Below, one piece after another: positions 1-64,000 of a DNA stretch of 64,000 bases. Source of the DNA: Mobula hypostoma (taxonomy: Eukaryota); contig NC_086097.1 in NCBI RefSeq assembly GCF_963921235.1, positions 22,322,001-22,386,000 on the forward strand, given 5' to 3'. The stretch's first letter is position 1; each line of letters opens with the position of its first letter. The notes below the pieces were generated by a model that worked only from the letters and a program-made list of their open reading frames with translations, was not told the origin of the DNA and searched no databases. A program made the translations under genes and the position numbers.

Positions 1-165
1 TCTTATGGTTTTATAGTTTTATGGTCTTTTAGCTTACTCAAAGATTAATCTAACCGTCTCCTCCTACATAGCCCTCCATTTCTCTGTCGTAACTTGCATC
101 TATGGAAATGAATAGTCAATGATTTGTGCTGAGACCCTTCATCAGGACTTATTTATTGTTTAAAA

Positions 166-616
166 ATGCAAACACGAGAAAATCTGCAGATGCTGGAAAC
201 TCAAGCAACACACGCAAAACGCTGGTGGAACGCAGCAGGCCAAGCAGCATCTATAGGAAGAAATACAGTCGACGTTTTGGGTCGAGACCCTTTGTCAGGA
301 CTAATGGAAAAAAGAGATAGTAAGAGATTTGAAAGTGGGAGGGGGAGATCTGAAATGATAGGAGAAGACAAGAGGGAGAGGGATGAAGCCAAGAGCTGGG
401 AAGTTGTTTGGCAAAAGGGATAAGGCTGGAGAAGGGGGAGGATCATAGGACGGAAGGCCTTGGAAGAAAGAAAGGGGGAGGGGAGCACAAGAGGAAGATG
501 GAGAACAGGCAAGGAGTTATTGTGAGAGGGAAAGAGAGAAAAAAAATAAAAATTAGGGATGGAGTAAGAAGGGGAGGGGGGCATTAACCTTCTTACCCCA
601 TCCCTAGTTTTTATTT
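166..616 (-). mobile_element. Penelope-like element pseudo-LTR/3' end with short inverted arm (588-616)
   Basis: Same tail sequence as the GIY-YIG-linked copies at 47355-47735 and 55423-55824. Decayed hammerhead at 266-302. 588-616 is the approximate reverse complement of 543-571. Confidence 0.85.
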
Positions 617-1302
617 ATTTAAACAAAACAAACTGCCAGTGCAAGAACTTTCTCAGCGTTTAACATAGCAAAGAAGCATTCCCAAGTATAACATAACAAA
701 GAAGCCATTTTAATTAGCCTACACAGTAACATAAAGGACAAAACCCCCTTACAAAGCCAACACACCATATACCTTCTCAATCTCCTTAAAAGTAAGGGGA
801 AAGAGAGTGCTCTATCATGCAGCATATTCAAGGCTCCGATCAATAGCTTCTGAGATTCTAACAGTATAGAGACTGGACGAGACAGGACTTTGTCCATGAT
901 TTTATTTAGCTTTATCAGAATTTGATTTCTATTTCTTTGTTACTTCAACAGACAAAAGCAATTATTGATTATCATTTCTTGTTGCTATTGATTTGAATTT
1001 TCAGGATTACTAAATTAGAGCTTTGGAGGCAGATAATTTATCAATCACTATATATCATTCAAACCTTCATTTAATTATCTGTCAAAATGTAAATAAAGTT
1101 AGTCATTAATATATATCTTCTATGTTTTATATTATTCGAGAAAAAGAACTGAAAAAGATTGAAGATGTCCACTTCAGACTGTCAGCTCCATTTTATATCC
1201 TCTGGCCAATGATCACTTTATTATGGAATTCTGAGAATTGCTGATGGAGTTTTTCTTTTTTTCATCATTATGTAAGTGTGAGATCAAATTGACTTTTGTT
1301 AT

Positions 1303-1787
1303 ACTGACTGACCCAGGAATGAAAGGGTTAACACATGAGGAATGTGTGATGGCTCTGGACCTACACTTGCCGGAGTATAGAAGAATGAGAAGGGATCTCA
1401 TTGAAGCCTATCAAATATTGAAAGACCTAAATAGAGGGAAAGTGGAGATGATGTTTCCTGTAGTGGGAGAGTCCAGGACCAGAGGGCACTGCCTCAGAAT
1501 ACAAGGATGTCCCTTTAGAACAGGGATAAGGGGGAAGCTCCAGAAGGTGGCGAATCTGGAATTTATTGTCATATTGTCAATTTATTGTGGAGGACAAGTC
1601 ACAGGGGTATTTAAAGTGGAGTTTGATATATTCTTGATGAGTAAGGGCAACAAAAGTTGCGGGGTGAAGGCAGGTGAATGGGGCTGAGAGGGATAATAAA
1701 TCATTCTTGATGAATTGGTGGAGCAGACTCAATGGGACGAATGACTCTAATTCTGCTGTTATGTCCTCTAGTCTTATGGTTTTATGA
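1303..1787 (+). mobile_element. CR1 LINE 3' fragment (decayed)
   Basis: ORF 1238-1687 reads PGMKGL..EYRRMRRDLIEAYQILK..ESRTRGH, the CR1 ORF2 C-terminus; TCTTATGG-type tail. Confidence 0.85.
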
Positions 1788-1877
1788 CTGATAAAACTGT
1801 CTAATTTTATTGAGTGACAACACAGACTCTGAGAGAAGTGTGATGCTTTCTTTCTTCTCTTCAGTCATACCTTGTAG

Positions 1878-2690
1878 AAGATACCCTGACTGGTTGTGTC
1901 ATGGTCTGGTACAGCAATTCCAATGTGCAGCAGTGTAAGATGTAGCAGAGAGTAGTGGACTCTGTCCAATACATTGCAGGCACACCCCCCCCCCACTTCC
2001 ATCTGTGGTAACTACAGGAGGTGCTGCTTCAAGAATGCAACAGTCATCATCAAAGATCCCCAGCTATCTGGTCCATGCCGTCTTCTCACAGCAGCTATTA
2101 GGAAGAAATCCCACACCACCAGCTACTTCCCTTCGGCTCCAAGAGGACCAGAAACTTGTCGCAGGGTTTGGAGGCTTGCTGGCCTCAAAGGCCCAGAGAG
2201 CTATACTGGCTAGAGTCAGAGCCGTCTACTTTGACTCTTGGTAGAGTCACCTATTCCAAACAGGTCAAAGGGTAGAGGCCAGACTAAGAGTGGTCAACTG
2301 GTCCTCCAGGTTCAGAGGTTCAGCTCAGGACTAGCAACTCTGACTGGTCAAAAATCTTTGTTACGAAAACAGCAAGACATGGAGGACCTTCACTGCTGCC
2401 CTAAACGCCAGCAGTGTAACAGGCAGTAACGACTAACTACTTCTCTTCAATCGTTCAGTACTTAAACCATCCATTAAAACCTGAATCATTACAGTTTGGC
2501 AACACTGTGAAACACTTTGCACTAATATTGATGGGTTTTTTTGGTTCTAATTGTTTTCTTTCTCTGTATAATTAATGTATTTATGTTTTTATATGAATGT
2601 TGCTTATATGATGTTACATATCTGTGAAGCTGCTGCAAGGAAATTTTTCATTGGCCCTGTGTATGCCTATGAGAATAAGCTCAACTTTGC
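1878..2690 (+). mobile_element. Rex1/Babar LINE 3' fragment, interrupted by the 2135-2436 insert
   Basis: Degenerate LTGC..WY.N..QRVVD..IIKDP motif shared with the other Rex copies in the window. Confidence 0.7.
2135..2436 (+). mobile_element. Short non-autonomous RTE-derived retroelement with TSD
   Basis: 12-bp TSD CTACTTCCCTTC (2123-2134) / CTACTTCTCTTC (2437-2448). RTE-like 5'UTR motif (GGTCCTCCAGGTT..GACTAGCAAC..AAAA) joined to an RTE-like 3' end (TGGAGGACCTTCACTGCTGCCCTAAACGCC). Confidence 0.6.
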
Positions 2691-2852
2691 CTTCCCTTAC
2701 AACTGTTTCCATGGACCCCATGGAGTGTTATGGAGTCTTAGACTCAAAGAGATTAAAAGAGCATGGACAGGCCCTCGATTCCCCCGAGTATATACTGATT
2801 GTTGTGGTGGTGGTTGTCCATTGTGTCCGACAATGACAGGAACCAAGGCAGA

Positions 2853-3660
2853 GTTAAGTAGTTACGGCGACCAACAGCGACTCCTTCGCTTGCATCTACA
2901 AAAACAGTTCTATGTCCATCTTTAATATCTCTATTTTTCCCCTTCAGGGTCCTTTTGAAGAACCTGACCTGGAGTTACACGCTGACTACGGTTCTTTGCG
3001 GGAATGGGACCCACTCTTGGGGTTCCACAATCGGCCACTATTTGGCATGCCAAAGGCTTGGCCTAAGATTTCGGCTTGGATTCAGAAGCCTGGGATCTCA
3101 AGGAAATGGAGACGGGCAGATCAAGGGTCGGTGTCGCCACAGGAGGCCCGTGTGTCGTTGGGGGAGTCGGAACATCTGCTGTGTACCTGGGAACCCGGGA
3201 TCTTTGTGATCTTCAGGCACGCAGCTCAAAAAAAGTGACGTTTCGGACTTTTAACGTCATAAACCTGTGAGTTGTTCGTTATGTCTCCCCACTCATTGGA
3301 AAATGGAGTCACCTCTTTCTCCCTTATTAGGTAGAGAAGCCTGCAGCATGTCAGATTATCCGGTGAACAATGTAGTATTTGGGGTAACTGCAAGTCTGTG
3401 TCTTTGCTATTGCTCTGCTCCCGCTTGAGTGCTGGTAGCGGGTGCACTTTATTTTTGCCAGTAGGGGGAGGGGGATTGTTGATCGCTGCTGCTTACATGA
3501 GGGAGAGAGGGGAGCTGGGGCGGGGGACTTTGGGGTTCTAACATTTAACTGTCCTTCATTCTTGGGGCACTCCTCTGTTTTTGTGGATGGTTGTGAAGAA
3601 AAAGCATTTCAAGATGTGTATTGTAGACATTTCTCTGACATTAAATTGTACCTTTGAACC
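2853..3660 (+). mobile_element. Unclassified non-coding interspersed repeat with LINE (Rex/L2-like) tail
   Basis: No credible ORF; ends in GTATTGTAGACATTTCTCTGACATTAAATTGTACCTTTGAACC, resembling the Rex-type tails elsewhere in the window. Family assignment is from pattern only. Confidence 0.4.
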
Positions 3661-4143
3661 TACGTGAAAGAGTTTGTAAAGTGGAAAAGTCATCGCACTG
3701 GGGCAGTTCCACTCTCACTCAGAAGTCATGGTCCAGTGGTACAAGCAAGTGTCACAAACTGGGGTCTTCCTTGGCTGCAGTGGATGACCGTGACATCTTC
3801 TATGCCTTCTTTTGCCTTTTGTTCTCTGTGGAGCGTTGTAGTACCGCCTTGCTGGCTGTTGGATCTCATCCACCCAGTCTGCCAGAGCTGACTTCACATG
3901 CTAGGACAGGCATGTCCCTATCTCATGCGGGTATGGGACCACCTCACGTCACCTGGTTTCACCCGCATATCGAAGCAGTGTACCAGGGTGTGGTCAATGG
4001 TACTTGCAAACAGCTACTTGGAGCCACAGGTGGGAGATGAGTGTCCAGTGGGGACCAAAGGTGAGTGAGCTGCCTCAGAATGGACACGACCTGCCCCTTC
4101 ACCAGTGGTGCTACCCCTTCCGAGACACCCAGTCACCTAGTTA

Positions 4144-4278
4144 CAAACAGGAGAAAATCTGCAGATGATGGAAATCCAAGCAACCCACACACAGAGTGCT
4201 GGAGGAACTCAGCGCTCCATGCAGCATCTCTGGAAAAAAGTACAGTCAACGTTTCGGGCTGAGACCCTTCAGCAAGAC
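4144..4278 (-). mobile_element. Penelope-derived tail copy (hammerhead core mutated)
   Basis: AAATCTGCAGATG..GGAGGAACTCAGC..CAGTCAACGTTTCGGGCTGAGACCCTTC. Confidence 0.8.
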
Positions 4279-4394
4279 AGGTTACAGCATTCCTATATAC
4301 TAATCCTTCTCTAAATACATGTATTCCCATCAATTCCCTCTGGATTCTATCACCCATTTTTCCTCTTAGGACAATTCAAAGCAGTTTGCTATGC

Positions 4395-4512
4395 TGACAA
4401 CCCAGGAGTTTCTGGTATGGAACTGAAACGCCCTGAGGAAACCCACACGATTTAATGGGGATCATGCAAACTCCATGCAGACAGCACCTGAGGTCAGGAT
4501 TGGACCCAGGTC
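4395..4512 (-). mobile_element. V-SINE-like (HE1-type) SINE fragment
   Basis: Reverse complement GACCTGGGTCCAATCCTGACCTCAGGTGCTGTCTGCATGGAGTTTGCATG..GTGGGTTTCCTCAGGG gives a B-box region plus V-domain-like core. Confidence 0.6.
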
Positions 4513-4542
4513 AACAATTCAGCAACAGCTTCTTCTCCTCTG

Positions 4543-4676
4543 CAAACAAGAGAAAATCTGCAGATGCTGGAAATCCAAAGCAACTACACACAAAATACTG
4601 GAGGAACTCAACAGGCCAGGCAGCATCTAAGAAAAGAGTGCAGTCGACATTTCAGGCTAAAACCTTTTGGCAGACT
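4543..4676 (-). mobile_element. Penelope-derived tail copy inserted in a Rex 3' tail (host continues to ~4910)
   Basis: Tail sequence flanked by degenerate repeats CTTCTCCTCTGC / CTTTTCCTTTGC. Confidence 0.7.
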
Positions 4677-5315
4677 TTTCCTTTGCTATCGGATTTCTGA
4701 ATGGACATTGAACTCCTGAACACTACCTCACTACTTTTTTATTTCTACTTTTGCACTACCTATTTAACTATTGAAAATATATATATACTTACTGTAATTC
4801 ACAGTTCTTTTCTCTGAGTTATCATGTATTGCATTGTATTGGTGCCGCAAAGTCAACAAGTTTCACGACATATGCCTGTGATATTAAACCTGATTGTGAT
4901 TCTGCATCTGAAATGTGGGGCAGTAGATGGGTGAGCCACTGTGCAGGTGGGAAGTGAGAAAGCCGCTGTGTCCCAAAGATAAACCTTCCTGTGGAATCAG
5001 AAGGAGTCCCATCACTCCTCGCAACCACAAGGAACTCCCTCCCCCCCAAAGCAGACTTACCCCGGGGCTTTGCTTGAGATGGTAGCTGCCACTAGTAATG
5101 TAACTGAGTTCCAAGCATCATGTCCACTGATAGTGGGTCCTCTTGTTTCAGAACACTGCTTTCATCCTGCTGAGTATGATCACTATCAATGAACCCAAAG
5201 CATATCAGTGTGGATGTAGGGACAGGAGACAGTTCACTGTTTCCATTCATGCTGAAAGTAGCAATACCACAGAATGTTTTGATGTCATATGGCTAACGCA
5301 GGGGTTTCCAACTTG

Positions 5316-5810
5316 GCAACACTCATCAAAGTTGCTGGTGAACGCAGCGGGCCAGGCAGCATCTCTAGGAAGAGGTGCAGTCGACGTTTCAGGCCGAGAC
5401 CCTTTGTCAGGACTAACTGAAGGAAGAGTGAGTAAGAGATTTGAAAGTGGGAGGGGGAGGGGGAGATCCAAAATGATAGGAGGAGACAGGAGGGGGAGGG
5501 ATGGAGCCAAGAACTGGACAGGTGATTGGCAAAGGGGATGTGAGAGGATCATGGGACAGGAGGCCTAAGGAGAAAGAAAAGGGGGAGGGGGGAAAAACCC
5601 AGAGGATGGGCAAGGGGTATAGTGAGAGGGATAGAGGGAGAAAAAGGAGAGAGAGAAAAAGAATGTGTGTATATAAATAAATAACGGATGGGGTACGAGG
5701 GGGAGGTGGGGCATTAGCGGAAGTTTGAGAAGTCAATGTTCATGCCATCAGGTTGGAGGCTACCCAGACGGAATATAAGGTGTTGTTCCTCCAACCTGAG
5801 TGTGGCTTCA
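5316..5810 (-). mobile_element. Penelope-like element 3' end (last GIY-YIG codons plus pseudo-LTR)
   Basis: Minus strand encodes EATLRLEEQHLIFRLGSLQPDGMNIDFSNFR*, followed by the pLTR. Hammerhead at 5378-5414 has CTGACAA (G8 lost). Confidence 0.9.
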
Positions 5811-6126
5811 TGTAATGTTTATATGTTATGCTGTGAGGTTTCAGCTGGGACATTTAGAACCAGAGGTCAGCATCTCAAAAATAAGGGGTCACCCATACAG
5901 GGCATGAGAAATGTCTGCATCCAAGTGGCAGTGAATCCTTGGAATTCTCTACCCAAGGAGACTCATTTTCTGAGCGAGAGAGAGCAATAGATTTTCAGAT
6001 ATTAGAAGGATCAGGGGATGTGGGATTTGTGCGGGGAAGAACCCATCTTCTTACTGAATGGCAGAGCGGGCATGAGGGCTGAATGTTCGACTCCGGCTTC
6101 CTCCCCAAAGCAACATGGATCTACCT

Positions 6127-6237
6127 GCAACACTCAGAAAATGCTGGTGGAATACAGCAGGCCAGGCAGCATCTATGGGAAGAGGCACAGTCGACGTTTT
6201 GGGCTGAGACACTTTGTCAGGACTCACCTCCGTATCA
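6127..6237 (-). mobile_element. 111-bp Penelope-derived mini-element
   Basis: Perfect 10-bp TSD GGATCTACCT (6117-6126 / 6238-6247); contains little more than the decayed hammerhead and the tail. Confidence 0.8.
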
Positions 6238-6309
6238 GGATCTACCTCCCTACAGTATGATCAGAATTGCTTGATCTGAAATAGAAAAGCTTGGTATCTT
6301 ATTCTCAGT

Positions 6310-6960
6310 GATCTCTTCATAATTCCTTGAAAGTGGCATCACAGGCAAATAGGACCATTAATTTCCTTATACAGATTGGCTTTTATAAATCAGATTATGA
6401 GTGCAGGAGTTAGGATGTTGTGTAGAAGTTGTAAAAGACATTGGTAAGTCTTCATTTGGAATATTGTGTGCAGTTCTGGTCTCCTACCTACAGAAGAGAT
6501 GTTAATAAGATTGAAGTAGTACAGAGAAAACGTACAAGGATGTTGCCGGGTCTTGAGGACCTTAGCTTTAGGGAAAGGTTGAATAGATTTATTCCCTGCA
6601 GCAGAGGAGAATGAAGAGAGATTTGATGGAGGTAGAGAAAATCATGAGGGGTATAGACAGGGTAAATGCAAGCAGGGAAAATGAGTGGGAACCTCTTCAC
6701 TTAGAGGGTGGTGAGTGTGTGAAACGATTTGTGGTGGATGTGGGTTTGATTTCAGCCTCAAGAGAAATTTGGATAAATAAATGGATGAGAGGGCTATGGA
6801 GGGCTATGTTTCAGATACAGGTCAACGCACTAGGTAGAATAACAGTTTGGCCCAAGCTATAAGACCATAAAACACAGGAGTAGCATTAGACCATTCAGTC
6901 TACTCCAACATTGCATAATCAATAGATGGGCTGAATGGCCTGTTTCTGTGCTGTTGTGAC
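6310..6960 (+). mobile_element. CR1 LINE 3' fragment
   Basis: HLEYCVQFWSP and RDLMEVEKIMRGIDRVN motifs. Confidence 0.85.
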
Positions 6961-7906
6961 TATAACTTCATGATTTTATGGTTTTGGTGAGCCATCAGGC
7001 TCTTCATTTCCCATGGGCTAGAGATCATGACTTTTAATCCCCAAGACAGAACATGAGTTTATCTTGATGGATCCTTCACCACAAGGAGCGGGAATGCTGC
7101 TCTGTTGGATGTAAATCATTTATCTGGGACACCAGACTAAGTGGATGTTAAATATTCCAGAGTGTTTCTCAGAACAGAGCAGATGACATTGTCAGCCAAC
7201 TCCTGTACATTTGAATTGTCATACCAGACATTGATACAACCTGTAAAGATACTTTCAACAGGGAGACATGGAACAGGAGCAAGAATGCACCCCACCTCCC
7301 TCAGAGCCTGTTCTGTCATTGAATAAAATCAGACAGTTTCTGTCAGTCAGCCTAACAAAGGTCAATTTCACCTCACACTCACACAGTGACAAAAAAAAAC
7401 CCATCAGCAATAATCAGATTTCCTTAATAAAGTAACTATTGGCCAGAGCATTTACTATACAATGGAGCAGACAGCTGAGGTGGAAACCTTTTGTCTTTGT
7501 CAGTTCTTTTCTTTAATGAATTGAACGCCACTGTCAAATGAACAGAATAATTTAAAACGTGGAAGATTTATATCTTTGGGACTTGCGGACCTGAGTTGCA
7601 GGGAAAGCATTTTGACAGATAATGACCTGCCAGGCATTTCTTCCTGCTCTGCTTTTTGCATCTTTCCCATCCCCTGCCCTCTCTGTCTATCCATAATCCA
7701 CGTGTTCCTCCTTCCAGTTCCCCTTCTCACCTCCTTACCATTATTCCACAGTCTTCTGTCCTCTGTTCCCTTTATTCCATGTTCCACTAGCCTCTCCAAT
7801 CAGATTCCACTTTCTTCAGCTCTTTGTCACCTCCACCTATCACCTCACATCCAGGCTACTTACATCATTCCCACACTCCTTCTTCCTCATCTACCTATCT
7901 TCACCC

Positions 7907-8837
7907 TGTTACGTACCCCGTAACTGGGTTGCCAAACCAGCAGAAATGGATCACTCAGTTGGAGTCTGGATTACTGGAACTAAGAAAGTTTTATTAAAGA
8001 AATAAGCAACACAGTACTCTAATAGTAAGGATATAAATGCAACAGGTTAGCAATGAATAAACACACATGTACACAGATCTAGGATAATAGGATCAATCAA
8101 GCTCTATCGTCGTCTAGGGGTAAATGACCAGTTTCAAAGTGACGCAAAGTTCAGTTAAATAGAGTTCAGTTCAGTTCACAGTAATCACTGCCGTGCGGTG
8201 GACGGTGGACGGGGGGGAAGGAGAGAGAGTGCGAAAGCGAATGAATATTCAAAACGGCTTCCATACAGACCTTCGATATTCCTCTCAGTCAGCTTTCGGG
8301 CGAGCCCTTTGTAATGTCTTCTGAGGTCACCGACTGTGACCCCTCCGTTTCAGATACGATCGTTCCTCTGCAGTGAACCTGGCACCCAAGCAAGGGCGGA
8401 CACACACCAGGTTCCCGCTGATCGTACCTTTCCACCCTGTGTGTCTATGGCTTGGTCCTGCGACCAGCCCTCCAAAACTCCCACCGACTTGTGGGAGACG
8501 CACCGCTTCCAGGGTCTCGTTACCTCGGGGTGTCGTGTGTGTCCTGCCTTAGCGAACCTGTCCCTTTTTATCCCCCTGCTGGGGTATCGCCTGTCCATCA
8601 CACTTCAAACAGTTCAGGGTTCAAAAAGGAGCCGATCTTGACAGCTCTCAGACCGTGTCTCCTTCCGTTAAACTCTCCCGTCTCTTCATTAACATTTCCA
8701 AATGCTGCTCCATTGTCTTCCTTATCTCTCTTTCTCCTGAAGACAGGTGGCAGATCAACTGTTGATCCCACTGGTGCCAGCACAGGACAGTTAACATCTT
8801 AATCTATGTGTACTCTTTGTAACCCTCTTTCGTCACA
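7907..8837 (-). mobile_element. Solo LTR (931 bp), Gypsy-like
   Basis: TGTTACG...CGTCACA termini; 4-bp TSD ACCC (7903-7906 / 8838-8841); AATAAA on the - strand near 7990. Inserted in an older Penelope tail. Confidence 0.85.
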
Positions 8838-8979
8838 ACCCTCACCTGGATCCACTTATCTCCCACCAGCTCTTGCTTCAACACCCACATACCCCACCCC
8901 ATCTTTTTTATACTGACTATCTTCCTCTTTCTTTCCAGTCCAGATGAAGAGTCTTAAGTCTCAGCCCTGAATATTCACA

Positions 8980-9336
8980 AACAACAGGAATTCTGCAGAT
9001 GCTGGAAATTCAAGCAACACACATAAAAGTTGCTGGTGAATGCAGCAGGCCAGGCAGCATCTCTAGGAAGAGATGCAGTCGACGTTTCAGGCCGAGACCC
9101 TTCGTCAGGACTAACTGAAGGAAGAGTGAGTAAGGGATTTGAAAGTTGGAGGGGGAGGGGGAGATCCAAAATGATAGGAGAAGACAGTAGGGGGAGGGAT
9201 GGAGCCAAGAGCTGGACAGGTGATAGGCAAAAGGGATACGAGAGCATCATGGGACAGGAGGTCCGGGAAGAAAGACAAGGCGGGGGGGGGGACCCAGAGG
9301 AAGGGCAAGGGGTATATTCAGAGGGACAGAGGGAAA
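8980..9336 (-). mobile_element. Penelope pseudo-LTR copy
   Basis: Tail plus pLTR, flanked by ATTCACA (8973-8979 / 9337-9343). Confidence 0.85.
9076..9113 (-). ncRNA. Minimal type-I hammerhead ribozyme motif (core intact)
   Basis: Minus strand reads TAGTC CTGACGA AGGGTCTCGGCCT GAA ACGT C GACTG. Confidence 0.75.
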
Positions 9337-9759
9337 ATTCACAGTCCATTTCCTTTCCCGGGTGCTGCCTGCCCCATGAGATATCCAGCATAATTCCAGA
9401 GTTCCAATATCTTCCGCCTCCCTGCTTTTGTATTTAGATTCAGATGGAGATTTATGTATTTATCACATGTACGTTGAAACATACAATGAAAGATTTCATT
9501 TGCATTAACAACCAACACACCTATGGATGTCCTGGTGGCAACCCAAAGCATTCCCACGCTTTCCGGTGCCAACATAAAATGCCTGTAATGCTCAGCAGGA
9601 TAACAATGAAAACAAAGCAAGCCCCGAAACTCCCTACCAATGCTTACACACTCACCATGCTCCAACCCCAGGACGGGCTGTCTTCAGTCTCCTCCCTCCT
9701 CCAATCCCCAGCAGACGTGTGGATTCGCTAACCGGTACACTACCACCATGATAAAGTAA

Positions 9760-10400
9760 GTGGTGGTTAGAGCAATGCTATTACAGCTCAGGAGTGTTCA
9801 ATTCCAGCATCCTCTGTAAGAATCTGTGTGCATGGGTTTCCTCTGGGTACTCCGGTTTCATCCCACAGTCCAAAGATGTACCAGTCACTAGGTTAATTGG
9901 TCATTGTAAATTGTCCTGTGATTCTTCATCATCGTTACGTGCCGTGTCGTATGACGCGGGCGATCATGGTCCCATGATCATGCTTTTTACTGGCAAATCT
10001 TTCTACGGAGGTGTTTTGCCGTTGCCTTCTTCCGGGCTGTGTCTGGTACAAGAAGGATGACCCCAGTCATTATCAATACTCTTCAGAGATTGTCCGTCTG
10101 GCTTCGGTGATCACATAACCAGGACTTGTGATGTGCACCAGCTGCTCGTACGACCATCCGCCACCTGCTCCCATGGCTTCATGTGGCTCTGACCAGGGGG
10201 CTAAGTAGGTGCTACACCTCACCCAAGGGTGACCCGCAGGCTGGAGGAGGGAAAGGGCACATTACACCTCCTTTGGTAGAGATGTATCTCCACTCCACTA
10301 TCTCGTCCTGGGACTAGAGCTAAACCAACGGGTGGTTGAGTGGTGCGATTTGGTGGGCTGGAAGGGCCTACTCTGTGTTGTATCTTTAAATAAATAAATA
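9760..10400 (+). mobile_element. V-SINE-like SINE split by a nested RTE-derived element
   Basis: GTTCAATTCC..TGGGTTTCCTCTGGGTACTCCGGTTTCATCCCACAGTCCAAAGA core; 3' part at 10300-10400 ends in (TAAA)n. Confidence 0.65.
9923..10300 (-). mobile_element. Non-autonomous RTE/BovB-related short element
   Basis: Minus strand GGAAGAAGGCAACGGCAAAACACCTCCGTAG..TTGCC (BovA-like motif), ending GACACGGCACGTAACGATGATGAAG; degenerate GTCCTGTGA / GTCCTGGGA flanks. Confidence 0.55.
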
Positions 10401-10926
10401 AATTGGGTGCACAGCCATCGAACCTCAACTTCTGGACTTCCGAATAACTTTTCGAGCTTTGATCTTTGCTATCGACCCCAGGACTCGCTGATACAAATGA
10501 ATGAGGACTCAGAATGAGAATGCCTTGCATTACATCTCCAACTCTGGTCTCCCTGATTCACGTACCTTGGGGGGCACCGTCACTGTGCCTCCTGCCCCCA
10601 TGGAACTCTGATCCTGGAACCCATTGCTGACTCACTAAGCTGGTGGGGCCACCGGCCCTTGTCCTCACTGGTCTGCTGGTCTGCTGGCCCAACATCCAAC
10701 CATACAGGTCCTTCACTCCAGCTCCACATTACTGGCCTTCAAACGCGGATCGGAGACCGAGACTCCGGCCTGACCTGCAACTCCCCCACATCCCAGTACC
10801 TAAACCCTGGTCTTGTGTTGTTCTGCAGAATCTTGTGTACATGTTACGTTGGCACAGAAATGTGAGGCTACACGTGTGGGCTGACCCCGACATACCCTTG
10901 GGTGAGTTAGTTGTGAATGCAAATGA

Positions 10927-12735
10927 ATGCAGCAGGCCAGGCAGCATCTATAGGAAGATGTACAGTCGATGTTTTGGGCCGAGACCCTTTGTCAGGACTA
11001 ACTGAAAGAAGAGTGAGTAAGAGATTTGAAATTGGGAGGAGGAGGGGGAGATCCAAAATGATAAGAGAAGACAGGAGGGGAGGGGGTAGATCTAAGAGCT
11101 AGAAAGTTGATTGGCAAAAAAGATACCAGGCTGGAGAAGGGAGAGGATCATGGGATGAGAAGCCTGGGGAGAGAGAGAAGGGGAGGGGTTTGGAACATAG
11201 ATTGTTCCACAAGGCCAACAAACCCATACAGGTGTCCATGGCTACACCTTTAGTTTGGAGGAAGTGGGAGGAGCCAAAAGAGAAATTATTAAGAGTAAGG
11301 ACTAATTCTGCTAGACAGAGCAGAGTGGTGGTAGAGGGGAACCGGTTAGGTCTGGAATCCAAAAAGAAGTGGAGAGCTTTGAGATCTTCCTGGTGGGGGA
11401 TGGAGGTATATAGAGACTGAACATTCATGGTGAAAACAAAGCGGTGGGGGCCAGGGAACTTAAAATCATTGAAAAGATTCAGAGCGTCACAAACATAGGT
11501 GGGAAGGGATTGAACAAGGGGGGATAAAACAGTGTTGAGATATGCAGAAATAAGTTTGGTGGGGCAGGAGCAAGCTGAGACAATAGGTCTACCAGGACAG
11601 GCAGGTTTGTGGATCTTGGGTAGGAGGTAGAAACGGGAAGTGCGGGTTGTGGGAACTATAAGGTTGGTAGCAGTGGATGGGAGATCCCCTGAGCGGATAA
11701 AGTCGGTGATGGTGTGGGAGACAATGGCCTGGTGCTCCTTAGTGGAGTCATGATCGAGAGGTAGATAAGAGGAGGTATCTGTGAGTTGACACTGCGCCTC
11801 GGCAAGGTAGAGGTCAGTACGCCAGACTACAACAGCACCCCCCTTATCGGCGGGTTTAATAATAAGGTTAGGATTAGTGCAGAGGGAGTGGAGAGCAGAG
11901 CATTCGGAAGGAGTGAGGTTGGAATGGGAACAAGGTGTGGTGAAGTCGAGACAGTTGATGTCCCGTCGGCAGTTAGCAATAAAGAGATCCAGAGCAGGCA
12001 GAACACCAGAGCGGGGTGTCTATGAAGAGGAGGAGGGTTGAAGATGGGAGAAGGGGTCATTGGTGGGGGTGGGAGAGTCCTTGCCGAAGAAGTGGGCTCG
12101 AAGACGGAGCCGGCGGAAGAAGAGTTCAGCGTCATGGTGTACATGGAACTTGCTGAGGTGTGGGCGAAGGGGGACAAAGGTAAGGCCCTTACTGAGAACA
12201 GAGCGTTCTGCCTCAGAGAGTGGAAGGTCGGAGGGGATAGTGAAGACCCAGCTTGGATGAAAGCTGGGATCAAAAGGGGGAGGGGGAGGGGGAGGGGGGG
12301 GGGGAGAGGGAGGGAGGCAGGTAGTGTCAGTGGAGGGAGAGGGTTGGGGTGAGAGGAAGATAGAGCCTCCCCTCTCCACTAACACTACCAGTCTCCCGCC
12401 CCCCCCCCCCCCCCCCTTCTCTTTCTCCCCAGGCCTCCCATCCCATGATCCTCTCCCTTCTCCAGCCTGGAATCCCTTTTGCCAATCAACTTTCCAGCTC
12501 TTAGATCCACCCCTCCCCTTCTGTCTTCTCCTATCATTTCAGATCTCCCCCTCCCCCTCCCCCTCCCACTTTCAAATCTCTTACTATCTCTTCTTTCAGT
12601 TAGTCCTGACGAAGGGTCCTGGCCCGAAACATCGACTGTACCTCTTTGTATAGATGCTGCCTGGCCTGCTGCGTTCACCAGCACTTTTTGTGTGTGTTGC
12701 TTGAATTTCCAGCATCAGCCGATTTCCTCGTGTCG
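10927..12735 (-). mobile_element. Internally deleted Penelope-like retroelement with inverted pseudo-LTRs
   Basis: Minus-strand PLE motifs LSEAERSVLSKGLTFVP, KPADKG and VQSLYTSIPH..NNFSF..GVAM. A - strand pLTR (10927-11190) and a + strand pLTR (12400-12735). 14-bp TSD GTGAATGCAAATGA (10913-10926) / GTGAGTGCAAATGA (12736-12749). Confidence 0.9.
12601..12638 (+). ncRNA. Minimal hammerhead ribozyme motif (core intact, helix III palindrome broken)
   Basis: TAGTC CTGACGA AGGGTCCTGGCCC GAA ACAT C GACTG. Confidence 0.6.
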
Positions 12736-13154
12736 GTGAGTGCAAATGATGCTTTTCACTATATGTTTCGATGTACACGTGATAAATAACTCTGAATCTG
12801 GTCTCTCCTAGCCTATATCTACATTGACCTTGCTTCTTCTTCCAGCTCTGCTGTAGAAACTGACACCCCCTCACTCTTACCCCATTTCTGAGGATCATTG
12901 ACACAAACGGTCAACTTGTTTCTCTGGCCTCAACTGCTGCTTGACTTGCTGAGTTCCCCTGGCATTTATAACTCTGTATTTTCAGCTTTATAACAATATG
13001 TCCAAGCGGTTTTTAACCGTGAAGACAGACTCTGTTTCTAACACCTTTCCATACAATGAATTAATGGGTTTCTTCATCCTCTGGGCGAAATTCTGATCCT
13101 CATCCTCCCATTAAAATTACTATCAACCACCTTAAATATTTAGTCCTTCTAATT

Positions 13155-14035
13155 CCCTGGAGCACAGAAGACTGAGAGATGATCTTATAGTGGGAAGTGC
13201 AGGCCGGCTTTTTTCTACTCAGTTTGGATGAGACCAGAACTAGAGGTCATAGGGTTAGGGTGAAAGGTGAACTATTTAAGAGGAAGTTGTGGGGGGGGGG
13301 ATCTTCTTCATTCAGAGGGTGGTGTGAGTGTGGAATGAGCTCCCAGTGGAAGTGGGTTCAGTTTTAACATTTTTTAAGAGAAGTTTGTATATGGATATGA
13401 ATGAGAGGGGTATGGATAAGGTTGCCAACTTTCTTACTCCCAAATAAGGGACAAAAGTAGCAGTCAAATACGGGACATTCGTGTTTACCCCAAGAAAGAC
13501 TACCATGACCATGAAGCCTTGCGCGGGCACCTGTGTGTGTATACGTGTACGTGTCGATTTTTTTTTCTACAAATCGGTTTTGGCAATTCTGTTCAGTGAA
13601 ACTACACTGAACGTACATTATTTCTACTTTACATAGGCTGTGTATTTATCATATCATTCCTGCTTTTACTATATGTTAGTGTTATTTTAGGTTTAAAGTG
13701 TTATTTGGTATGATTTGGTAGGTTATTTTTTGGGTCTGGGAAAGCTCAAAAATTTTTCCCATATAAATTAATGGTAATTGCTTCTTCGCTTTACGCCATT
13801 TCAGCACGAAAGCTTTCATAGGAACACTCTACCTTAGCAGGGGAAATACGGGACAAGGGTGGTCCGGTATGGGACAAACCAATTTAGCCCAATATATGGG
13901 ATGTCCCGGCTAATATGGGACAATTGGCAACCCGAGGTATGGAGGGCTTTGACCCAGGCACATGTAGATAGGATTAGACAGGAAACCATGTCCACACAGA
14001 CAAGACAGGCCAGAGGGCCTGTTTCTGTGCTGTAA
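13155..14035 (+). mobile_element. CR1 3' fragment hosting a hAT MITE
   Basis: ETRTRGH and QRVV.VWNELP motifs; CR1 tail GGGCCTGTTTCTGTGCTGTA. Confidence 0.75.
13417..13935. mobile_element. hAT (Blackjack/Tip100-type) non-autonomous DNA transposon, 519 bp
   Basis: TIRs TAAGGTTGCCAACT / AATTGGCAACCCGA; perfect 8-bp TSD GGTATGGA (13409-13416 / 13936-13943); repeated subterminal GGGACA motifs. Confidence 0.9.
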
Positions 14036-14400
14036 TGCTCGATGATTATTGTGTCTTTTTATGCATCTTGCTGTGAGATCCTCATCTCTATTAATAGAAG
14101 AAAAGATTTGCATCTCATTAGCACCTTGCACATCCTCAGGATATCCCACAGTGCTTAATGTCCAATGTGGTACATCTGTCGTGAAGTCACTGCTACAATA
14201 TTGAAAACAAAATGCCTTTGAGAAACCCCTCCGTGCACTCTCAGAGACAGGCATTATACTGTACCCACAGGAGGGAAGACAGAGTTACTCTGTTTACGTT
14301 GGCGGACGCTTTTAGACAGAGAAGGCTGGTCTCCACACAGTTAATTAGAAAACTACAGTATATCTATTGAAATTAATAGCCAATTAGTACATGGATAGGA

Positions 14401-14594
14401 TACAGAGATGCTTGAAATCTTGAGCAACACTCATGCAACAGTTAGCATCTATGGAGGGAAATAAACAGTCAACATTTTGGGCCACGACTCCATCAGGAAT
14501 GCAAGGACCCTTCCTGATGAAGAGTCTCAGCCTAAAATGTCGACTGTTTATTTCTCCTCACGGAAGCTGCCTGACCTGCTGAGCTCCTCCAGCA
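14401..14594. mobile_element. Old inverted pair of Penelope tail arms
   Basis: Decayed - strand hammerhead (14466-14497) back to back with a decayed + strand hammerhead (14513-14546). Confidence 0.7.
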
Positions 14595-15446
14595 ATCTGC
14601 ACATAGTACAGTGCCGGGGATGATTATTCTATGTGCTATCAATGAAATTATCCATTTCACTTTTAATGGGATGAAATAATGAGTTTTGATAAACCTGCTG
14701 TAGAGAAGCAAGAATAGTCTTAAGTGCTTCTCTAACCTGCTCAAGAGACGTATTTTTGGACAGACTTCTGATGAAGTTGGTCCTAAATGTTAAATAGTGA
14801 GTGACATTCAATTTTTGGTCTCTAATGTCCTACAATGTCTCTTCGTTACTCCACCTGCAATTAATCAATAGAAGGTTTATCTTATTTATCCAGTCTGAGG
14901 ACATTAATGAAAATGATGAGATCATGTTGTGTGGCCTCCTAAACTAATTTGCTATCTGCACAGAACTCAACTAATCGCACACCCCAATTACTAGTCGCTG
15001 ATAGCTGTCCAAATGAAAAACTTGCGAGGAGCTTAAAGCTCACTGTCTAATTTTGGACCGATATGACCTTGAATAGGACGGTGTTTGTCAATTTACCTTG
15101 AAAATTAAATCTAACTTACTTCAAAATCCAATAAGCTTAATATGTCACCAGAGTTTTGGGATGTTTAGTTGCAAAAAGCCTTTGTCCATAGTGTCTTTAC
15201 AGTGACTGTGGTACATTCAGAAGCAAGTGATTGTTGGGGAAGCACCATTGGTATTTTGTATATCCATTCATAGAATGTTTACGTTAGGATCAGAGCTGGC
15301 ATCTATTGTCTATCATTAATTGCACCTCGAACTAAACATCTCACTAGAGCGTAGAAAAGATTCAGCTACATTGATGGGTCAGGAGTCACATATAGGCCAG
15401 AACTATATGTTCTTTATGACAATCCAGTAACCTAATGCTCACCATT

Positions 15447-16071
15447 ATAGAAACATAGAAACATAGAAAATAGGTGCAGGAGTAGGCCATTCGGCCCTTC
15501 GACCCTGCACCGCCATTTATTATGATCATGGCTGATCATCCAACTCAGAACCCCGCCCCAGCCTTCCCTCCATACCCCCTGACCCCCGTAGCCACAAGGG
15601 CCATATTTAACTCCCTCTTAAATATAGCCAATGAACTGGCCTCAACAGTTTCCTGTGGCAGAGAATTCCACAGATTCACCACTCTCTGTGTGAAGAAGTT
15701 TTTCCTAATCTCGGTCCTAAAAGGCTTCCCCTCTATCCTCAAACTGTGACCCCTCGTTCTGGACTTCCCCAACATCGGGAACAATCTTCCTGCATCTAGC
15801 CTGTCCAATCCCTTTAGGATCTTATACGTTTCAATCAGATTCCCCCTCAATCTTCTAAATTCCAACGAGTACAAGCCCAATTCATCCAGTCTTTCTTCAT
15901 ATGAAAGTCCTGTCATCCCAGGAATCAATCTGGTGAACCTTCTTTGTACTCCCTCTATGGCAAAGACGTCTTTCCTCAGATTAGGGGACCAAAACTGCAC
16001 ACAATACTCCAGGTGTGGTCTCACCAAGGCCTTGTACAACTGCAGTAGTACGTCCCTGCTCCTGTACTCGA
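15447..16071 (-). mobile_element. Relatively young CR1 3' fragment
   Basis: Uninterrupted 164-aa ORF 15545-16039 (YKALVRPHLEYCVQFWSP..RTRGHSLRI..FFTQRVVNLWNSLP); (ATAGAAAC)n tail. Confidence 0.92.
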
Positions 16072-16087
16072 ATTATTGAGTCCATAC

Positions 16088-16565
16088 GATCATAAGACAA
16101 AGGAGCAGAATTAGGCCATTTGGCCCATTGAGTTTTCTGAGCCATTTGATCATGGCTGATTTATTTTCCCTCTCAACCCCATTCTCCTGCCTTCTCCCCG
16201 TAATCTTTGACACCCTGACTAATCAGGAATCTATCAACCTCCACTGTAAGTATACCCAATGTCTTGGCCTCCACAGCTGTTTGTGCCAGTGACTTCAACA
16301 GATTTGCCACCCTCTGGCTAAAGAAATTCCCCAGTCATCTCTGTTCTAAAGAAACATCTTTCTATTTTTGAGTCTGTGCCCTCTGGTCCTAGACTCTCCC
16401 ACAATTGGAATCTCCCTCTGTAGGTCCAGTCTATCTAGGCTTTTCAACATTTAGTAGGTTTCAGTGAGATTCCCCTCCTCACTCTTCTAAACTCCAGTGA
16501 GTACAGGCCCGGAGCTATCGAATGCCTGTTGTACATTAACCCTTTCATTCCTGGGAGTCATTCTT
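16088..16565 (-). mobile_element. Older CR1 3' fragment
   Basis: Parallel to the preceding copy but more decayed. Confidence 0.75.
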
Positions 16566-16889
16566 ATGAAGTTGTACAAATAAAGAAGATAGGGTTGGGG
16601 ATATTGTCTGTGTGGATATCAGCAAATCATTTGTCAAGATTCTTTAAGATAGACCACTTATTTTGAGATGTTGACCTCTGGTTCTAAACATCCCTACTGG
16701 GGGAAACATTACCTGAGCCTTATTTCTGAAGCCTTATAACATAAAACATAGTACATTACAGCACAGTACAGTACAGGCCCTTTCATCCACAATGTTGTGC
16801 CAACCTCTTCAGTTAGTCTAAGATCAATCTAACCCTTCCCTGAGACCTAGCCCTTCAATATTCTATCATCCATGAGTTAAGGTAGACTA

Positions 16890-17602
16890 AATCACATTGA
16901 TCCATGGTGAATTGGTAAGGTGGGTACAGAATCACAAATATGTTTAATATCACAGATACATGTCGTGAAATTTGTAGTTCTGTGACAACAGTTCAGTGCT
17001 TTGAAACGGGGCAGTGGTGGAGGGGTGTTGGATTGGTGGTCTCTGATCAGTGGTGTTCTGCAAGCGTCGTTGCAGGCAACACAATTTGTGATCATTATAA
17101 ACGATCTGGATGAAAATGTAGATAGTCTGTTTAGTAAGTTTGTAGATGAGCAAAGAAATGGCAGATGGAATACAGTGTCGGGAAGTGTATGGTCATGCAA
17201 TTTGGTTGAAGAATTAAAAGCATAGACTATTTTCTAACTGGAGAAGAAAATTCAAAAATCTGAGGTGCGAAGGAACTTGGGAGTCCTTGTGCAGGATATA
17301 AGACCAGAGGACACAGCCTCAGAATTGAGGAACATCCCTTTAAAACAGAGATGAGGAAGCGTTCATTAGCCAGAGAGTGGTGAATCTATGGAATTCGTTA
17401 CCACAGGTGGCTGTGAAGGCCAAGTCATTGGGTATAATTAAGGCAGATGTTGATAGATTCTTGTTTAGTTAGGGCACGAAGAGAAACAGGAGAAAGGCAG
17501 GAGATTGGGCGAGAGGGAATATTGATCAACTGTGATAAAGTGGCAGAGCAGACTTGATGGGCCAAATGTCTTAATTCTGTCCCTATATCTTATGGTCTTA
17601 TG
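16890..17602 (+). mobile_element. CR1 RT/3' fragments with internal deletions
   Basis: SGVLQAS..IINDLDENVDSLFSKFVD motif and CR1 tail. Confidence 0.75.
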
Positions 17603-18574
17603 ACATGAACATTGATCGATACATGGGCAGCAAAGAAGATCTTCAAAGAACCTTTGAAGGATATACAGCCGATCAGTTGGAGATTCAGGCCTGAAAAATG
17701 GCAGCTAGAGATTGATCTGTACAGGTGTGAAGTCCGGATGAAGGGCCTCAATCCAAATTATCAGAATTCGGAGTTCTCACAACAACTGCGGCAATCAAGC
17801 TCCCAAAGACGGCAACAATCACGTGAAGACTAAGAATCACGAGTCCTGAAATCTTTGCAGAAATCTTTGAAACTTAGGCTACTATTTAGTATTTGATGTG
17901 GTTTACATGTGTTTTCTATTTTGTGATAATAAATTAGGTTTAAGTTAATTTGTTGTTTTTGTGCACTTTGTTATGTTTGTTCTTTAACAAAGACAAACTT
18001 GTGTGGGTAAAGGCGCTAGAACTATTTTATTATCTGCAGATTTACAGAATGGCTTCAGCTCGACCCCAGTTTACTTGGGAACTTCAGCTCGTCAAGAGCG
18101 TGTGTGAGAGTGCATGACCTGTTCACCAATGTCACTTCCGGTTCCGGGTGAACCACCCGCTTAGCACACCGGGAACTGAAATTCTTTATTAAGTACACAC
18201 ATAATAACACATGCTTTATTGCCACATTTCCTGGGCACTTGAGTTGTTTGGGTCTGATCAACCCAGTCCACTACACCTGGTTCTGAAGTTTTGTGCAAAA
18301 GCATGTCAAGTTCTTTATTTTCAAGCACCCTCTTCAAAGATGTGCAGTCTCGCACGTGGTGAGGTAACCACTTGTACTCTGTAAACGCTTCTCGCAGTGA
18401 GGTAGGTAGGTAAAGTTCTGCTTTTGAAATCTGATTCTGCTGAGGTCCACGGAGTTTCAGAAAAAAACTTCAAGGGGCATATATTACTAGAACAGAGCAT
18501 GGAGCAGCACAACTTCACCCTTGTTCTTCACCATTAAAATGTATCACCTAAGGCCTGCTTTCAGCTCTTCAGAG

Positions 18575-19050
18575 AGTCATAGAGTCATAGAGTCACAGAG
18601 CTCTGCAGCACTGAATCAGGCCCATGGGTCAGCTAGTCTACACCAGCCTGATTTCCTGCTTAGTCCCATCTCCCTGCACCCAGACCATATCTCTCCAAGC
18701 AACTTTCCCTCCATGTACCGACACAAACTTCTCTTAAATATTACAGCTGAACCTGCATCCACTGCTGGCAATTCACACCACCCTCTGAGTGAAGAAGATG
18801 CCCCTCAGATTACTCTGGTAAAGTAGTTCACCTTTCACCCTAAACCTATGAACTCTAGTTCTAGTCTCACACAACCTGAGGGTAAAAAGCTTGTAAGTAT
18901 ACAGCTTATCTATATCCTTACTGATTTTGTATACCTCAATAACATCGTGCCCTCATTCTCTTGTGCTCCAGGAAATAATGTCTTAATCGATTCAGCCTTT
19001 TCCTATAGCCCAGGTCCTCAAGTCCTGGCAACAGCCTTGTAAATTTTCTG
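18575..19050 (-). mobile_element. CR1 3' fragment
   Basis: RKFTRLLPGLEDLGYRKRLNRL; (AGAGTCAT)n tail. Confidence 0.8.
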
Positions 19051-19459
19051 TGGACGTGTGAGGAAGGAAGTAAATCTATAATTTTCTTTTTCTGTTTTTG
19101 AGATGCTTTCGCATTCGTGTTTTGGTAGCAGCACCCAATCACATCCCAAATCACTTCAAATGTAATGGAGTTCATCCAAAGTGTTGCTGCTGTGTAAATG
19201 GACTGTAACTTGCCTTAAAGCTATGGAACAAGATCACAACTTACTCCCTCGAGTTGAGGCTTTAAGTCTCAGGGTAAGGCCGCTGAATCAGAGTCAGAAG
19301 CAGGTTTATTGCCACTAGCGGCACAGTGGTGAAATGATTAGCGTTGTTACAGCAACACACACAAAATGCTGGAGGAACTCAGTAGGTCAGACAACATCTA
19401 TGGAAATGAATTAACTGTCAACGTTCTTCAGAACTGAGAAGGAAGGGGGAAGTACTATA

Positions 19460-19771
19460 CAAGGGGTGATTGATAAATTCGTGGTCTAAGGTAGAAGGAG
19501 TCAATTTTAGAAAACGTAGCACATTTATTTTTCAACATAGACCCCTCCTATATTTACATACTTAGTCCAGCGGTCGTGGAGCATACAGATCCCTTCTTTG
19601 TAGAAGTCAGAGTCTTGGACGTCCAGAAAGTGGTTCACAGCAGGGGTGATTGATAGGTTCGTGGCCTAAGGTAGAAGGAGATGAGTTATACAGTTCTCGT
19701 TACATGCACGCTCAGTTCAACTCTTTGAGTAATTATGCAGAAAGTTTGAAGTTAATAACTCATCTCCTTCT
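19460..19771. mobile_element. Mariner-like DNA transposon remnant
   Basis: TA followed by CAAGGGGTGATTGATAAATTCGTGGTCTAAGGTAGAAGGAG. The terminus is repeated at ~19641, with inverted repeat AGAAGGAGATGAGTTA / TAACTCATCTCCTTCT (19673-19771). Confidence 0.65.
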
Positions 19772-19772
19772 T

Positions 19773-21812
19773 TAATGAATACTTTGATTCAGTATTCACT
19801 ATGGAAAAGGATCTTGGCGATTGTAGAGATGACTTACAGAAGACTGAAAAGCTTGAGCATGTACACATTAAGAAAGAGGACATGCTGGAGCTTTTGGAAA
19901 GCATCAAGTTGGATAGACAGATATACTTTATTGATCCCTAGGGAAATTGAGTTTCGTTACAGCTGCACCAACCTAGAACAGAGCATAAATATAGCAATTC
20001 AAAACCACAAACAATCAAACAACAATATGCAAACTATGCCAGATGGAAATAAGTCCAGGACTAGCCTATTGGCTCAGGGTGTCTGACCCTCCACAGGAGG
20101 AGCTGCAAAGTTCGATGGCCATAGGCAGGAACAACCTCCCATGACGCCCAGTGTTGTATCTCGGTGGAATATGGCTGGAGTCCAACAGCAAAAAGTTCAA
20201 TATCCGTGCTACAAACACGTTCCTTGATCGTAATATGACCAGGATTGCTTAACCAGATAAGTCACCAGGACCGGATGAGATGTACCCCAGGCTACCGTGG
20301 GAGACAAGGGAGGAGATTGCTAAGCCTTTGGCAATGATCTTTGCATCATCAATGGGGATGGGAGAGGTTCCAGAGGATTGGAGGGAAGCAGGTGTTGTTC
20401 CCTTATTCAAGACAGGGAGTAGGGATAGCCCAGGAAATTATAGACCTGTGAGTCTTATTTCAGTGGTTGGTAAATTAATGGAGAAAATCCTGAGAAGCAG
20501 GATTTATGAACATTTGGAGAGGCATAATATGATTAGAAATAGTCAGCATGGCTTTGTCAAAGGCAGGTCGTGCCTTACGAGCCTGATAGAATTTTTTGAA
20601 AATGTGACTAAAACACATTGATGAAGATAGAGCAGTAGTTGTAGTGTATATGGATTTCAACAAGGCACTTGACAAGGTATCCCATGCAAAGCTTATTGAG
20701 AAAGTAAGGAGGCATGGGAGGATCCAGAACTGGCTTGCCCACAGAAGGCAAAGAGTGGTCGTAGACGGGTCATATTCTGCATGGAGGTTGGTGACCAGTG
20801 GTGTGCCTCAGGGGTCTGTTCTGGGACCCCTTCTCTTTGTGATTTTTATAAATGACCTGAAGTAGGAAGTGGAGGGATGGGTTAGTAAATTTGCTGATGA
20901 CACAAAGGTTGGGAGTATCATGGATAGTGTGGAGGGATGTCAGAGGTTACAGCGGTACATCAATAGGATGCAAAACTGGGCTGAGAAGTGGCAGATGGAG
21001 TTCAACCTAGATAAGTGTGAGGTGGTTCATTTTGGTAGGTCAAATATGATGGTAGAATATAGTATTAATGCTAAGAGTCTTGGCAGTGTGGAGGATCAGA
21101 GGGATCTTGGGGTCCGAGTCCATAGGACGCTCAAAGCTGCTGCACAGATTGACTGTGTGGTTAAGAAGGCATACAGTGCATTGGCCTTCATCAACCGTGG
21201 GATTGAGTTCAAGAGCCGAGAGCTAATATTACAGCTATAGAGGACCCTGTCAGACCCCACTTGGAGTACTGTGCTCATTTCTGGTCACCTCACTGCTGGA
21301 AAGATGTGGAAACTATAGAAAGGGTGCAGAGGAGATTTACAAGGATGTTGCCTAGATTGGGGAGCATGCCGTATGAGAATAGGTTGAGTGAACTTGGCCT
21401 TTTCTCCTTGGAGCAATGGAGGATGAGAGGTGACCAGATAGAGGTGTATAAGATGATGAGAGGCATTGATTGTGTGGACAGTCAGAGGCTTTTTCCCAGG
21501 GCTGAAATGGTTAGCATGAGAGGGCATAGTTTTAAGGTGCTTGGAAGTAGGTACAGAGGGGATGTCAGGGGTAAATTTTTTATGCAGAGAGTGATGAGTG
21601 CGTGGAATGGGCTGCTGGCGGCGGTGGTGGAGGCGGAAACAATAGGGTCTTTTAAGAGACTCCTGGACAGGTACGTGGAGCTTAGAAATACAGAGGGCTA
21701 TGGGTAACCCTAGGTAATTTCTAAAGTTAGTACATGTTTGGCACAGCACTGTGGGCCGAAGGGCCTGTATTGTGCTGTAGGATTTTTCTCTACTTTCTAT
21801 GTTTCTATGTTT
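19773..21812 (+). mobile_element. CR1 LINE ORF2 (RT) about 2 kb, with nested antisense Rex tail at 19912-20254
   Basis: [41 protein letters not shown] and KFADDTK motifs, with stops and frameshifts. Confidence 0.92.
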
Positions 21813-22578
21813 TTTTTTCCTTCAGGCTCCTGTAGCTCCTCCCTAATGGTAGTAATGAATATTAATCAGTTAAACCAAGTGATTCATTAAATCAGTTGAA
21901 ACAGTATATGTTCATAATGCTGGACAAACAAGGCAAGGTGCAAGCACCAAAGCTAAAAAAATGTGGAAATTAAATTGTAATAGGCTACCTTCTCTCTGAC
22001 ACACACATGTCGGAACCATTTACACCTTAGAAATATACCTGGTTATGATTTGAATGGCGAATAATTAATTATTTTGATAAGTAAAGAAGATTCCCTACAA
22101 GACTGCCATCTAGTGCTGCTCACCAACCAATAACGTGCTCTTTGAATTCTAAGAGCAACCATTGGCGCAGACCCTGCCGCAGGCTTGATCCAGACCCAGA
22201 CCCAGACCCAACGACAGCATAGCCCAACATTAATGAGACCATCTGAACAACAAGTAGCATTCAGTTTGGTTTAGCACCCACGAGCCTAAGAAAAGCCAAG
22301 GTCAACATCAAAGACTTGTAGTTGGTGCCATGTCTAATGTAAGAAAACATAGTTTTGTTGCCTGGAAGTCTTTCATCACTGCAGAGACACCACTCTGACA
22401 GAAGTGCCTTCACCTCACCATCAACATACGGATTCACTTTACAGGGCTCTACAAATTACGTTCTCAGCATCTATCTATCTATTTATTTATTAGCATGGTT
22501 TATCTTCTTTTGTACATTGGTAGTTTGTCAGTCTTTGTGTGTAGTTCTTCACTGATTCTATTGTATTTCTTTGTATTT

Positions 22579-25500
22579 ACATAACATAAGAACATAAGAA
22601 ATAGGAGCAGGAGTAGCCATCTGGTCCATCAAGCCTGCTCCGCCATTCAATAAGATCATGGCTGATCAGGCCATGGACTCATCTCCATCTACCTGCCTTT
22701 TCCCCATAACCCTTAATTCCCCTCCTATGCAAAAATCTATCCAACCTTGTCTTAAATATATTTACTGAGGTAGCCTCCACTGCTTCATTGGGCAGAATTC
22801 CACAGATTCACTGCTCTCTGGGAAAAGCAGTTCCTCCTCTTCTCCATCCAAAATCTACTCCCTGAATCTTGAGTCTATGTTCCCTAGTTCCAGTCGCACC
22901 TACCGGTGGAAGCAACTTTCCTGCCTCGATCTTATCTATCCCTTAATTTTATATGTTTCTATAAGACCTCTTCTCATTCTTCTGAATTCCAGTGAGTACA
23001 GTCCCAGGTGACTCAATCTCTCCTCATAACCTAACCCCTTCATCTCTTGAATCAACCTGGTGAACCTCCTCTGCACCGCCTCCAAAACCAGTATATCCTT
23101 CAAGTAAGGAGACCAGAACTGCATGCAGTACTCCAGGTGTGGCCTCACCAGTACCCTGCACAGTTGCAGCATAACCTCCCTGCTCTTAAATTCAATCCCT
23201 CTAGCAATGAAGGCCAGTTTGCCTTCTTGACAGCCTGCTGTACCTGCAAACCAATCTTTTATGATTCATGCACTATCACCCCCAATTCCCTCTGCACAGC
23301 AGCATGCTGCAATTTTTATCATTTAAATAATAATTTGCTCTTTCATTTTTCCTTCCAAAGTGGATGACCTCACATTTCCCAAAATTGTACTCCATCTGCC
23401 AGACCAATCACCACTCACTTTACCTATTTATATCTCTCTGCAGACTCTCCTTATCTTCTGCACAATTTGCTTTTCCACTCAATTTAGTATCATCAGCAAA
23501 CTTAGACACACTACACTTAGTCCCCTCTTCCATATCATTAATGAATATCATGAACAGTTGAGGGCACAACACCGACCCCTGCAGCACACCGTCACCATTG
23601 ATTGCCAACCAGAGTAACACCCATGTATCCCATCTCTCTGCTTTCTATTAATTAACTAGTCCTCTAAACATGCTAATACATCACCCCCATCTCCATTCAT
23701 GCTTATCTTACGTCTTTTATGCGGCACCTTATCAAACGCCTTCTGGAAATCCAGGTAAATAACATCCAACTGTTCCCATTTCTCTACTGCGCACGTTATA
23801 TCCTCAAAAAACCCCAGCAAGTTTGTCAAACAATATCTGCCTTTGCTGAATCCATGCTGCGTCTGCCTGATGGATCCATTTCTTTCCAGATGTCTCACTA
23901 TTTCTTCTTTAATGATAGCTTCAAGCATTTTCCCAACTACAGATGTTAAACTAACTGGAATATAGTTACCTGCCTTTTGCCTACATCCTGTTTTGAACAG
24001 TGACGTGTCACTTGCCATCTTCCAATCTGCCGGAACCTGCCCAGAGTCCAGAGAATTTTGGTAAATTATCATAAAAGCCTCTACTATAACTTCTGCCATT
24101 TCTTTCAGTACCTGGGATGCATTTCATCAGCACCAGGAAAGTTATCTATCTTCAAGCCCACAAGTTTGCTTAGCGCTACCTGTTTAGTGGTAGCTGTTGT
24201 CTCAAGGTCCTTACCTCCCATCACATCCGTAACATCTCTCTTTGGCATGTTAGATGTGTCCTCCACTATGAAGACTGACACAAAATAGTCATTCAAAGCC
24301 TCTGCCATTTCCTCATTACCCAATATCAATTCCCCTTTCTCGTCCTCCAAGGGACCCACGTTCACTTTAGTCACTCTTTTCTGTTTTATATAATTTATAA
24401 GCTTCCCTTTCTTTATTGCTTGCTTAGTAGTTCTTTGTTGCTTTTTAAAGTTTTCCCAAGCTTCCAATTTCCCACTACTCTTGGTGACTTTGCATGCACG
24501 AGCTTTTAGTTTGATGCCTTCTTTTATTTCCTTAGTTATCCAAGGCTGGATCTCCCCACCCTTACTGTCCTTGCTTTTAACTGGAATATACTTTTGTTGA
24601 GCACCGTGAAAAATCTCTTTGAAAGTCTTCCACTGTTCCTCAACCATCCCACCATATAGCCTGTGTTCCCAGTCTATACTAGCCAAATCCTCCCTCATCC
24701 CATTGTAGTCTCCCTTGTTTAGGCATAACACACTGGTTTAAGATTGAACTATTGCACCCTCCATTTGTATGAGAAACTCAGTCATACTGAGCTCACTCTT
24801 TCCAAGAGGATCCTTGACTACACGATCACTAATTTTACTTGTCTCATTGCACAGGACCAAATCTAAGATAGGACATTCCCTTGTAGGTTCAGTAACATGC
24901 TGTTCAAGAAAGCCATCATGGATGCATTCTATGAAGTCCTCCTCAAGACTTCTGTACCAACTTGATTCACCCAATCTATGTGCAAGTTAAAGTCCCCATG
25001 ATAACTGCTGCCCATTCTTACATGCCTGAGATACCTCTCTGTTTATTGCCTGTGCCACTGTAATGTTATTATTCGGTGACCAATAGACAACTCCCTTTAC
25101 TATTCCTAATCTCTACCCAGATGAATTCAACATTCTGCTCCTTAGATCTTATATTGTCTCTCACTATCACCCTGGTCTTTTCTTTAATTAAGAGCACTAC
25201 CCCACCTCCCTTACCTTCTTGCCTATCCTTCCGTATTACCGGATATCCTTGGATATTTAATTCCCAACCCTCTCCACCCTGCAACCATGTCTCTGCAATG
25301 GCTACTAAATCATACCCCTTTGTACTGATTTGTACCACAAGTTCACCGAACTTGATTTGAATACTAAGGGCATTCAAATAAAGTGCCCTTACACTCATTG
25401 TGTTTTTAAAATCTTGTAATCTTTTTCTCTCTTGCACTTGACTTTTCTTTGGACGAACCAAGGTAGAACATACAGGGTAAATGGTAAGGCACTGAGGAGT

Positions 25501-26990
25501 GTAGTAGAACAGAGGGAGCTGGGAATACAGATACAAAATTCCCTAAAAGTGGCGTCACAGGTAGATAGTGTCATAAAGAGAGCTTTTGGTACATTGGCCT
25601 TTATTAATCAAAGTATTGAGTATAGGAGTTGGAATGTTATGGTGAGGTTGTATAAGACATTGGTAGGCCGAATCTGGAGTATTGCGTTCAGTTTTGGTCA
25701 CCAAATTACAGGAAGGATATAAATAAGGTTGAAAGAGTGCAGAGAAGGTTTACAAGGATGTTGCCGGGACTTGAGAAACTGAGTTACAGAGAAAGGTTGA
25801 ATAGGTTAGGACTTTATTCCCTGGAGCGTAGAAGAATGAGGGGAGATTTGATAGAGGTATATAAAATTATGATGGGTATAGATAGAGTGAATACAGGCAG
25901 GCTTTTTCCACTGAGGCAAGGGGAGAAAAAAACCCAGAGGACATGGGTTAAGGGTGAAAGGGGAAAAGTTTAAAGGGAACATTGGGGGGTGCTTCTTCAC
26001 ACAGAGAGTGGTGGGAGTGTGGAATGAACTGCCAGATGAAGTGGTAAGTGCGGGCTCACTTTTAACATTTAAGAAAAACCTGGACAGGTACATGGATGAG
26101 AGGTGTATGGAGGGACATGGTCCAGGTGCAGGTCAGTGGGACTAGGCAGGAAAATGGTGCGGCACAGCCAAGAAGGGCCAAAAGGCCTGTTTCTGTGTTG
26201 TAATGTTTCTATGGTTTCTGTGGTTTCTTTTTTATCTTTTGCTTTTACTTTATCTTTATCCACACTATTCTTTTTTACTTTATCCATACTTCTCCAATCT
26301 GTTGAACCCACACCCCTACTATTTAGTTTACAGCCCTAGTTATGTAATTCTGTAGGATCCAGGTCCCATCACAGTTCAGGTGGAGCCCATCCCATTGGGA
26401 CAGCTTCCTCCTGCCCCGGTACTGATATCAATTTCCCATGAATTCAAACCCACTTCACCCACACCAGTTCTTGAGCCATGCATTTAACTCTCTAATCATC
26501 TTGACGCTATGCCCATTTGCACATGGCTCTGGTAGTAATCCAGAGATTACCACCTTTTTGGTTCTGCTTTTTAATTTAGTCCCTAGCTGCTCAAATTCCC
26601 TCAGCAGAACCTCTTTCTTCATTCTAACTATGTTGTTGGTACCAACATGGACCACGATAACTGGGTCTTCCCCTCCCACTACAAACTCCTCTGCAGGTTA
26701 GATAAGATGTCCTGAACCCAGGCACCAGGCAGGCAGCACAGCCTTTAGGATGCTCTATCCTCACGACAGAAGCCCAGATCCCAGGTCATCAACTTTGAGT
26801 CTGAGTTCCTCGAGCAGCCAACACTTGCTGCAGATGTGGTCACCAGGAACCACAATGGGGTCCACCAGCTCCCACATCATGCAGCTACAGCACATCACCT
26901 GATCCTGTATCACTCCTACTTTATTTGATTAGCTGTAATTTAGTGACCTTTTATTCAACCACTACAAAAAGCCTTACTTGCTACTTACCT
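22579..26990 (-). mobile_element. Near full-length decayed CR1 LINE (ORF1 Zn-finger plus SGNH esterase; ORF2 APE plus RT)
   Basis: ORF1 VVHVGTNN..KVVISGLLP (26455-26679); APE YLNA.SI..AIAETWL..GGGV (25069-25400); RT YLDFQKAFDKVPH and KFADDTKL; (ACATAAGA)n tail. Confidence 0.92.
25448..26228 (+). mobile_element. CR1 3' fragment nested antisense in the long CR1
   Basis: QRRFTRMLPGL and FFTQRVVGVWNELP motifs; (TTCTATGG)n tail. Confidence 0.88.
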
Positions 26991-27370
26991 GTGCTTTGCT
27001 TTACATGAGTGCCTGCAAGTTAGTAAAGGAAGAAAGAAAACAAATCTCAAGGTAGTATATGGTGACATATAAGTACTTTGATAATACTTTGAACTTTGAT
27101 CTTTAACTGAAGGGTTCTGTTTGCAGGCTCATCCCTAACGTTCCAATACAAGCTACTATAGGGACTAAATGCATTAAGCAAGTACATTCTCACTTGCTAT
27201 GATGCCTACCCAGTCACAATCCTTCCTTCCTATGGTGTTAAGGTGGTGGACCCATTGAAAGTTTCTACATCCTTATGTTGCTTTCTGTGGGGGCTTGTGC
27301 TGGTGGCCCAGATTTGAGTTTTCTTTAGTGCATGTCAGCACAAACCTGGGTGTTTCAGAAGTTGCAGGCT

Positions 27371-28540
27371 TTCCCTTATGTCTTTTGAACAATTATCTAA
27401 TAAATATAACCTATCAAGAATACATTTTTTTAGATATTTACAAGTTAGAAATTTTCTAAGTACTATACTTCCTTCCTTTCCAATGCTTCCTCCTATATAT
27501 ATTTTAGATTCGATAATTAACCTTAATCCATGTCAGAAAGGTGCATCGGCTATGATTTATAATATTATTATGAAACTCAGGAAAGCTCCATTTGATAAGA
27601 TTAGGGTAGATTGGGAACAGGAATTGGGGCTTACCATTTCTGTGGATGATTGGGGGCAGATTTTACAATTAGTTAATACTTCCTCTATTTGTGCTAAACA
27701 TTCCCTAATTCAATTTAAAGTGGTGCATAGAGCACATATGTCCAAAGATAAGTTAGCGCATTTTTACTCGCATATTAATCCTTTCTGTGATAGATGTTCG
27801 GGGCAGATAGCCTCTTTAACTCATATGTTTTGGTCTTGCCCTACTTTGGAAACTTTTTGGAGAGATATTTTCAATATTATTTCTAAGGTATTAAATATAG
27901 ATATCTCTCCTCACCCTATTACTGCTATCTTTGGACTACCTAAAATTTCTAGTAATCTTTCCCCTTCAGCCCGTAGAATGATTGCATTTCTTACTTTAAT
28001 GGCGAAAAGATGTATTTTACAACATTGGAAAGAGCTTAATGCTCCAACTACCTTTTTTTGGTTTTCTCAGACGATTTTATGTTTGAATCTGGAGAAAATT
28101 AGAAGTAACCTTTATGATTCTTCATTTAAATTTGAACAGATTTGGGGACCTTTTATTCGATATTTTCATTTAATGTAATATTTACCCTTCTTGTTTTTTT
28201 TTCACTGTTTTAATGGAGGTCGGGATTGAGGACGTGATTTTAAGTTTAACTCTGTTTGGTTTCAAGTTAGCCCATTGCTTTGCTTTGCTTTTAGTTAGTT
28301 GCACGGTGGGTTTTTTTTTGGGGTTTTTTTTTTTCTTTTTTTCCATTGATATATATAAAATCTAGTATACTATTATGTTATCTTGGTTTCTTATGCTTAA
28401 ATTACATTGTTTGTAGTATTTTCTTTTTGGTATTGTTATCTTTTGGAATTTTATTATACTTTAACATTGTATTAATGTTTATATGGCTTACCTTTTTTGT
28501 ATACTTACTCAATAAAAAGATTTAAAAAGAAAAGAAAGAA
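27371..28540 (+). mobile_element. 5'-truncated L1/Tx1-type LINE (ORF2 C-terminus, 3'UTR, A-rich tail)
   Basis: Open 266-aa ORF with CDRC..HMFWSC zinc knuckle; AATAAA at 28511; perfect 14-bp TSD AGAAGTTGCAGGCT (27357-27370 / 28541-28554). Confidence 0.93.
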
Positions 28541-28599
28541 AGAAGTTGCAGGCTGTCATCAACCAGTCCCATCAAGATCCCTCGAAATGCCATGCACGG

Positions 28600-28935
28600 T
28601 GATAGGGCAGTTAAGAAGGTGCATGGTGTGTTGGCCTTCAATAGTAGGACGTGAGGTAATGTTGCAGATCTATAAAACCCTACTTCGAGCACACTTGGAG
28701 TATTGTGTTCAGTTCTGGTCGCCTCATTATAGGAAGGATGTGGAAGCTTCGGAGAAGGTGCAGTGAAAATTTACCAGGATGCCTCCTAGGCGAGAGAGCA
28801 TGCTTTATGTGGATAGGTTAAGAGAGCCAGGGCTTTTCTCTTTGGAGTGACGAAGGATTAGAGATGTCTTGATAGAGGTGTTTTAGATGATAAGAGGCAG
28901 AGACATAGTGGACAGCCAGAGACCATTGTCTAGAG
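28600..28935 (+). mobile_element. CR1 fragment
   Basis: LEYCVQFWSPHYRKDVE. Confidence 0.8.
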
Positions 28936-28990
28936 ACTCAACTGGGCCAACAACAACACTATTGAAGCTGCCTTTAGACATGGAAGAGAT

Positions 28991-30121
28991 CAGTGGTTCT
29001 CAACCTTTTTCTGCTTGTGGCCCACTTGTGACTTTCATTTACCTCTGTGGCCCCACCCTCGATAGTCTCCGTTAGTTGCTAAAGTTTATATGGTCAACTG
29101 TACTAATTATTCTAATATACAGTCAATATTTATGTTTTAACTGGTAATTGGTATTAATGTTTGGTATTAATAAATATAATGTTACAGGTTTATTTGAAAA
29201 AGAAAACTATTTCAAAGATCTGTATAGGATACTTTATTTATAATAATAATATTCTCCCAATAAGCAATGAAAAAGTGCTACTTTGGGTATTTAATGAGAT
29301 CCTTTCAACTGATGCAAACTAGTGAGTATTTGAATATCAGGTTACAACTTGGTTAAAAGATAATCGAAGATCTCTTTTCACAACATCAAGACAGTTACAA
29401 GCTTTTGATAGCAGGTGAAAAGCTTGACTAAGACCACATTCAACTATCTAACAGGTGGGAAATCCAATTAAAAACAACTTAGCTTTCTCCCAGAGCTGTA
29501 GAAACATACAGTATTTTGAATATTACTGTTTATCCAGAAATTTTGCTTGAGCTGTTACATCACTCTGCAACTCAGTGAGACATTGTTGCAATGTGGTGTC
29601 AACATCATTCACTTTCACCCCAATGGATCCACCACCCAGTCTGGAATATGCATCTCTAGCGGGTCTCTGAACTGAAACTCCCTATCAATGTGCAGTTGTT
29701 TCAAATAATCAAGATACTGTATACAATCAGATCACCATCCTGCAGTTCCATTTTGAGTGGTCAGTGAAGGAAATAGCATTAAGCCATAACATTCAATATT
29801 GTTGAAAAGCTTGTTTTCTGAGGAAAGTGGTAATAACCTCTTTGCATGATATGAGATTGCAGCTTTTTTCATTGTAACCTTTTGTTTAATAATTTCTGTT
29901 TTCCATATATATCTGACAGGTGAAATATGTCAAACTTAGCCGTGACAATTTCTTCTCCAAGCTTCTTATCACTTAGGAATACTACAATGCTATCAAGAAA
30001 AGCGAATTGAACTTCCTTCCAAAATATGGTAAGTATCAGGGGTGTAATGGAAGTCATAGTGGTAGATAGTGATGCAATGGTGGACTTCACGTGTTCTCGT
30101 TTCTGGCAGATAACCTCACGG
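28991..30121 (-). mobile_element. hAT Charlie/Buster-type transposon remnant with transposase C-terminus
   Basis: TIR CAGTGGTTCTCAAC at 28991; - strand LWEKAKLFLIGFPTC*IVECGLS..DLRL (hAT dimerisation region). Confidence 0.85.
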
Positions 30122-30780
30122 CAATGGACCCAGCACTGATCCCTGCAGCACTCCACTAGTCGCAGGCCTCCAGTCAGAGAGGCAACCATGTATTACCACT
30201 TTCTGGCTTCTCTCTCAAAGCCAATGACTAATCCAATTTACTACCTCATTTTGAATGCCAAGCAACTGAACCTGCCTGACCAACCTCCCATGAGGGACTT
30301 GTCAAAGGCCTTGCTAAAGTCCATATAGACAATATCCACTGTCTTACCTTTATCCACTTTCCTGCACGACCCACTATGGGACAAAGCCATGCTGATTATC
30401 CATAATCAGCCCGTCTCTTCAAATGCTCAGATAGAATCATGAATACCCTAGAATACCTTCCAATAACTTTCCTACTACGGATGGCAGACACACCGGCCTG
30501 TAATTTCCTGGTTTGTTTTTGGAGCCTTTCTTAAACAGCGGAACAACATAAGTATCCTCCAGTCCTCTAGTACCTCACCTGGCAGTAAGGATGATTTAAA
30601 TATCTTTGTTAGGGCCCCTGTAATTTCTGCATTTGCCTCTCACAGGTTCCGAGAAAACATCTTGTCAGCCCTGGGGAATTATCTACCTTAATCTACCTCA
30701 AGACAGCAAATACTTCCTCCTCTGTAATCTGTATAGGGTCCATGACCTCACTGCTGTTTTGCCTCACCTCTATAGACTGA
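30122..30780 (-). mobile_element. CR1 RT fragment
   Basis: Reverse complement gives PGNYRPV and YMDFSKAFDK motifs. Confidence 0.8.
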
Positions 30781-31374
30781 ATAAAGCTAATCTTTAATTT
30801 GATTTTTCTTTCTTTGGATGGCCCAACAAATGGATTTCATTATACCATCCCCATGGAAAACAGGAGAATGATTCCCAGTCCTGAACCAATTCTTAACCCT
30901 CAATCAAAATACTGAACCAATTGTTTTGTCATTCTTAGTTCACTGTTTGTGGGAGCTTGCTGAGCAGAAAGTGGATTGAACTTATGAATGTTGTATTTTC
31001 TATCTTACAAATGTGACTGTCCTTCAGCAGTGTCTTACTGGCTGTGAAAGATGTATTAAGAATATTAGCCTTTTATTCCAAAGTTGGAGAAATAAATAAC
31101 CACAATAATCAATAACCAGCCTGATACACAATTCTACATTAATGCTGCCTATCATACTTATGTTAAATATTAACCTTGCAGAACAACTTAATGGCCTTTT
31201 ACTAATCCTGTAATGATATTTTACAAACTATAATATGAAAGTAATTAATAAAGTAATTGGAAGAAATGTGAAATTAATTTTATCACTTGGTGAGTTGTTG
31301 TAACCTGGATTGCTCATAGAGCATAGAACATAGAACTGTCCAGCACAGGATAGGCCCTTTGGCCCACAATGAAT

Positions 31375-33915
31375 AGTCCTTGAAATTGAATCTGTAGTTT
31401 GTGGGAACAGTTCAGTGATTGGTCAAGTGAAGTTGAGTGAAGTTATTCCTTCTGGATCAGGAGCCTGATAGTTGAGGGGTAATAACTGTTCTTAAACTTG
31501 GTGGTGTGAGTCCTGAGGCTCCAGTACCTTCTTCCTGATGGTGGCAGTGGGACGAGAGCATGGCCTGGATGGTGGTGGTTCATGATGATGGATGGTGCTT
31601 TCCTGTGACTGCGCACTGTGTAGACGTGCTCCATGGTAGGAAGGGCTTTATCTACGATAGACTAGGTCGTATCCACTACTTTGTGGAGGATTTTCTGTTC
31701 AATGATTCGCTGTGTTTCCAGACCAGGGCATGATGCAATCAGTGAACAAAGTTTTCACCACACATCCATAGAGGTTTGTCCAAGTTTTAGATGTCATGTC
31801 GAATCTTTGCAAAATTCTAAGAAAGTAGAGGCTATGCCGTGCTTCCTTCATAACTGCACTTATGTGCTGGGCTCAAGACAGATCCTCAGGAATTATAACA
31901 CTGAAGAATTTTAAGTTGCTGAACCTCTCCACTACTGACACCTGACTAGGGCTGGCTCCACCTGAAGTCAATAATCAGCTTCTTGATCTTGCTGACATTG
32001 AGTGAGAGGTTGTTGTTGTGGCACCACCGAGCCAGATTTTCAATCTCCCTCTTACGTACTGATTCATCACCACCTTTGATTTGGTGAATAGCAGTGTTGT
32101 TGGCAAACTTAAATATGGTATTAGAGCTGTGCTTAGCCTCGCAGTCGTAAGTATAAAGTGAGTAGAGCAGGTAGCTAAGCACACAGCCTTGTGGTGCACC
32201 TGTGCTATGGAGAGTGTAGAGGAGATATTGTTTCCAATCCGAACAAACTAGGTTCTGTGTGTGGAAATTGAGGATCCAATTGTACAAAGAGGTATTGAGG
32301 CCTAGGTCCTGAAGCTTATTGTTTAGTTTTGAGGGGATGATAGTATTGAATGCTGAGCTGTAGTCCATAAAGAGAATTCTGATGTATGCATCTTTGGTGT
32401 CCAGATGTTCCAGGATTGACTGAAGAGCTAATGAAATGGCATCCGCTGCAGACCTTCTGTGAAAGTAGGCAAATTGGAGTGGATCCAAGTCGCTCCTCAG
32501 GCAGGAGTTGATATGGTTCATCACCACCCTCTCAAAGCACTTCATCACGGTGGATGTGAGTGCTACTGGATGGCAGTCACTAAGGCAGGTTACCACATTT
32601 TTTGTTGACACTGGTATAAGTGAAGCTGCTTGAAGCAAAAGGGTACCTCTGACTGCTAAAATGAGAGGTTAAAGATATCTGTGAACACTCCAGCCATTGG
32701 TCAGCACAGGACTTTAGAACTCGGTCAGATAACCCATCTGGGCCGAATGCTTTTCATGGGTTCCTGGGAGACTAAAATCACAGGGTCATCAGGGTCTGCA
32801 GGAGTTTGTGAAGTTTCCTCCATATTTTGATGGTCAAAGTGAACATGGAAGGCATTGAGATCATTTGAGAGCGAAGCCTTGTTGTCGTCTATGTCGCTTG
32901 GTTTTACTTTGTAAGAGGTAATAGCATTGAAACCCTGCCACAGCTGTCAAGCATCCCCCAGTGACTCAGGTTTGGTCTGGAATTGCTACTTTGCACGTGA
33001 GATGGCATTTCAGAGATCGTTCCTGGACCTTGTGCATCTTACTTGGTCACCAGATCTGAATGCCACTGAACTGGCCCTCAGCAGATTGTGAGTCTTATGA
33101 TTCATCCAGAGCTTCTGTCTGGGGAAGACCCTGAATGATTTTGTGGGGCACCCTTGTTGACGCCTGTTTTAGTAAAGTCCATGACAGTCATGCTCTATTC
33201 ATTCCGATCATCTGATGAGTCTTTGAACACGACCTAGTTCACTGACTCGAAGCAATCCCGTACGCGTTACTCTGCCTCCCACGATCACTTCTTTGTTGTT
33301 ACCACTCTGGAGCCTTGCTCTTTAGCCTTTGCCTGTATGCAGGTAGGAGGAAAACCAAGTGATCAGAATTCCCGAAAGCAGTCTAGGTATTCTTTATCAT
33401 AGTATCGTGGAGGTCTAGTGTGGTGGGATCCCTAGTGTTGCAGGATATACGCTGATGATAATTGGGCAGCAATTTCTTCAAACATGCCTGACTGAAGTCC
33501 CTGACTCTGATTTGAAATGTGTTGGAGTAGGTAGTTTCTTGTTCAGTGATGGCAGCATTTAATATCCCAAATGCTTGGTGAACGTATTTTTTTTGGTGGT
33601 ATGTAAACTGTGGTCAGGATCTTGGAGGAGAACTCTCTTGGTAAGTAGAATGATCCTCACATAATCATTAGGTGTTCCAGTCATGGGAATAAGAGTGCGA
33701 CAAGAGCAAGACTGCTGCATCCGAGCACCACAGAGAGTTTATCAGGAAACACAAGTCCCCCTTTTGCCTTCTGCAAAACATCAGGTCAGTCCATCCTCTG
33801 TATCGAGTCTGATCTACCTTGGGTCTGATCATTGAACTCAATATGTTCAGAGTGAGCCAATGCTCCATGAAATACAGAATGCAGCAATTCCTCATTTCCC
33901 CCTGATACAGCAACC
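31375..33915 (-). mobile_element. Rex1/Babar LINE, decayed APE-RT region
   Basis: ORF 31946-32638 PVALTSTVMKCFER..DPLQFAY..DYSSAFNTI..GAPQGCVLS; 3' HHPGHAL..LPPSGRRY. Confidence 0.9.
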
Positions 33916-34269
33916 ATGCCCTTGGTCCTCAATCTTGTTCTTCAGCAACAGTATCTTTGCTATCAAAAGGCTAGGTTGAGGAACTTTAATAGCTTGGTGC
34001 TTCCGGCTAGATTTGAATTCTTTTCCCCTCCTTCTCTTCTGGCTACAGTGATGTACCTTTGTCCACTTAAAGGTGCCGTAACTGCATGCTTGAGAGTTAA
34101 ATCCATCGAGTCCTTCAGAAGATCAGGAAATCGCTAGTTCATTCAGATGATGCAAAAATACTTTGCTTACAGGGAAATTACAGGCTGCAGATTCCAGTAA
34201 GTGTAATTGAGAAGAAATATATTTAGAATTTTTGCAAGCATCACTGTGGTTCACCAACTCTACCTTGGT

Positions 34270-34510
34270 GTCATCAGCAGTTTCTGAGATACTCAAACCA
34301 CCCTGTCTGGCACCAACAATTAATCCATGGTCAAAATCACAGATCACATTTCTTCCCCATTCTGATGGTTGGTCTGAAAAAACAACTGAACCTCTAGACC
34401 ATGTCTGTGTGCTTTAATGCATCCAATTGCTGCTACATGATTGGCTGCTTAGATATTTGCATTAACGAGCAGGCATTCAGGTGTACCAAATAAAATGGTC
34501 ACTGAATGTA
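34270..34510 (-). mobile_element. Tc1-like transposon end with transposase N-terminus
   Basis: DFDHGLIVGARQGGLSISETAD; terminal CAGGTGTACCAAATAAAATGGTCACTGAATG followed by TA. Confidence 0.8.
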
Positions 34511-34684
34511 ATTATGACTTTTCATGAACACTTTGCTGTTTTCTATAATTGATATTTGATGTGTATTTTTTTCCTTTGTATCCACGAAGGAACCCATATT
34601 GTTTTATCAAATGGAATCCGAAAACTTCATTTCATTTCCATTGCTTCTATCCATTATTTCACAATGTTTTCTTTCTAAAAGTAG

Positions 34685-34800
34685 CCTTGCAAAGCACTGG
34701 ATGCGTAGCTGCTATCAAAAGCTTTTCAGAAGTGATTGTAGTTCTATCAGATTCACATCAAAGATTGCATGTTCTTGCTATAGAAATGCGTTTTCTTAGT
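34685..34800 (+). CDS. Candidate internal exon A of an unidentified host gene (LQSTGCVAAIKSFSEVIVVLSDSHQRLHVLAIEMRFLS)
   Basis: Non-repeat DNA; pyrimidine tract plus NAGNAG acceptor (AAG 34679-81 / TAG 34682-84); consensus donor GTAAGT at 34801; only one frame open; ends in phase 0. Confidence 0.55.
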
Positions 34801-34845
34801 GTAAGTTCCAGTGCACCATGCAAAGGAATTTAATTTAAAACCTAA

Positions 34846-35100
34846 ATACAAGAGGTCGTGCAGATGCTAGAAATCCAGAGTAATACACAGAAAGTGCTGG
34901 AGCATCTATAGAAAGGGATAAACAGTTAATGTTTTGAGCTGAGACCCTTCGTCAGGACAGGGAATGAAGGAAGAAGAAGCCAAAATGAGAAGGTGGGGGC
35001 AGGGGAAGGAGTACGAGCTATACAAGGTGATATGTTAAGCCAGTTGAGAAAGAAGTTAGTTTGGAGGGGGAAGGGGGATGAAGTGAGAAGCTGGGAGGTG
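34846..35100 (-). mobile_element. Old Penelope-derived tail copy (in the putative intron)
   Basis: TGCAGATGCTAGAAATCC..GAGACCCTTCGTCAGGAC. Confidence 0.75.
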
Positions 35101-35133
35101 TTCATTCAAAACCTCATTTCCAAATGCAATCAG

Positions 35134-35342
35134 GTCTTTGTGCACAGGAAGAGCACTTCCAAATATTTGTTCAGAGTCCTCCTGAATAATGTGTACATGT
35201 ACGACAAGCCTGTGTTCTCAAACAGAATACAACAGGCGACCTGCACAGTAAACTTGCTTATTCAAAACCTGCAAATAGTGGGGGTTGAGGGCACTCACAC
35301 AGAAACAAGCCGGATCTGGTATAAAGATCGTTTCGGCGTCAG
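35134..35342 (+). CDS. Candidate exon B (VFVHRKSTSKYLFRVLLNNVYMYDKPVF...RIWYKDRFGV)
   Basis: CAG acceptor in phase 0 (matches exon A); only one frame open over 209 bp; CAG|GTGGCA donor in phase 2. Confidence 0.45.
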
Positions 35343-35494
35343 GTGGCAATGACCATATTTCCTGGTCCATGCTGGAGAACCCAGAGTGTTGAGGTTCTGG
35401 CAAGTAGGCTGTCTTTAAATATTTAGCATTGTGCACACTTTCAGCCTTCCCCAGGCTCCTAATTGCATGCTCAGTTATGATCCGTCTGCTCCGA

Positions 35495-36015
35495 ATCAGA
35501 ATCAGGTTTAATATCATCGGCATATGTCGTGAAATTTGTTAACTTTGTGGCAGCAATACAATGCAGTACAAATTAATAGAAAAAAACTGTGAATTAAAGT
35601 AAATATATATATATATTAAATAGTTAAATAAGTAGAGCAAAAATAGAAATTAAAAAAAAGTAGTGAGTTAAGTGTTCCTGGGTTCAACGTCCATTCAGAA
35701 ATTGGATAGCAGAGGGCAAGGAGCTGATCCTGAATCGCTGAGTGTGCCCCTTCGGGCTTCTGTACCTCCTTCCTGATGGTAGCAATGAGAACCTGGCATG
35801 CACTGGGTGGTGGGGGTCCTTAATGATGGACACCAACTTTTCGAGGCATTGCTCCCTGAAGATATCCTGGAAACTACGGAGGCTAGCACCATGAGGAAGC
35901 TTACTATTTTACAACTCTCTGCAGCTTACTTTGATCCTGAGCAGTAGCCCCCCATACCAGATAGTGATGCAGCCAAGTTAGGATGCTCTCCATGGTACCT
36001 CTGTAGAAATTTGCA
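35495..36015 (-). mobile_element. Rex1/Babar 3' fragment
   Basis: Reverse complement ESIL..SIIKDPHHP..LLPSGRRY; (AATCAG)n tail. Confidence 0.8.
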
Positions 36016-36269
36016 GGAGCCTGGCCTGGACATGGGAACTACCCCAGGACCCTGCCCGTCATGGTTCAATGCTCACTGGTCTCAGGAATCGGCTCTGATC
36101 ATGTTTACTGTACTCACCTACCCCAACACCCTGCCACACCTATCGTGTTTCAATGCCTGCAATCCCAAGGTCCGCAGGCCCAGCGTATTTCCAAAAAAAA
36201 ATGGTCCCAGTTTGAGGAGCTTTGGTATATCATCAAATCGTTTCTACAGATATACTGTGGAGAGCATTC

Positions 36270-36663
36270 AGTGAGAGACACTGAAGCAGGTCGATAGTTC
36301 ACAAACTTTAATGTGAACAGTGTTAAAGGGAAAATAAACAATAAACACTAGGCCAAATAGGTTGTTAACTAAAACTCTCAAATGGGAAACGAAGTCTACA
36401 CTGCAGCTAAAAAGAAAATCTAAACATTAAACAAGATACCGCTAGTCTTCAGAGTCAGTTGACTCGAAAGTCCAGTTTCTCAGGGAAGGCCGAAAGCAAA
36501 CAGGCAGCGAAGCGTTGCTGTGTTCTGTCCAAGTCTCAACAAGCACTACGACGACAAGTATGGAGTTAAATATTATCACGATTAAATAATAATTAACTGA
36601 CACATGCAAATTCAGATGCGCAATTGCCGTATCTACTGCACTGCCGAATCCGTGGTTGTGACA
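36270..36663. mobile_element. Probable solo LTR inserted in a + strand Rex 3' fragment (36205-37085)
   Basis: Non-coding block interrupting the Rex motif ESI|..YG and ending TGTGACA; left terminus and TSD not clean. Confidence 0.45.
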
Positions 36664-37261
36664 CTATTCAGTATGGAGGCACCATTGCACGCGAATGAAA
36701 AACACTGCAGAGGACTGCAGACTCAGCCAGTTCCATCATGGGCGTCAGCCTCCTCAGCATTGAGAAAATCTTCAAATGCTGATGCCTCAAAATGATGGTA
36801 GGCATCTTTAAGGACCCTCATCACCCAAGACATCCCCTCTCTTCATCATCAGAGAGGAGCTACAGGAGTCTGAAGACACACCCTCAATGTTTCAGGAAAA
36901 GCTACTATTTCTGAATGTCCATGAACCCATGAACACTCCTTCAATATTTTACTCTCGTTTTGCACACTTACTTATTTTCTATACATTTCTGATTGTAATT
37001 TACAATATTGTATATGGCATTGTACTGCTGCCGCAAAATAAATTTCACAACATATGTCAGTGATAATAAACCTCATTCTAATTTTGATCCAACACATCAA
37101 CCCTTATTTTTCTGAAAAACAACCACATACCTACCAAAACTCATGGTTTTCTACACTGAAACCAACTTTTTGTTTTATCCAGCTTGACACTCACCCCCTG
37201 TTTGATCTCAGCCTTATCTCTTTGTGAAGTAATATTCTTAAAATCCGTGTAGATATCGGTA

Positions 37262-37543
37262 CATGGTAGCATAAGGGTAAGCATAACATCATTGGTCAGG
37301 GTTCAGAGTTCAACTCGGGCTCTGCCTATAACGAGTGTATGTTCTCTCTGTGAGCATGTAGGTTTCCTCCAGGTTCTCTGTTTCCTCCCACAGTCCAAAA
37401 GCATACTTGTAGTAAATTAATTTGCCATTGTGAATTATCCTGTAATTGGGCTAGGGTTAGATAGATGTGTTACTTGGCGGTGTGATTCATTGGGATGGAA
37501 TGACCTGTTCTGTGCTCTCTCTAAATAAATAAATATATAAATA
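37262..37543 (+). mobile_element. V-SINE-like SINE
   Basis: GAGTTCAACTC..GGTTTCCTCCAGG..TTTCCTCCCACAGTCCAAAA; (TAAA)n tail. Confidence 0.65.
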
Positions 37544-37724
37544 ACCTCCACTACAATGCTCCCATTAACTCTGCAAATCTATCGAATTTCTGAGTGGTCC
37601 AGTGAACACTACCTCACTAATCCTCTTTTAGACTATTTATTTATTTATTTAATTAATTAATTTCTTATTGTGCCTTGTAGTAATTTCACCTCCCACTAGT
37701 TCTACTCCTCCTTCCCTTTCTCCC

Positions 37725-38955
37725 CTGGACAACTGAACCCCGGAGCAGTGAGCTGCCAGTCCTGCTCCTCCTGCAACCAAGTCTCGCTAATGGTTACAAT
37801 GTCTAATTTCACATGCTGATCCATGCCCTGAGCTCACCTGCCTCTCGTACAATATTCTTTGCAGTGAAGTATGAGCAGCTCAGAACATTATACCATGAGA
37901 CTATTAGACATAGGAGCAGAGTTGGACAATGTGTCCCATCGAGTCTGTTCCACCATTTCATCACTAGTCCAACAATGCTGAACCTTCGATGCCTGACTTG
38001 TATGTAAGCTTAAGAACGTCTTTCTCCATACCCACTCCACTATCTTTTCTAGTGTTCTGGTTCCCACCCCTCTACAACTCTAGTTTATATGTCATCCCCC
38101 CCACCGCCAGTGCAACACTAACAGATCTTCCCACTAGGATATTAGCACTCCTCCATTTTAGGCACATACTGTCCCTTCTGTATAGGTTCAACCTTTCCTG
38201 GAAGAGAGCCCAGTAATGCAGAAATCTGAAGCCCTTCCTTCTGCACCATTTCCATAGCCATGTGTTAAATTGTACGGTCTTCCTATTTCTGGCCTCATAG
38301 CACGTGACACAGGGTGCAATCCTGAGATCACCACCCTGAAAGTCATGTCCTTTAACTTAGCATCGAACTCACTGACCTTGTCACTCATCATAACTCGTGT
38401 CATTGATACCATCGTGGACCATGGCCTCTGGCTGCTCACTTCCCCACTTAAAAACGCTGTGGACTCAATCCTGGCACCTGGGAGGCAACAAACCATCCGG
38501 GAATCTCATCCTCATCCACAAATCCCCATTTCTGTTCCCTGAGCAATGAATTCCCTATCACTACAGCTCCTCTCTTCCCCACCCCTTTCCCTCTGAGCCA
38601 GAATCAGAGCCAGAGGCCTGCTGACAACTGCTTCTCCCTGGTGGGTTGTCCCTCCCCACAGTACCCAAAGCGGTTTACTTATTATCTAGGGGATCAGCCA
38701 CCGGGGTACTCTGCACTAGCTCCCTATTCCCCTTCCCTCTCCTGACAGTCACTCAGGTACCTGCCTCCTGCAACGTAGGGGTGACTACCTCCCTGTAGCT
38801 CCTATCTATCACCTCCTTGTTCTCACCTTTGAGCTGAAGATCATCAAGCTGAGCTCAGGTTCTTTACTCAGACTCTAAGGAGCTGCAGCTCGCTGAACCT
38901 TGTTCTGATGTAGCTATCAGGGAGATGGGAGGTCTCCCAACGTTCCCACATCCCA
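37725..38955 (-). mobile_element. CR1 5' region (ORF1 esterase and start of APE), decayed
   Basis: MVCCLPGARI..RVVISGL; ITETWL-like codons near 37780. Confidence 0.8.
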
Positions 38956-39769
38956 GTGTCCACTCCCCGGACAATAAATTGGACTACATCCGACTCCAAC
39001 AAAATACTCGGCGGGGGCGCAGAAAGCGACGGAATCCCGGACACCGCCTTTCAGCTGTTTATTGATGTAGCAGTTTCTCTCCCAAGCCATCAGACTCAAT
39101 GCCCAGAGCCTGGACTGATACCAACCTACTGCCCTCTGCTGTGCCTATTGTCTTGTTTATTATTTATTGTAATGCCTGCACTGTTTTGTGTACTTTGTTC
39201 AGTCCTGGGTAGGTCTGTAGTCTAGTGTAGTTTTTGTGTTGTTTTACATAGCTCAGTGTAGTTTTTGTGTTGTTTCATGTAGCACCATGGTTCGGAAAAA
39301 CACTGTCTTGTTTTTACTATGTACTGTACCAGCAGTTATGGTCGAAATGACAATAAGAAGTGACTTGACTTGATTTGACAAGGAACATACCAGAAACTCT
39401 GGATCCATTCTTAGTGCACTAACACAGGGAAAGATAACATGCTAGAAATTTACTTCGAGCCTGCATTTGTGCCTGTTGAGCCAAAGCTGGACCACTCTAT
39501 CACTGCCAGGCTGCCACAATGGCTGCTCCGCTTACAACTCTTTCTTTTTATTGGCTCAAACAGTGGTTCTCTCCTGACCAGAACAGCAGTTTTCAAATCG
39601 CATATTCATTGTGTTTATTATAGTAACATTTCTTCTGTGTGTTGCACTGTACTGCTGCCGCTAAACAATAAATTACACAATATATGTTGGTGATAATAAA
39701 CCCAATTCTGATGCTAATTCATTCGAAATTCAATAAGCAAATCCATATATAGCCTGCTTATTTATTTCA

Positions 39770-42700
39770 AATATTTTTGTTGTTTTTTTAAATAAAGAGA
39801 GCATAGTATAAAGGAGGTTTGTGCAGTTCATAACAAATGTATCAAATGTACAATTTACATCTATGAAAGAGATGCACCCATAGTACAATCATGCTTTGGT
39901 TGCCTCCCTGCTCCGACCCACCCCTCCCAATCCCCATCTCCAAGCCAGCATTGCATTCGGGAAAAGGGTTAAACAGAACCTAGTCCCCACAGAGCTGCAT
40001 TGGTATAGAGAAGGTGTATTTTCCTAATACATAGACTGTTGTATGTTTACAAGTCTGGGTCCGTAGAATTTTACCGGGAAATGCTGGAAGTCAGGGATTT
40101 ATGCGCAGAGGAAAGGAATAAAGGATGGACCTATAGTTTGGCTGGGAACTCTGAAAATATTCAAGAAAGGGTCCCCACAACTTTTGGAACTGTATGCCCG
40201 AGTTGAGAATTGAATAATAGATCTTCTCAAGGTGTAGACTGGACATGATGTCCCTGAGCCATTGAGCATGGGTGGGCGGGGCAGCATCCCTCCACCTGAG
40301 CAAGACCGCGCACCTGGCCAAAAGAGGCAAAAGACAGTAAGTGACGTTTGGTCGGACTTAAGTGCATGTCCCCCTCTCTGGATGTGCCGAAAAGAGCAAT
40401 CAAAGGGTTAGGTTCCAAATTATAATTAAATATTTGGAATAGAGTTTGGAAAACATCTTTCCAGTATTTTTCCAAGCTAGGGCATTTTCATAACGTATGA
40501 ATAAGGGAAGCCTCACCCCTTTTGCATTTGTCCCAGCAGGCATTAACGTCTGGGTAAATGCGAGATAATTTAGTTTTAGATATATGGGTCCTGTGTACGA
40601 TCTTGAACTGTAACAAGCAGGGCAGGCACATAAAGAGGTTGAGTTAACTAACTTGAGAACTGAATCCCATACATCGTCTGACAGTGAGGAATTTAAATCT
40701 TGCTCCCAGGCAGTTTTAATTTTGTCAAGGGGGCTCGCCTCAGGATGGCTAGCTTGTCGCAAATGGTAGATATTAGACCTTTGCGCAATGAATTCATGCA
40801 GAGAAACATATCAACGACGTTTGTGTCGGGTGCCTCAGGGAAGTTTCATATCAAAGAGCTGATAAAATATCTAATTTGCAAATATCTGAAGAAATGAGAG
40901 TTGGGTAGGTTAAACTTTGCAGTCAGTTGTTTAAGTGATGCAAAGCAGTTGTCTATAACAAGATCTTTAAAGTGCCTGATGCCCTTTCTATACCAGTCTT
41001 GAAATGTTGAATCATGTATAGAAAGCTGGAGGAGATGATTATATAGAATAGGACTTGAAAGAGAGAAGCCAAGGAGACCACTATGCTTTCTGAACTGAGC
41101 CCATACTCTCAGGGTGTACCTGATAACAGGATTAATAACTGGTTTAGGCGTAAGAAAAGGGAGTGCGAATCCAAGAAGTGCAGAGATGGAGAAATTCTTA
41201 ATAGAGTTCAGCTCCATTGCCACCCATATTGGGTAGTCAGATTGGTTGTGAAAATGAGACCAAAAGATGACACAGCGTATATTAGCTGCCCAGATGACAC
41301 AGTGTATATAAGCGGAAATTGGGCAAAGCTGTGCCCCCAACACTTAGATTTTTGAAGATGGGCTTTATTCAGTTGGGGACGCTTGCCCTTCCATAAGTAG
41401 GACGATATGACTGAGTCTAGCGAGTCAAAGAAGGCTTTAGGAATGAAAGTTGGTATGGATTGAAAAAGGTATAAGAATTTAGGAAGGATATTCATTTTGA
41501 CAACATTAATTCGGCCCATCAGGGACATGGACAGGGGTGACCACTGTGCTAGGCTCTGTTTTGTATGATTTAACAAATTTAATGACGTTTTCTCCAAAAA
41601 GACATTTATGTTTCCTTGTTACTGTGATGCCGAGGTAAGTAAATTAGTTATTCACTACCTTAAAAAGGAGGTTATGGAACTCTGATGCTTGTGCTTCTTC
41701 ATTTATTGGAGAAAGTTCGCTCTTGTGTAAATAAAGTTTGTATCCTGAAAACTGGCTAAATTTGTTAAGGAGTGAGAACATGGGGGGTAAGGAGCTGGTC
41801 GGGTTTGATATCGAAAGTAAAAGGTCATCAGCATAAAGGGAGACTTTGTACTCAACTCCCTCCCTCCAAATCCCCGTCAGATCCGCACAGCTGCCGAAAG
41901 CAATCGCCAGTGGCTCTGTGGCCAGATTGAAAAGTAAAGGGCTTAAAGACAGCCTTGGCGGGTTTCACGTTTGAGGTTGAAAGGTTGGGATTGCTGAGAG
42001 TTGGTCAAACCAGAGACAGTGGGATGCGAATATAACAGTTTATCCACGTGATAAAACTTGGTCTAAAATCAAATTTTTCTAAAACAGCAAAGAGGTACTT
42101 ACATTCCACATGGTCGAATGCTTTCTCTGCATCTAAGGAGATGACACATTCAGGGATTCCAAACAAAGGTGAATATAAAATATTTAATAAACGGCGTATG
42201 TTAAAAATGGGGAGGTGGTTTTTGACAAAACCAGTTTCATCTTCAGAAATAATTGAGGGTAGGATGTTCTCCAGTCTATGGGCCAAAACGTTAGCAAGAT
42301 TTTGACATCGACATTTAACAGAGAGATTGGCCTGTATGAGGAGCACTCTGTTGGATCTTTGCCTCTCTTTGCTAGAAGAGTGATGCATACCTCAGTAAAT
42401 GATGCTGGCAGTTCACCTTGTTTAAACAAATCAGATAGAGCCAAGTTTAGTTGGGGTAAGAGCAGTGATGAAAATGATTTAAAGAATTCTACAGGGAACC
42501 CGTCGGGTCCTGGAGATTTACCAGTCTGCTGTAACAAGATGGCTGAGGATATCTCCTCTTATGATATTGGCTCATTCAGTCTCATTTTGAGATCAGAAGA
42601 AAGTGTGGGGATATTTAAGCTGTTTAAAAAATTCTCGACTAAATGTTATCATTTGGGGATTCAGAAGTGTAAAGTCGGGAGTAAAATTTCCTGAATGTGT

Positions 42701-43900
42701 CGTTGATTTCAGAGTGATTCAAGGTGATGCTTCTGCTTTCCATTCGAATTTTTGTAATGTGCTGTCTGGCTTTGAGGGCCCTTAATTGGTTGGCTGAAAA
42801 TTTACCAGATTTGTCACCATGGATATAGAACCGGTTCTTGCTCTTCAAAAGTAGGCTTTCATTGGGTGAGTGGAAATAAGATCAAATTTAATTTGGAGTT
42901 CCACTTGTTTTTTGTACGACTCCAGATTTTTAATTTGAGCATATTGCTGGCCTATTTCTTTAATTTGATTGGCCACATCTAGTCGTTGTTTATGGGTCTT
43001 TGTTTTCATATTCGCAGTGTAGGAAATTATTTGACCCCTGAGGTATGCTTTCGAGGCGTCCCAAACAACCAGGCTTGAGGTTTCAGGTAACATATTGGTA
43101 TTAAGGAAAAAGATTATCTGGTCCTCCGTAAATTTTACAAAATCATTATCTGACAGTAAGGTCGAATTAAAACGCCAATGCTTATTTATTTGGGAAGGCC
43201 AGGAAGAATTATAGACAGGACAACCGGAGCGTGGTATGATATCACTATACTCTAGTAAACACAGGAATGGACCAATGGAATCAGCTGGTTATCAATTAGA
43301 AAGTAGGCAATTCTAGTAAAGGTGTGATGGATGTGTGAGAAGAAAGAATATTCTCTCATATTTGGGTGGAGAAAGTACCGTATATCAGAGATGCCATAGT
43401 TGGAGAGGAAGGACTGAATTAATGAGGCAGATTTGCTGAGCATTCTGGGAATAGGAGACGATCGATCCAGCACTGGAACAGTTGAAGTCTCCACCAAGTA
43501 TGAGAGAGTATGGACTCAGATCAGGCAGTGCAGAAAAAAAACATTCAAAGAAGTCCACATCATCCAAGTTAGGAGCATATATGTTATCCAACACTACAAA
43601 TGTATTATATAATTTCCCTGAGACAATGACAGAACAGCCGTTTGTATCTGATATTGTATTGTGGAGCTCAAAGAAAACATTTTGATTTATGAGAATTGAG
43701 ACCCCCCTGGCTTTAGCCTGAGAAGTGGAGTGGAAGTGCTGACCCACCCATCGTGACATAAGACGGGAATTGTCAGAACTGCGAATGTGCGTTTCTTGTA
43801 GAAATGCAATTGCTGTATTAAACTGTTTGAGATGCGAGAACACCTTCCTTCTTTTAGCAGGGTGATTCAGCCCCTTGACATTCCAGCTTACAGACTAACC
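39770..43900 (-). mobile_element. L1/Tx1-type LINE, near-complete decayed ORF2
   Basis: APE FLQETH..ARGVSILI..NIYAPN..GGDFN; RT KSPGPDGF..YRPISLLNVDVKIL, SLDAEKAFD and YADD (~41825); C-terminal LEKIYY. Confidence 0.93.
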
Positions 43901-44431
43901 ATTCTCCTTTAAAAGAGATACAGGTTGGTAGGCATAAGCGGAATCAAGATTTTGGGTATCAGCTCTGAGGCAAAAATGTAAAACAAAGAGAAACAGGGCA
44001 GAAATAAATTCTGTATAACAAGGACTTCTAAGAGTTCTTAAGTCAGTACCGGCATTGGATTACCCTCCCCCCACTCCCCCAACCCACAACAAGACAGCTG
44101 CCAGAGAGCATAGCAGCAAGCTCTTAAGAACAATGATCATCCAACAGTACAACATCCTGTCACTCGTAGCATCACCTCCAACTCCGTTATTGATAATTAA
44201 AGGAAACAGTAAGCATTCAACACTCCCAAACTGACATTGTGCTTAGTGAGAGTCTCTCACTAAGCCTGCCTTTTGATGAATATGTGTTGCCCCTCCTTAA
44301 TTAATTGAAACCTGTTAATTTTTCTTTGATTATGGTTTCCATGATTTTACCTATCGCTGATGCTACACTGGCCAGCCGGTTGTTACTGGGAATGTCCTTT
44401 CACTCTTTCTTGAACATTTGCCACTTTACAG

Positions 44432-44551
44432 CCCTTCAGCAGATCCCTCATATGTAGGGGAAAATGGAAGATTGTGGCAAGGCCTTCACCATCTCCCCCA
44501 TTTTCCTTCGGAACATGAGACAGAAGCCTTCTTAACCAGGCTACATCAGAA
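44432..44551 (+). CDS. Candidate exon C (PSADPSYVGENGRLWQGLHHLPHFPSEHETEAFLTR..); 3' end uncertain
   Basis: Long pyrimidine tract plus TTTACAG acceptor, phase 2 (matches exon B). Possible exon ends at 44539 (GC donor), 44551 (GTTTCA) or 44599 (GTAATG), all phase 2. Confidence 0.45.
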
Positions 44552-44599
44552 GTTTCACCAGAATGTTGCCTGGATTGGAAGACATTGGAATTGGAATTG

Positions 44600-45185
44600 G
44601 TAATGGTATTGATATTGGTTTATTGCCACATTATTGAGGTACAGAGAAAAGCTTGTCATGCATACTGCTTACACAGATCAAATCATTACCCAGTGCATTG
44701 AAGCAGAACAAGGTGAAACAATAACAACACAGAATAAAGTATCAACTACAGAGAAATTGCAATAAGATGCAAGATCATAACAAGCATGATTGTGAGGTCA
44801 CAAAGCCATCTCACAGTACTAGGGAACTATTTAGTAGTCTTCTAACAGTCAGCAGAAGCTATCCTTGGGCCTTCACTGTCCATTTCCATTCAGAAATGTG
44901 ATGGCAGAGGGGAAGGAGGAGGACGTGTCCTGGGTGATGTTGCTTTTAGGCTTTTATATCTTCTGTCCAATAGGAAGGGGAGAAGATATAGGAGTTAGAA
45001 CGGGTGGGTTTTTGATTATGCAGACTGCTTTACTGGGGCAATGAGAAGGCAGAGTCTGTGAAGAGGAGGCTGTGTCCGCAACTGTCTGAAGTTTCCTGTG
45101 GTGTCGTGCAGAGCAGTTACCAAACCAAGCCGCTATGCAGCCAGGTAGAATGGTTTTGATGATGCATCAATAAAAACTGGGAAAG
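44600..45185 (-). mobile_element. Rex1/Babar 3' fragment (old)
   Basis: Degenerate ILPGCIAAWFGNCSA on the - strand, plus tail. Confidence 0.65.
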
Positions 45186-45969
45186 GCGATTGTTACCGGG
45201 AGAGATTGAATAGGCTGGGCTCTGTTTCCCTGGAGTACTGGAGACTCAAGAGTGACATTGTGAGCACAAAATGCAATACACAAGACTGGAAGAGGTGCAA
45301 ATGAGACACTTCTTCACCTAGAAGGACTGTTTAGTTTCCGGAAAGGGATGAGATAAAGAATGGGTCATGCATCTCTGACGTTTTCTTGTGAAACTGCCTC
45401 GAGAAGGGAGCTGGAGAAGAAAGAGAGAAGCAGGGAGTCACAGGTAGAATGATCCCTTCACAATGCTGAAAGTGAAGGAAAGAGAAATTCAACATTCAAA
45501 GTATGTATAGTATGCCATAATCAACCCTAAATCTGGAGAATACATTTGATGTAACTAGATACACAACTACATTACAAGTCACTTGGAAGTGAAGCAGTTG
45601 ACTAATACCAGCATTTTTCATGCAAGCAAGAGCTGAGAGAATCCTTTGATTCTCCTTTTCATTAAATGGAGCTGCAACTGTTGATAATTGAGTTTCAGAG
45701 ATCAGAAGGACTCACTCCTCAGCAATCACATTACCCGTGGAATTTGGGAGTCTAGCCGTGGGGGAGCATTCGGCAGGGGAAGAGAAAAATGCATACAAAC
45801 ATGCAAAGCTGCGGAGCTAACTCAAGCCAGGCCGGATATGTTGGCTAACCAACAACGAGTTGCACATGCGGAGGAGCTCAAAACCTAACGTGGACCAGGA
45901 GAGCACGACCCAGGATGCTGAAGTGGTACAGAAGGTGGTATGAGTGACTGAGAAAGAGTTTACCGTGCA

Positions 45970-46925
45970 ATATAAAAGGGTGATTAAAAGGCATATGGTG
46001 TGTTGACCTTCATTAATTGTGGGACTGAGTTCAAGAGCTGCAAAATAATGATGCAGCTCTGTAAAAAAAAATGGTTAGACCACACTTGCAGTATTGTGTT
46101 CAGTTCTGGTCACCTAATTGTAGGAAGGAATGTGTATCCATTAAAGAGGGTGCAGAGATGATTTATAAAGATGCTGGCTGGAATAGAGAACATGTTTTAT
46201 GAGAATAGATTGAGTGATCTTTTCTCTTTGGAGAAAAGGAGAATGGGAGGTGATTTGATAGTGCTGTATGAGATGATAAAAGGCATTGATTGAGTGGCTA
46301 GCCAGAGACTTTGTCCAGGGCAGAAATAGCTAATATGGAGGGACTTAATTTAAGGTGATTGAAGGAAAGTATAGGTGGGGTGTCAAAGCAGGGGTGAGTG
46401 CTTGGAATGAGCTGTTGGGGCTGATGGTAGAGGCAAATATATTGGGTACATTGGCCAGTGATGTTGTGGGGATGGAACTGGTCTCTCTGATGGTGGTGTC
46501 TGAAAAGAGGATGCTGTCCAAGTTGCATGCCATCTTGGACAATGCCTCCCATCCACTACATAATGTACTGGTTGGGCACAGGAGTACATTCAGCCAGAGA
46601 CTCATTCCACCAAGATGCAACACAAAGCGTCATAGGAAGTCATTCCTGCCTGTGGCCATCAAACTTTACAACTCCTCCCTTGGAGAGTCAGACACCCTGA
46701 GCCAATAGGCTGGTCCTGGACTTATTTCCTTGCATAATTTACATATTACTATTTAATTATTTATGGTTTTATTACTATTTAATTATTTATGGTGCAACTG
46801 TAACGAAAAGCAATTTCCCCCAGGATTAATGAAGTATGACTATGACTGTGACTACTACATTTAAACGACTTAAGCACATAGATGATAGAAAAGTGGAGGG
46901 CTATGTGGAAGGAAGGTGTTAGATT
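45970..46925 (+). mobile_element. CR1 3' fragment with nested Rex 3' end (46453-46854)
   Basis: HLQYCVQFWSP; insert ASHPLHN..RHRKSFLPVAIKLYN with (TATGAC)n tail, flanked by TACATT. Confidence 0.8.
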
Positions 46926-46939
46926 GGTTTTTGGTGCAG

Positions 46940-47735
46940 TTGATCTCCCTCCTGGCACTTATCCTTACAGACGGAACAAGTGCTACACCTGCTTCCTACC
47001 ATTCAGGGCCCCAAGCAGTCCTTCCAGGTGAGGCGCCACTTCACCTGTGAATCTGTTGGGGTTATATACTGTGTCTGGTGCCCCTGGTGTGGCCTCCTGT
47101 ACATCGGTGAGATCCAACGTTGATTGGTAGACCACTTCAACGAGCACCTACGCTACATCTGCCAGAAAAAGCAGCATCTCCCAGTGGCCACCCATTTTAA
47201 TTCCACTTCCTATTCCCATTCCAATATGTCTATCCATGGCCTCTTCCACTGTCGCAATGAGGCCACACTCAGCTTGGAGGAATAATACCTTGTATTCCGT
47301 CTGGGAAGCCTCCAACCTGATGGCATGAACATCAATTTCTCAAACTTCCGGTAATGCCCCCTACCCTCTTCTTCACCATTTTCCATCCACTTTTCCCGCT
47401 CCCATGTTATCTCCTTGCTTATCCATCACCTCCCTCTGGTGCTCCTTCCCCCTTTTCTTTCTTTCGTGGCCTTCTGTCCTCTTCTATCAGACTCCCCCTT
47501 CTCCAGCCCTATATCTCCTTCACCAATCAACTTCCCAGCTCTTCACTTCATCCCTACCCCTTCGGGTTTTCACCTATCACCTTGTGCTTTTCTCTCCCCT
47601 CTCCCCACCTTTTAAATCCACTCCTCAGCTTTTTTTCCTCCAGTCCTGCCAATCGGTCTCGGCCCGAAACGTTGACTGTACTCTTTGTCCATAGATGCTG
47701 CCTGGCCTGCTGAGTTCCTCCAGCATTTTGTATGT
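46940..47735 (+). mobile_element. Penelope-like element 3' part: GIY-YIG endonuclease plus pLTR
   Basis: FTCESVGVIYCVWCPWCGLLYIGE..HFNEH..PVATHFN..LGSLQPDGMN with in-frame stops; hammerhead at 47641-47678 has a mutated core. Confidence 0.92.
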
Positions 47736-50700
47736 GCCATATGTAGATTGGTGCATGCAATGTGGGCTGGTGAGTCACTTCTGCAGACAGTACACAGTGG
47801 AGGGGACAGTGAAAGACCATCAGTTGTGCAAGATCAGCCCCATAGGCTCAGGTTCAGGTATGGAGCTTCAGCTGAGCCCAGTGACCCTAACGCTGAGCTC
47901 AATCAACTGAGTGTCGGGATTACCCAGCAGATGTACCTACTCCTTGATCTTGGTGCAAAGGCAGTCACCGCCATCATCAGTTTGTGCTGGGTGCCATCAT
48001 AAAATACTGAAACCAGTGAGTGATGTGCTGTTGATAAAGACCAGAGCTACACTGCAGATAGCTGGGAAATGCATTCTCAACCTGGTGAACACAAAGAATC
48101 AGAGAACCAAGGAACATAGAGTAGGCTAGACCCGAACACACAGCACTGGAGACGACTTAGTGGTGAGTGATAACTTCAATAAAACACTGCAGAATAACAA
48201 GCAACGAGGGGCCAAAAGAACAAGCGAGAACAGCTACTTAACACAACAAAGCAACAAGGTAATGAAGGTGAGGAGAAGCTGATTAAGGCTGTCTGGTTTG
48301 TATGAGCGAACAAGGATGAGAGCTGAGTTTAGACAGGCTGCAGGTGAAAAGTTGGAAATGAGTGGCGGGTGACTCCTGTTAGCTGGGTAGAGACTGAGAG
48401 GAGTTTTCATGTGCAGACCTGACAGGACGCACCCCCCCCACCCCCAGCAGCCGGCCTCCGATGGCCCAGGATGATTGGGATGTGCCCAGTGGAACTCCTT
48501 GATGAGCGATAGATCCAAGACATGGTTGGACGGCACCCAAGACCTCTCCTCCGGCCACGCCCTTCCCAGTCAACCAGGTTCTGCACTCGCATCACAATGG
48601 CGTGAATCGATCAACCACTGGAGCACATGTGCCGGACCACCTCCCATCTTCCTCGGTTCGGGAGAGGCGCACTCAGGTGGGCTGAGTGAGACACAAACAA
48701 CAAGCTTGAGACAGGACACCTGGAATCCTGTGTGGTCCTGAGGGATAATGGCTGTTGGAGACGGTAAGTGACTGGGTTGAGGCGATGGGTAATCTTAAAG
48801 GGACTCATGAACCAGGGCGAGAGGCTGCAGGAGCTGGTGCACAGGGGCAGATCTCGGGTCAATGGCCGGAGGGGTCTGGCTGGGCACCGATAGCAGTTAC
48901 CTTGGTGGCAGTAGGTGCGGTTGGCAGCTAGGATGGTCCTTTTCCAAACAATCCAGGGCTCTGGTCAACCGCTGGCTCCTTCACGGGGAACAATAGAGGT
49001 TGGTAACCATGAAAAACTGCAAAGGAGTGACATACCCATGGCAGTGGAGGTGTTTAGATTGTGGGACAGCTCAGCCCAGAGCAGATGCTTCCTCCAAGTG
49101 GAAGGGTTAGAGGCGGTGAAGCATAGCAGAATCTTCTTTGTTTGCTGATTGGTTCCTTCTGACTCTCCACTCATCTACGGATAGTAGCCAGAGGACAAAC
49201 TCACCGAGGCACAGAGGAGGGAGCAAAAGGCTCACCAGAAAGCATGGGACGAATGGTGGGCCCCGGTCCGACACAACGTCCTGGGGGTAGCTGTGGAGGT
49301 GAACTACATGTTGGAAAACCAGGTCCGCTGTCTCAGCGGCTGATGGAAGTTTGGGGAGAGCAATGAAATGGGATGCCTTGGAGCACCGGTCCACCACTGT
49401 CGTGATCACTGTGGCTCCATCCGATGATGGGAAACCCACGGTGAAACTGATGACGATATGGGAGCACAGGCATCCAGGGATCAGCAGAGGCTGCAGACCA
49501 GGGGGACTGAGCACACTGAGGGCAGGCAACGATGAATTGACATACATCTGCGAACATGGTGAGCCACCGGAACCAGTGTCACAGAAAATCCAGGGTCCGT
49601 TGTGCGTCAGAATCAAAGAAGGGTGAAGGGTCAGGTGGAGTGCCTCAGAGCACATGGCAACCAGCATGTTCATTTGGCTGTCTGATGTGTCAGCCAAAGC
49701 AGTCTCTTACTGTCCGGCTTGGCTAATCTGGTTCTCAATGTCCTGTGATCAGGATGAGGTTCGGGGGGTTGCAATGATGGGCTCAGGGTTGATCTCTGTT
49801 TCAGCTGGGTCGAACTGTCTTGACAGGGCATCCGTCTTCATGTTCTTGGAGCAGGGTCAGTAGGGTATGGTGAAGACGAACTGCTCAGGGTAGCAGGCAC
49901 AGTGAGCCTGACGTGGGTCGAGTTAGCGGGTCTGCTGAATGTATATGAGTTTCTTGTGGTCAATCCAGACCAGGAAGGGCTTGATGTTCTCCACCAGTTA
50001 ATATCTCCATTCCTCCAAGGCCCACTTAATGGAGAATAGCTCCCTGTCTCCTACTCCATAACGGCGATGTGTAGAGTGAACTTGCCCACGAAGATGGCAC
50101 GAGGGTGTGTATTCCAGTCCAGTCCTCTCTTGAAGATGATGGCCCTGGCGCCCACGCCAGATGCATTCAACTCTACCACGAAAGATCAGGAGGGGTTTGG
50201 GTGGTGGAGAATGGGAGCAGTGGTGAAGTGCCTCTTGAGCTCCTCAAACATGTGGTGTGTGAGGTAGGTGACTTGGTGAGGGAGCTGAGAGGGGCGGCGA
50301 ATTGGCTGTCATTTCTAATGAACCGGAGGTGAAACTGGAATAGCCCAAGAAGCACTGTAGCTGTTTAAGGAGCATGGTCAGGGCCCTTCAACGACAGTGA
50401 GGACATTCTCTGAGTCTATGGTTATACTTTGGGGTGAAGGGACATAACCCAGGAAGGAAATGACTGGGTTGTCGAACTGATATTTTTCTAACTTGCGGTA
50501 CAGTTGGTTTTCGAGAAGGAAACCACCTGAAGGACTGATCGGACACGATAGATGTGGTCTTGAGGGTCACTGAAGGAGATGAGGATGTCCTCAAGGTAGA
50601 CAATCACATACCCGTGGGCGATGGGCAGCTTCGCACTGAGTGCACAAGTTGTTTCTCCACTGATCCTCATGCTCTTGCAGGTGCTAAAGAAGCTCTCGCT

Positions 50701-50793
50701 AACTGCCTGGGTTCTGGAGGGATTCATGATGAGGATCCTGCAGCCTGAAATGGCTCTGGGAATGGAATTGGAGTTCAGGTTGATGGCCTGGGG

Positions 50794-51782
50794 CAGTGGT
50801 TCTCAACCTTTTTCTGCTTATAGCCCACTTGTGACTTTCATTTACCTCTGAGGTCCCCACTCTCCATAGTCTCCATCAGTTTATATGGTGAACAATACTA
50901 ATTACTCCAATATACAGTCAATATTTATGTTTTAACAGGTTAAAGGCATCCATTAGTCTTGCGAGACCATGGATCTGCGCCTGGAAAGCCTTCACTCTCC
51001 AGGGCGCAGGCCTGGGCAAGGTTGTATGGAATAACAGGTTACTGGTATTATAATATGTTAAGTATAATGTTACAGGATGTATATGAAAAAGAAAACTACT
51101 TCAAAGCTCTGAATAGGATAATTAATTTGTAATATATGTGATACTCTTCCAACAGCTATGAAAAGCACTTAATATTGTCACTTTGGGCTTATTAGGCAGT
51201 ATTTTTTAAAAATTTAATTTTTTAGGCAATTTTTAGATAAATTAAATTATATATGCAAATTCGATGTGGCAATAAAGAGTGTGTACTCACTAATTAAACT
51301 TCCTTTCAAAATATAATAATCAGGGATTTATGGCGGTAGATAGTGATGCTGTGGTAGATATCATCGCCACTCTGCGGTTTAGTCACTTCTGGCAGATGAC
51401 CCCACTGCCGTACCTGCAGCCTTCATGTCACATTTATAAGTATTATTACACGCACGGGTCGGTGGAAGGCAAACGGAACCAGCCTCCTGCTGCATAGCTG
51501 CCAATTGCCCTTGCTGCAGTCAGCCCTGCTCAATCTGAAGTTTGTGATTTGGGGGAAAGGGGCTCAGTGGGCCACCATCCAGGGTGTAAGTGGTCGAGCA
51601 GGAGCAGAGATAACGATTGATGTATCACACCCCCCCCCCCAACTGTGTTGCTGCCTCATTTGCATCATCTAGCATATTTTCCCATTTGTTTCATTCAGGG
51701 TTCCAGTTTTCCACTTGTGACCCCTACAAAATCAGACACGGCACCTTGGAGGGGGACACAAGGACAAAGTCGAGAACCGCTG
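50794..51782. mobile_element. Non-autonomous hAT element (same family as 28991) inserted in the Gypsy element
   Basis: TIRs CAGTGGTTCTCAAC (50794-50807) / GTCGAGAACCGCTG (51769-51782); left ~350 bp similar to 28991-29290; TSD not preserved. Confidence 0.82.
50943..51031. mobile_element. 89-bp structured insert (RTE 5'-end-like)
   Basis: Perfect 10-bp TSD TAACAGGTTA (50933-50942 / 51032-51041); empty site in the paralog at ~29135-29155. Confidence 0.75.
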
Positions 51783-52299
51783 AGCTGAAGGGCTGTTCCA
51801 TAAGACTCTTGTCAATTTGGAGGACCAGAGTGATGGACGTTCGAGGTCGGTGGGCATGTCCTGGTCAGTGGACAGCTAATCTATCAAGCGCTCCGAGACG
51901 CCGTGGTGGTAATGGGCCAACAGTGCTTCTACATTCCAGATGCATTCCACCACCGCTTCTTTTGAGCAAGCAAACTCTGCTAGGTTAATCAATGGTTCAC
52001 TTGTCCTGTCAGGAAATGTCAAGGAAGTTTGATCCAAACGCAGAGCCATGCAGACGGTTTATGTGAACTGTGTTTAATTGTGTTATAAGCTACAAAATGA
52101 CAAGCCGTGAGTGGCCACAAAACAAGAGAGAACAGATACTTAACACAACAGGGCAACATGGTACCTGAGGGCTAGGAGTGACTGGTTGAGGCTGATTGGG
52201 TCATATGAGTTATTAAGGATTGTAGTGAGAGCTTGGTTTAAATAGGCTGCAGGTGATAATTTGGAAATGAGTGACAGTTGACTCCTGTTACCTGGGCTG

Positions 52300-52880
52300 A
52301 GCTCTTCACTCAATCCTGGAACATCTGGACAGCAAAGATGAATAGATCAGGATGCTCTTTATTGACTACAGCTCAACATTCAATATCATCTTTCCTTCAA
52401 AACTAATCAATAAGCTTCAAGACCTCCTTGCGCAATAGGATCCTCTATTTTCTCACTTGCTGACCCTTATCGGTTCAGATCAGCAACAACATCTTCTCCA
52501 CAATCTCCGGAAGCACAGGTGCACCACATGGCTGTGTGTTTAGTCTGCTGTCCTACTCACTTTACACTCATGACTGTGAGGCTAAGCACAGCTCCAATGC
52601 CATACTTAAGTTTTGTCACTGGCTAAATCAAAGGTGGTGATGTACAGGAGGGAGATTGAAGTCTGGCTGCGTGGTGCCACAAACGCCACCTCTTACTCAT
52701 TGTCAGCAAGATCAAGGAGCCGATTAGTAGGAGGAAACCAGAGGTCTATGAGCAAGTCCTCATCAAAGGATCAGAGGTGGAGAGGGTCAGCGACTTTAAA
52801 TTCCTCTGCATTAACATTTCAGAGGACCTGTCCTGGGCTCACAACCTAAGTGCAATTACAAAGAAGGCACAGCAGCACCA
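52300..52880 (+). mobile_element. Rex1/Babar RT fragment
   Basis: MLFIDYSSTFN, GAPHGCV and ERVSDFKFL motifs. Confidence 0.8.
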
Positions 52881-52899
52881 CACTTTAAAACTATCCAAG

Positions 52900-53260
52900 T
52901 TAACTCCGTTCACTTCCCTCTTTTTCTATTCCCACTATTCTTTTTCTATTTATCTTCTCAGCCCTTCTCTTTTCCTCACCTGCTCATCACCTCATTCTGG
53001 TGCCCTTCCTCCATCCCTTTCTCCCATAGTCCACTCTCCTCTCCTATTAAGTTCCTTCTTTTTCAGCCCTTTTCTTCTTCTATCTAACACCTTCCAGCTT
53101 CTCACTTCATTCCCCTCCCCCCACCCCCCACCTTCCCCATCACCCTCCTTCCCCTCCCCCTACCTTCTTAGTCTGGCTTCCTCTCCTTCCCTTTCCGGTC
53201 CTGATGAAGAGTCTTGGCTGTAAACATTGACTCTTCATAGATGTTGCCTGACTTGCTAAA
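52900..53260 (+). mobile_element. Old Penelope pseudo-LTR copy
   Basis: Pyrimidine-rich pLTR followed by GTCCTGATGAAGAGTCTTGGC (decayed hammerhead). Confidence 0.65.
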
Positions 53261-53530
53261 TTAGACCATAAGACCATAAGAGATAGGAGCTATTTGGCCC
53301 ATCGATTCTTTCCACACTTTGTCTGCTTTACTGTGGGTTCCCAGCATCTGGAGAATCTCTTGTGTTTATAATTGTCTACAAAGTGCTTCGTATTCTGATG
53401 AAGTTGCTGCATTTTTTTATATATAGCCCTCTCTGAGTATAAATATACATGTTCGCTAAATGCACAGTTAAACTCAAGGCCCCAGAGGCTAAGTTTGCTG
53501 ACTTTATATTCTTTTATTTCTTGTCTGCAG

Positions 53531-53600
53531 GTTCGGTGAGAAATTGGGTCAACTAAATGAAGTGACGGAATATCATCGTCTAGCTTGTGGGGAGAACTAA
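53531..53600 (+). CDS. Candidate terminal coding exon D (FGEKLGQLNEVTEYHRLACGEN*)
   Basis: Strong acceptor CTTTTATTTCTTGTCTGCAG; phase 2 start; TAA at 53598-53600; AATAAA at 53723-53728 in non-repeat DNA. Confidence 0.55.
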
Positions 53601-53824
53601 TGTAGTTTTTGACCTTGATGTATTAAACCATGAATTATTCTTCAAGCTACATTTGGTTTCAGTGGTAGTAACAGTAACAGATCTGTACATATCCTCTACC
53701 CACTCTAGTTGCTGTTAGATCAAATAAAGTAGACCAGTGTCAGCTTGATCCAGCTGTCAAGAATCAGAGCTCAGATCACTCTATCCTTGTGTCTAACTAA
53801 AGACAGAAATCTGTAAATGGAAAC

Positions 53825-54375
53825 ATATGGCCTGGGATGGATGCAGCAATGCCCTGGAATGGAAAAGATTACAGAAAGTGATGGATACAGCCCAATCTAT
53901 CACAGACAAAGCTCTTCTCTCCAGTGCGTTCATTTACATGGAGTGCTGCCACAAGAAAGCAGCATCTATCGTCAAAGTCCCCCGCCATCCAGTCCATGCC
54001 CTCTTCTCACTACTACCATCAGAATGGAAGAACAGGAGCCTCAGGTCCCTCACCACCAGATTCAGGGACAGTTATTACCCTACAAACATCAGGCTCCTGA
54101 ACCAGTGTGGATAACTTCACTCACCTCAACTCTGAACTGATTCTACCATTGACAGAGTTACTTTCAAAGACCCTTTCCAACTCATGTTCTCAGTATTTTA
54201 ATTTGTAGTTTGTCTTCTATTGTCAGTCTTGTCTGCTACGTACACTTTCTCATATAATTCTATTGAATTTGATTCTTTTTTCCCGTAAATGCCTGCAAGA
54301 AGATAAATCTCAAAATAGTACGAAACTGTTATCATAGATATACTCACTTAAATAATAAATTTATTTTGAACTTTA
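53825..54375 (+). mobile_element. Rex1/Babar 3' fragment
   Basis: RLQKVMDTAQSIT..HPVHALFSLLPS..RFRDSYYP. Confidence 0.85.
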
Positions 54376-54406
54376 TGAAGTAATAAAAGTAAAGACAAAC
54401 TATGTA

Positions 54407-54558
54407 CAGGTCGACCTTCACTAATCCGGCACCATTGGGACCTGAGGAGTGCTGGATTAGTGAAAACGCCGAATTACAGAAGGATCACGTTAAGCATAAT
54501 CAGTGCTGGATTATCGAAGGAACCGGATTACAGGTAGTCGGATTAGTGAAGGTCCGAA
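54407..54558. mobile_element. Small TcMar/Tigger-like MITE
   Basis: TA followed by CAGGTC start; perfect 16-bp inverted repeat GACCTTCACTAATCCG (54413-54428) / CGGATTAGTGAAGGTC (54539-54554); internal GTGCTGGATTA repeats. Confidence 0.7.
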
Positions 54559-55171
54559 GAGTTTCATGGCTTGGTAGCTGAAAGATACATAAGGAATGGC
54601 ACCGGGACTTGGGGGAAAACACGCGGGAGGACTGACTGGTGAGAAATGAGTCATGGTTAGAGGAGACTGAAGGGAAATATTCACACATCATTACCAGAAC
54701 CATCTTTGTTCCAAATGTGTAATATTGACCTGGATTCAGAAACACAATGCAACATGATCAAATTTTCCAACAAAACCAAATAGGTGAGGGGAAAATAGGA
54801 AGATAGAAAGGTAGATAAGCTTTATTTCTCACTCACATGGCACAGCACAGCAGTGCATCTATGTTCTTAGCAGTTTACAAAGAATCAGCATGCCATCTAA
54901 AACTTTGGCAAACTTTTATGGATAGGAGGTGGAAAGTACATTGACAGGTTGTATCAGGCATGGTATAGCAATACCAGTGCCCTTGAATGGAAATGCCTAC
55001 AAAGTAGGAGATACAGCCCAGTCCACCATTGAGCATGTCTATATGGAGCATTGTCACAGGAAAGCAGCACCTATCATCAAGGACCCCCGTCATTCAGACC
55101 ATGCTCTCTTCTTACTGCTGTCATCAGGAAGGAGGTGCACAATCCTCAGGACCTATACCACCAGGTTCAGG

Positions 55172-55824
55172 CGCAAACACGAGGAAATCTGCAGATGTTA
55201 GAAATTCAAGCAACACACATCAAAGTCTGCCAGAAAAAGCAGGATCTCCCAGTGGCCACACATTTTAATTCCACATCCCATTCCCATTCCGATATGACTA
55301 TACATGGCCTCCTCTACTGTAAAGATGAAGCCACACTCAGGTTGGAGGAACAACACCTTATATTCCGTCTGGGTAGTCTCCAGCCTGATGGCATGAACAT
55401 TGACTTCTCAAACTTCTGCTAATGCGCCACATCCCCCTCGTACCCCATCCGTTATTTATTTAGATACACACATTCTTTTTCTTTTTCTCTCTCTCCTTTT
55501 TCTCCCTCTGTCCCTCTGACTATACCCCTTGCCCATCCTCTGGATTTCCCCCCCTCCCCCTTTCCTTTCTCCCTAGGCCTCCTGTCCCATGATCCTCTCA
55601 AATCCCTTTTGCCGATCACCTGTCCAGCTCTTGGCTCCATCCCTCCCCCTCCTGTCTTCTCCTATCATTTCGGATCTCTCCCTCCCGCTCCCACTTTCAA
55701 ATCTCTTACTAGCTCTTCTTTCAGTTGGTCCTGACGACGGGTCTCGGCCCGAAACGTCGACTGTACCTCTTCCTAGAGATGCTGCCTGGCCTGCTGCGTT
55801 CACCAGCAACTTTGATGTGTGTTG
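55172..55824 (+). mobile_element. 5'-truncated Penelope-like element with inverted tail at the 5' junction
   Basis: GIY-YIG C-terminus PVATHFN..LGSLQPDGMNIDFSNF plus pLTR; inverted tail 55174-55226; TSD CCACCAGGTTCAGG (55158-55171) / CCACCGGGTTCAGG (55825-55838). Confidence 0.92.
55726..55763 (+). ncRNA. Minimal type-I hammerhead ribozyme motif (best-preserved copy)
   Basis: TGGTC CTGACGA C GGGT CTCG GCCC GAA ACGT C GACTG; predicted cleavage 3' of C55758. Confidence 0.8.
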
Positions 55825-56635
55825 CCACCGGGTTCAGGAACAGTTATTACCCCTCATCCATCAGGCTCTTGAACCAGATGCCTCAGGACCCACACCACCA
55901 GGTTCAGGGACAGCTATTAGGCCTCAACCATCAGGTTCTTGAACCAGAGGGGATAACTTCACTCAACTTAACTCATTGCATCACTGAACTATTCCCACAA
56001 CCTATGGACTCACTTTTAAGGACTCTTCATTTCATGTTTTTGATAATTTTTTCTTATCAATATTACCTTTGTATTTTTTTTCTCATTCTCAAGCTGGTAA
56101 AACCTGATATACAGGCAAAGCCAAACATAGTCATTTATCAATTGTTCGGAATTTACAGACTATTCTTGATGGTTGATATAGTGGGTTTCTAGGGATTTAC
56201 ATAAATATTGTTGTTTAGACTTAATTGTTTAACACTATTGCATGGTGACTTTAGGATGATCCCAGTAGTAGATATTACTATTGGAACAATGTATACCCTG
56301 TTCATGTTCCAAAGTCTTTCAATTTCCTTTTTTAATTCAGCATATTTCTGATGTTTTTCACTTATTAATTTTGTATATTATGTGTGTTTGGAATGGTTAT
56401 ATCTATTAAATATATTGTTCTTGCTTGTTTACCCTGTAATATTATATCCATACAGTTATTATGGATTGCCCTATCTGCAATAATAGATTGATCACAAAAT
56501 AATGTGTGGGACATTGACTGGATCAGGCCTGTATTTATAGTAAGGTATGGCGTCTTTTATGACCTTATTCTTTAGAGTAAGGTATGGTGTACTTTATAGT
56601 AAGGTATGGTGTCTTTTATGACTTTGTACTTTGGG

Positions 56636-57005
56636 CTGCGTTGTAGAATTTGGAAATGCTATGTCTGGAGCAGTCTGTTATATGGAGTCGAATCGTGGAC
56701 CTTATGCAAGGAAGCGCAACGACGACTGGAGGCATTTGAAATGTGGTGTTTAATGAGAATGCAGAAAATTAGGTGGGTGATGAAGGTCAGTAATATGGAA
56801 GGGTTGAAGAGAGTGAGGAGAGAAAAGGAGTTGCTGAAGAATGTGCAGAAAAGGAAGCTCGAGTATGCCGGGCACTTGTTAAGAGGTGGTGGACTGCAGA
56901 AATTGTTATTGGAAGGGATGATAGAAGGAAAGAGGGAAAGAGGAAGGCAGTGAACCACTTGGTACGATAATGTGAGACAACGGACTGGGTTGAGTTATGC
57001 TGAGG
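56636..57005 (+). mobile_element. RTE-clade LINE 3' fragment
   Basis: KCYVWSSLLYGVESWTL..RLEAFEMWC..GH.LR..EGKRERGR. Confidence 0.85.
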
Positions 57006-58952
57006 CAGGAAACAGGAGGGGCTCATGATAAATATAGGGTAGCCAGGAAGGAGCTTATGAAAGGACTTAGGAGAGCTTGAAGGGGGCATGAGAAGGCCTT
57101 GGCATGTAGGATTAAGGAGAACCCCAAGGCGCTCTATGCGTATGTGAAGAACAGAAGGATGAGAAGAATGAAGGTGGGGCCGCTAAAGGATAAAGAAGGC
57201 AACATGTGCCTGGAGGCAGAGGAGGTTGGGGAGGTCCTAAATGAATACTTTGCTTCAGTATTCACAAGTGAAAAGGACCTTGATCAGGGTGAGGTCGAAA
57301 TAGAACAGGCCTGTGTGCTGGACAGTGGGGAGATTAAGGAAGAAGAAGTGTTCTTAAGATCTTCTTAAAAACATCAAGATTGATAAGTCCCCAGGGCCGG
57401 TCGTGATATACCCCAGGTTGCTGTGGGAAGTGAGAGAAGAGATCGCTGGAGCAGTAGCTATGATCTTTGAATCTTCTTTGGCAGCAGGGGAGGTGCCGGA
57501 GGATTGGAGAATGGCAAATGTAGTTCCCTTGTTTAAAAAAGGTAATAGGGAGAATCCTGGGAACTATAGATCAGTGAGTCTTACATCGGTGGTCTGCAAA
57601 CTATTGGAAAGGATTCTTAAGGATAGGATCTACGAACATTTGGAGAAGTACAGTCTACTCAAGGATAGTCAACATGGCTTTGTGAAGGGAAGGTCGTGCC
57701 TCACGAGCCTAATTGAGTATTTTGAAGAGGTAACAAAAGAAAGTGATGAGGGTAGGGCGGTAGATGTGGTCTACATGGATATTAGCAAGGCATTTGACAA
57801 GGTCCCCCACGAGAGACTCATCCAGAAAGTCATGAGGCATAGGATCAGTGGAACCTTGGCTGTTTGGATAAAAAATTGGCTTACAGGAAGAAAGCAGAGG
57901 GTAGTAGTGGAAGGAAAGTTTTTGCCTGGAGGTCGGTGACTAGTGGAGTGCAGCAAGGATCTGTCCTGGGTCCCCTGCTCGTTGTGATTTTTATAAATGA
58001 CCTGGATGAAGAGGTGGAAGGATGGGTGAGTAAGTTTGTGGATGACACGAAGATTGGAGGAGTTGTGGATGGAGTTGTAGGTTGTCGAAGGTTACAAGAG
58101 GATAAAGACAAGATGCAGAGTTGGGCAGAAAAGTGGCAGACGGAGTTCAATCTGGATAAGTGTGAGGTGATGCATTTTGGAAGGACAAACCAGAAGGCTG
58201 AGTACAGGGTTAATGGTCGGTTACTTAAGAGTGTGGATGAACAGAGTGACCTTGGGGTTCAAATCCATACATCCCTCAAGGTCACTGCACAGGTTGATAG
58301 GATAGTTAAGAAGGCCTATGGGATGCTAGGCTTCATTAATGGGGGGATTGTTCAAGATAGAGAGGTCATGTTGCAACTCTACAAATCTCTGGTGAGACCG
58401 CACTCACAGTATTGTGTTCAGTTCTGGTCACCTCAGTATAGGAAGGATGTGGAAGCTATGGAGAGGGTGCAGAGGAGATTTACCAGGATGTTGCCTGGAT
58501 TGGAAAACAGGTCTTATGAGGCAAGGATAGCAGAGCTATGTCTTTTCTCTTTGGAGCATAGAACGATCAGAGGGGACTTGATAGAGGTCTACAAGATTAT
58601 GAAAGGCATAGATAGGGTGGATAGCCAGTACCTGTTTCCCAGGGCACGAATAACAAATACCAGAGGGCATATGCACAAAATTAAGGGAGGGAAGTTTAGG
58701 GTAGACATCAGGAGTAAGTTTTTTACACAGAAGGTTGTGGGTGCCTGGAATGACTTGCCAGGGATGGTGGTGGAGGCTAAAACATTAGGGGTATTTAAGA
58801 GCCTCTTGGACAGGCACATGGATGAAAGAAAAATAGAGGGTTACGGGGTAGTGTGGGTTTAGTACTTTTTTTTAAGGAATATATGGGTCGGCACAACATC
58901 GAGGGCCAAAGGGCCTGTACAGTGCTGTAGTATTCTAGTGTCTAGTGTCTAG
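57005..58952 (+). mobile_element. CR1 LINE ORF2 RT about 1.95 kb
   Basis: ORFs 57403-57939 and 57864-58862: PGNYRSVSLTSVV, KAFDKVPH, QGSVLGP, KFVDDTK; (CTAGTGT)n tail. Confidence 0.95.
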
Positions 58953-60215
58953 TTTCTCGTCCTCCTTCTGTCCTAGATAATGTTAATCTAAATGTGTTTG
59001 AGTGTACATAGAGTTTTCTAAAATTTGTCATTTCAGTTCTTATTTTTCTTTGTAAATTTTCCAGATCAGTTTCAGACCAAGATATTATGCCAGAAGAATA
59101 TGTTAATATGGGTAGAGCAAAGTGTTTATTGTCTTTGTTATAGTTTTACCATTGAGCTCAGTTTGACAGATTTTTTTTAGCCTAGAAGTAAATTCTAGTG
59201 AATGTTTACTCTTTATTGAACTATGATCTATTTTCTTTGCTTGTTGATATCCCAGGTGCTTATCTGCTTCATATTCAACCACCAGTTGAATTGTATCCTA
59301 CTGCTCTGTTTCAGATTCTATTAGCTGTATGGGACTTTTCTTTATGTTTAATGTTGTGCACTTCTCTAGTCCAAAGTTCATACTTAAACCTTTAGAAAAT
59401 AGTTTGAATTAATTGCTTTAGCTTTACTGATGAAGGAGCATATCATTTCAAATGATCCATGTATAGAAGGTGTGTCAAGGTAAAATTCATTAGGTTATTT
59501 CTGATTTCATACCTTATTTTTGGTCAATTCAGTAAATTTAAAGCTAGACAGAACCATAGTAGATTTGCCCTGGAAAATACCTCGGTTTATTTTGATAATG
59601 GTGGTTTGTTCTTTATTGATTGTTAATAGACAGGGTGATTATAATACGCCAATGTTTCATCAGATGTTGCAAGAATTTCACAAGTATTGGGTGTAGTTTA
59701 TATATATTAACAACTTCTATTAGTCACGAGTTGGGGCAGAATTAAATGCTTTTTGGTAGTCACATGAAAGATTTCTGCTTTTCCACCGGGCTTGATTTAG
59801 AATTACAGAATCTATTATCAGTTGTTCTTTACATCCTTTCGTATCCTTATAGCATCCTGTCTGTTCTTCGGTAAGTACGTTGTGGTTTTCCAAGTGAGTG
59901 GTGATTAGCTGCGAGATACATGATGCTACAATATAATAAGGTTTTTAAACAATTAATAGGATGAAATTTTGATGGGTCATTTGTGATTTCTCCTTTCGGT
60001 AAGAGATTATATGTTTTATCTTTATCAAAACTTCAAGCAATTTTTCAGGATTTTTAAGAAAAATGTTGATATGCATTAATAGGTATGGATGAAGGCAAGT
60101 CAATTTTTATACCAATAATATGAATATTACCGCTGTCTGTATTTTTCCAGTTGTAGGTATTTTTTATAACCACTTTAGCAAATCCATTGTAACTTCAGGC
60201 GTTTGCATATCTTTA

Positions 60216-60217
<2 letters not shown>

Positions 60218-60253
<36 letters not shown>
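60218..60253. repeat. (TG)18 microsatellite
   Basis: Direct reading. Confidence 0.95.
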
Positions 60254-60254
<1 letters not shown>

Positions 60255-60483
60255 TTGGGGGGGTGGGGTGTTCTTTTTCCTCCCTCATCCAGCTTGCTTC
60301 TTGGTTGTGTGTCACCCTGTTTGACCAGATATTAGACCAAAAGTTGATAATCTCTATTTCTGGGAATTCTGTGCTAGGGTTAGTGACACTTTGATATGTC
60401 GAATTGATTCATTTATAGAATCACATTCACAGTAGAACAAAGAAATACAATGGAATTACAGGCAGCATCTCTAGGAAGAGGTA

Positions 60484-60521
60484 CAGTTGATGTTTCGGGC
60501 TGAGACCCTTCATCAGGACTA
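60484..60521 (-). ncRNA. Hammerhead motif (core intact; stem I first pair and helix III mutated)
   Basis: Minus strand TAGTC CTGATGA AGGGTCTCAGCCC GAA ACAT C AACTG. Confidence 0.5.
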
Positions 60522-60832
60522 ACTGAAGGAAGAGCTAGTAAGAGATTTGACAGTGGGAGGGGGAGGGGGAGGGGAGGGGGAGATCCAAAATGATAGGAGA
60601 AGACAGGAGGGGAGGGATGGAGCCAAGAGCAGGACAGTTGATTGGCAAAAGGGATATGAGAGGATCATGGGACAGGAGGCCCAGGGAGAAAGAAAAGGGG
60701 AAGGGGGGAAAACCCAGAGGATGGGCAAAGGGTATAGTGAGAGGGACAGAGGGAGAAAAAGGAGAGAGAGAGAAAGAATGTGTATATATAAATAAATAAC
60801 GGATGGGGTACAAGGGGGAGGTGGGTTTCAGT

Positions 60833-60870
60833 TAGTCCTGACGAAGGGTCTCGGCCTGAAACGTTGACTG
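60833..60870 (+). ncRNA. Hammerhead motif (core intact, GUU triplet)
   Basis: TAGTC CTGACGA AGGGTCTCGGCCT GAA ACGT T GACTG. Confidence 0.7.
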
Positions 60871-60979
60871 TGCCTCTTCCTAGAGATGCTGCCTGGCCTG
60901 CTGCGTTCACCAGCAACTTTGATGTGTGTTGCTTGAATTTCCAGCATCTGCAGAATTCTTCGTGTTTACAATGGAATTG

Positions 60980-61775
60980 CATTGATTGGTCTTATCTCAA
61001 ACAATAACGAGGTGGCCTATAGGGAAGAAGTAATCTCTCTGACACAGTTGTGTCAAGAAAGCAACCTCTCCCTGAATGTCACAAAAACAAAGGAGCTGGT
61101 TGTGGATTACAGGAGGAATGGAGATGGGCTAGCTCCTATTGACGTCAATGGATTTGAGGTAGAGGGGGTAAACAGCTTTAAGTTCCTTGGCATCCACATT
61201 ATCGAGGACATGGCACAACAGCGCCTTTCACCTCAGACTATTGAGGAAGCACGGTATGGGCCTCCAGATCTTAAGAACTTTCTACAGGGTCACAATTGAG
61301 AGTATCCTGACTGGCTGCATCACTGCCTAGTATGGGAACTGTAACTCCCTTAATCGCAGGACTCTGCAGAGAGTAGTGTGGACAGCCTTGTGCATCTGTA
61401 GTTGTGAACTTCCCATGATTCAGGACACTTACAAGGACAAGTGTGTAAAAAGGGCCCGTAGGATCATTGGACACCCAGGTCTCCCCAACTACTATCTATT
61501 CCAGCTGCTACCATCCAGGAAGTGCTACGGGTACCACAGCATAAAAGCCAGGACCAACAGGCTCCGGGACAGCTTCTTCCACCAGGCCATCAGACTGATG
61601 AACTCACGCTGATATGAGTGTACTCTGTATTACACTGACTGTTCTAGTTATTATAAATGATTATAAATTACTATGATTGCACCTTGCACATTTAGGTGGA
61701 GATGCAACGTAAAGATTTTTACTCCTCATGTATGTGAAGGATGTAAGAAATAAAGTCAATTCAATTCAATTCAAT
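60980..61775 (+). mobile_element. Rex1/Babar 3' fragment
   Basis: IGLISNN.E.AYREEV..NLSLNVTKTKELVVDYRR; RLRDSFFHQAIRL; (CAATT)n tail. Confidence 0.88.
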
Positions 61776-61869
61776 GTCCTGTATAAAACTTTTTCATTGT
61801 TTCTGAACTGATAATTCTGTTTTCTTCATCTGGCATTCTTCATGTATCTATTTCGTCTGGTTTCGTATG

Positions 61870-62120
61870 CACCACATTGTCTGTTGTCTTCTCTCATTGC
61901 TTCCTCCAATGACCTCTGCTCAAAATGCTGCTCCAGCACTGCTAAGAGGGCCCTGCCGTTACACTGCTCAGCTGGCATTAGGTTAAGGAGGACCCACAGG
62001 GCATCTCGCTCCAGCACCAAGGCAATATGCATCACCGTCTTGGTGTGCCGTGTAGCAAGTTTGACTTGTGCCAGGTAAGACTCCAGGCAGCTGGTACTGT
62101 CGTATCTGGGAAGCTTCAGG
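61870..62120 (-). mobile_element. Gypsy gag-like fragment
   Basis: ALVLERDALWVLLNL.PAEQ..ALLAVLEQHF resembles a retrotransposon gag helix pattern; recognised by pattern only. Confidence 0.5.
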
Positions 62121-62553
62121 GTGGACTTTATGATGTGAATTGCTGAGTTGTTGTGTGAATTGTTTTAAGTTGTTGGCCTGGGGTAAATTTAGTAACACTG
62201 ATATTTATGCACAGACAATAAAGTGCAAGCTTCGATTAATTCAGAGCTGTGAAGTGAATTGTCTAACCTAGATTAACTGATGATAGATCAACAGTTCAAA
62301 GTTCCAAAAAATTATCAAAGTACATCTACGTAACCATATGGTACCTTAAGATTCATTTTATAGAATCACGTTCACAGTGGAACAAAGAAATACAATGGAA
62401 TAAACGAGAAACTACACACAATGACTGACAAACAACCAATGTGCAAAAGAAGACTACCTGTGCAAATATAAATAACAATAATAACAATAATGATGAAGTA
62501 AATAAATAAAACTGAGAACATAAGATGAAGAGTCCTTGAAGATGAATCCACAG

Positions 62554-63830
62554 TGTTATGTTTTGTAACTTCAAAACATTAAACTAATTGAAAAGAAAAG
62601 ATAGGAGTCTGAAATGTGAGGCTAGCTTTGTTTTGTTTACTGTAGTTCGAGACACGCATGAATGATGATGTAAGGTATTCACTTATTTTTACATATAACC
62701 CATAATGAATAACTTAAATGAACAAGAATGCTTAATCAACCAATAAATTTACAATATTACTCAAATATTGAGTACTGAGTGCCTCCCTGGAGGGGGCAGA
62801 AGATGGTGGTGCGACAGCAGTGCGCGCGGACACTTGGATGATGATATCTGTTATCTGTCAAGTAGGGGACTGTGCACAATCCTGATTTGATGGAGATAGA
62901 TGTGAGAGCACGGAGAAGCATCTGGAAAATTTCTGAAATGCCTGCTTCGCTGCCGCTGCTCCTGTGTGGTAACCGGAATCTCCGGAGCTGAAGGCCTCGA
63001 AATTCTCAGCTTTGCGTGTTTCAGCGGCCGGGGAGAGGTCAAAAGCGCTCAGCAGCGGAAGGCGCTCGGGAGGCTGTATCGGAGAGGCTGGTCGGAAGCT
63101 TGGATTTTTCGGACAGATGGACTCAGTGTCGGCTGTGGTCGACTGCTTTCAAGGCATCGGCAAGTTGTCGGTGCCTGGAGGTTTATGGCAGGGAGTTTCT
63201 CCCTTTTGCTGCCTGCTATCGGGACTCGGGAGTCAATCGACTTGGGACTTTGAGACTTTCTTTTGACTGTGCCTATGATCTGTTCTTCATCAAATTATGG
63301 TATTGTTTTGCACTGCTGCAACTATATGTTATAATTATGTGGTTCTGTCAGTGCTAGTCTTTGGTCTAACCTGTTTTCTGTGATATCATTCCGGAGAAAC
63401 GTTGTATCATTTCTTAATGCATGTATGCATTTCTAAATGACAATAAAAGAGGACTGGGTGTTCTCATAATCTAAATACTACTGAAATATTAAATATACAA
63501 CACTCCTCCCTGCCTAGCAATAAACTCTAACTGAAGTTAGAATGCATCTCAACTACATACGCAGTATACTATATAATGCAACTACTATACAGATGTCCAC
63601 AGCACAGTAAATTTTTAAGTTGCACTATTCGGGCCTAAAGATTCAGTAGCTGTGAGGCTTTCTTACTCTTGTCGGATAATGTTTTTCCTGACAAGGGCAA
63701 TCACTCTGCTTGGCTGGTGAGACTTGTGGCCGTGAAACAATGTCAGTTTCTGTGGAGGCTGTAGGAGCTGACTCAGAGACTGCAGGAAATGGTTCCGACA
63801 GCTTTGGATACCTTAATTCTGTTTTTCTCA
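62554..63830 (-). mobile_element. Gypsy 3' LTR (62554-63502) plus integrase C-terminal remnant
   Basis: TGTTA...TACAACA termini; polypurine tract complement CTCCTCCCTGCC (63503-63514); HYPTRVRKP motif in ORF 63643-63831. Confidence 0.75.
62775..63472 (+). mobile_element. CpG-rich non-autonomous LINE-like insert within the LTR
   Basis: Abrupt GC-rich block starting with AAGATGG (YY1-like motif) and ending AATGACAATAAA, a Rex-type tail; the AT-rich LTR resumes after it. Confidence 0.55.
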
Positions 63831-64000
63831 CCTTTTCTCTCTGGATTTACTTGCTTCTCTCCCAGTCCTGTCTTCATTCTCTCCCTCTATCCTGCTCTCA
63901 ATCCCTGTCATGGTCTATCTCTATCTCTTCACTCTTTTCCAACTGGTCTCCTCACTTTTTCTCACCTTCCTTTTTCTTTTTCCTCAGATGCGCACCTTGG

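Follow-up and report, generated by a model that had tools for sequence, protein, structure and literature searches.

In the window, by which we mean the whole 64-kb stretch of DNA analyzed, a minimal type I hammerhead motif (min-HHR) occurs in 18 good copies, found by a gapless scan combined with gapped alignment. The gapless scan, with window copy 55725-55764 as the query, returned 15 matches at ≤12 mismatches and copy 4640 at 16 mismatches; a further match at 40000 was at chance level. Across 20 dinucleotide shuffles of the window, the mean number of matches was 0 at ≤15 mismatches and 0.15 at ≤16. Gapped alignment, for which the null had a 99th percentile of 25 and a maximum of 33 of 2000, rescued copies 4641 (score 71) and 14466 (score 47) and gave a score of 42 to a copy without helix II at about 19376-19439 on the minus strand. 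Copy 8936 scored 19, under the 95th percentile of the null, and is doubtful. A first-pass annotation of this DNA had listed 18 positions and claimed about 16 motifs. Seventeen of these positions hold up, the one at 8936 is doubtful, and the copy near 19,400 had been missed; the coordinates and strands were correct, as was the placing of H17 of the best copy at 55758. An Rfam scan of the window gave 36 matches at E ≤ 1 with no hammerhead family among them, and no host exon was recognized among the 11 ORFs scanned (out of 48 of ≥120 amino acids, partly with other frames or bounds). The miRNA-type Rfam matches were G/C-run hairpins around 12,250-12,450 and 540-620. The copies and the Penelope-like element (PLE) sequences that carry them are as follows (pLTR, pseudo-LTR; EN, endonuclease).

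96..151, minus strand: decayed HHR fragment
164..545, minus strand: older PLE 3' end with tail; HHR 265-304 with G8A and G12A
4143..4278, minus strand: decayed HHR with tail
4541..4673, minus strand: decayed HHR with tail
5314..5811, minus strand: PLE 3' end (EN end, UTR, HHR with G8A) with a short terminus
6127..6227, minus strand: short copy beginning at the HHR 5' edge; G8A, G12A
8936..8971, plus strand: doubtful 5' half of the motif, not above the null
8975..9337, minus strand: tailed PLE 3' end whose min-HHR (9076-9113) has an intact core and palindrome and G10.1·U11.1
10924..12739, both strands: single rearranged PLE insertion with a target duplication of at least 9 bp, made of pLTR 12404-12739 (plus), RT fragment 12369-11192 (minus) and pLTR 11188-10924 (minus), the last containing a dead HHR at 10962-11001 (G8A, G12A)
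12601..12638, plus strand: min-HHR with core boxes intact and palindrome lost (ACAU)
14432..14595, both strands: old inverted pair with decayed HHRs (14432-14498 minus; 14512-14595 plus)
19351..19439, minus strand: extra decayed copy with helix II missing, absent from the first-pass list
34901..34974, minus strand: decayed HHR (G12A)
46941..47736, plus strand: old PLE 3' end, about 72% identical to a young unit; decayed HHR 47640-47679
53195..53257, plus strand: decayed HHR (G12T)
55173..55827, plus strand: 5'-truncated PLE insertion flanked by a target duplication, containing the next feature
55726..55763, plus strand: min-HHR that retains the core and the ACGU palindrome, with G10.1-C11.1 and a cut predicted after C55758
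60459..60969, both strands: single PLE insertion with inverted arms that pair together (60459-60825 minus; 60826-60969 plus with tail) and a 12-bp target duplication
60484..60521, minus strand: min-HHR that retains the core boxes but has lost the palindrome (ACAU) and has a broken 1.1-2.1 pair
60833..60870, plus strand: min-HHR with core and palindrome intact, G10.1·U11.1, H17 = U at 60865

The type I core (C3 U4 G5 A6 N7 G8 A9 ... G12 A13 A14 A15.1, with U16.1 and H17) is complete in 5 of the 15 window copies scored. Intact copies have a helix I of 4 to 5 bp that closes the ends and a helix II of 4 bp, and the family motif has an extra base between 9 and 10.1, which is a C in copy 55725. The core boxes, helices I and II, the extra base, and the palindrome bear out the initial reading of the motif, made from sequence, as a minimal type I hammerhead. 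Five copies had been called intact. CUGANGA, GAAA, and UH are present in all five, but the ACGU palindrome is present in only three: copies 12600 and 60483 have ACAU instead and have lost the dimer palindrome, and in 60483 (minus strand) the pair 1.1-2.1, beside the cut, is broken as well. On paper, the dimer-competent copies would be 9075 (minus), 55725 (plus), and 60832 (plus). Copies 9075 and 60832 have G10.1·U11.1 in place of G-C. Among 31 distinct family boxes, this pair is G-C in 14 and G·U in 15, and the palindromic 15.2-16.2 (CG) is present in 22. Since 80 of the first 100 genomic intact copies listed have G·U at 10.1-11.1, as does every flanking motif in the five two-HHR units, the ribozyme of the youngest master may work poorly.

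The good window copies are terminal repeats of 5'-truncated PLE insertions. Insertion 55173..55827 runs from an inverted tail (55173-55226) through a GIY-YIG C terminus (89% identity with intact-ORF residues 973-1042), a stop at 55422, a pyrimidine-rich UTR, and the HHR to a short 3' end (H17+67). Intact units elsewhere in the genome have a motif–ORF (RT and GIY-YIG)–motif layout of about 3.5 kb, are sometimes tandem, and carry the PLE 34-nt tail. Their order is HHR, 139 nt, ATG, RT, Zn-finger-like linker, GIY-YIG, a UTR of about 300 nt, and HHR, in partial or full tandems. Ten long loci were fetched, chosen for long open frames; in five of them the HHRs are spaced 3,512-3,519 nt apart, and one locus (L031) is a trimer. 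In the intact ORF, residues 534-696 matched Pfam RVT_1 (E 3e-5) and residues 946-1022 matched GIY-YIG (E 4e-4); each match is slightly below the Pfam cutoffs, which a homologue (P0034) passes for both domains. The ORF also has a CCHH motif (C-x2-C between the GVIY and YIG stretches plus two downstream His), and the linker cysteines C910, C915, and C918 are nearly invariant in 25 homologues. Partial tandems forming pLTRs, inverted 5' copies, and the PLE tail are all present in the family. The Penelope-like carrier proposed earlier is thus supported by the RT and GIY-YIG ORF, the pLTR layout, and the tail. A tandem array of the non-LTR retrozyme type, with an HHR per short noncoding unit, is absent from the window, where the copies map to the coding unit. 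Taken together, the sequence evidence indicates a PLE that bears an endonuclease and has amplified recently, probably in a cartilaginous fish, with the motif as the minimal type I hammerhead of its pseudo-LTR.

Across the superfamily, a descriptor that required helix pairing, but not the palindromic spacer, the extra base, or G10.1-C11.1, gave 29 matches, 26 of them in the sense orientation of the ORF, spread over 25 of 80 distant PLE loci, and none in 10 shuffles. Among the 26 distinct distant motifs, 22 have a Watson-Crick palindromic spacer, 24 have the extra base, and 23 have G10.1-C11.1. Their helices contain many pair types, though pairing was demanded by the descriptor. Within the family, two-sided covariation amounts to one case among the 31 distinct boxes, in a decayed copy.

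Genome-wide, at least 56,057 copies retain both core and palindrome, as had been anticipated from the density of the motif in the window, and the strand counts of intact copies are symmetric. The N7-G8 CpG is CG in 52,143 copies, TG in 5,747, and CA (G8A) in 3,777. Catalytic G8 has decayed in 6.1% versus 9.3% for its neutral CpG partner; these rates are near each other, and no postinsertion selection on the core is seen in the N7-G8 CpG counts. The 1.5-fold excess of TG over CA could reflect some selection in master lineages or sequence context only; the loop CpG is skewed the opposite way (10 CA versus 4 TG in 100 rows). Judged by sequence and predicted folds, the window copies resemble remnants in decay, and cleavage of host RNA by them seems unlikely.

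Copies end at two 3' sites, about 68 and about 102 nt past the cut base: 31 of 43 non-read-through 3' ends lie at +64 to +71 (11) or +95 to +108 (20). These ends match the 30- to 40-bp tail and internal RT initiation of PLEs (PMC8557442; PMC11167929). We infer that reverse transcription begins at these two sites, directly downstream of the ribozyme. Every insertion, however 5' truncated, would then carry the motif, which would explain its density.

If cut RNA commonly served as the template, 5' truncations would pile up at the cut site. We rejected this candidate: genome-wide, 406 of 65,786 copies (0.62%) break there, versus 1,267 of 103,989 (1.22%) at a control inside helix II, with no excess at the cut site. 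True cut-site truncations should be fewer than counted, because among the first 100 cut-site rows about 16 are inversion joints running across the helix I arms and some 8 are apparent core deletions. Somewhat more breaks fall at the HHR 5' edge (1,401 versus roughly 62,000-65,000 copies, about 2%); these per-position end profiles are based on three pattern windows. One nearby short insertion (L020) starts 3 nt past the cut base, not at it. The genome-wide counts thus provide a usable negative, with cut-RNA-templated insertions making up no more than about 2% of copies. The absence of a cut-site excess is in line with findings on the anole PLE, for which uncut RNA is the main substrate and cleavage requires the protein (PMC11167929).

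In folding models, the best monomer fold pairs the core GAYG with CGUC, and in most copies this inactive hairpin is more stable than the hammerhead skeleton by about 4 kcal/mol. Helix I has a probability of ≤0.03 in 120 nt of native context. A competing upstream register of helix I was rejected (p ≤ 0.01). For palindrome-intact copies, the catalytic dimer came to −12 to −18 kcal/mol versus −20 to −30 for two monomers and −28 to −38 for a noncatalytic duplex. The catalytic dimer is thus predicted to be less stable than either, by nearest-neighbor models that ignore core contacts. Copies 12600 and 60832 have 39 of 40 nt paired to an antisense copy within their own insertion, and cofolding pairs most bases of the 55725 box with a nearby antisense copy. 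The first-pass annotation had proposed that three intact plus-strand copies could cleave plus-strand transcripts or pair in trans. This is not supported: one lacks the palindrome, and all three are predicted to be locked in antisense duplexes.

Our best model is that the motif would weakly mark tandem PLE transcripts for processing, assisted by dimerization or by protein. In such a transcript, two motifs would swap strands via the ACGU palindrome and cut weakly, probably aided by the element's own protein, to trim the precursor RNA. Cleavage by min-HHR dimers is attributed to Lünse et al. (2016/17) as cited in a review (PMC6765202). Most insertions would be copied from uncut RNA, and inserted copies would be inert and decay neutrally. 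As a whole, a PLE pLTR ribozyme that gives a weak, assisted processing signal and is inert and neutral after insertion is an account that we consider quite probable.

The motif might instead be a catalytically spent relic, either kept as a structure near the RT start or a protein-binding site or hitchhiking beside the RT start. This would fit the predicted inactive hairpin in most monomers, the drift of the young subfamily to G·U at 10.1-11.1, the lack of a cut-site excess, and the normal in vitro insertion of anole PLE HHR mutants (PMC11167929). However, core bases and palindrome are retained in older and young family copies alike, as well as in distant relatives with wholly different helices, and G·U at 10.1-11.1 also occurs in published cichlid and Xenopus min-HHRs (PMC4209133). 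We therefore view a spent relic as possible but rather unlikely.

It is improbable that a 3' splice site 5' of helix I masks the core so that only spliced PLE RNA folds the ribozyme. The intron of the Drosophila virilis Penelope does end at helix I (PMC4209133). In the family studied here, a branch-like heptamer and a pyrimidine tract precede a CAG ending 6 nt before C3; of 53 copies, 38 have the heptamer variant ending in CTCAC and 3 have the CTAAC variant. Most context folds pair the tract with the core, removal of the tract lifts p(helix I) to 0.64-0.70 for 9075 and 55725, and breaks at the HHR 5' edge are somewhat more frequent. On the other hand, the GT donor at the ORF end is absent in 35 of 36 copies, and the branch-to-AG distance is only about 12 nt, which is short by usual splicing rules. 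Distant relatives have no such acceptor before helix I, the inactive core hairpin dominates even without the tract (p 0.72-0.98), and the edge excess is modest, with many such junctions being inversion joints. None of the 15 contig joints listed, out of 47, supports an intron: those running from 1871-1878 to 2179 retain the AG and were rejected as splicing, and we take them for older subfamilies whose UTR has diverged. Four contigs aligned to the unit had no pile-up of starts or stops, which contigs would not reveal in any case, and a steep depth drop at the tail end was not counted as RNA evidence. Were such gating real, the tens of thousands of near-identical intact copies would allow a direct test of the time of cutting in vivo.

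Very improbable, finally, is a genome-wide RNA cleavage load in which dispersed intact copies either act in cis on plus-strand host transcripts, cutting them as long-range dimers, or pair in trans: the abundance of intact copies, the 5.1-kb spacing of 55725 and 60832 on the same strand with palindromes intact, and a plus-strand multi-LamG gene that begins about 115 kb past the window, which makes plus-strand transcription possible, stand against the predicted sequestration of 55725 and 60832 by antisense arm 60459-60825 and of 12600 by 10924-11188, the improbable local helix I, the symmetric counts by genomic strand, and published min-HHRs whose monomers did not cleave and whose dimers cleaved only at low levels (PMC4209133).

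The family adds a cartilaginous-fish member to a described class, with an unusually large load; its importance is modest, and its youth and intact tandem units make it well suited to tests of what PLE hammerheads do. Min-HHRs in the pseudo-LTRs of metazoan PLEs have been published (Cervera and De la Peña 2014, PMC4209133), and ours share their sequence (CUGANGA followed by an additional base, a helix II that starts with G, GAAA-CG-UH, no helix III, and a short helix I) and context (pLTR location, mostly single truncated copies, and opposite-strand pairs 100-700 bp apart). In contrast, helix II here is short, at 4 bp, and in the young subfamily its basal pair is G·U; cartilaginous fish are absent from the 56 motifs of Fig. 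S3 and from Table S1 of that work; and our count far exceeds the copy numbers of about 4,000 in Latimeria and about 9,000 in Xenopus, obtained by a different method. Poseidon PAc of Anolis carolinensis (Frangieh et al. 2024, PMC11167929) likewise has RT with C-terminal GIY-YIG, tandem pLTRs, and, downstream of the HHR, two sites at which RT starts and which set the tail, as the 3' ends suggest for our family. PAc RT starts 111-118 nt into the ORF and the cut is at +26, the ORF beginning inside the HHR, whereas here the ATG is 139 nt past the cut, beyond the tail, and the ORF linker is of the Neptune/Nematis type. The Neptune clade (Craig et al. 2021, PMC8557442) shares the Zn-finger-like linker between RT and EN, and the HHR of a 49% identical homologue (L047) is one base off the published Acropora digitifera Neptune HHR (PMC4209133, Table S1). 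The apparent likeness to Neptune comes from these two features, and the linker is common to Nematis. Animal non-LTR retrozymes, reported in one Chondrichthyes genome, also have a type I HHR from PLE pLTRs (bioRxiv 10.64898/2026.07.22.740005; PMC7229834); they are short noncoding tandem arrays, whereas the copies in the window lie scattered and represent truncated ends of an element that is coding.

The first-pass annotation had reported a recurring hammerhead-like motif in the window. Using the 40-nt copy at 55725-55764 as the query, a gapless scan of both strands returned 15 copies with no more than 12 mismatches; 20 dinucleotide shuffles gave no match with up to 15. Gapped alignment brought in the copies at 4641 and 14466 and one near 19,400 that had been missed, so that the real copies number 18; the listed copy at 8936 did not exceed the null in this alignment. 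Base-by-base scoring took in 15 of the 18 and found all core boxes kept in five, as annotated, with C55758 again the predicted cut base of the best copy, 55725. Two of the five, 12600 and 60483, carry ACAU in place of ACGU and therefore lack the dimer palindrome, and the pair beside the cut is also broken in 60483. An Rfam scan of the window produced no model catching the minimal hammerhead form. Motif positions below follow general hammerhead numbering.

Every motif copy was placed within one common longer repeat. At 55,226-55,422, this repeat starts with a GIY-YIG C-terminus that matches the terminal part of an intact ORF at 89% identity, and a reverse transcriptase (RT) fragment lies at 12,369-11,192. 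The RT piece had 38,129 first-look candidates in the 3.48-Gb genome, of which 140 were scored. Of ten long loci picked for long open frames, five contained units of 3,512-3,519 nt in which the ORF is flanked by two hammerheads, and one of these five is a head-to-tail trimer. The frame encodes 1,043 residues with RT and GIY-YIG domains (each slightly below the Pfam cut-off), a C-x2-C between GIY and YIG, and a zinc-finger-like linker, a feature assigned to Neptune and Nematis by Craig et al. (PMC8557442). Among named homologues the best match comes from Chiloscyllium punctatum (72%), which points to a cartilaginous-fish host. The Penelope-like carrier that had been proposed is supported, and the motif is the minimal hammerhead ribozyme (min-HHR) of a Neptune-like Penelope-like element (PLE), present in unusual abundance. 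At locus L037:1692-6569, a 1,625-residue open frame has the PLE ORF at its end, a 5'-truncated PLE in frame with upstream sequence.

The window also contains other repeats. The first set listed we take to be CR1-like by appearance.

Other repeats in the window
15545-16072, 20253-21707, 23656-26121, 57358-58862 and others: many decayed LINE fragments with RT
40400-43894 (-) and 27318-28178 (+): L1/Tx1-like LINE remains with Exo_endo_phos and zf-RVT matches
49107-49706 (-): decayed LTR-retroelement fragment with a weak integrase (rve) match, in a GC-richer stretch

A neurexin-like run of LamG-domain exons occupies 22.50-24.55 Mb on the + strand (from G000:C1:22,501,319 in the genome). Some 115 kb separate the window from the first LamG exon detected downstream; the window could lie upstream of this + strand gene or within a 5' UTR intron.

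The very high copy number suggested earlier held up genome-wide. There were 6,605 matches to the exact 34-nt pattern, 56,057 to a pattern requiring core, palindrome and both helices, and 103,989 to a CpG-tolerant 3'-half pattern, with none to reversed controls. Because the CpG-tolerant pattern recovers 5 of the 18 window copies, a rough extrapolation from this one window gives several hundred thousand motifs.

We aligned 54 3' ends away from locus edges; 11 read on into the next ORF. Among the 43 left, 11 ended 64-71 nt and 20 ended 95-108 nt past the cut base, a spacing that is the optional ~34-nt PLE tail, traced to two internal RT start sites by Frangieh et al. (PMC11167929). The cut base is followed 139 nt later by the first conserved ATG. 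For both opposite-strand pairs, 12600/10962 and 60832/60483, the two members belong to a single insertion that has inverted arms and is flanked by a target duplication, a known PLE structure (PMC8557442). RT would start just downstream of the motif, so that even very short insertions would carry it, which may explain the motif density. Across the genome, many inverted 5' arms are joined via the ribozyme's own self-complementary stretches: helix I arm joints made up about 16 of the first 100 cut-site breaks listed, and similar joints occur at the helix II/GAAACG region among the helix II breaks. This suggests that the motif is a site of fold-back or template switching. At the inversion joint of one PLE insertion (L029:2372-2838), a unit of ~95 nt is reiterated in tandem several times. 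In the 10924-12739 insertion, the joint carries a G-run/C-run hairpin (12294-12415), which accounts for spurious miRNA-family matches.

We ran a descriptor on 80 metagenome loci encoding distant PLE relatives. It required pairing but not the spacer, the extra base, or G10.1-C11.1. Of 26 distinct motifs, 22 had the palindromic spacer, 24 carried the extra base and 23 showed G10.1-C11.1. Helix pair types, where pairing was demanded, were highly varied. The motif was sense to the ORF in 26 of 29 matches, and ten shuffles gave none. Within the family, one-sided CpG decay accounted for nearly all changes, and a single change among 31 distinct boxes was two-sided. The young subfamily carries a G·U at 10.1-11.1, found in published min-HHR members too (PMC4209133); it stood in 80 of the first 100 matches listed for the pattern requiring core, palindrome and both helices, and in all five two-HHR units.

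Three results indicate that inserted copies are probably not active. First, the N7-G8 CpG was intact in 52,143 copies, harmlessly changed in 5,747 and lethally changed (G8A) in 3,777; the core thus decays close to the neutral rate, and the 1.5-fold skew falls within context effects at the loop CpG. Second, 5' breaks fell at the cut site in 406 of 65,786 copies (0.62%), compared to 1,267 of 103,989 (1.22%) inside helix II and 1,401 (about 2%, on an approximated denominator) at the motif's 5' edge. Given a detection chance of about 0.32 for this design, cut-templated insertions amount to about 2% at most. Third, in folding models that leave out core tertiary contacts and proteins, the monomer favored an inactive hairpin, helix I in its 120-nt context formed with p≤0.03, and non-catalytic pairings were more stable than the catalytic dimer. 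The annotation had suggested that + strand copies could cut + strand transcripts or pair in trans, which is not supported. On a + strand transcript, 12600 and 60832 were each predicted to pair with their inverted partners along 39 of 40 nt, and 55725 cofolded with the same antisense arm as 60832. The window copies are most likely inert.

The boldest reading, which we consider improbable, is that an acceptor-like site before helix I gates the ribozyme, its tract masking the core. A branch-like heptamer is followed by a pyrimidine tract and a CAG that stops right before helix I, and the tract masks the core in predicted folds, but the inactive hairpin remains in folds without it. Judged by usual splicing distances, the branch distance is short; a GT donor is missing at the ORF end in 35 of 36 copies, and the site is not conserved in distant relatives. 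The Drosophila virilis Penelope intron does end at helix I (PMC4209133). Some 20 nt past the cut site (L033:2215-2236 and window copies) lie a second acceptor-like pyrimidine tract and AG, followed by an ATG with a frame that terminates inside the tail.

The annotation was right about the motif, which belongs to a known kind. Our search of the openly searchable literature, which excludes subscription papers and Repbase, found no publication on this particular PLE family. Cervera and De la Peña give counts of ~4,000 min-HHRs for Latimeria and ~9,000 for Xenopus, with cartilaginous fish absent among the species they list (PMC4209133); a 2026 preprint describes PLE-derived retrozymes in one chondrichthyan (bioRxiv 10.64898/2026.07.22.740005). 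Published min-HHRs are described as not cutting as monomers and cutting poorly as dimers (PMC4209133; review PMC6765202), and the anole PLE ribozyme as cutting only with its protein (PMC11167929). One distant relative has a hammerhead nearly identical to that published for Acropora Neptune (PMC4209133).
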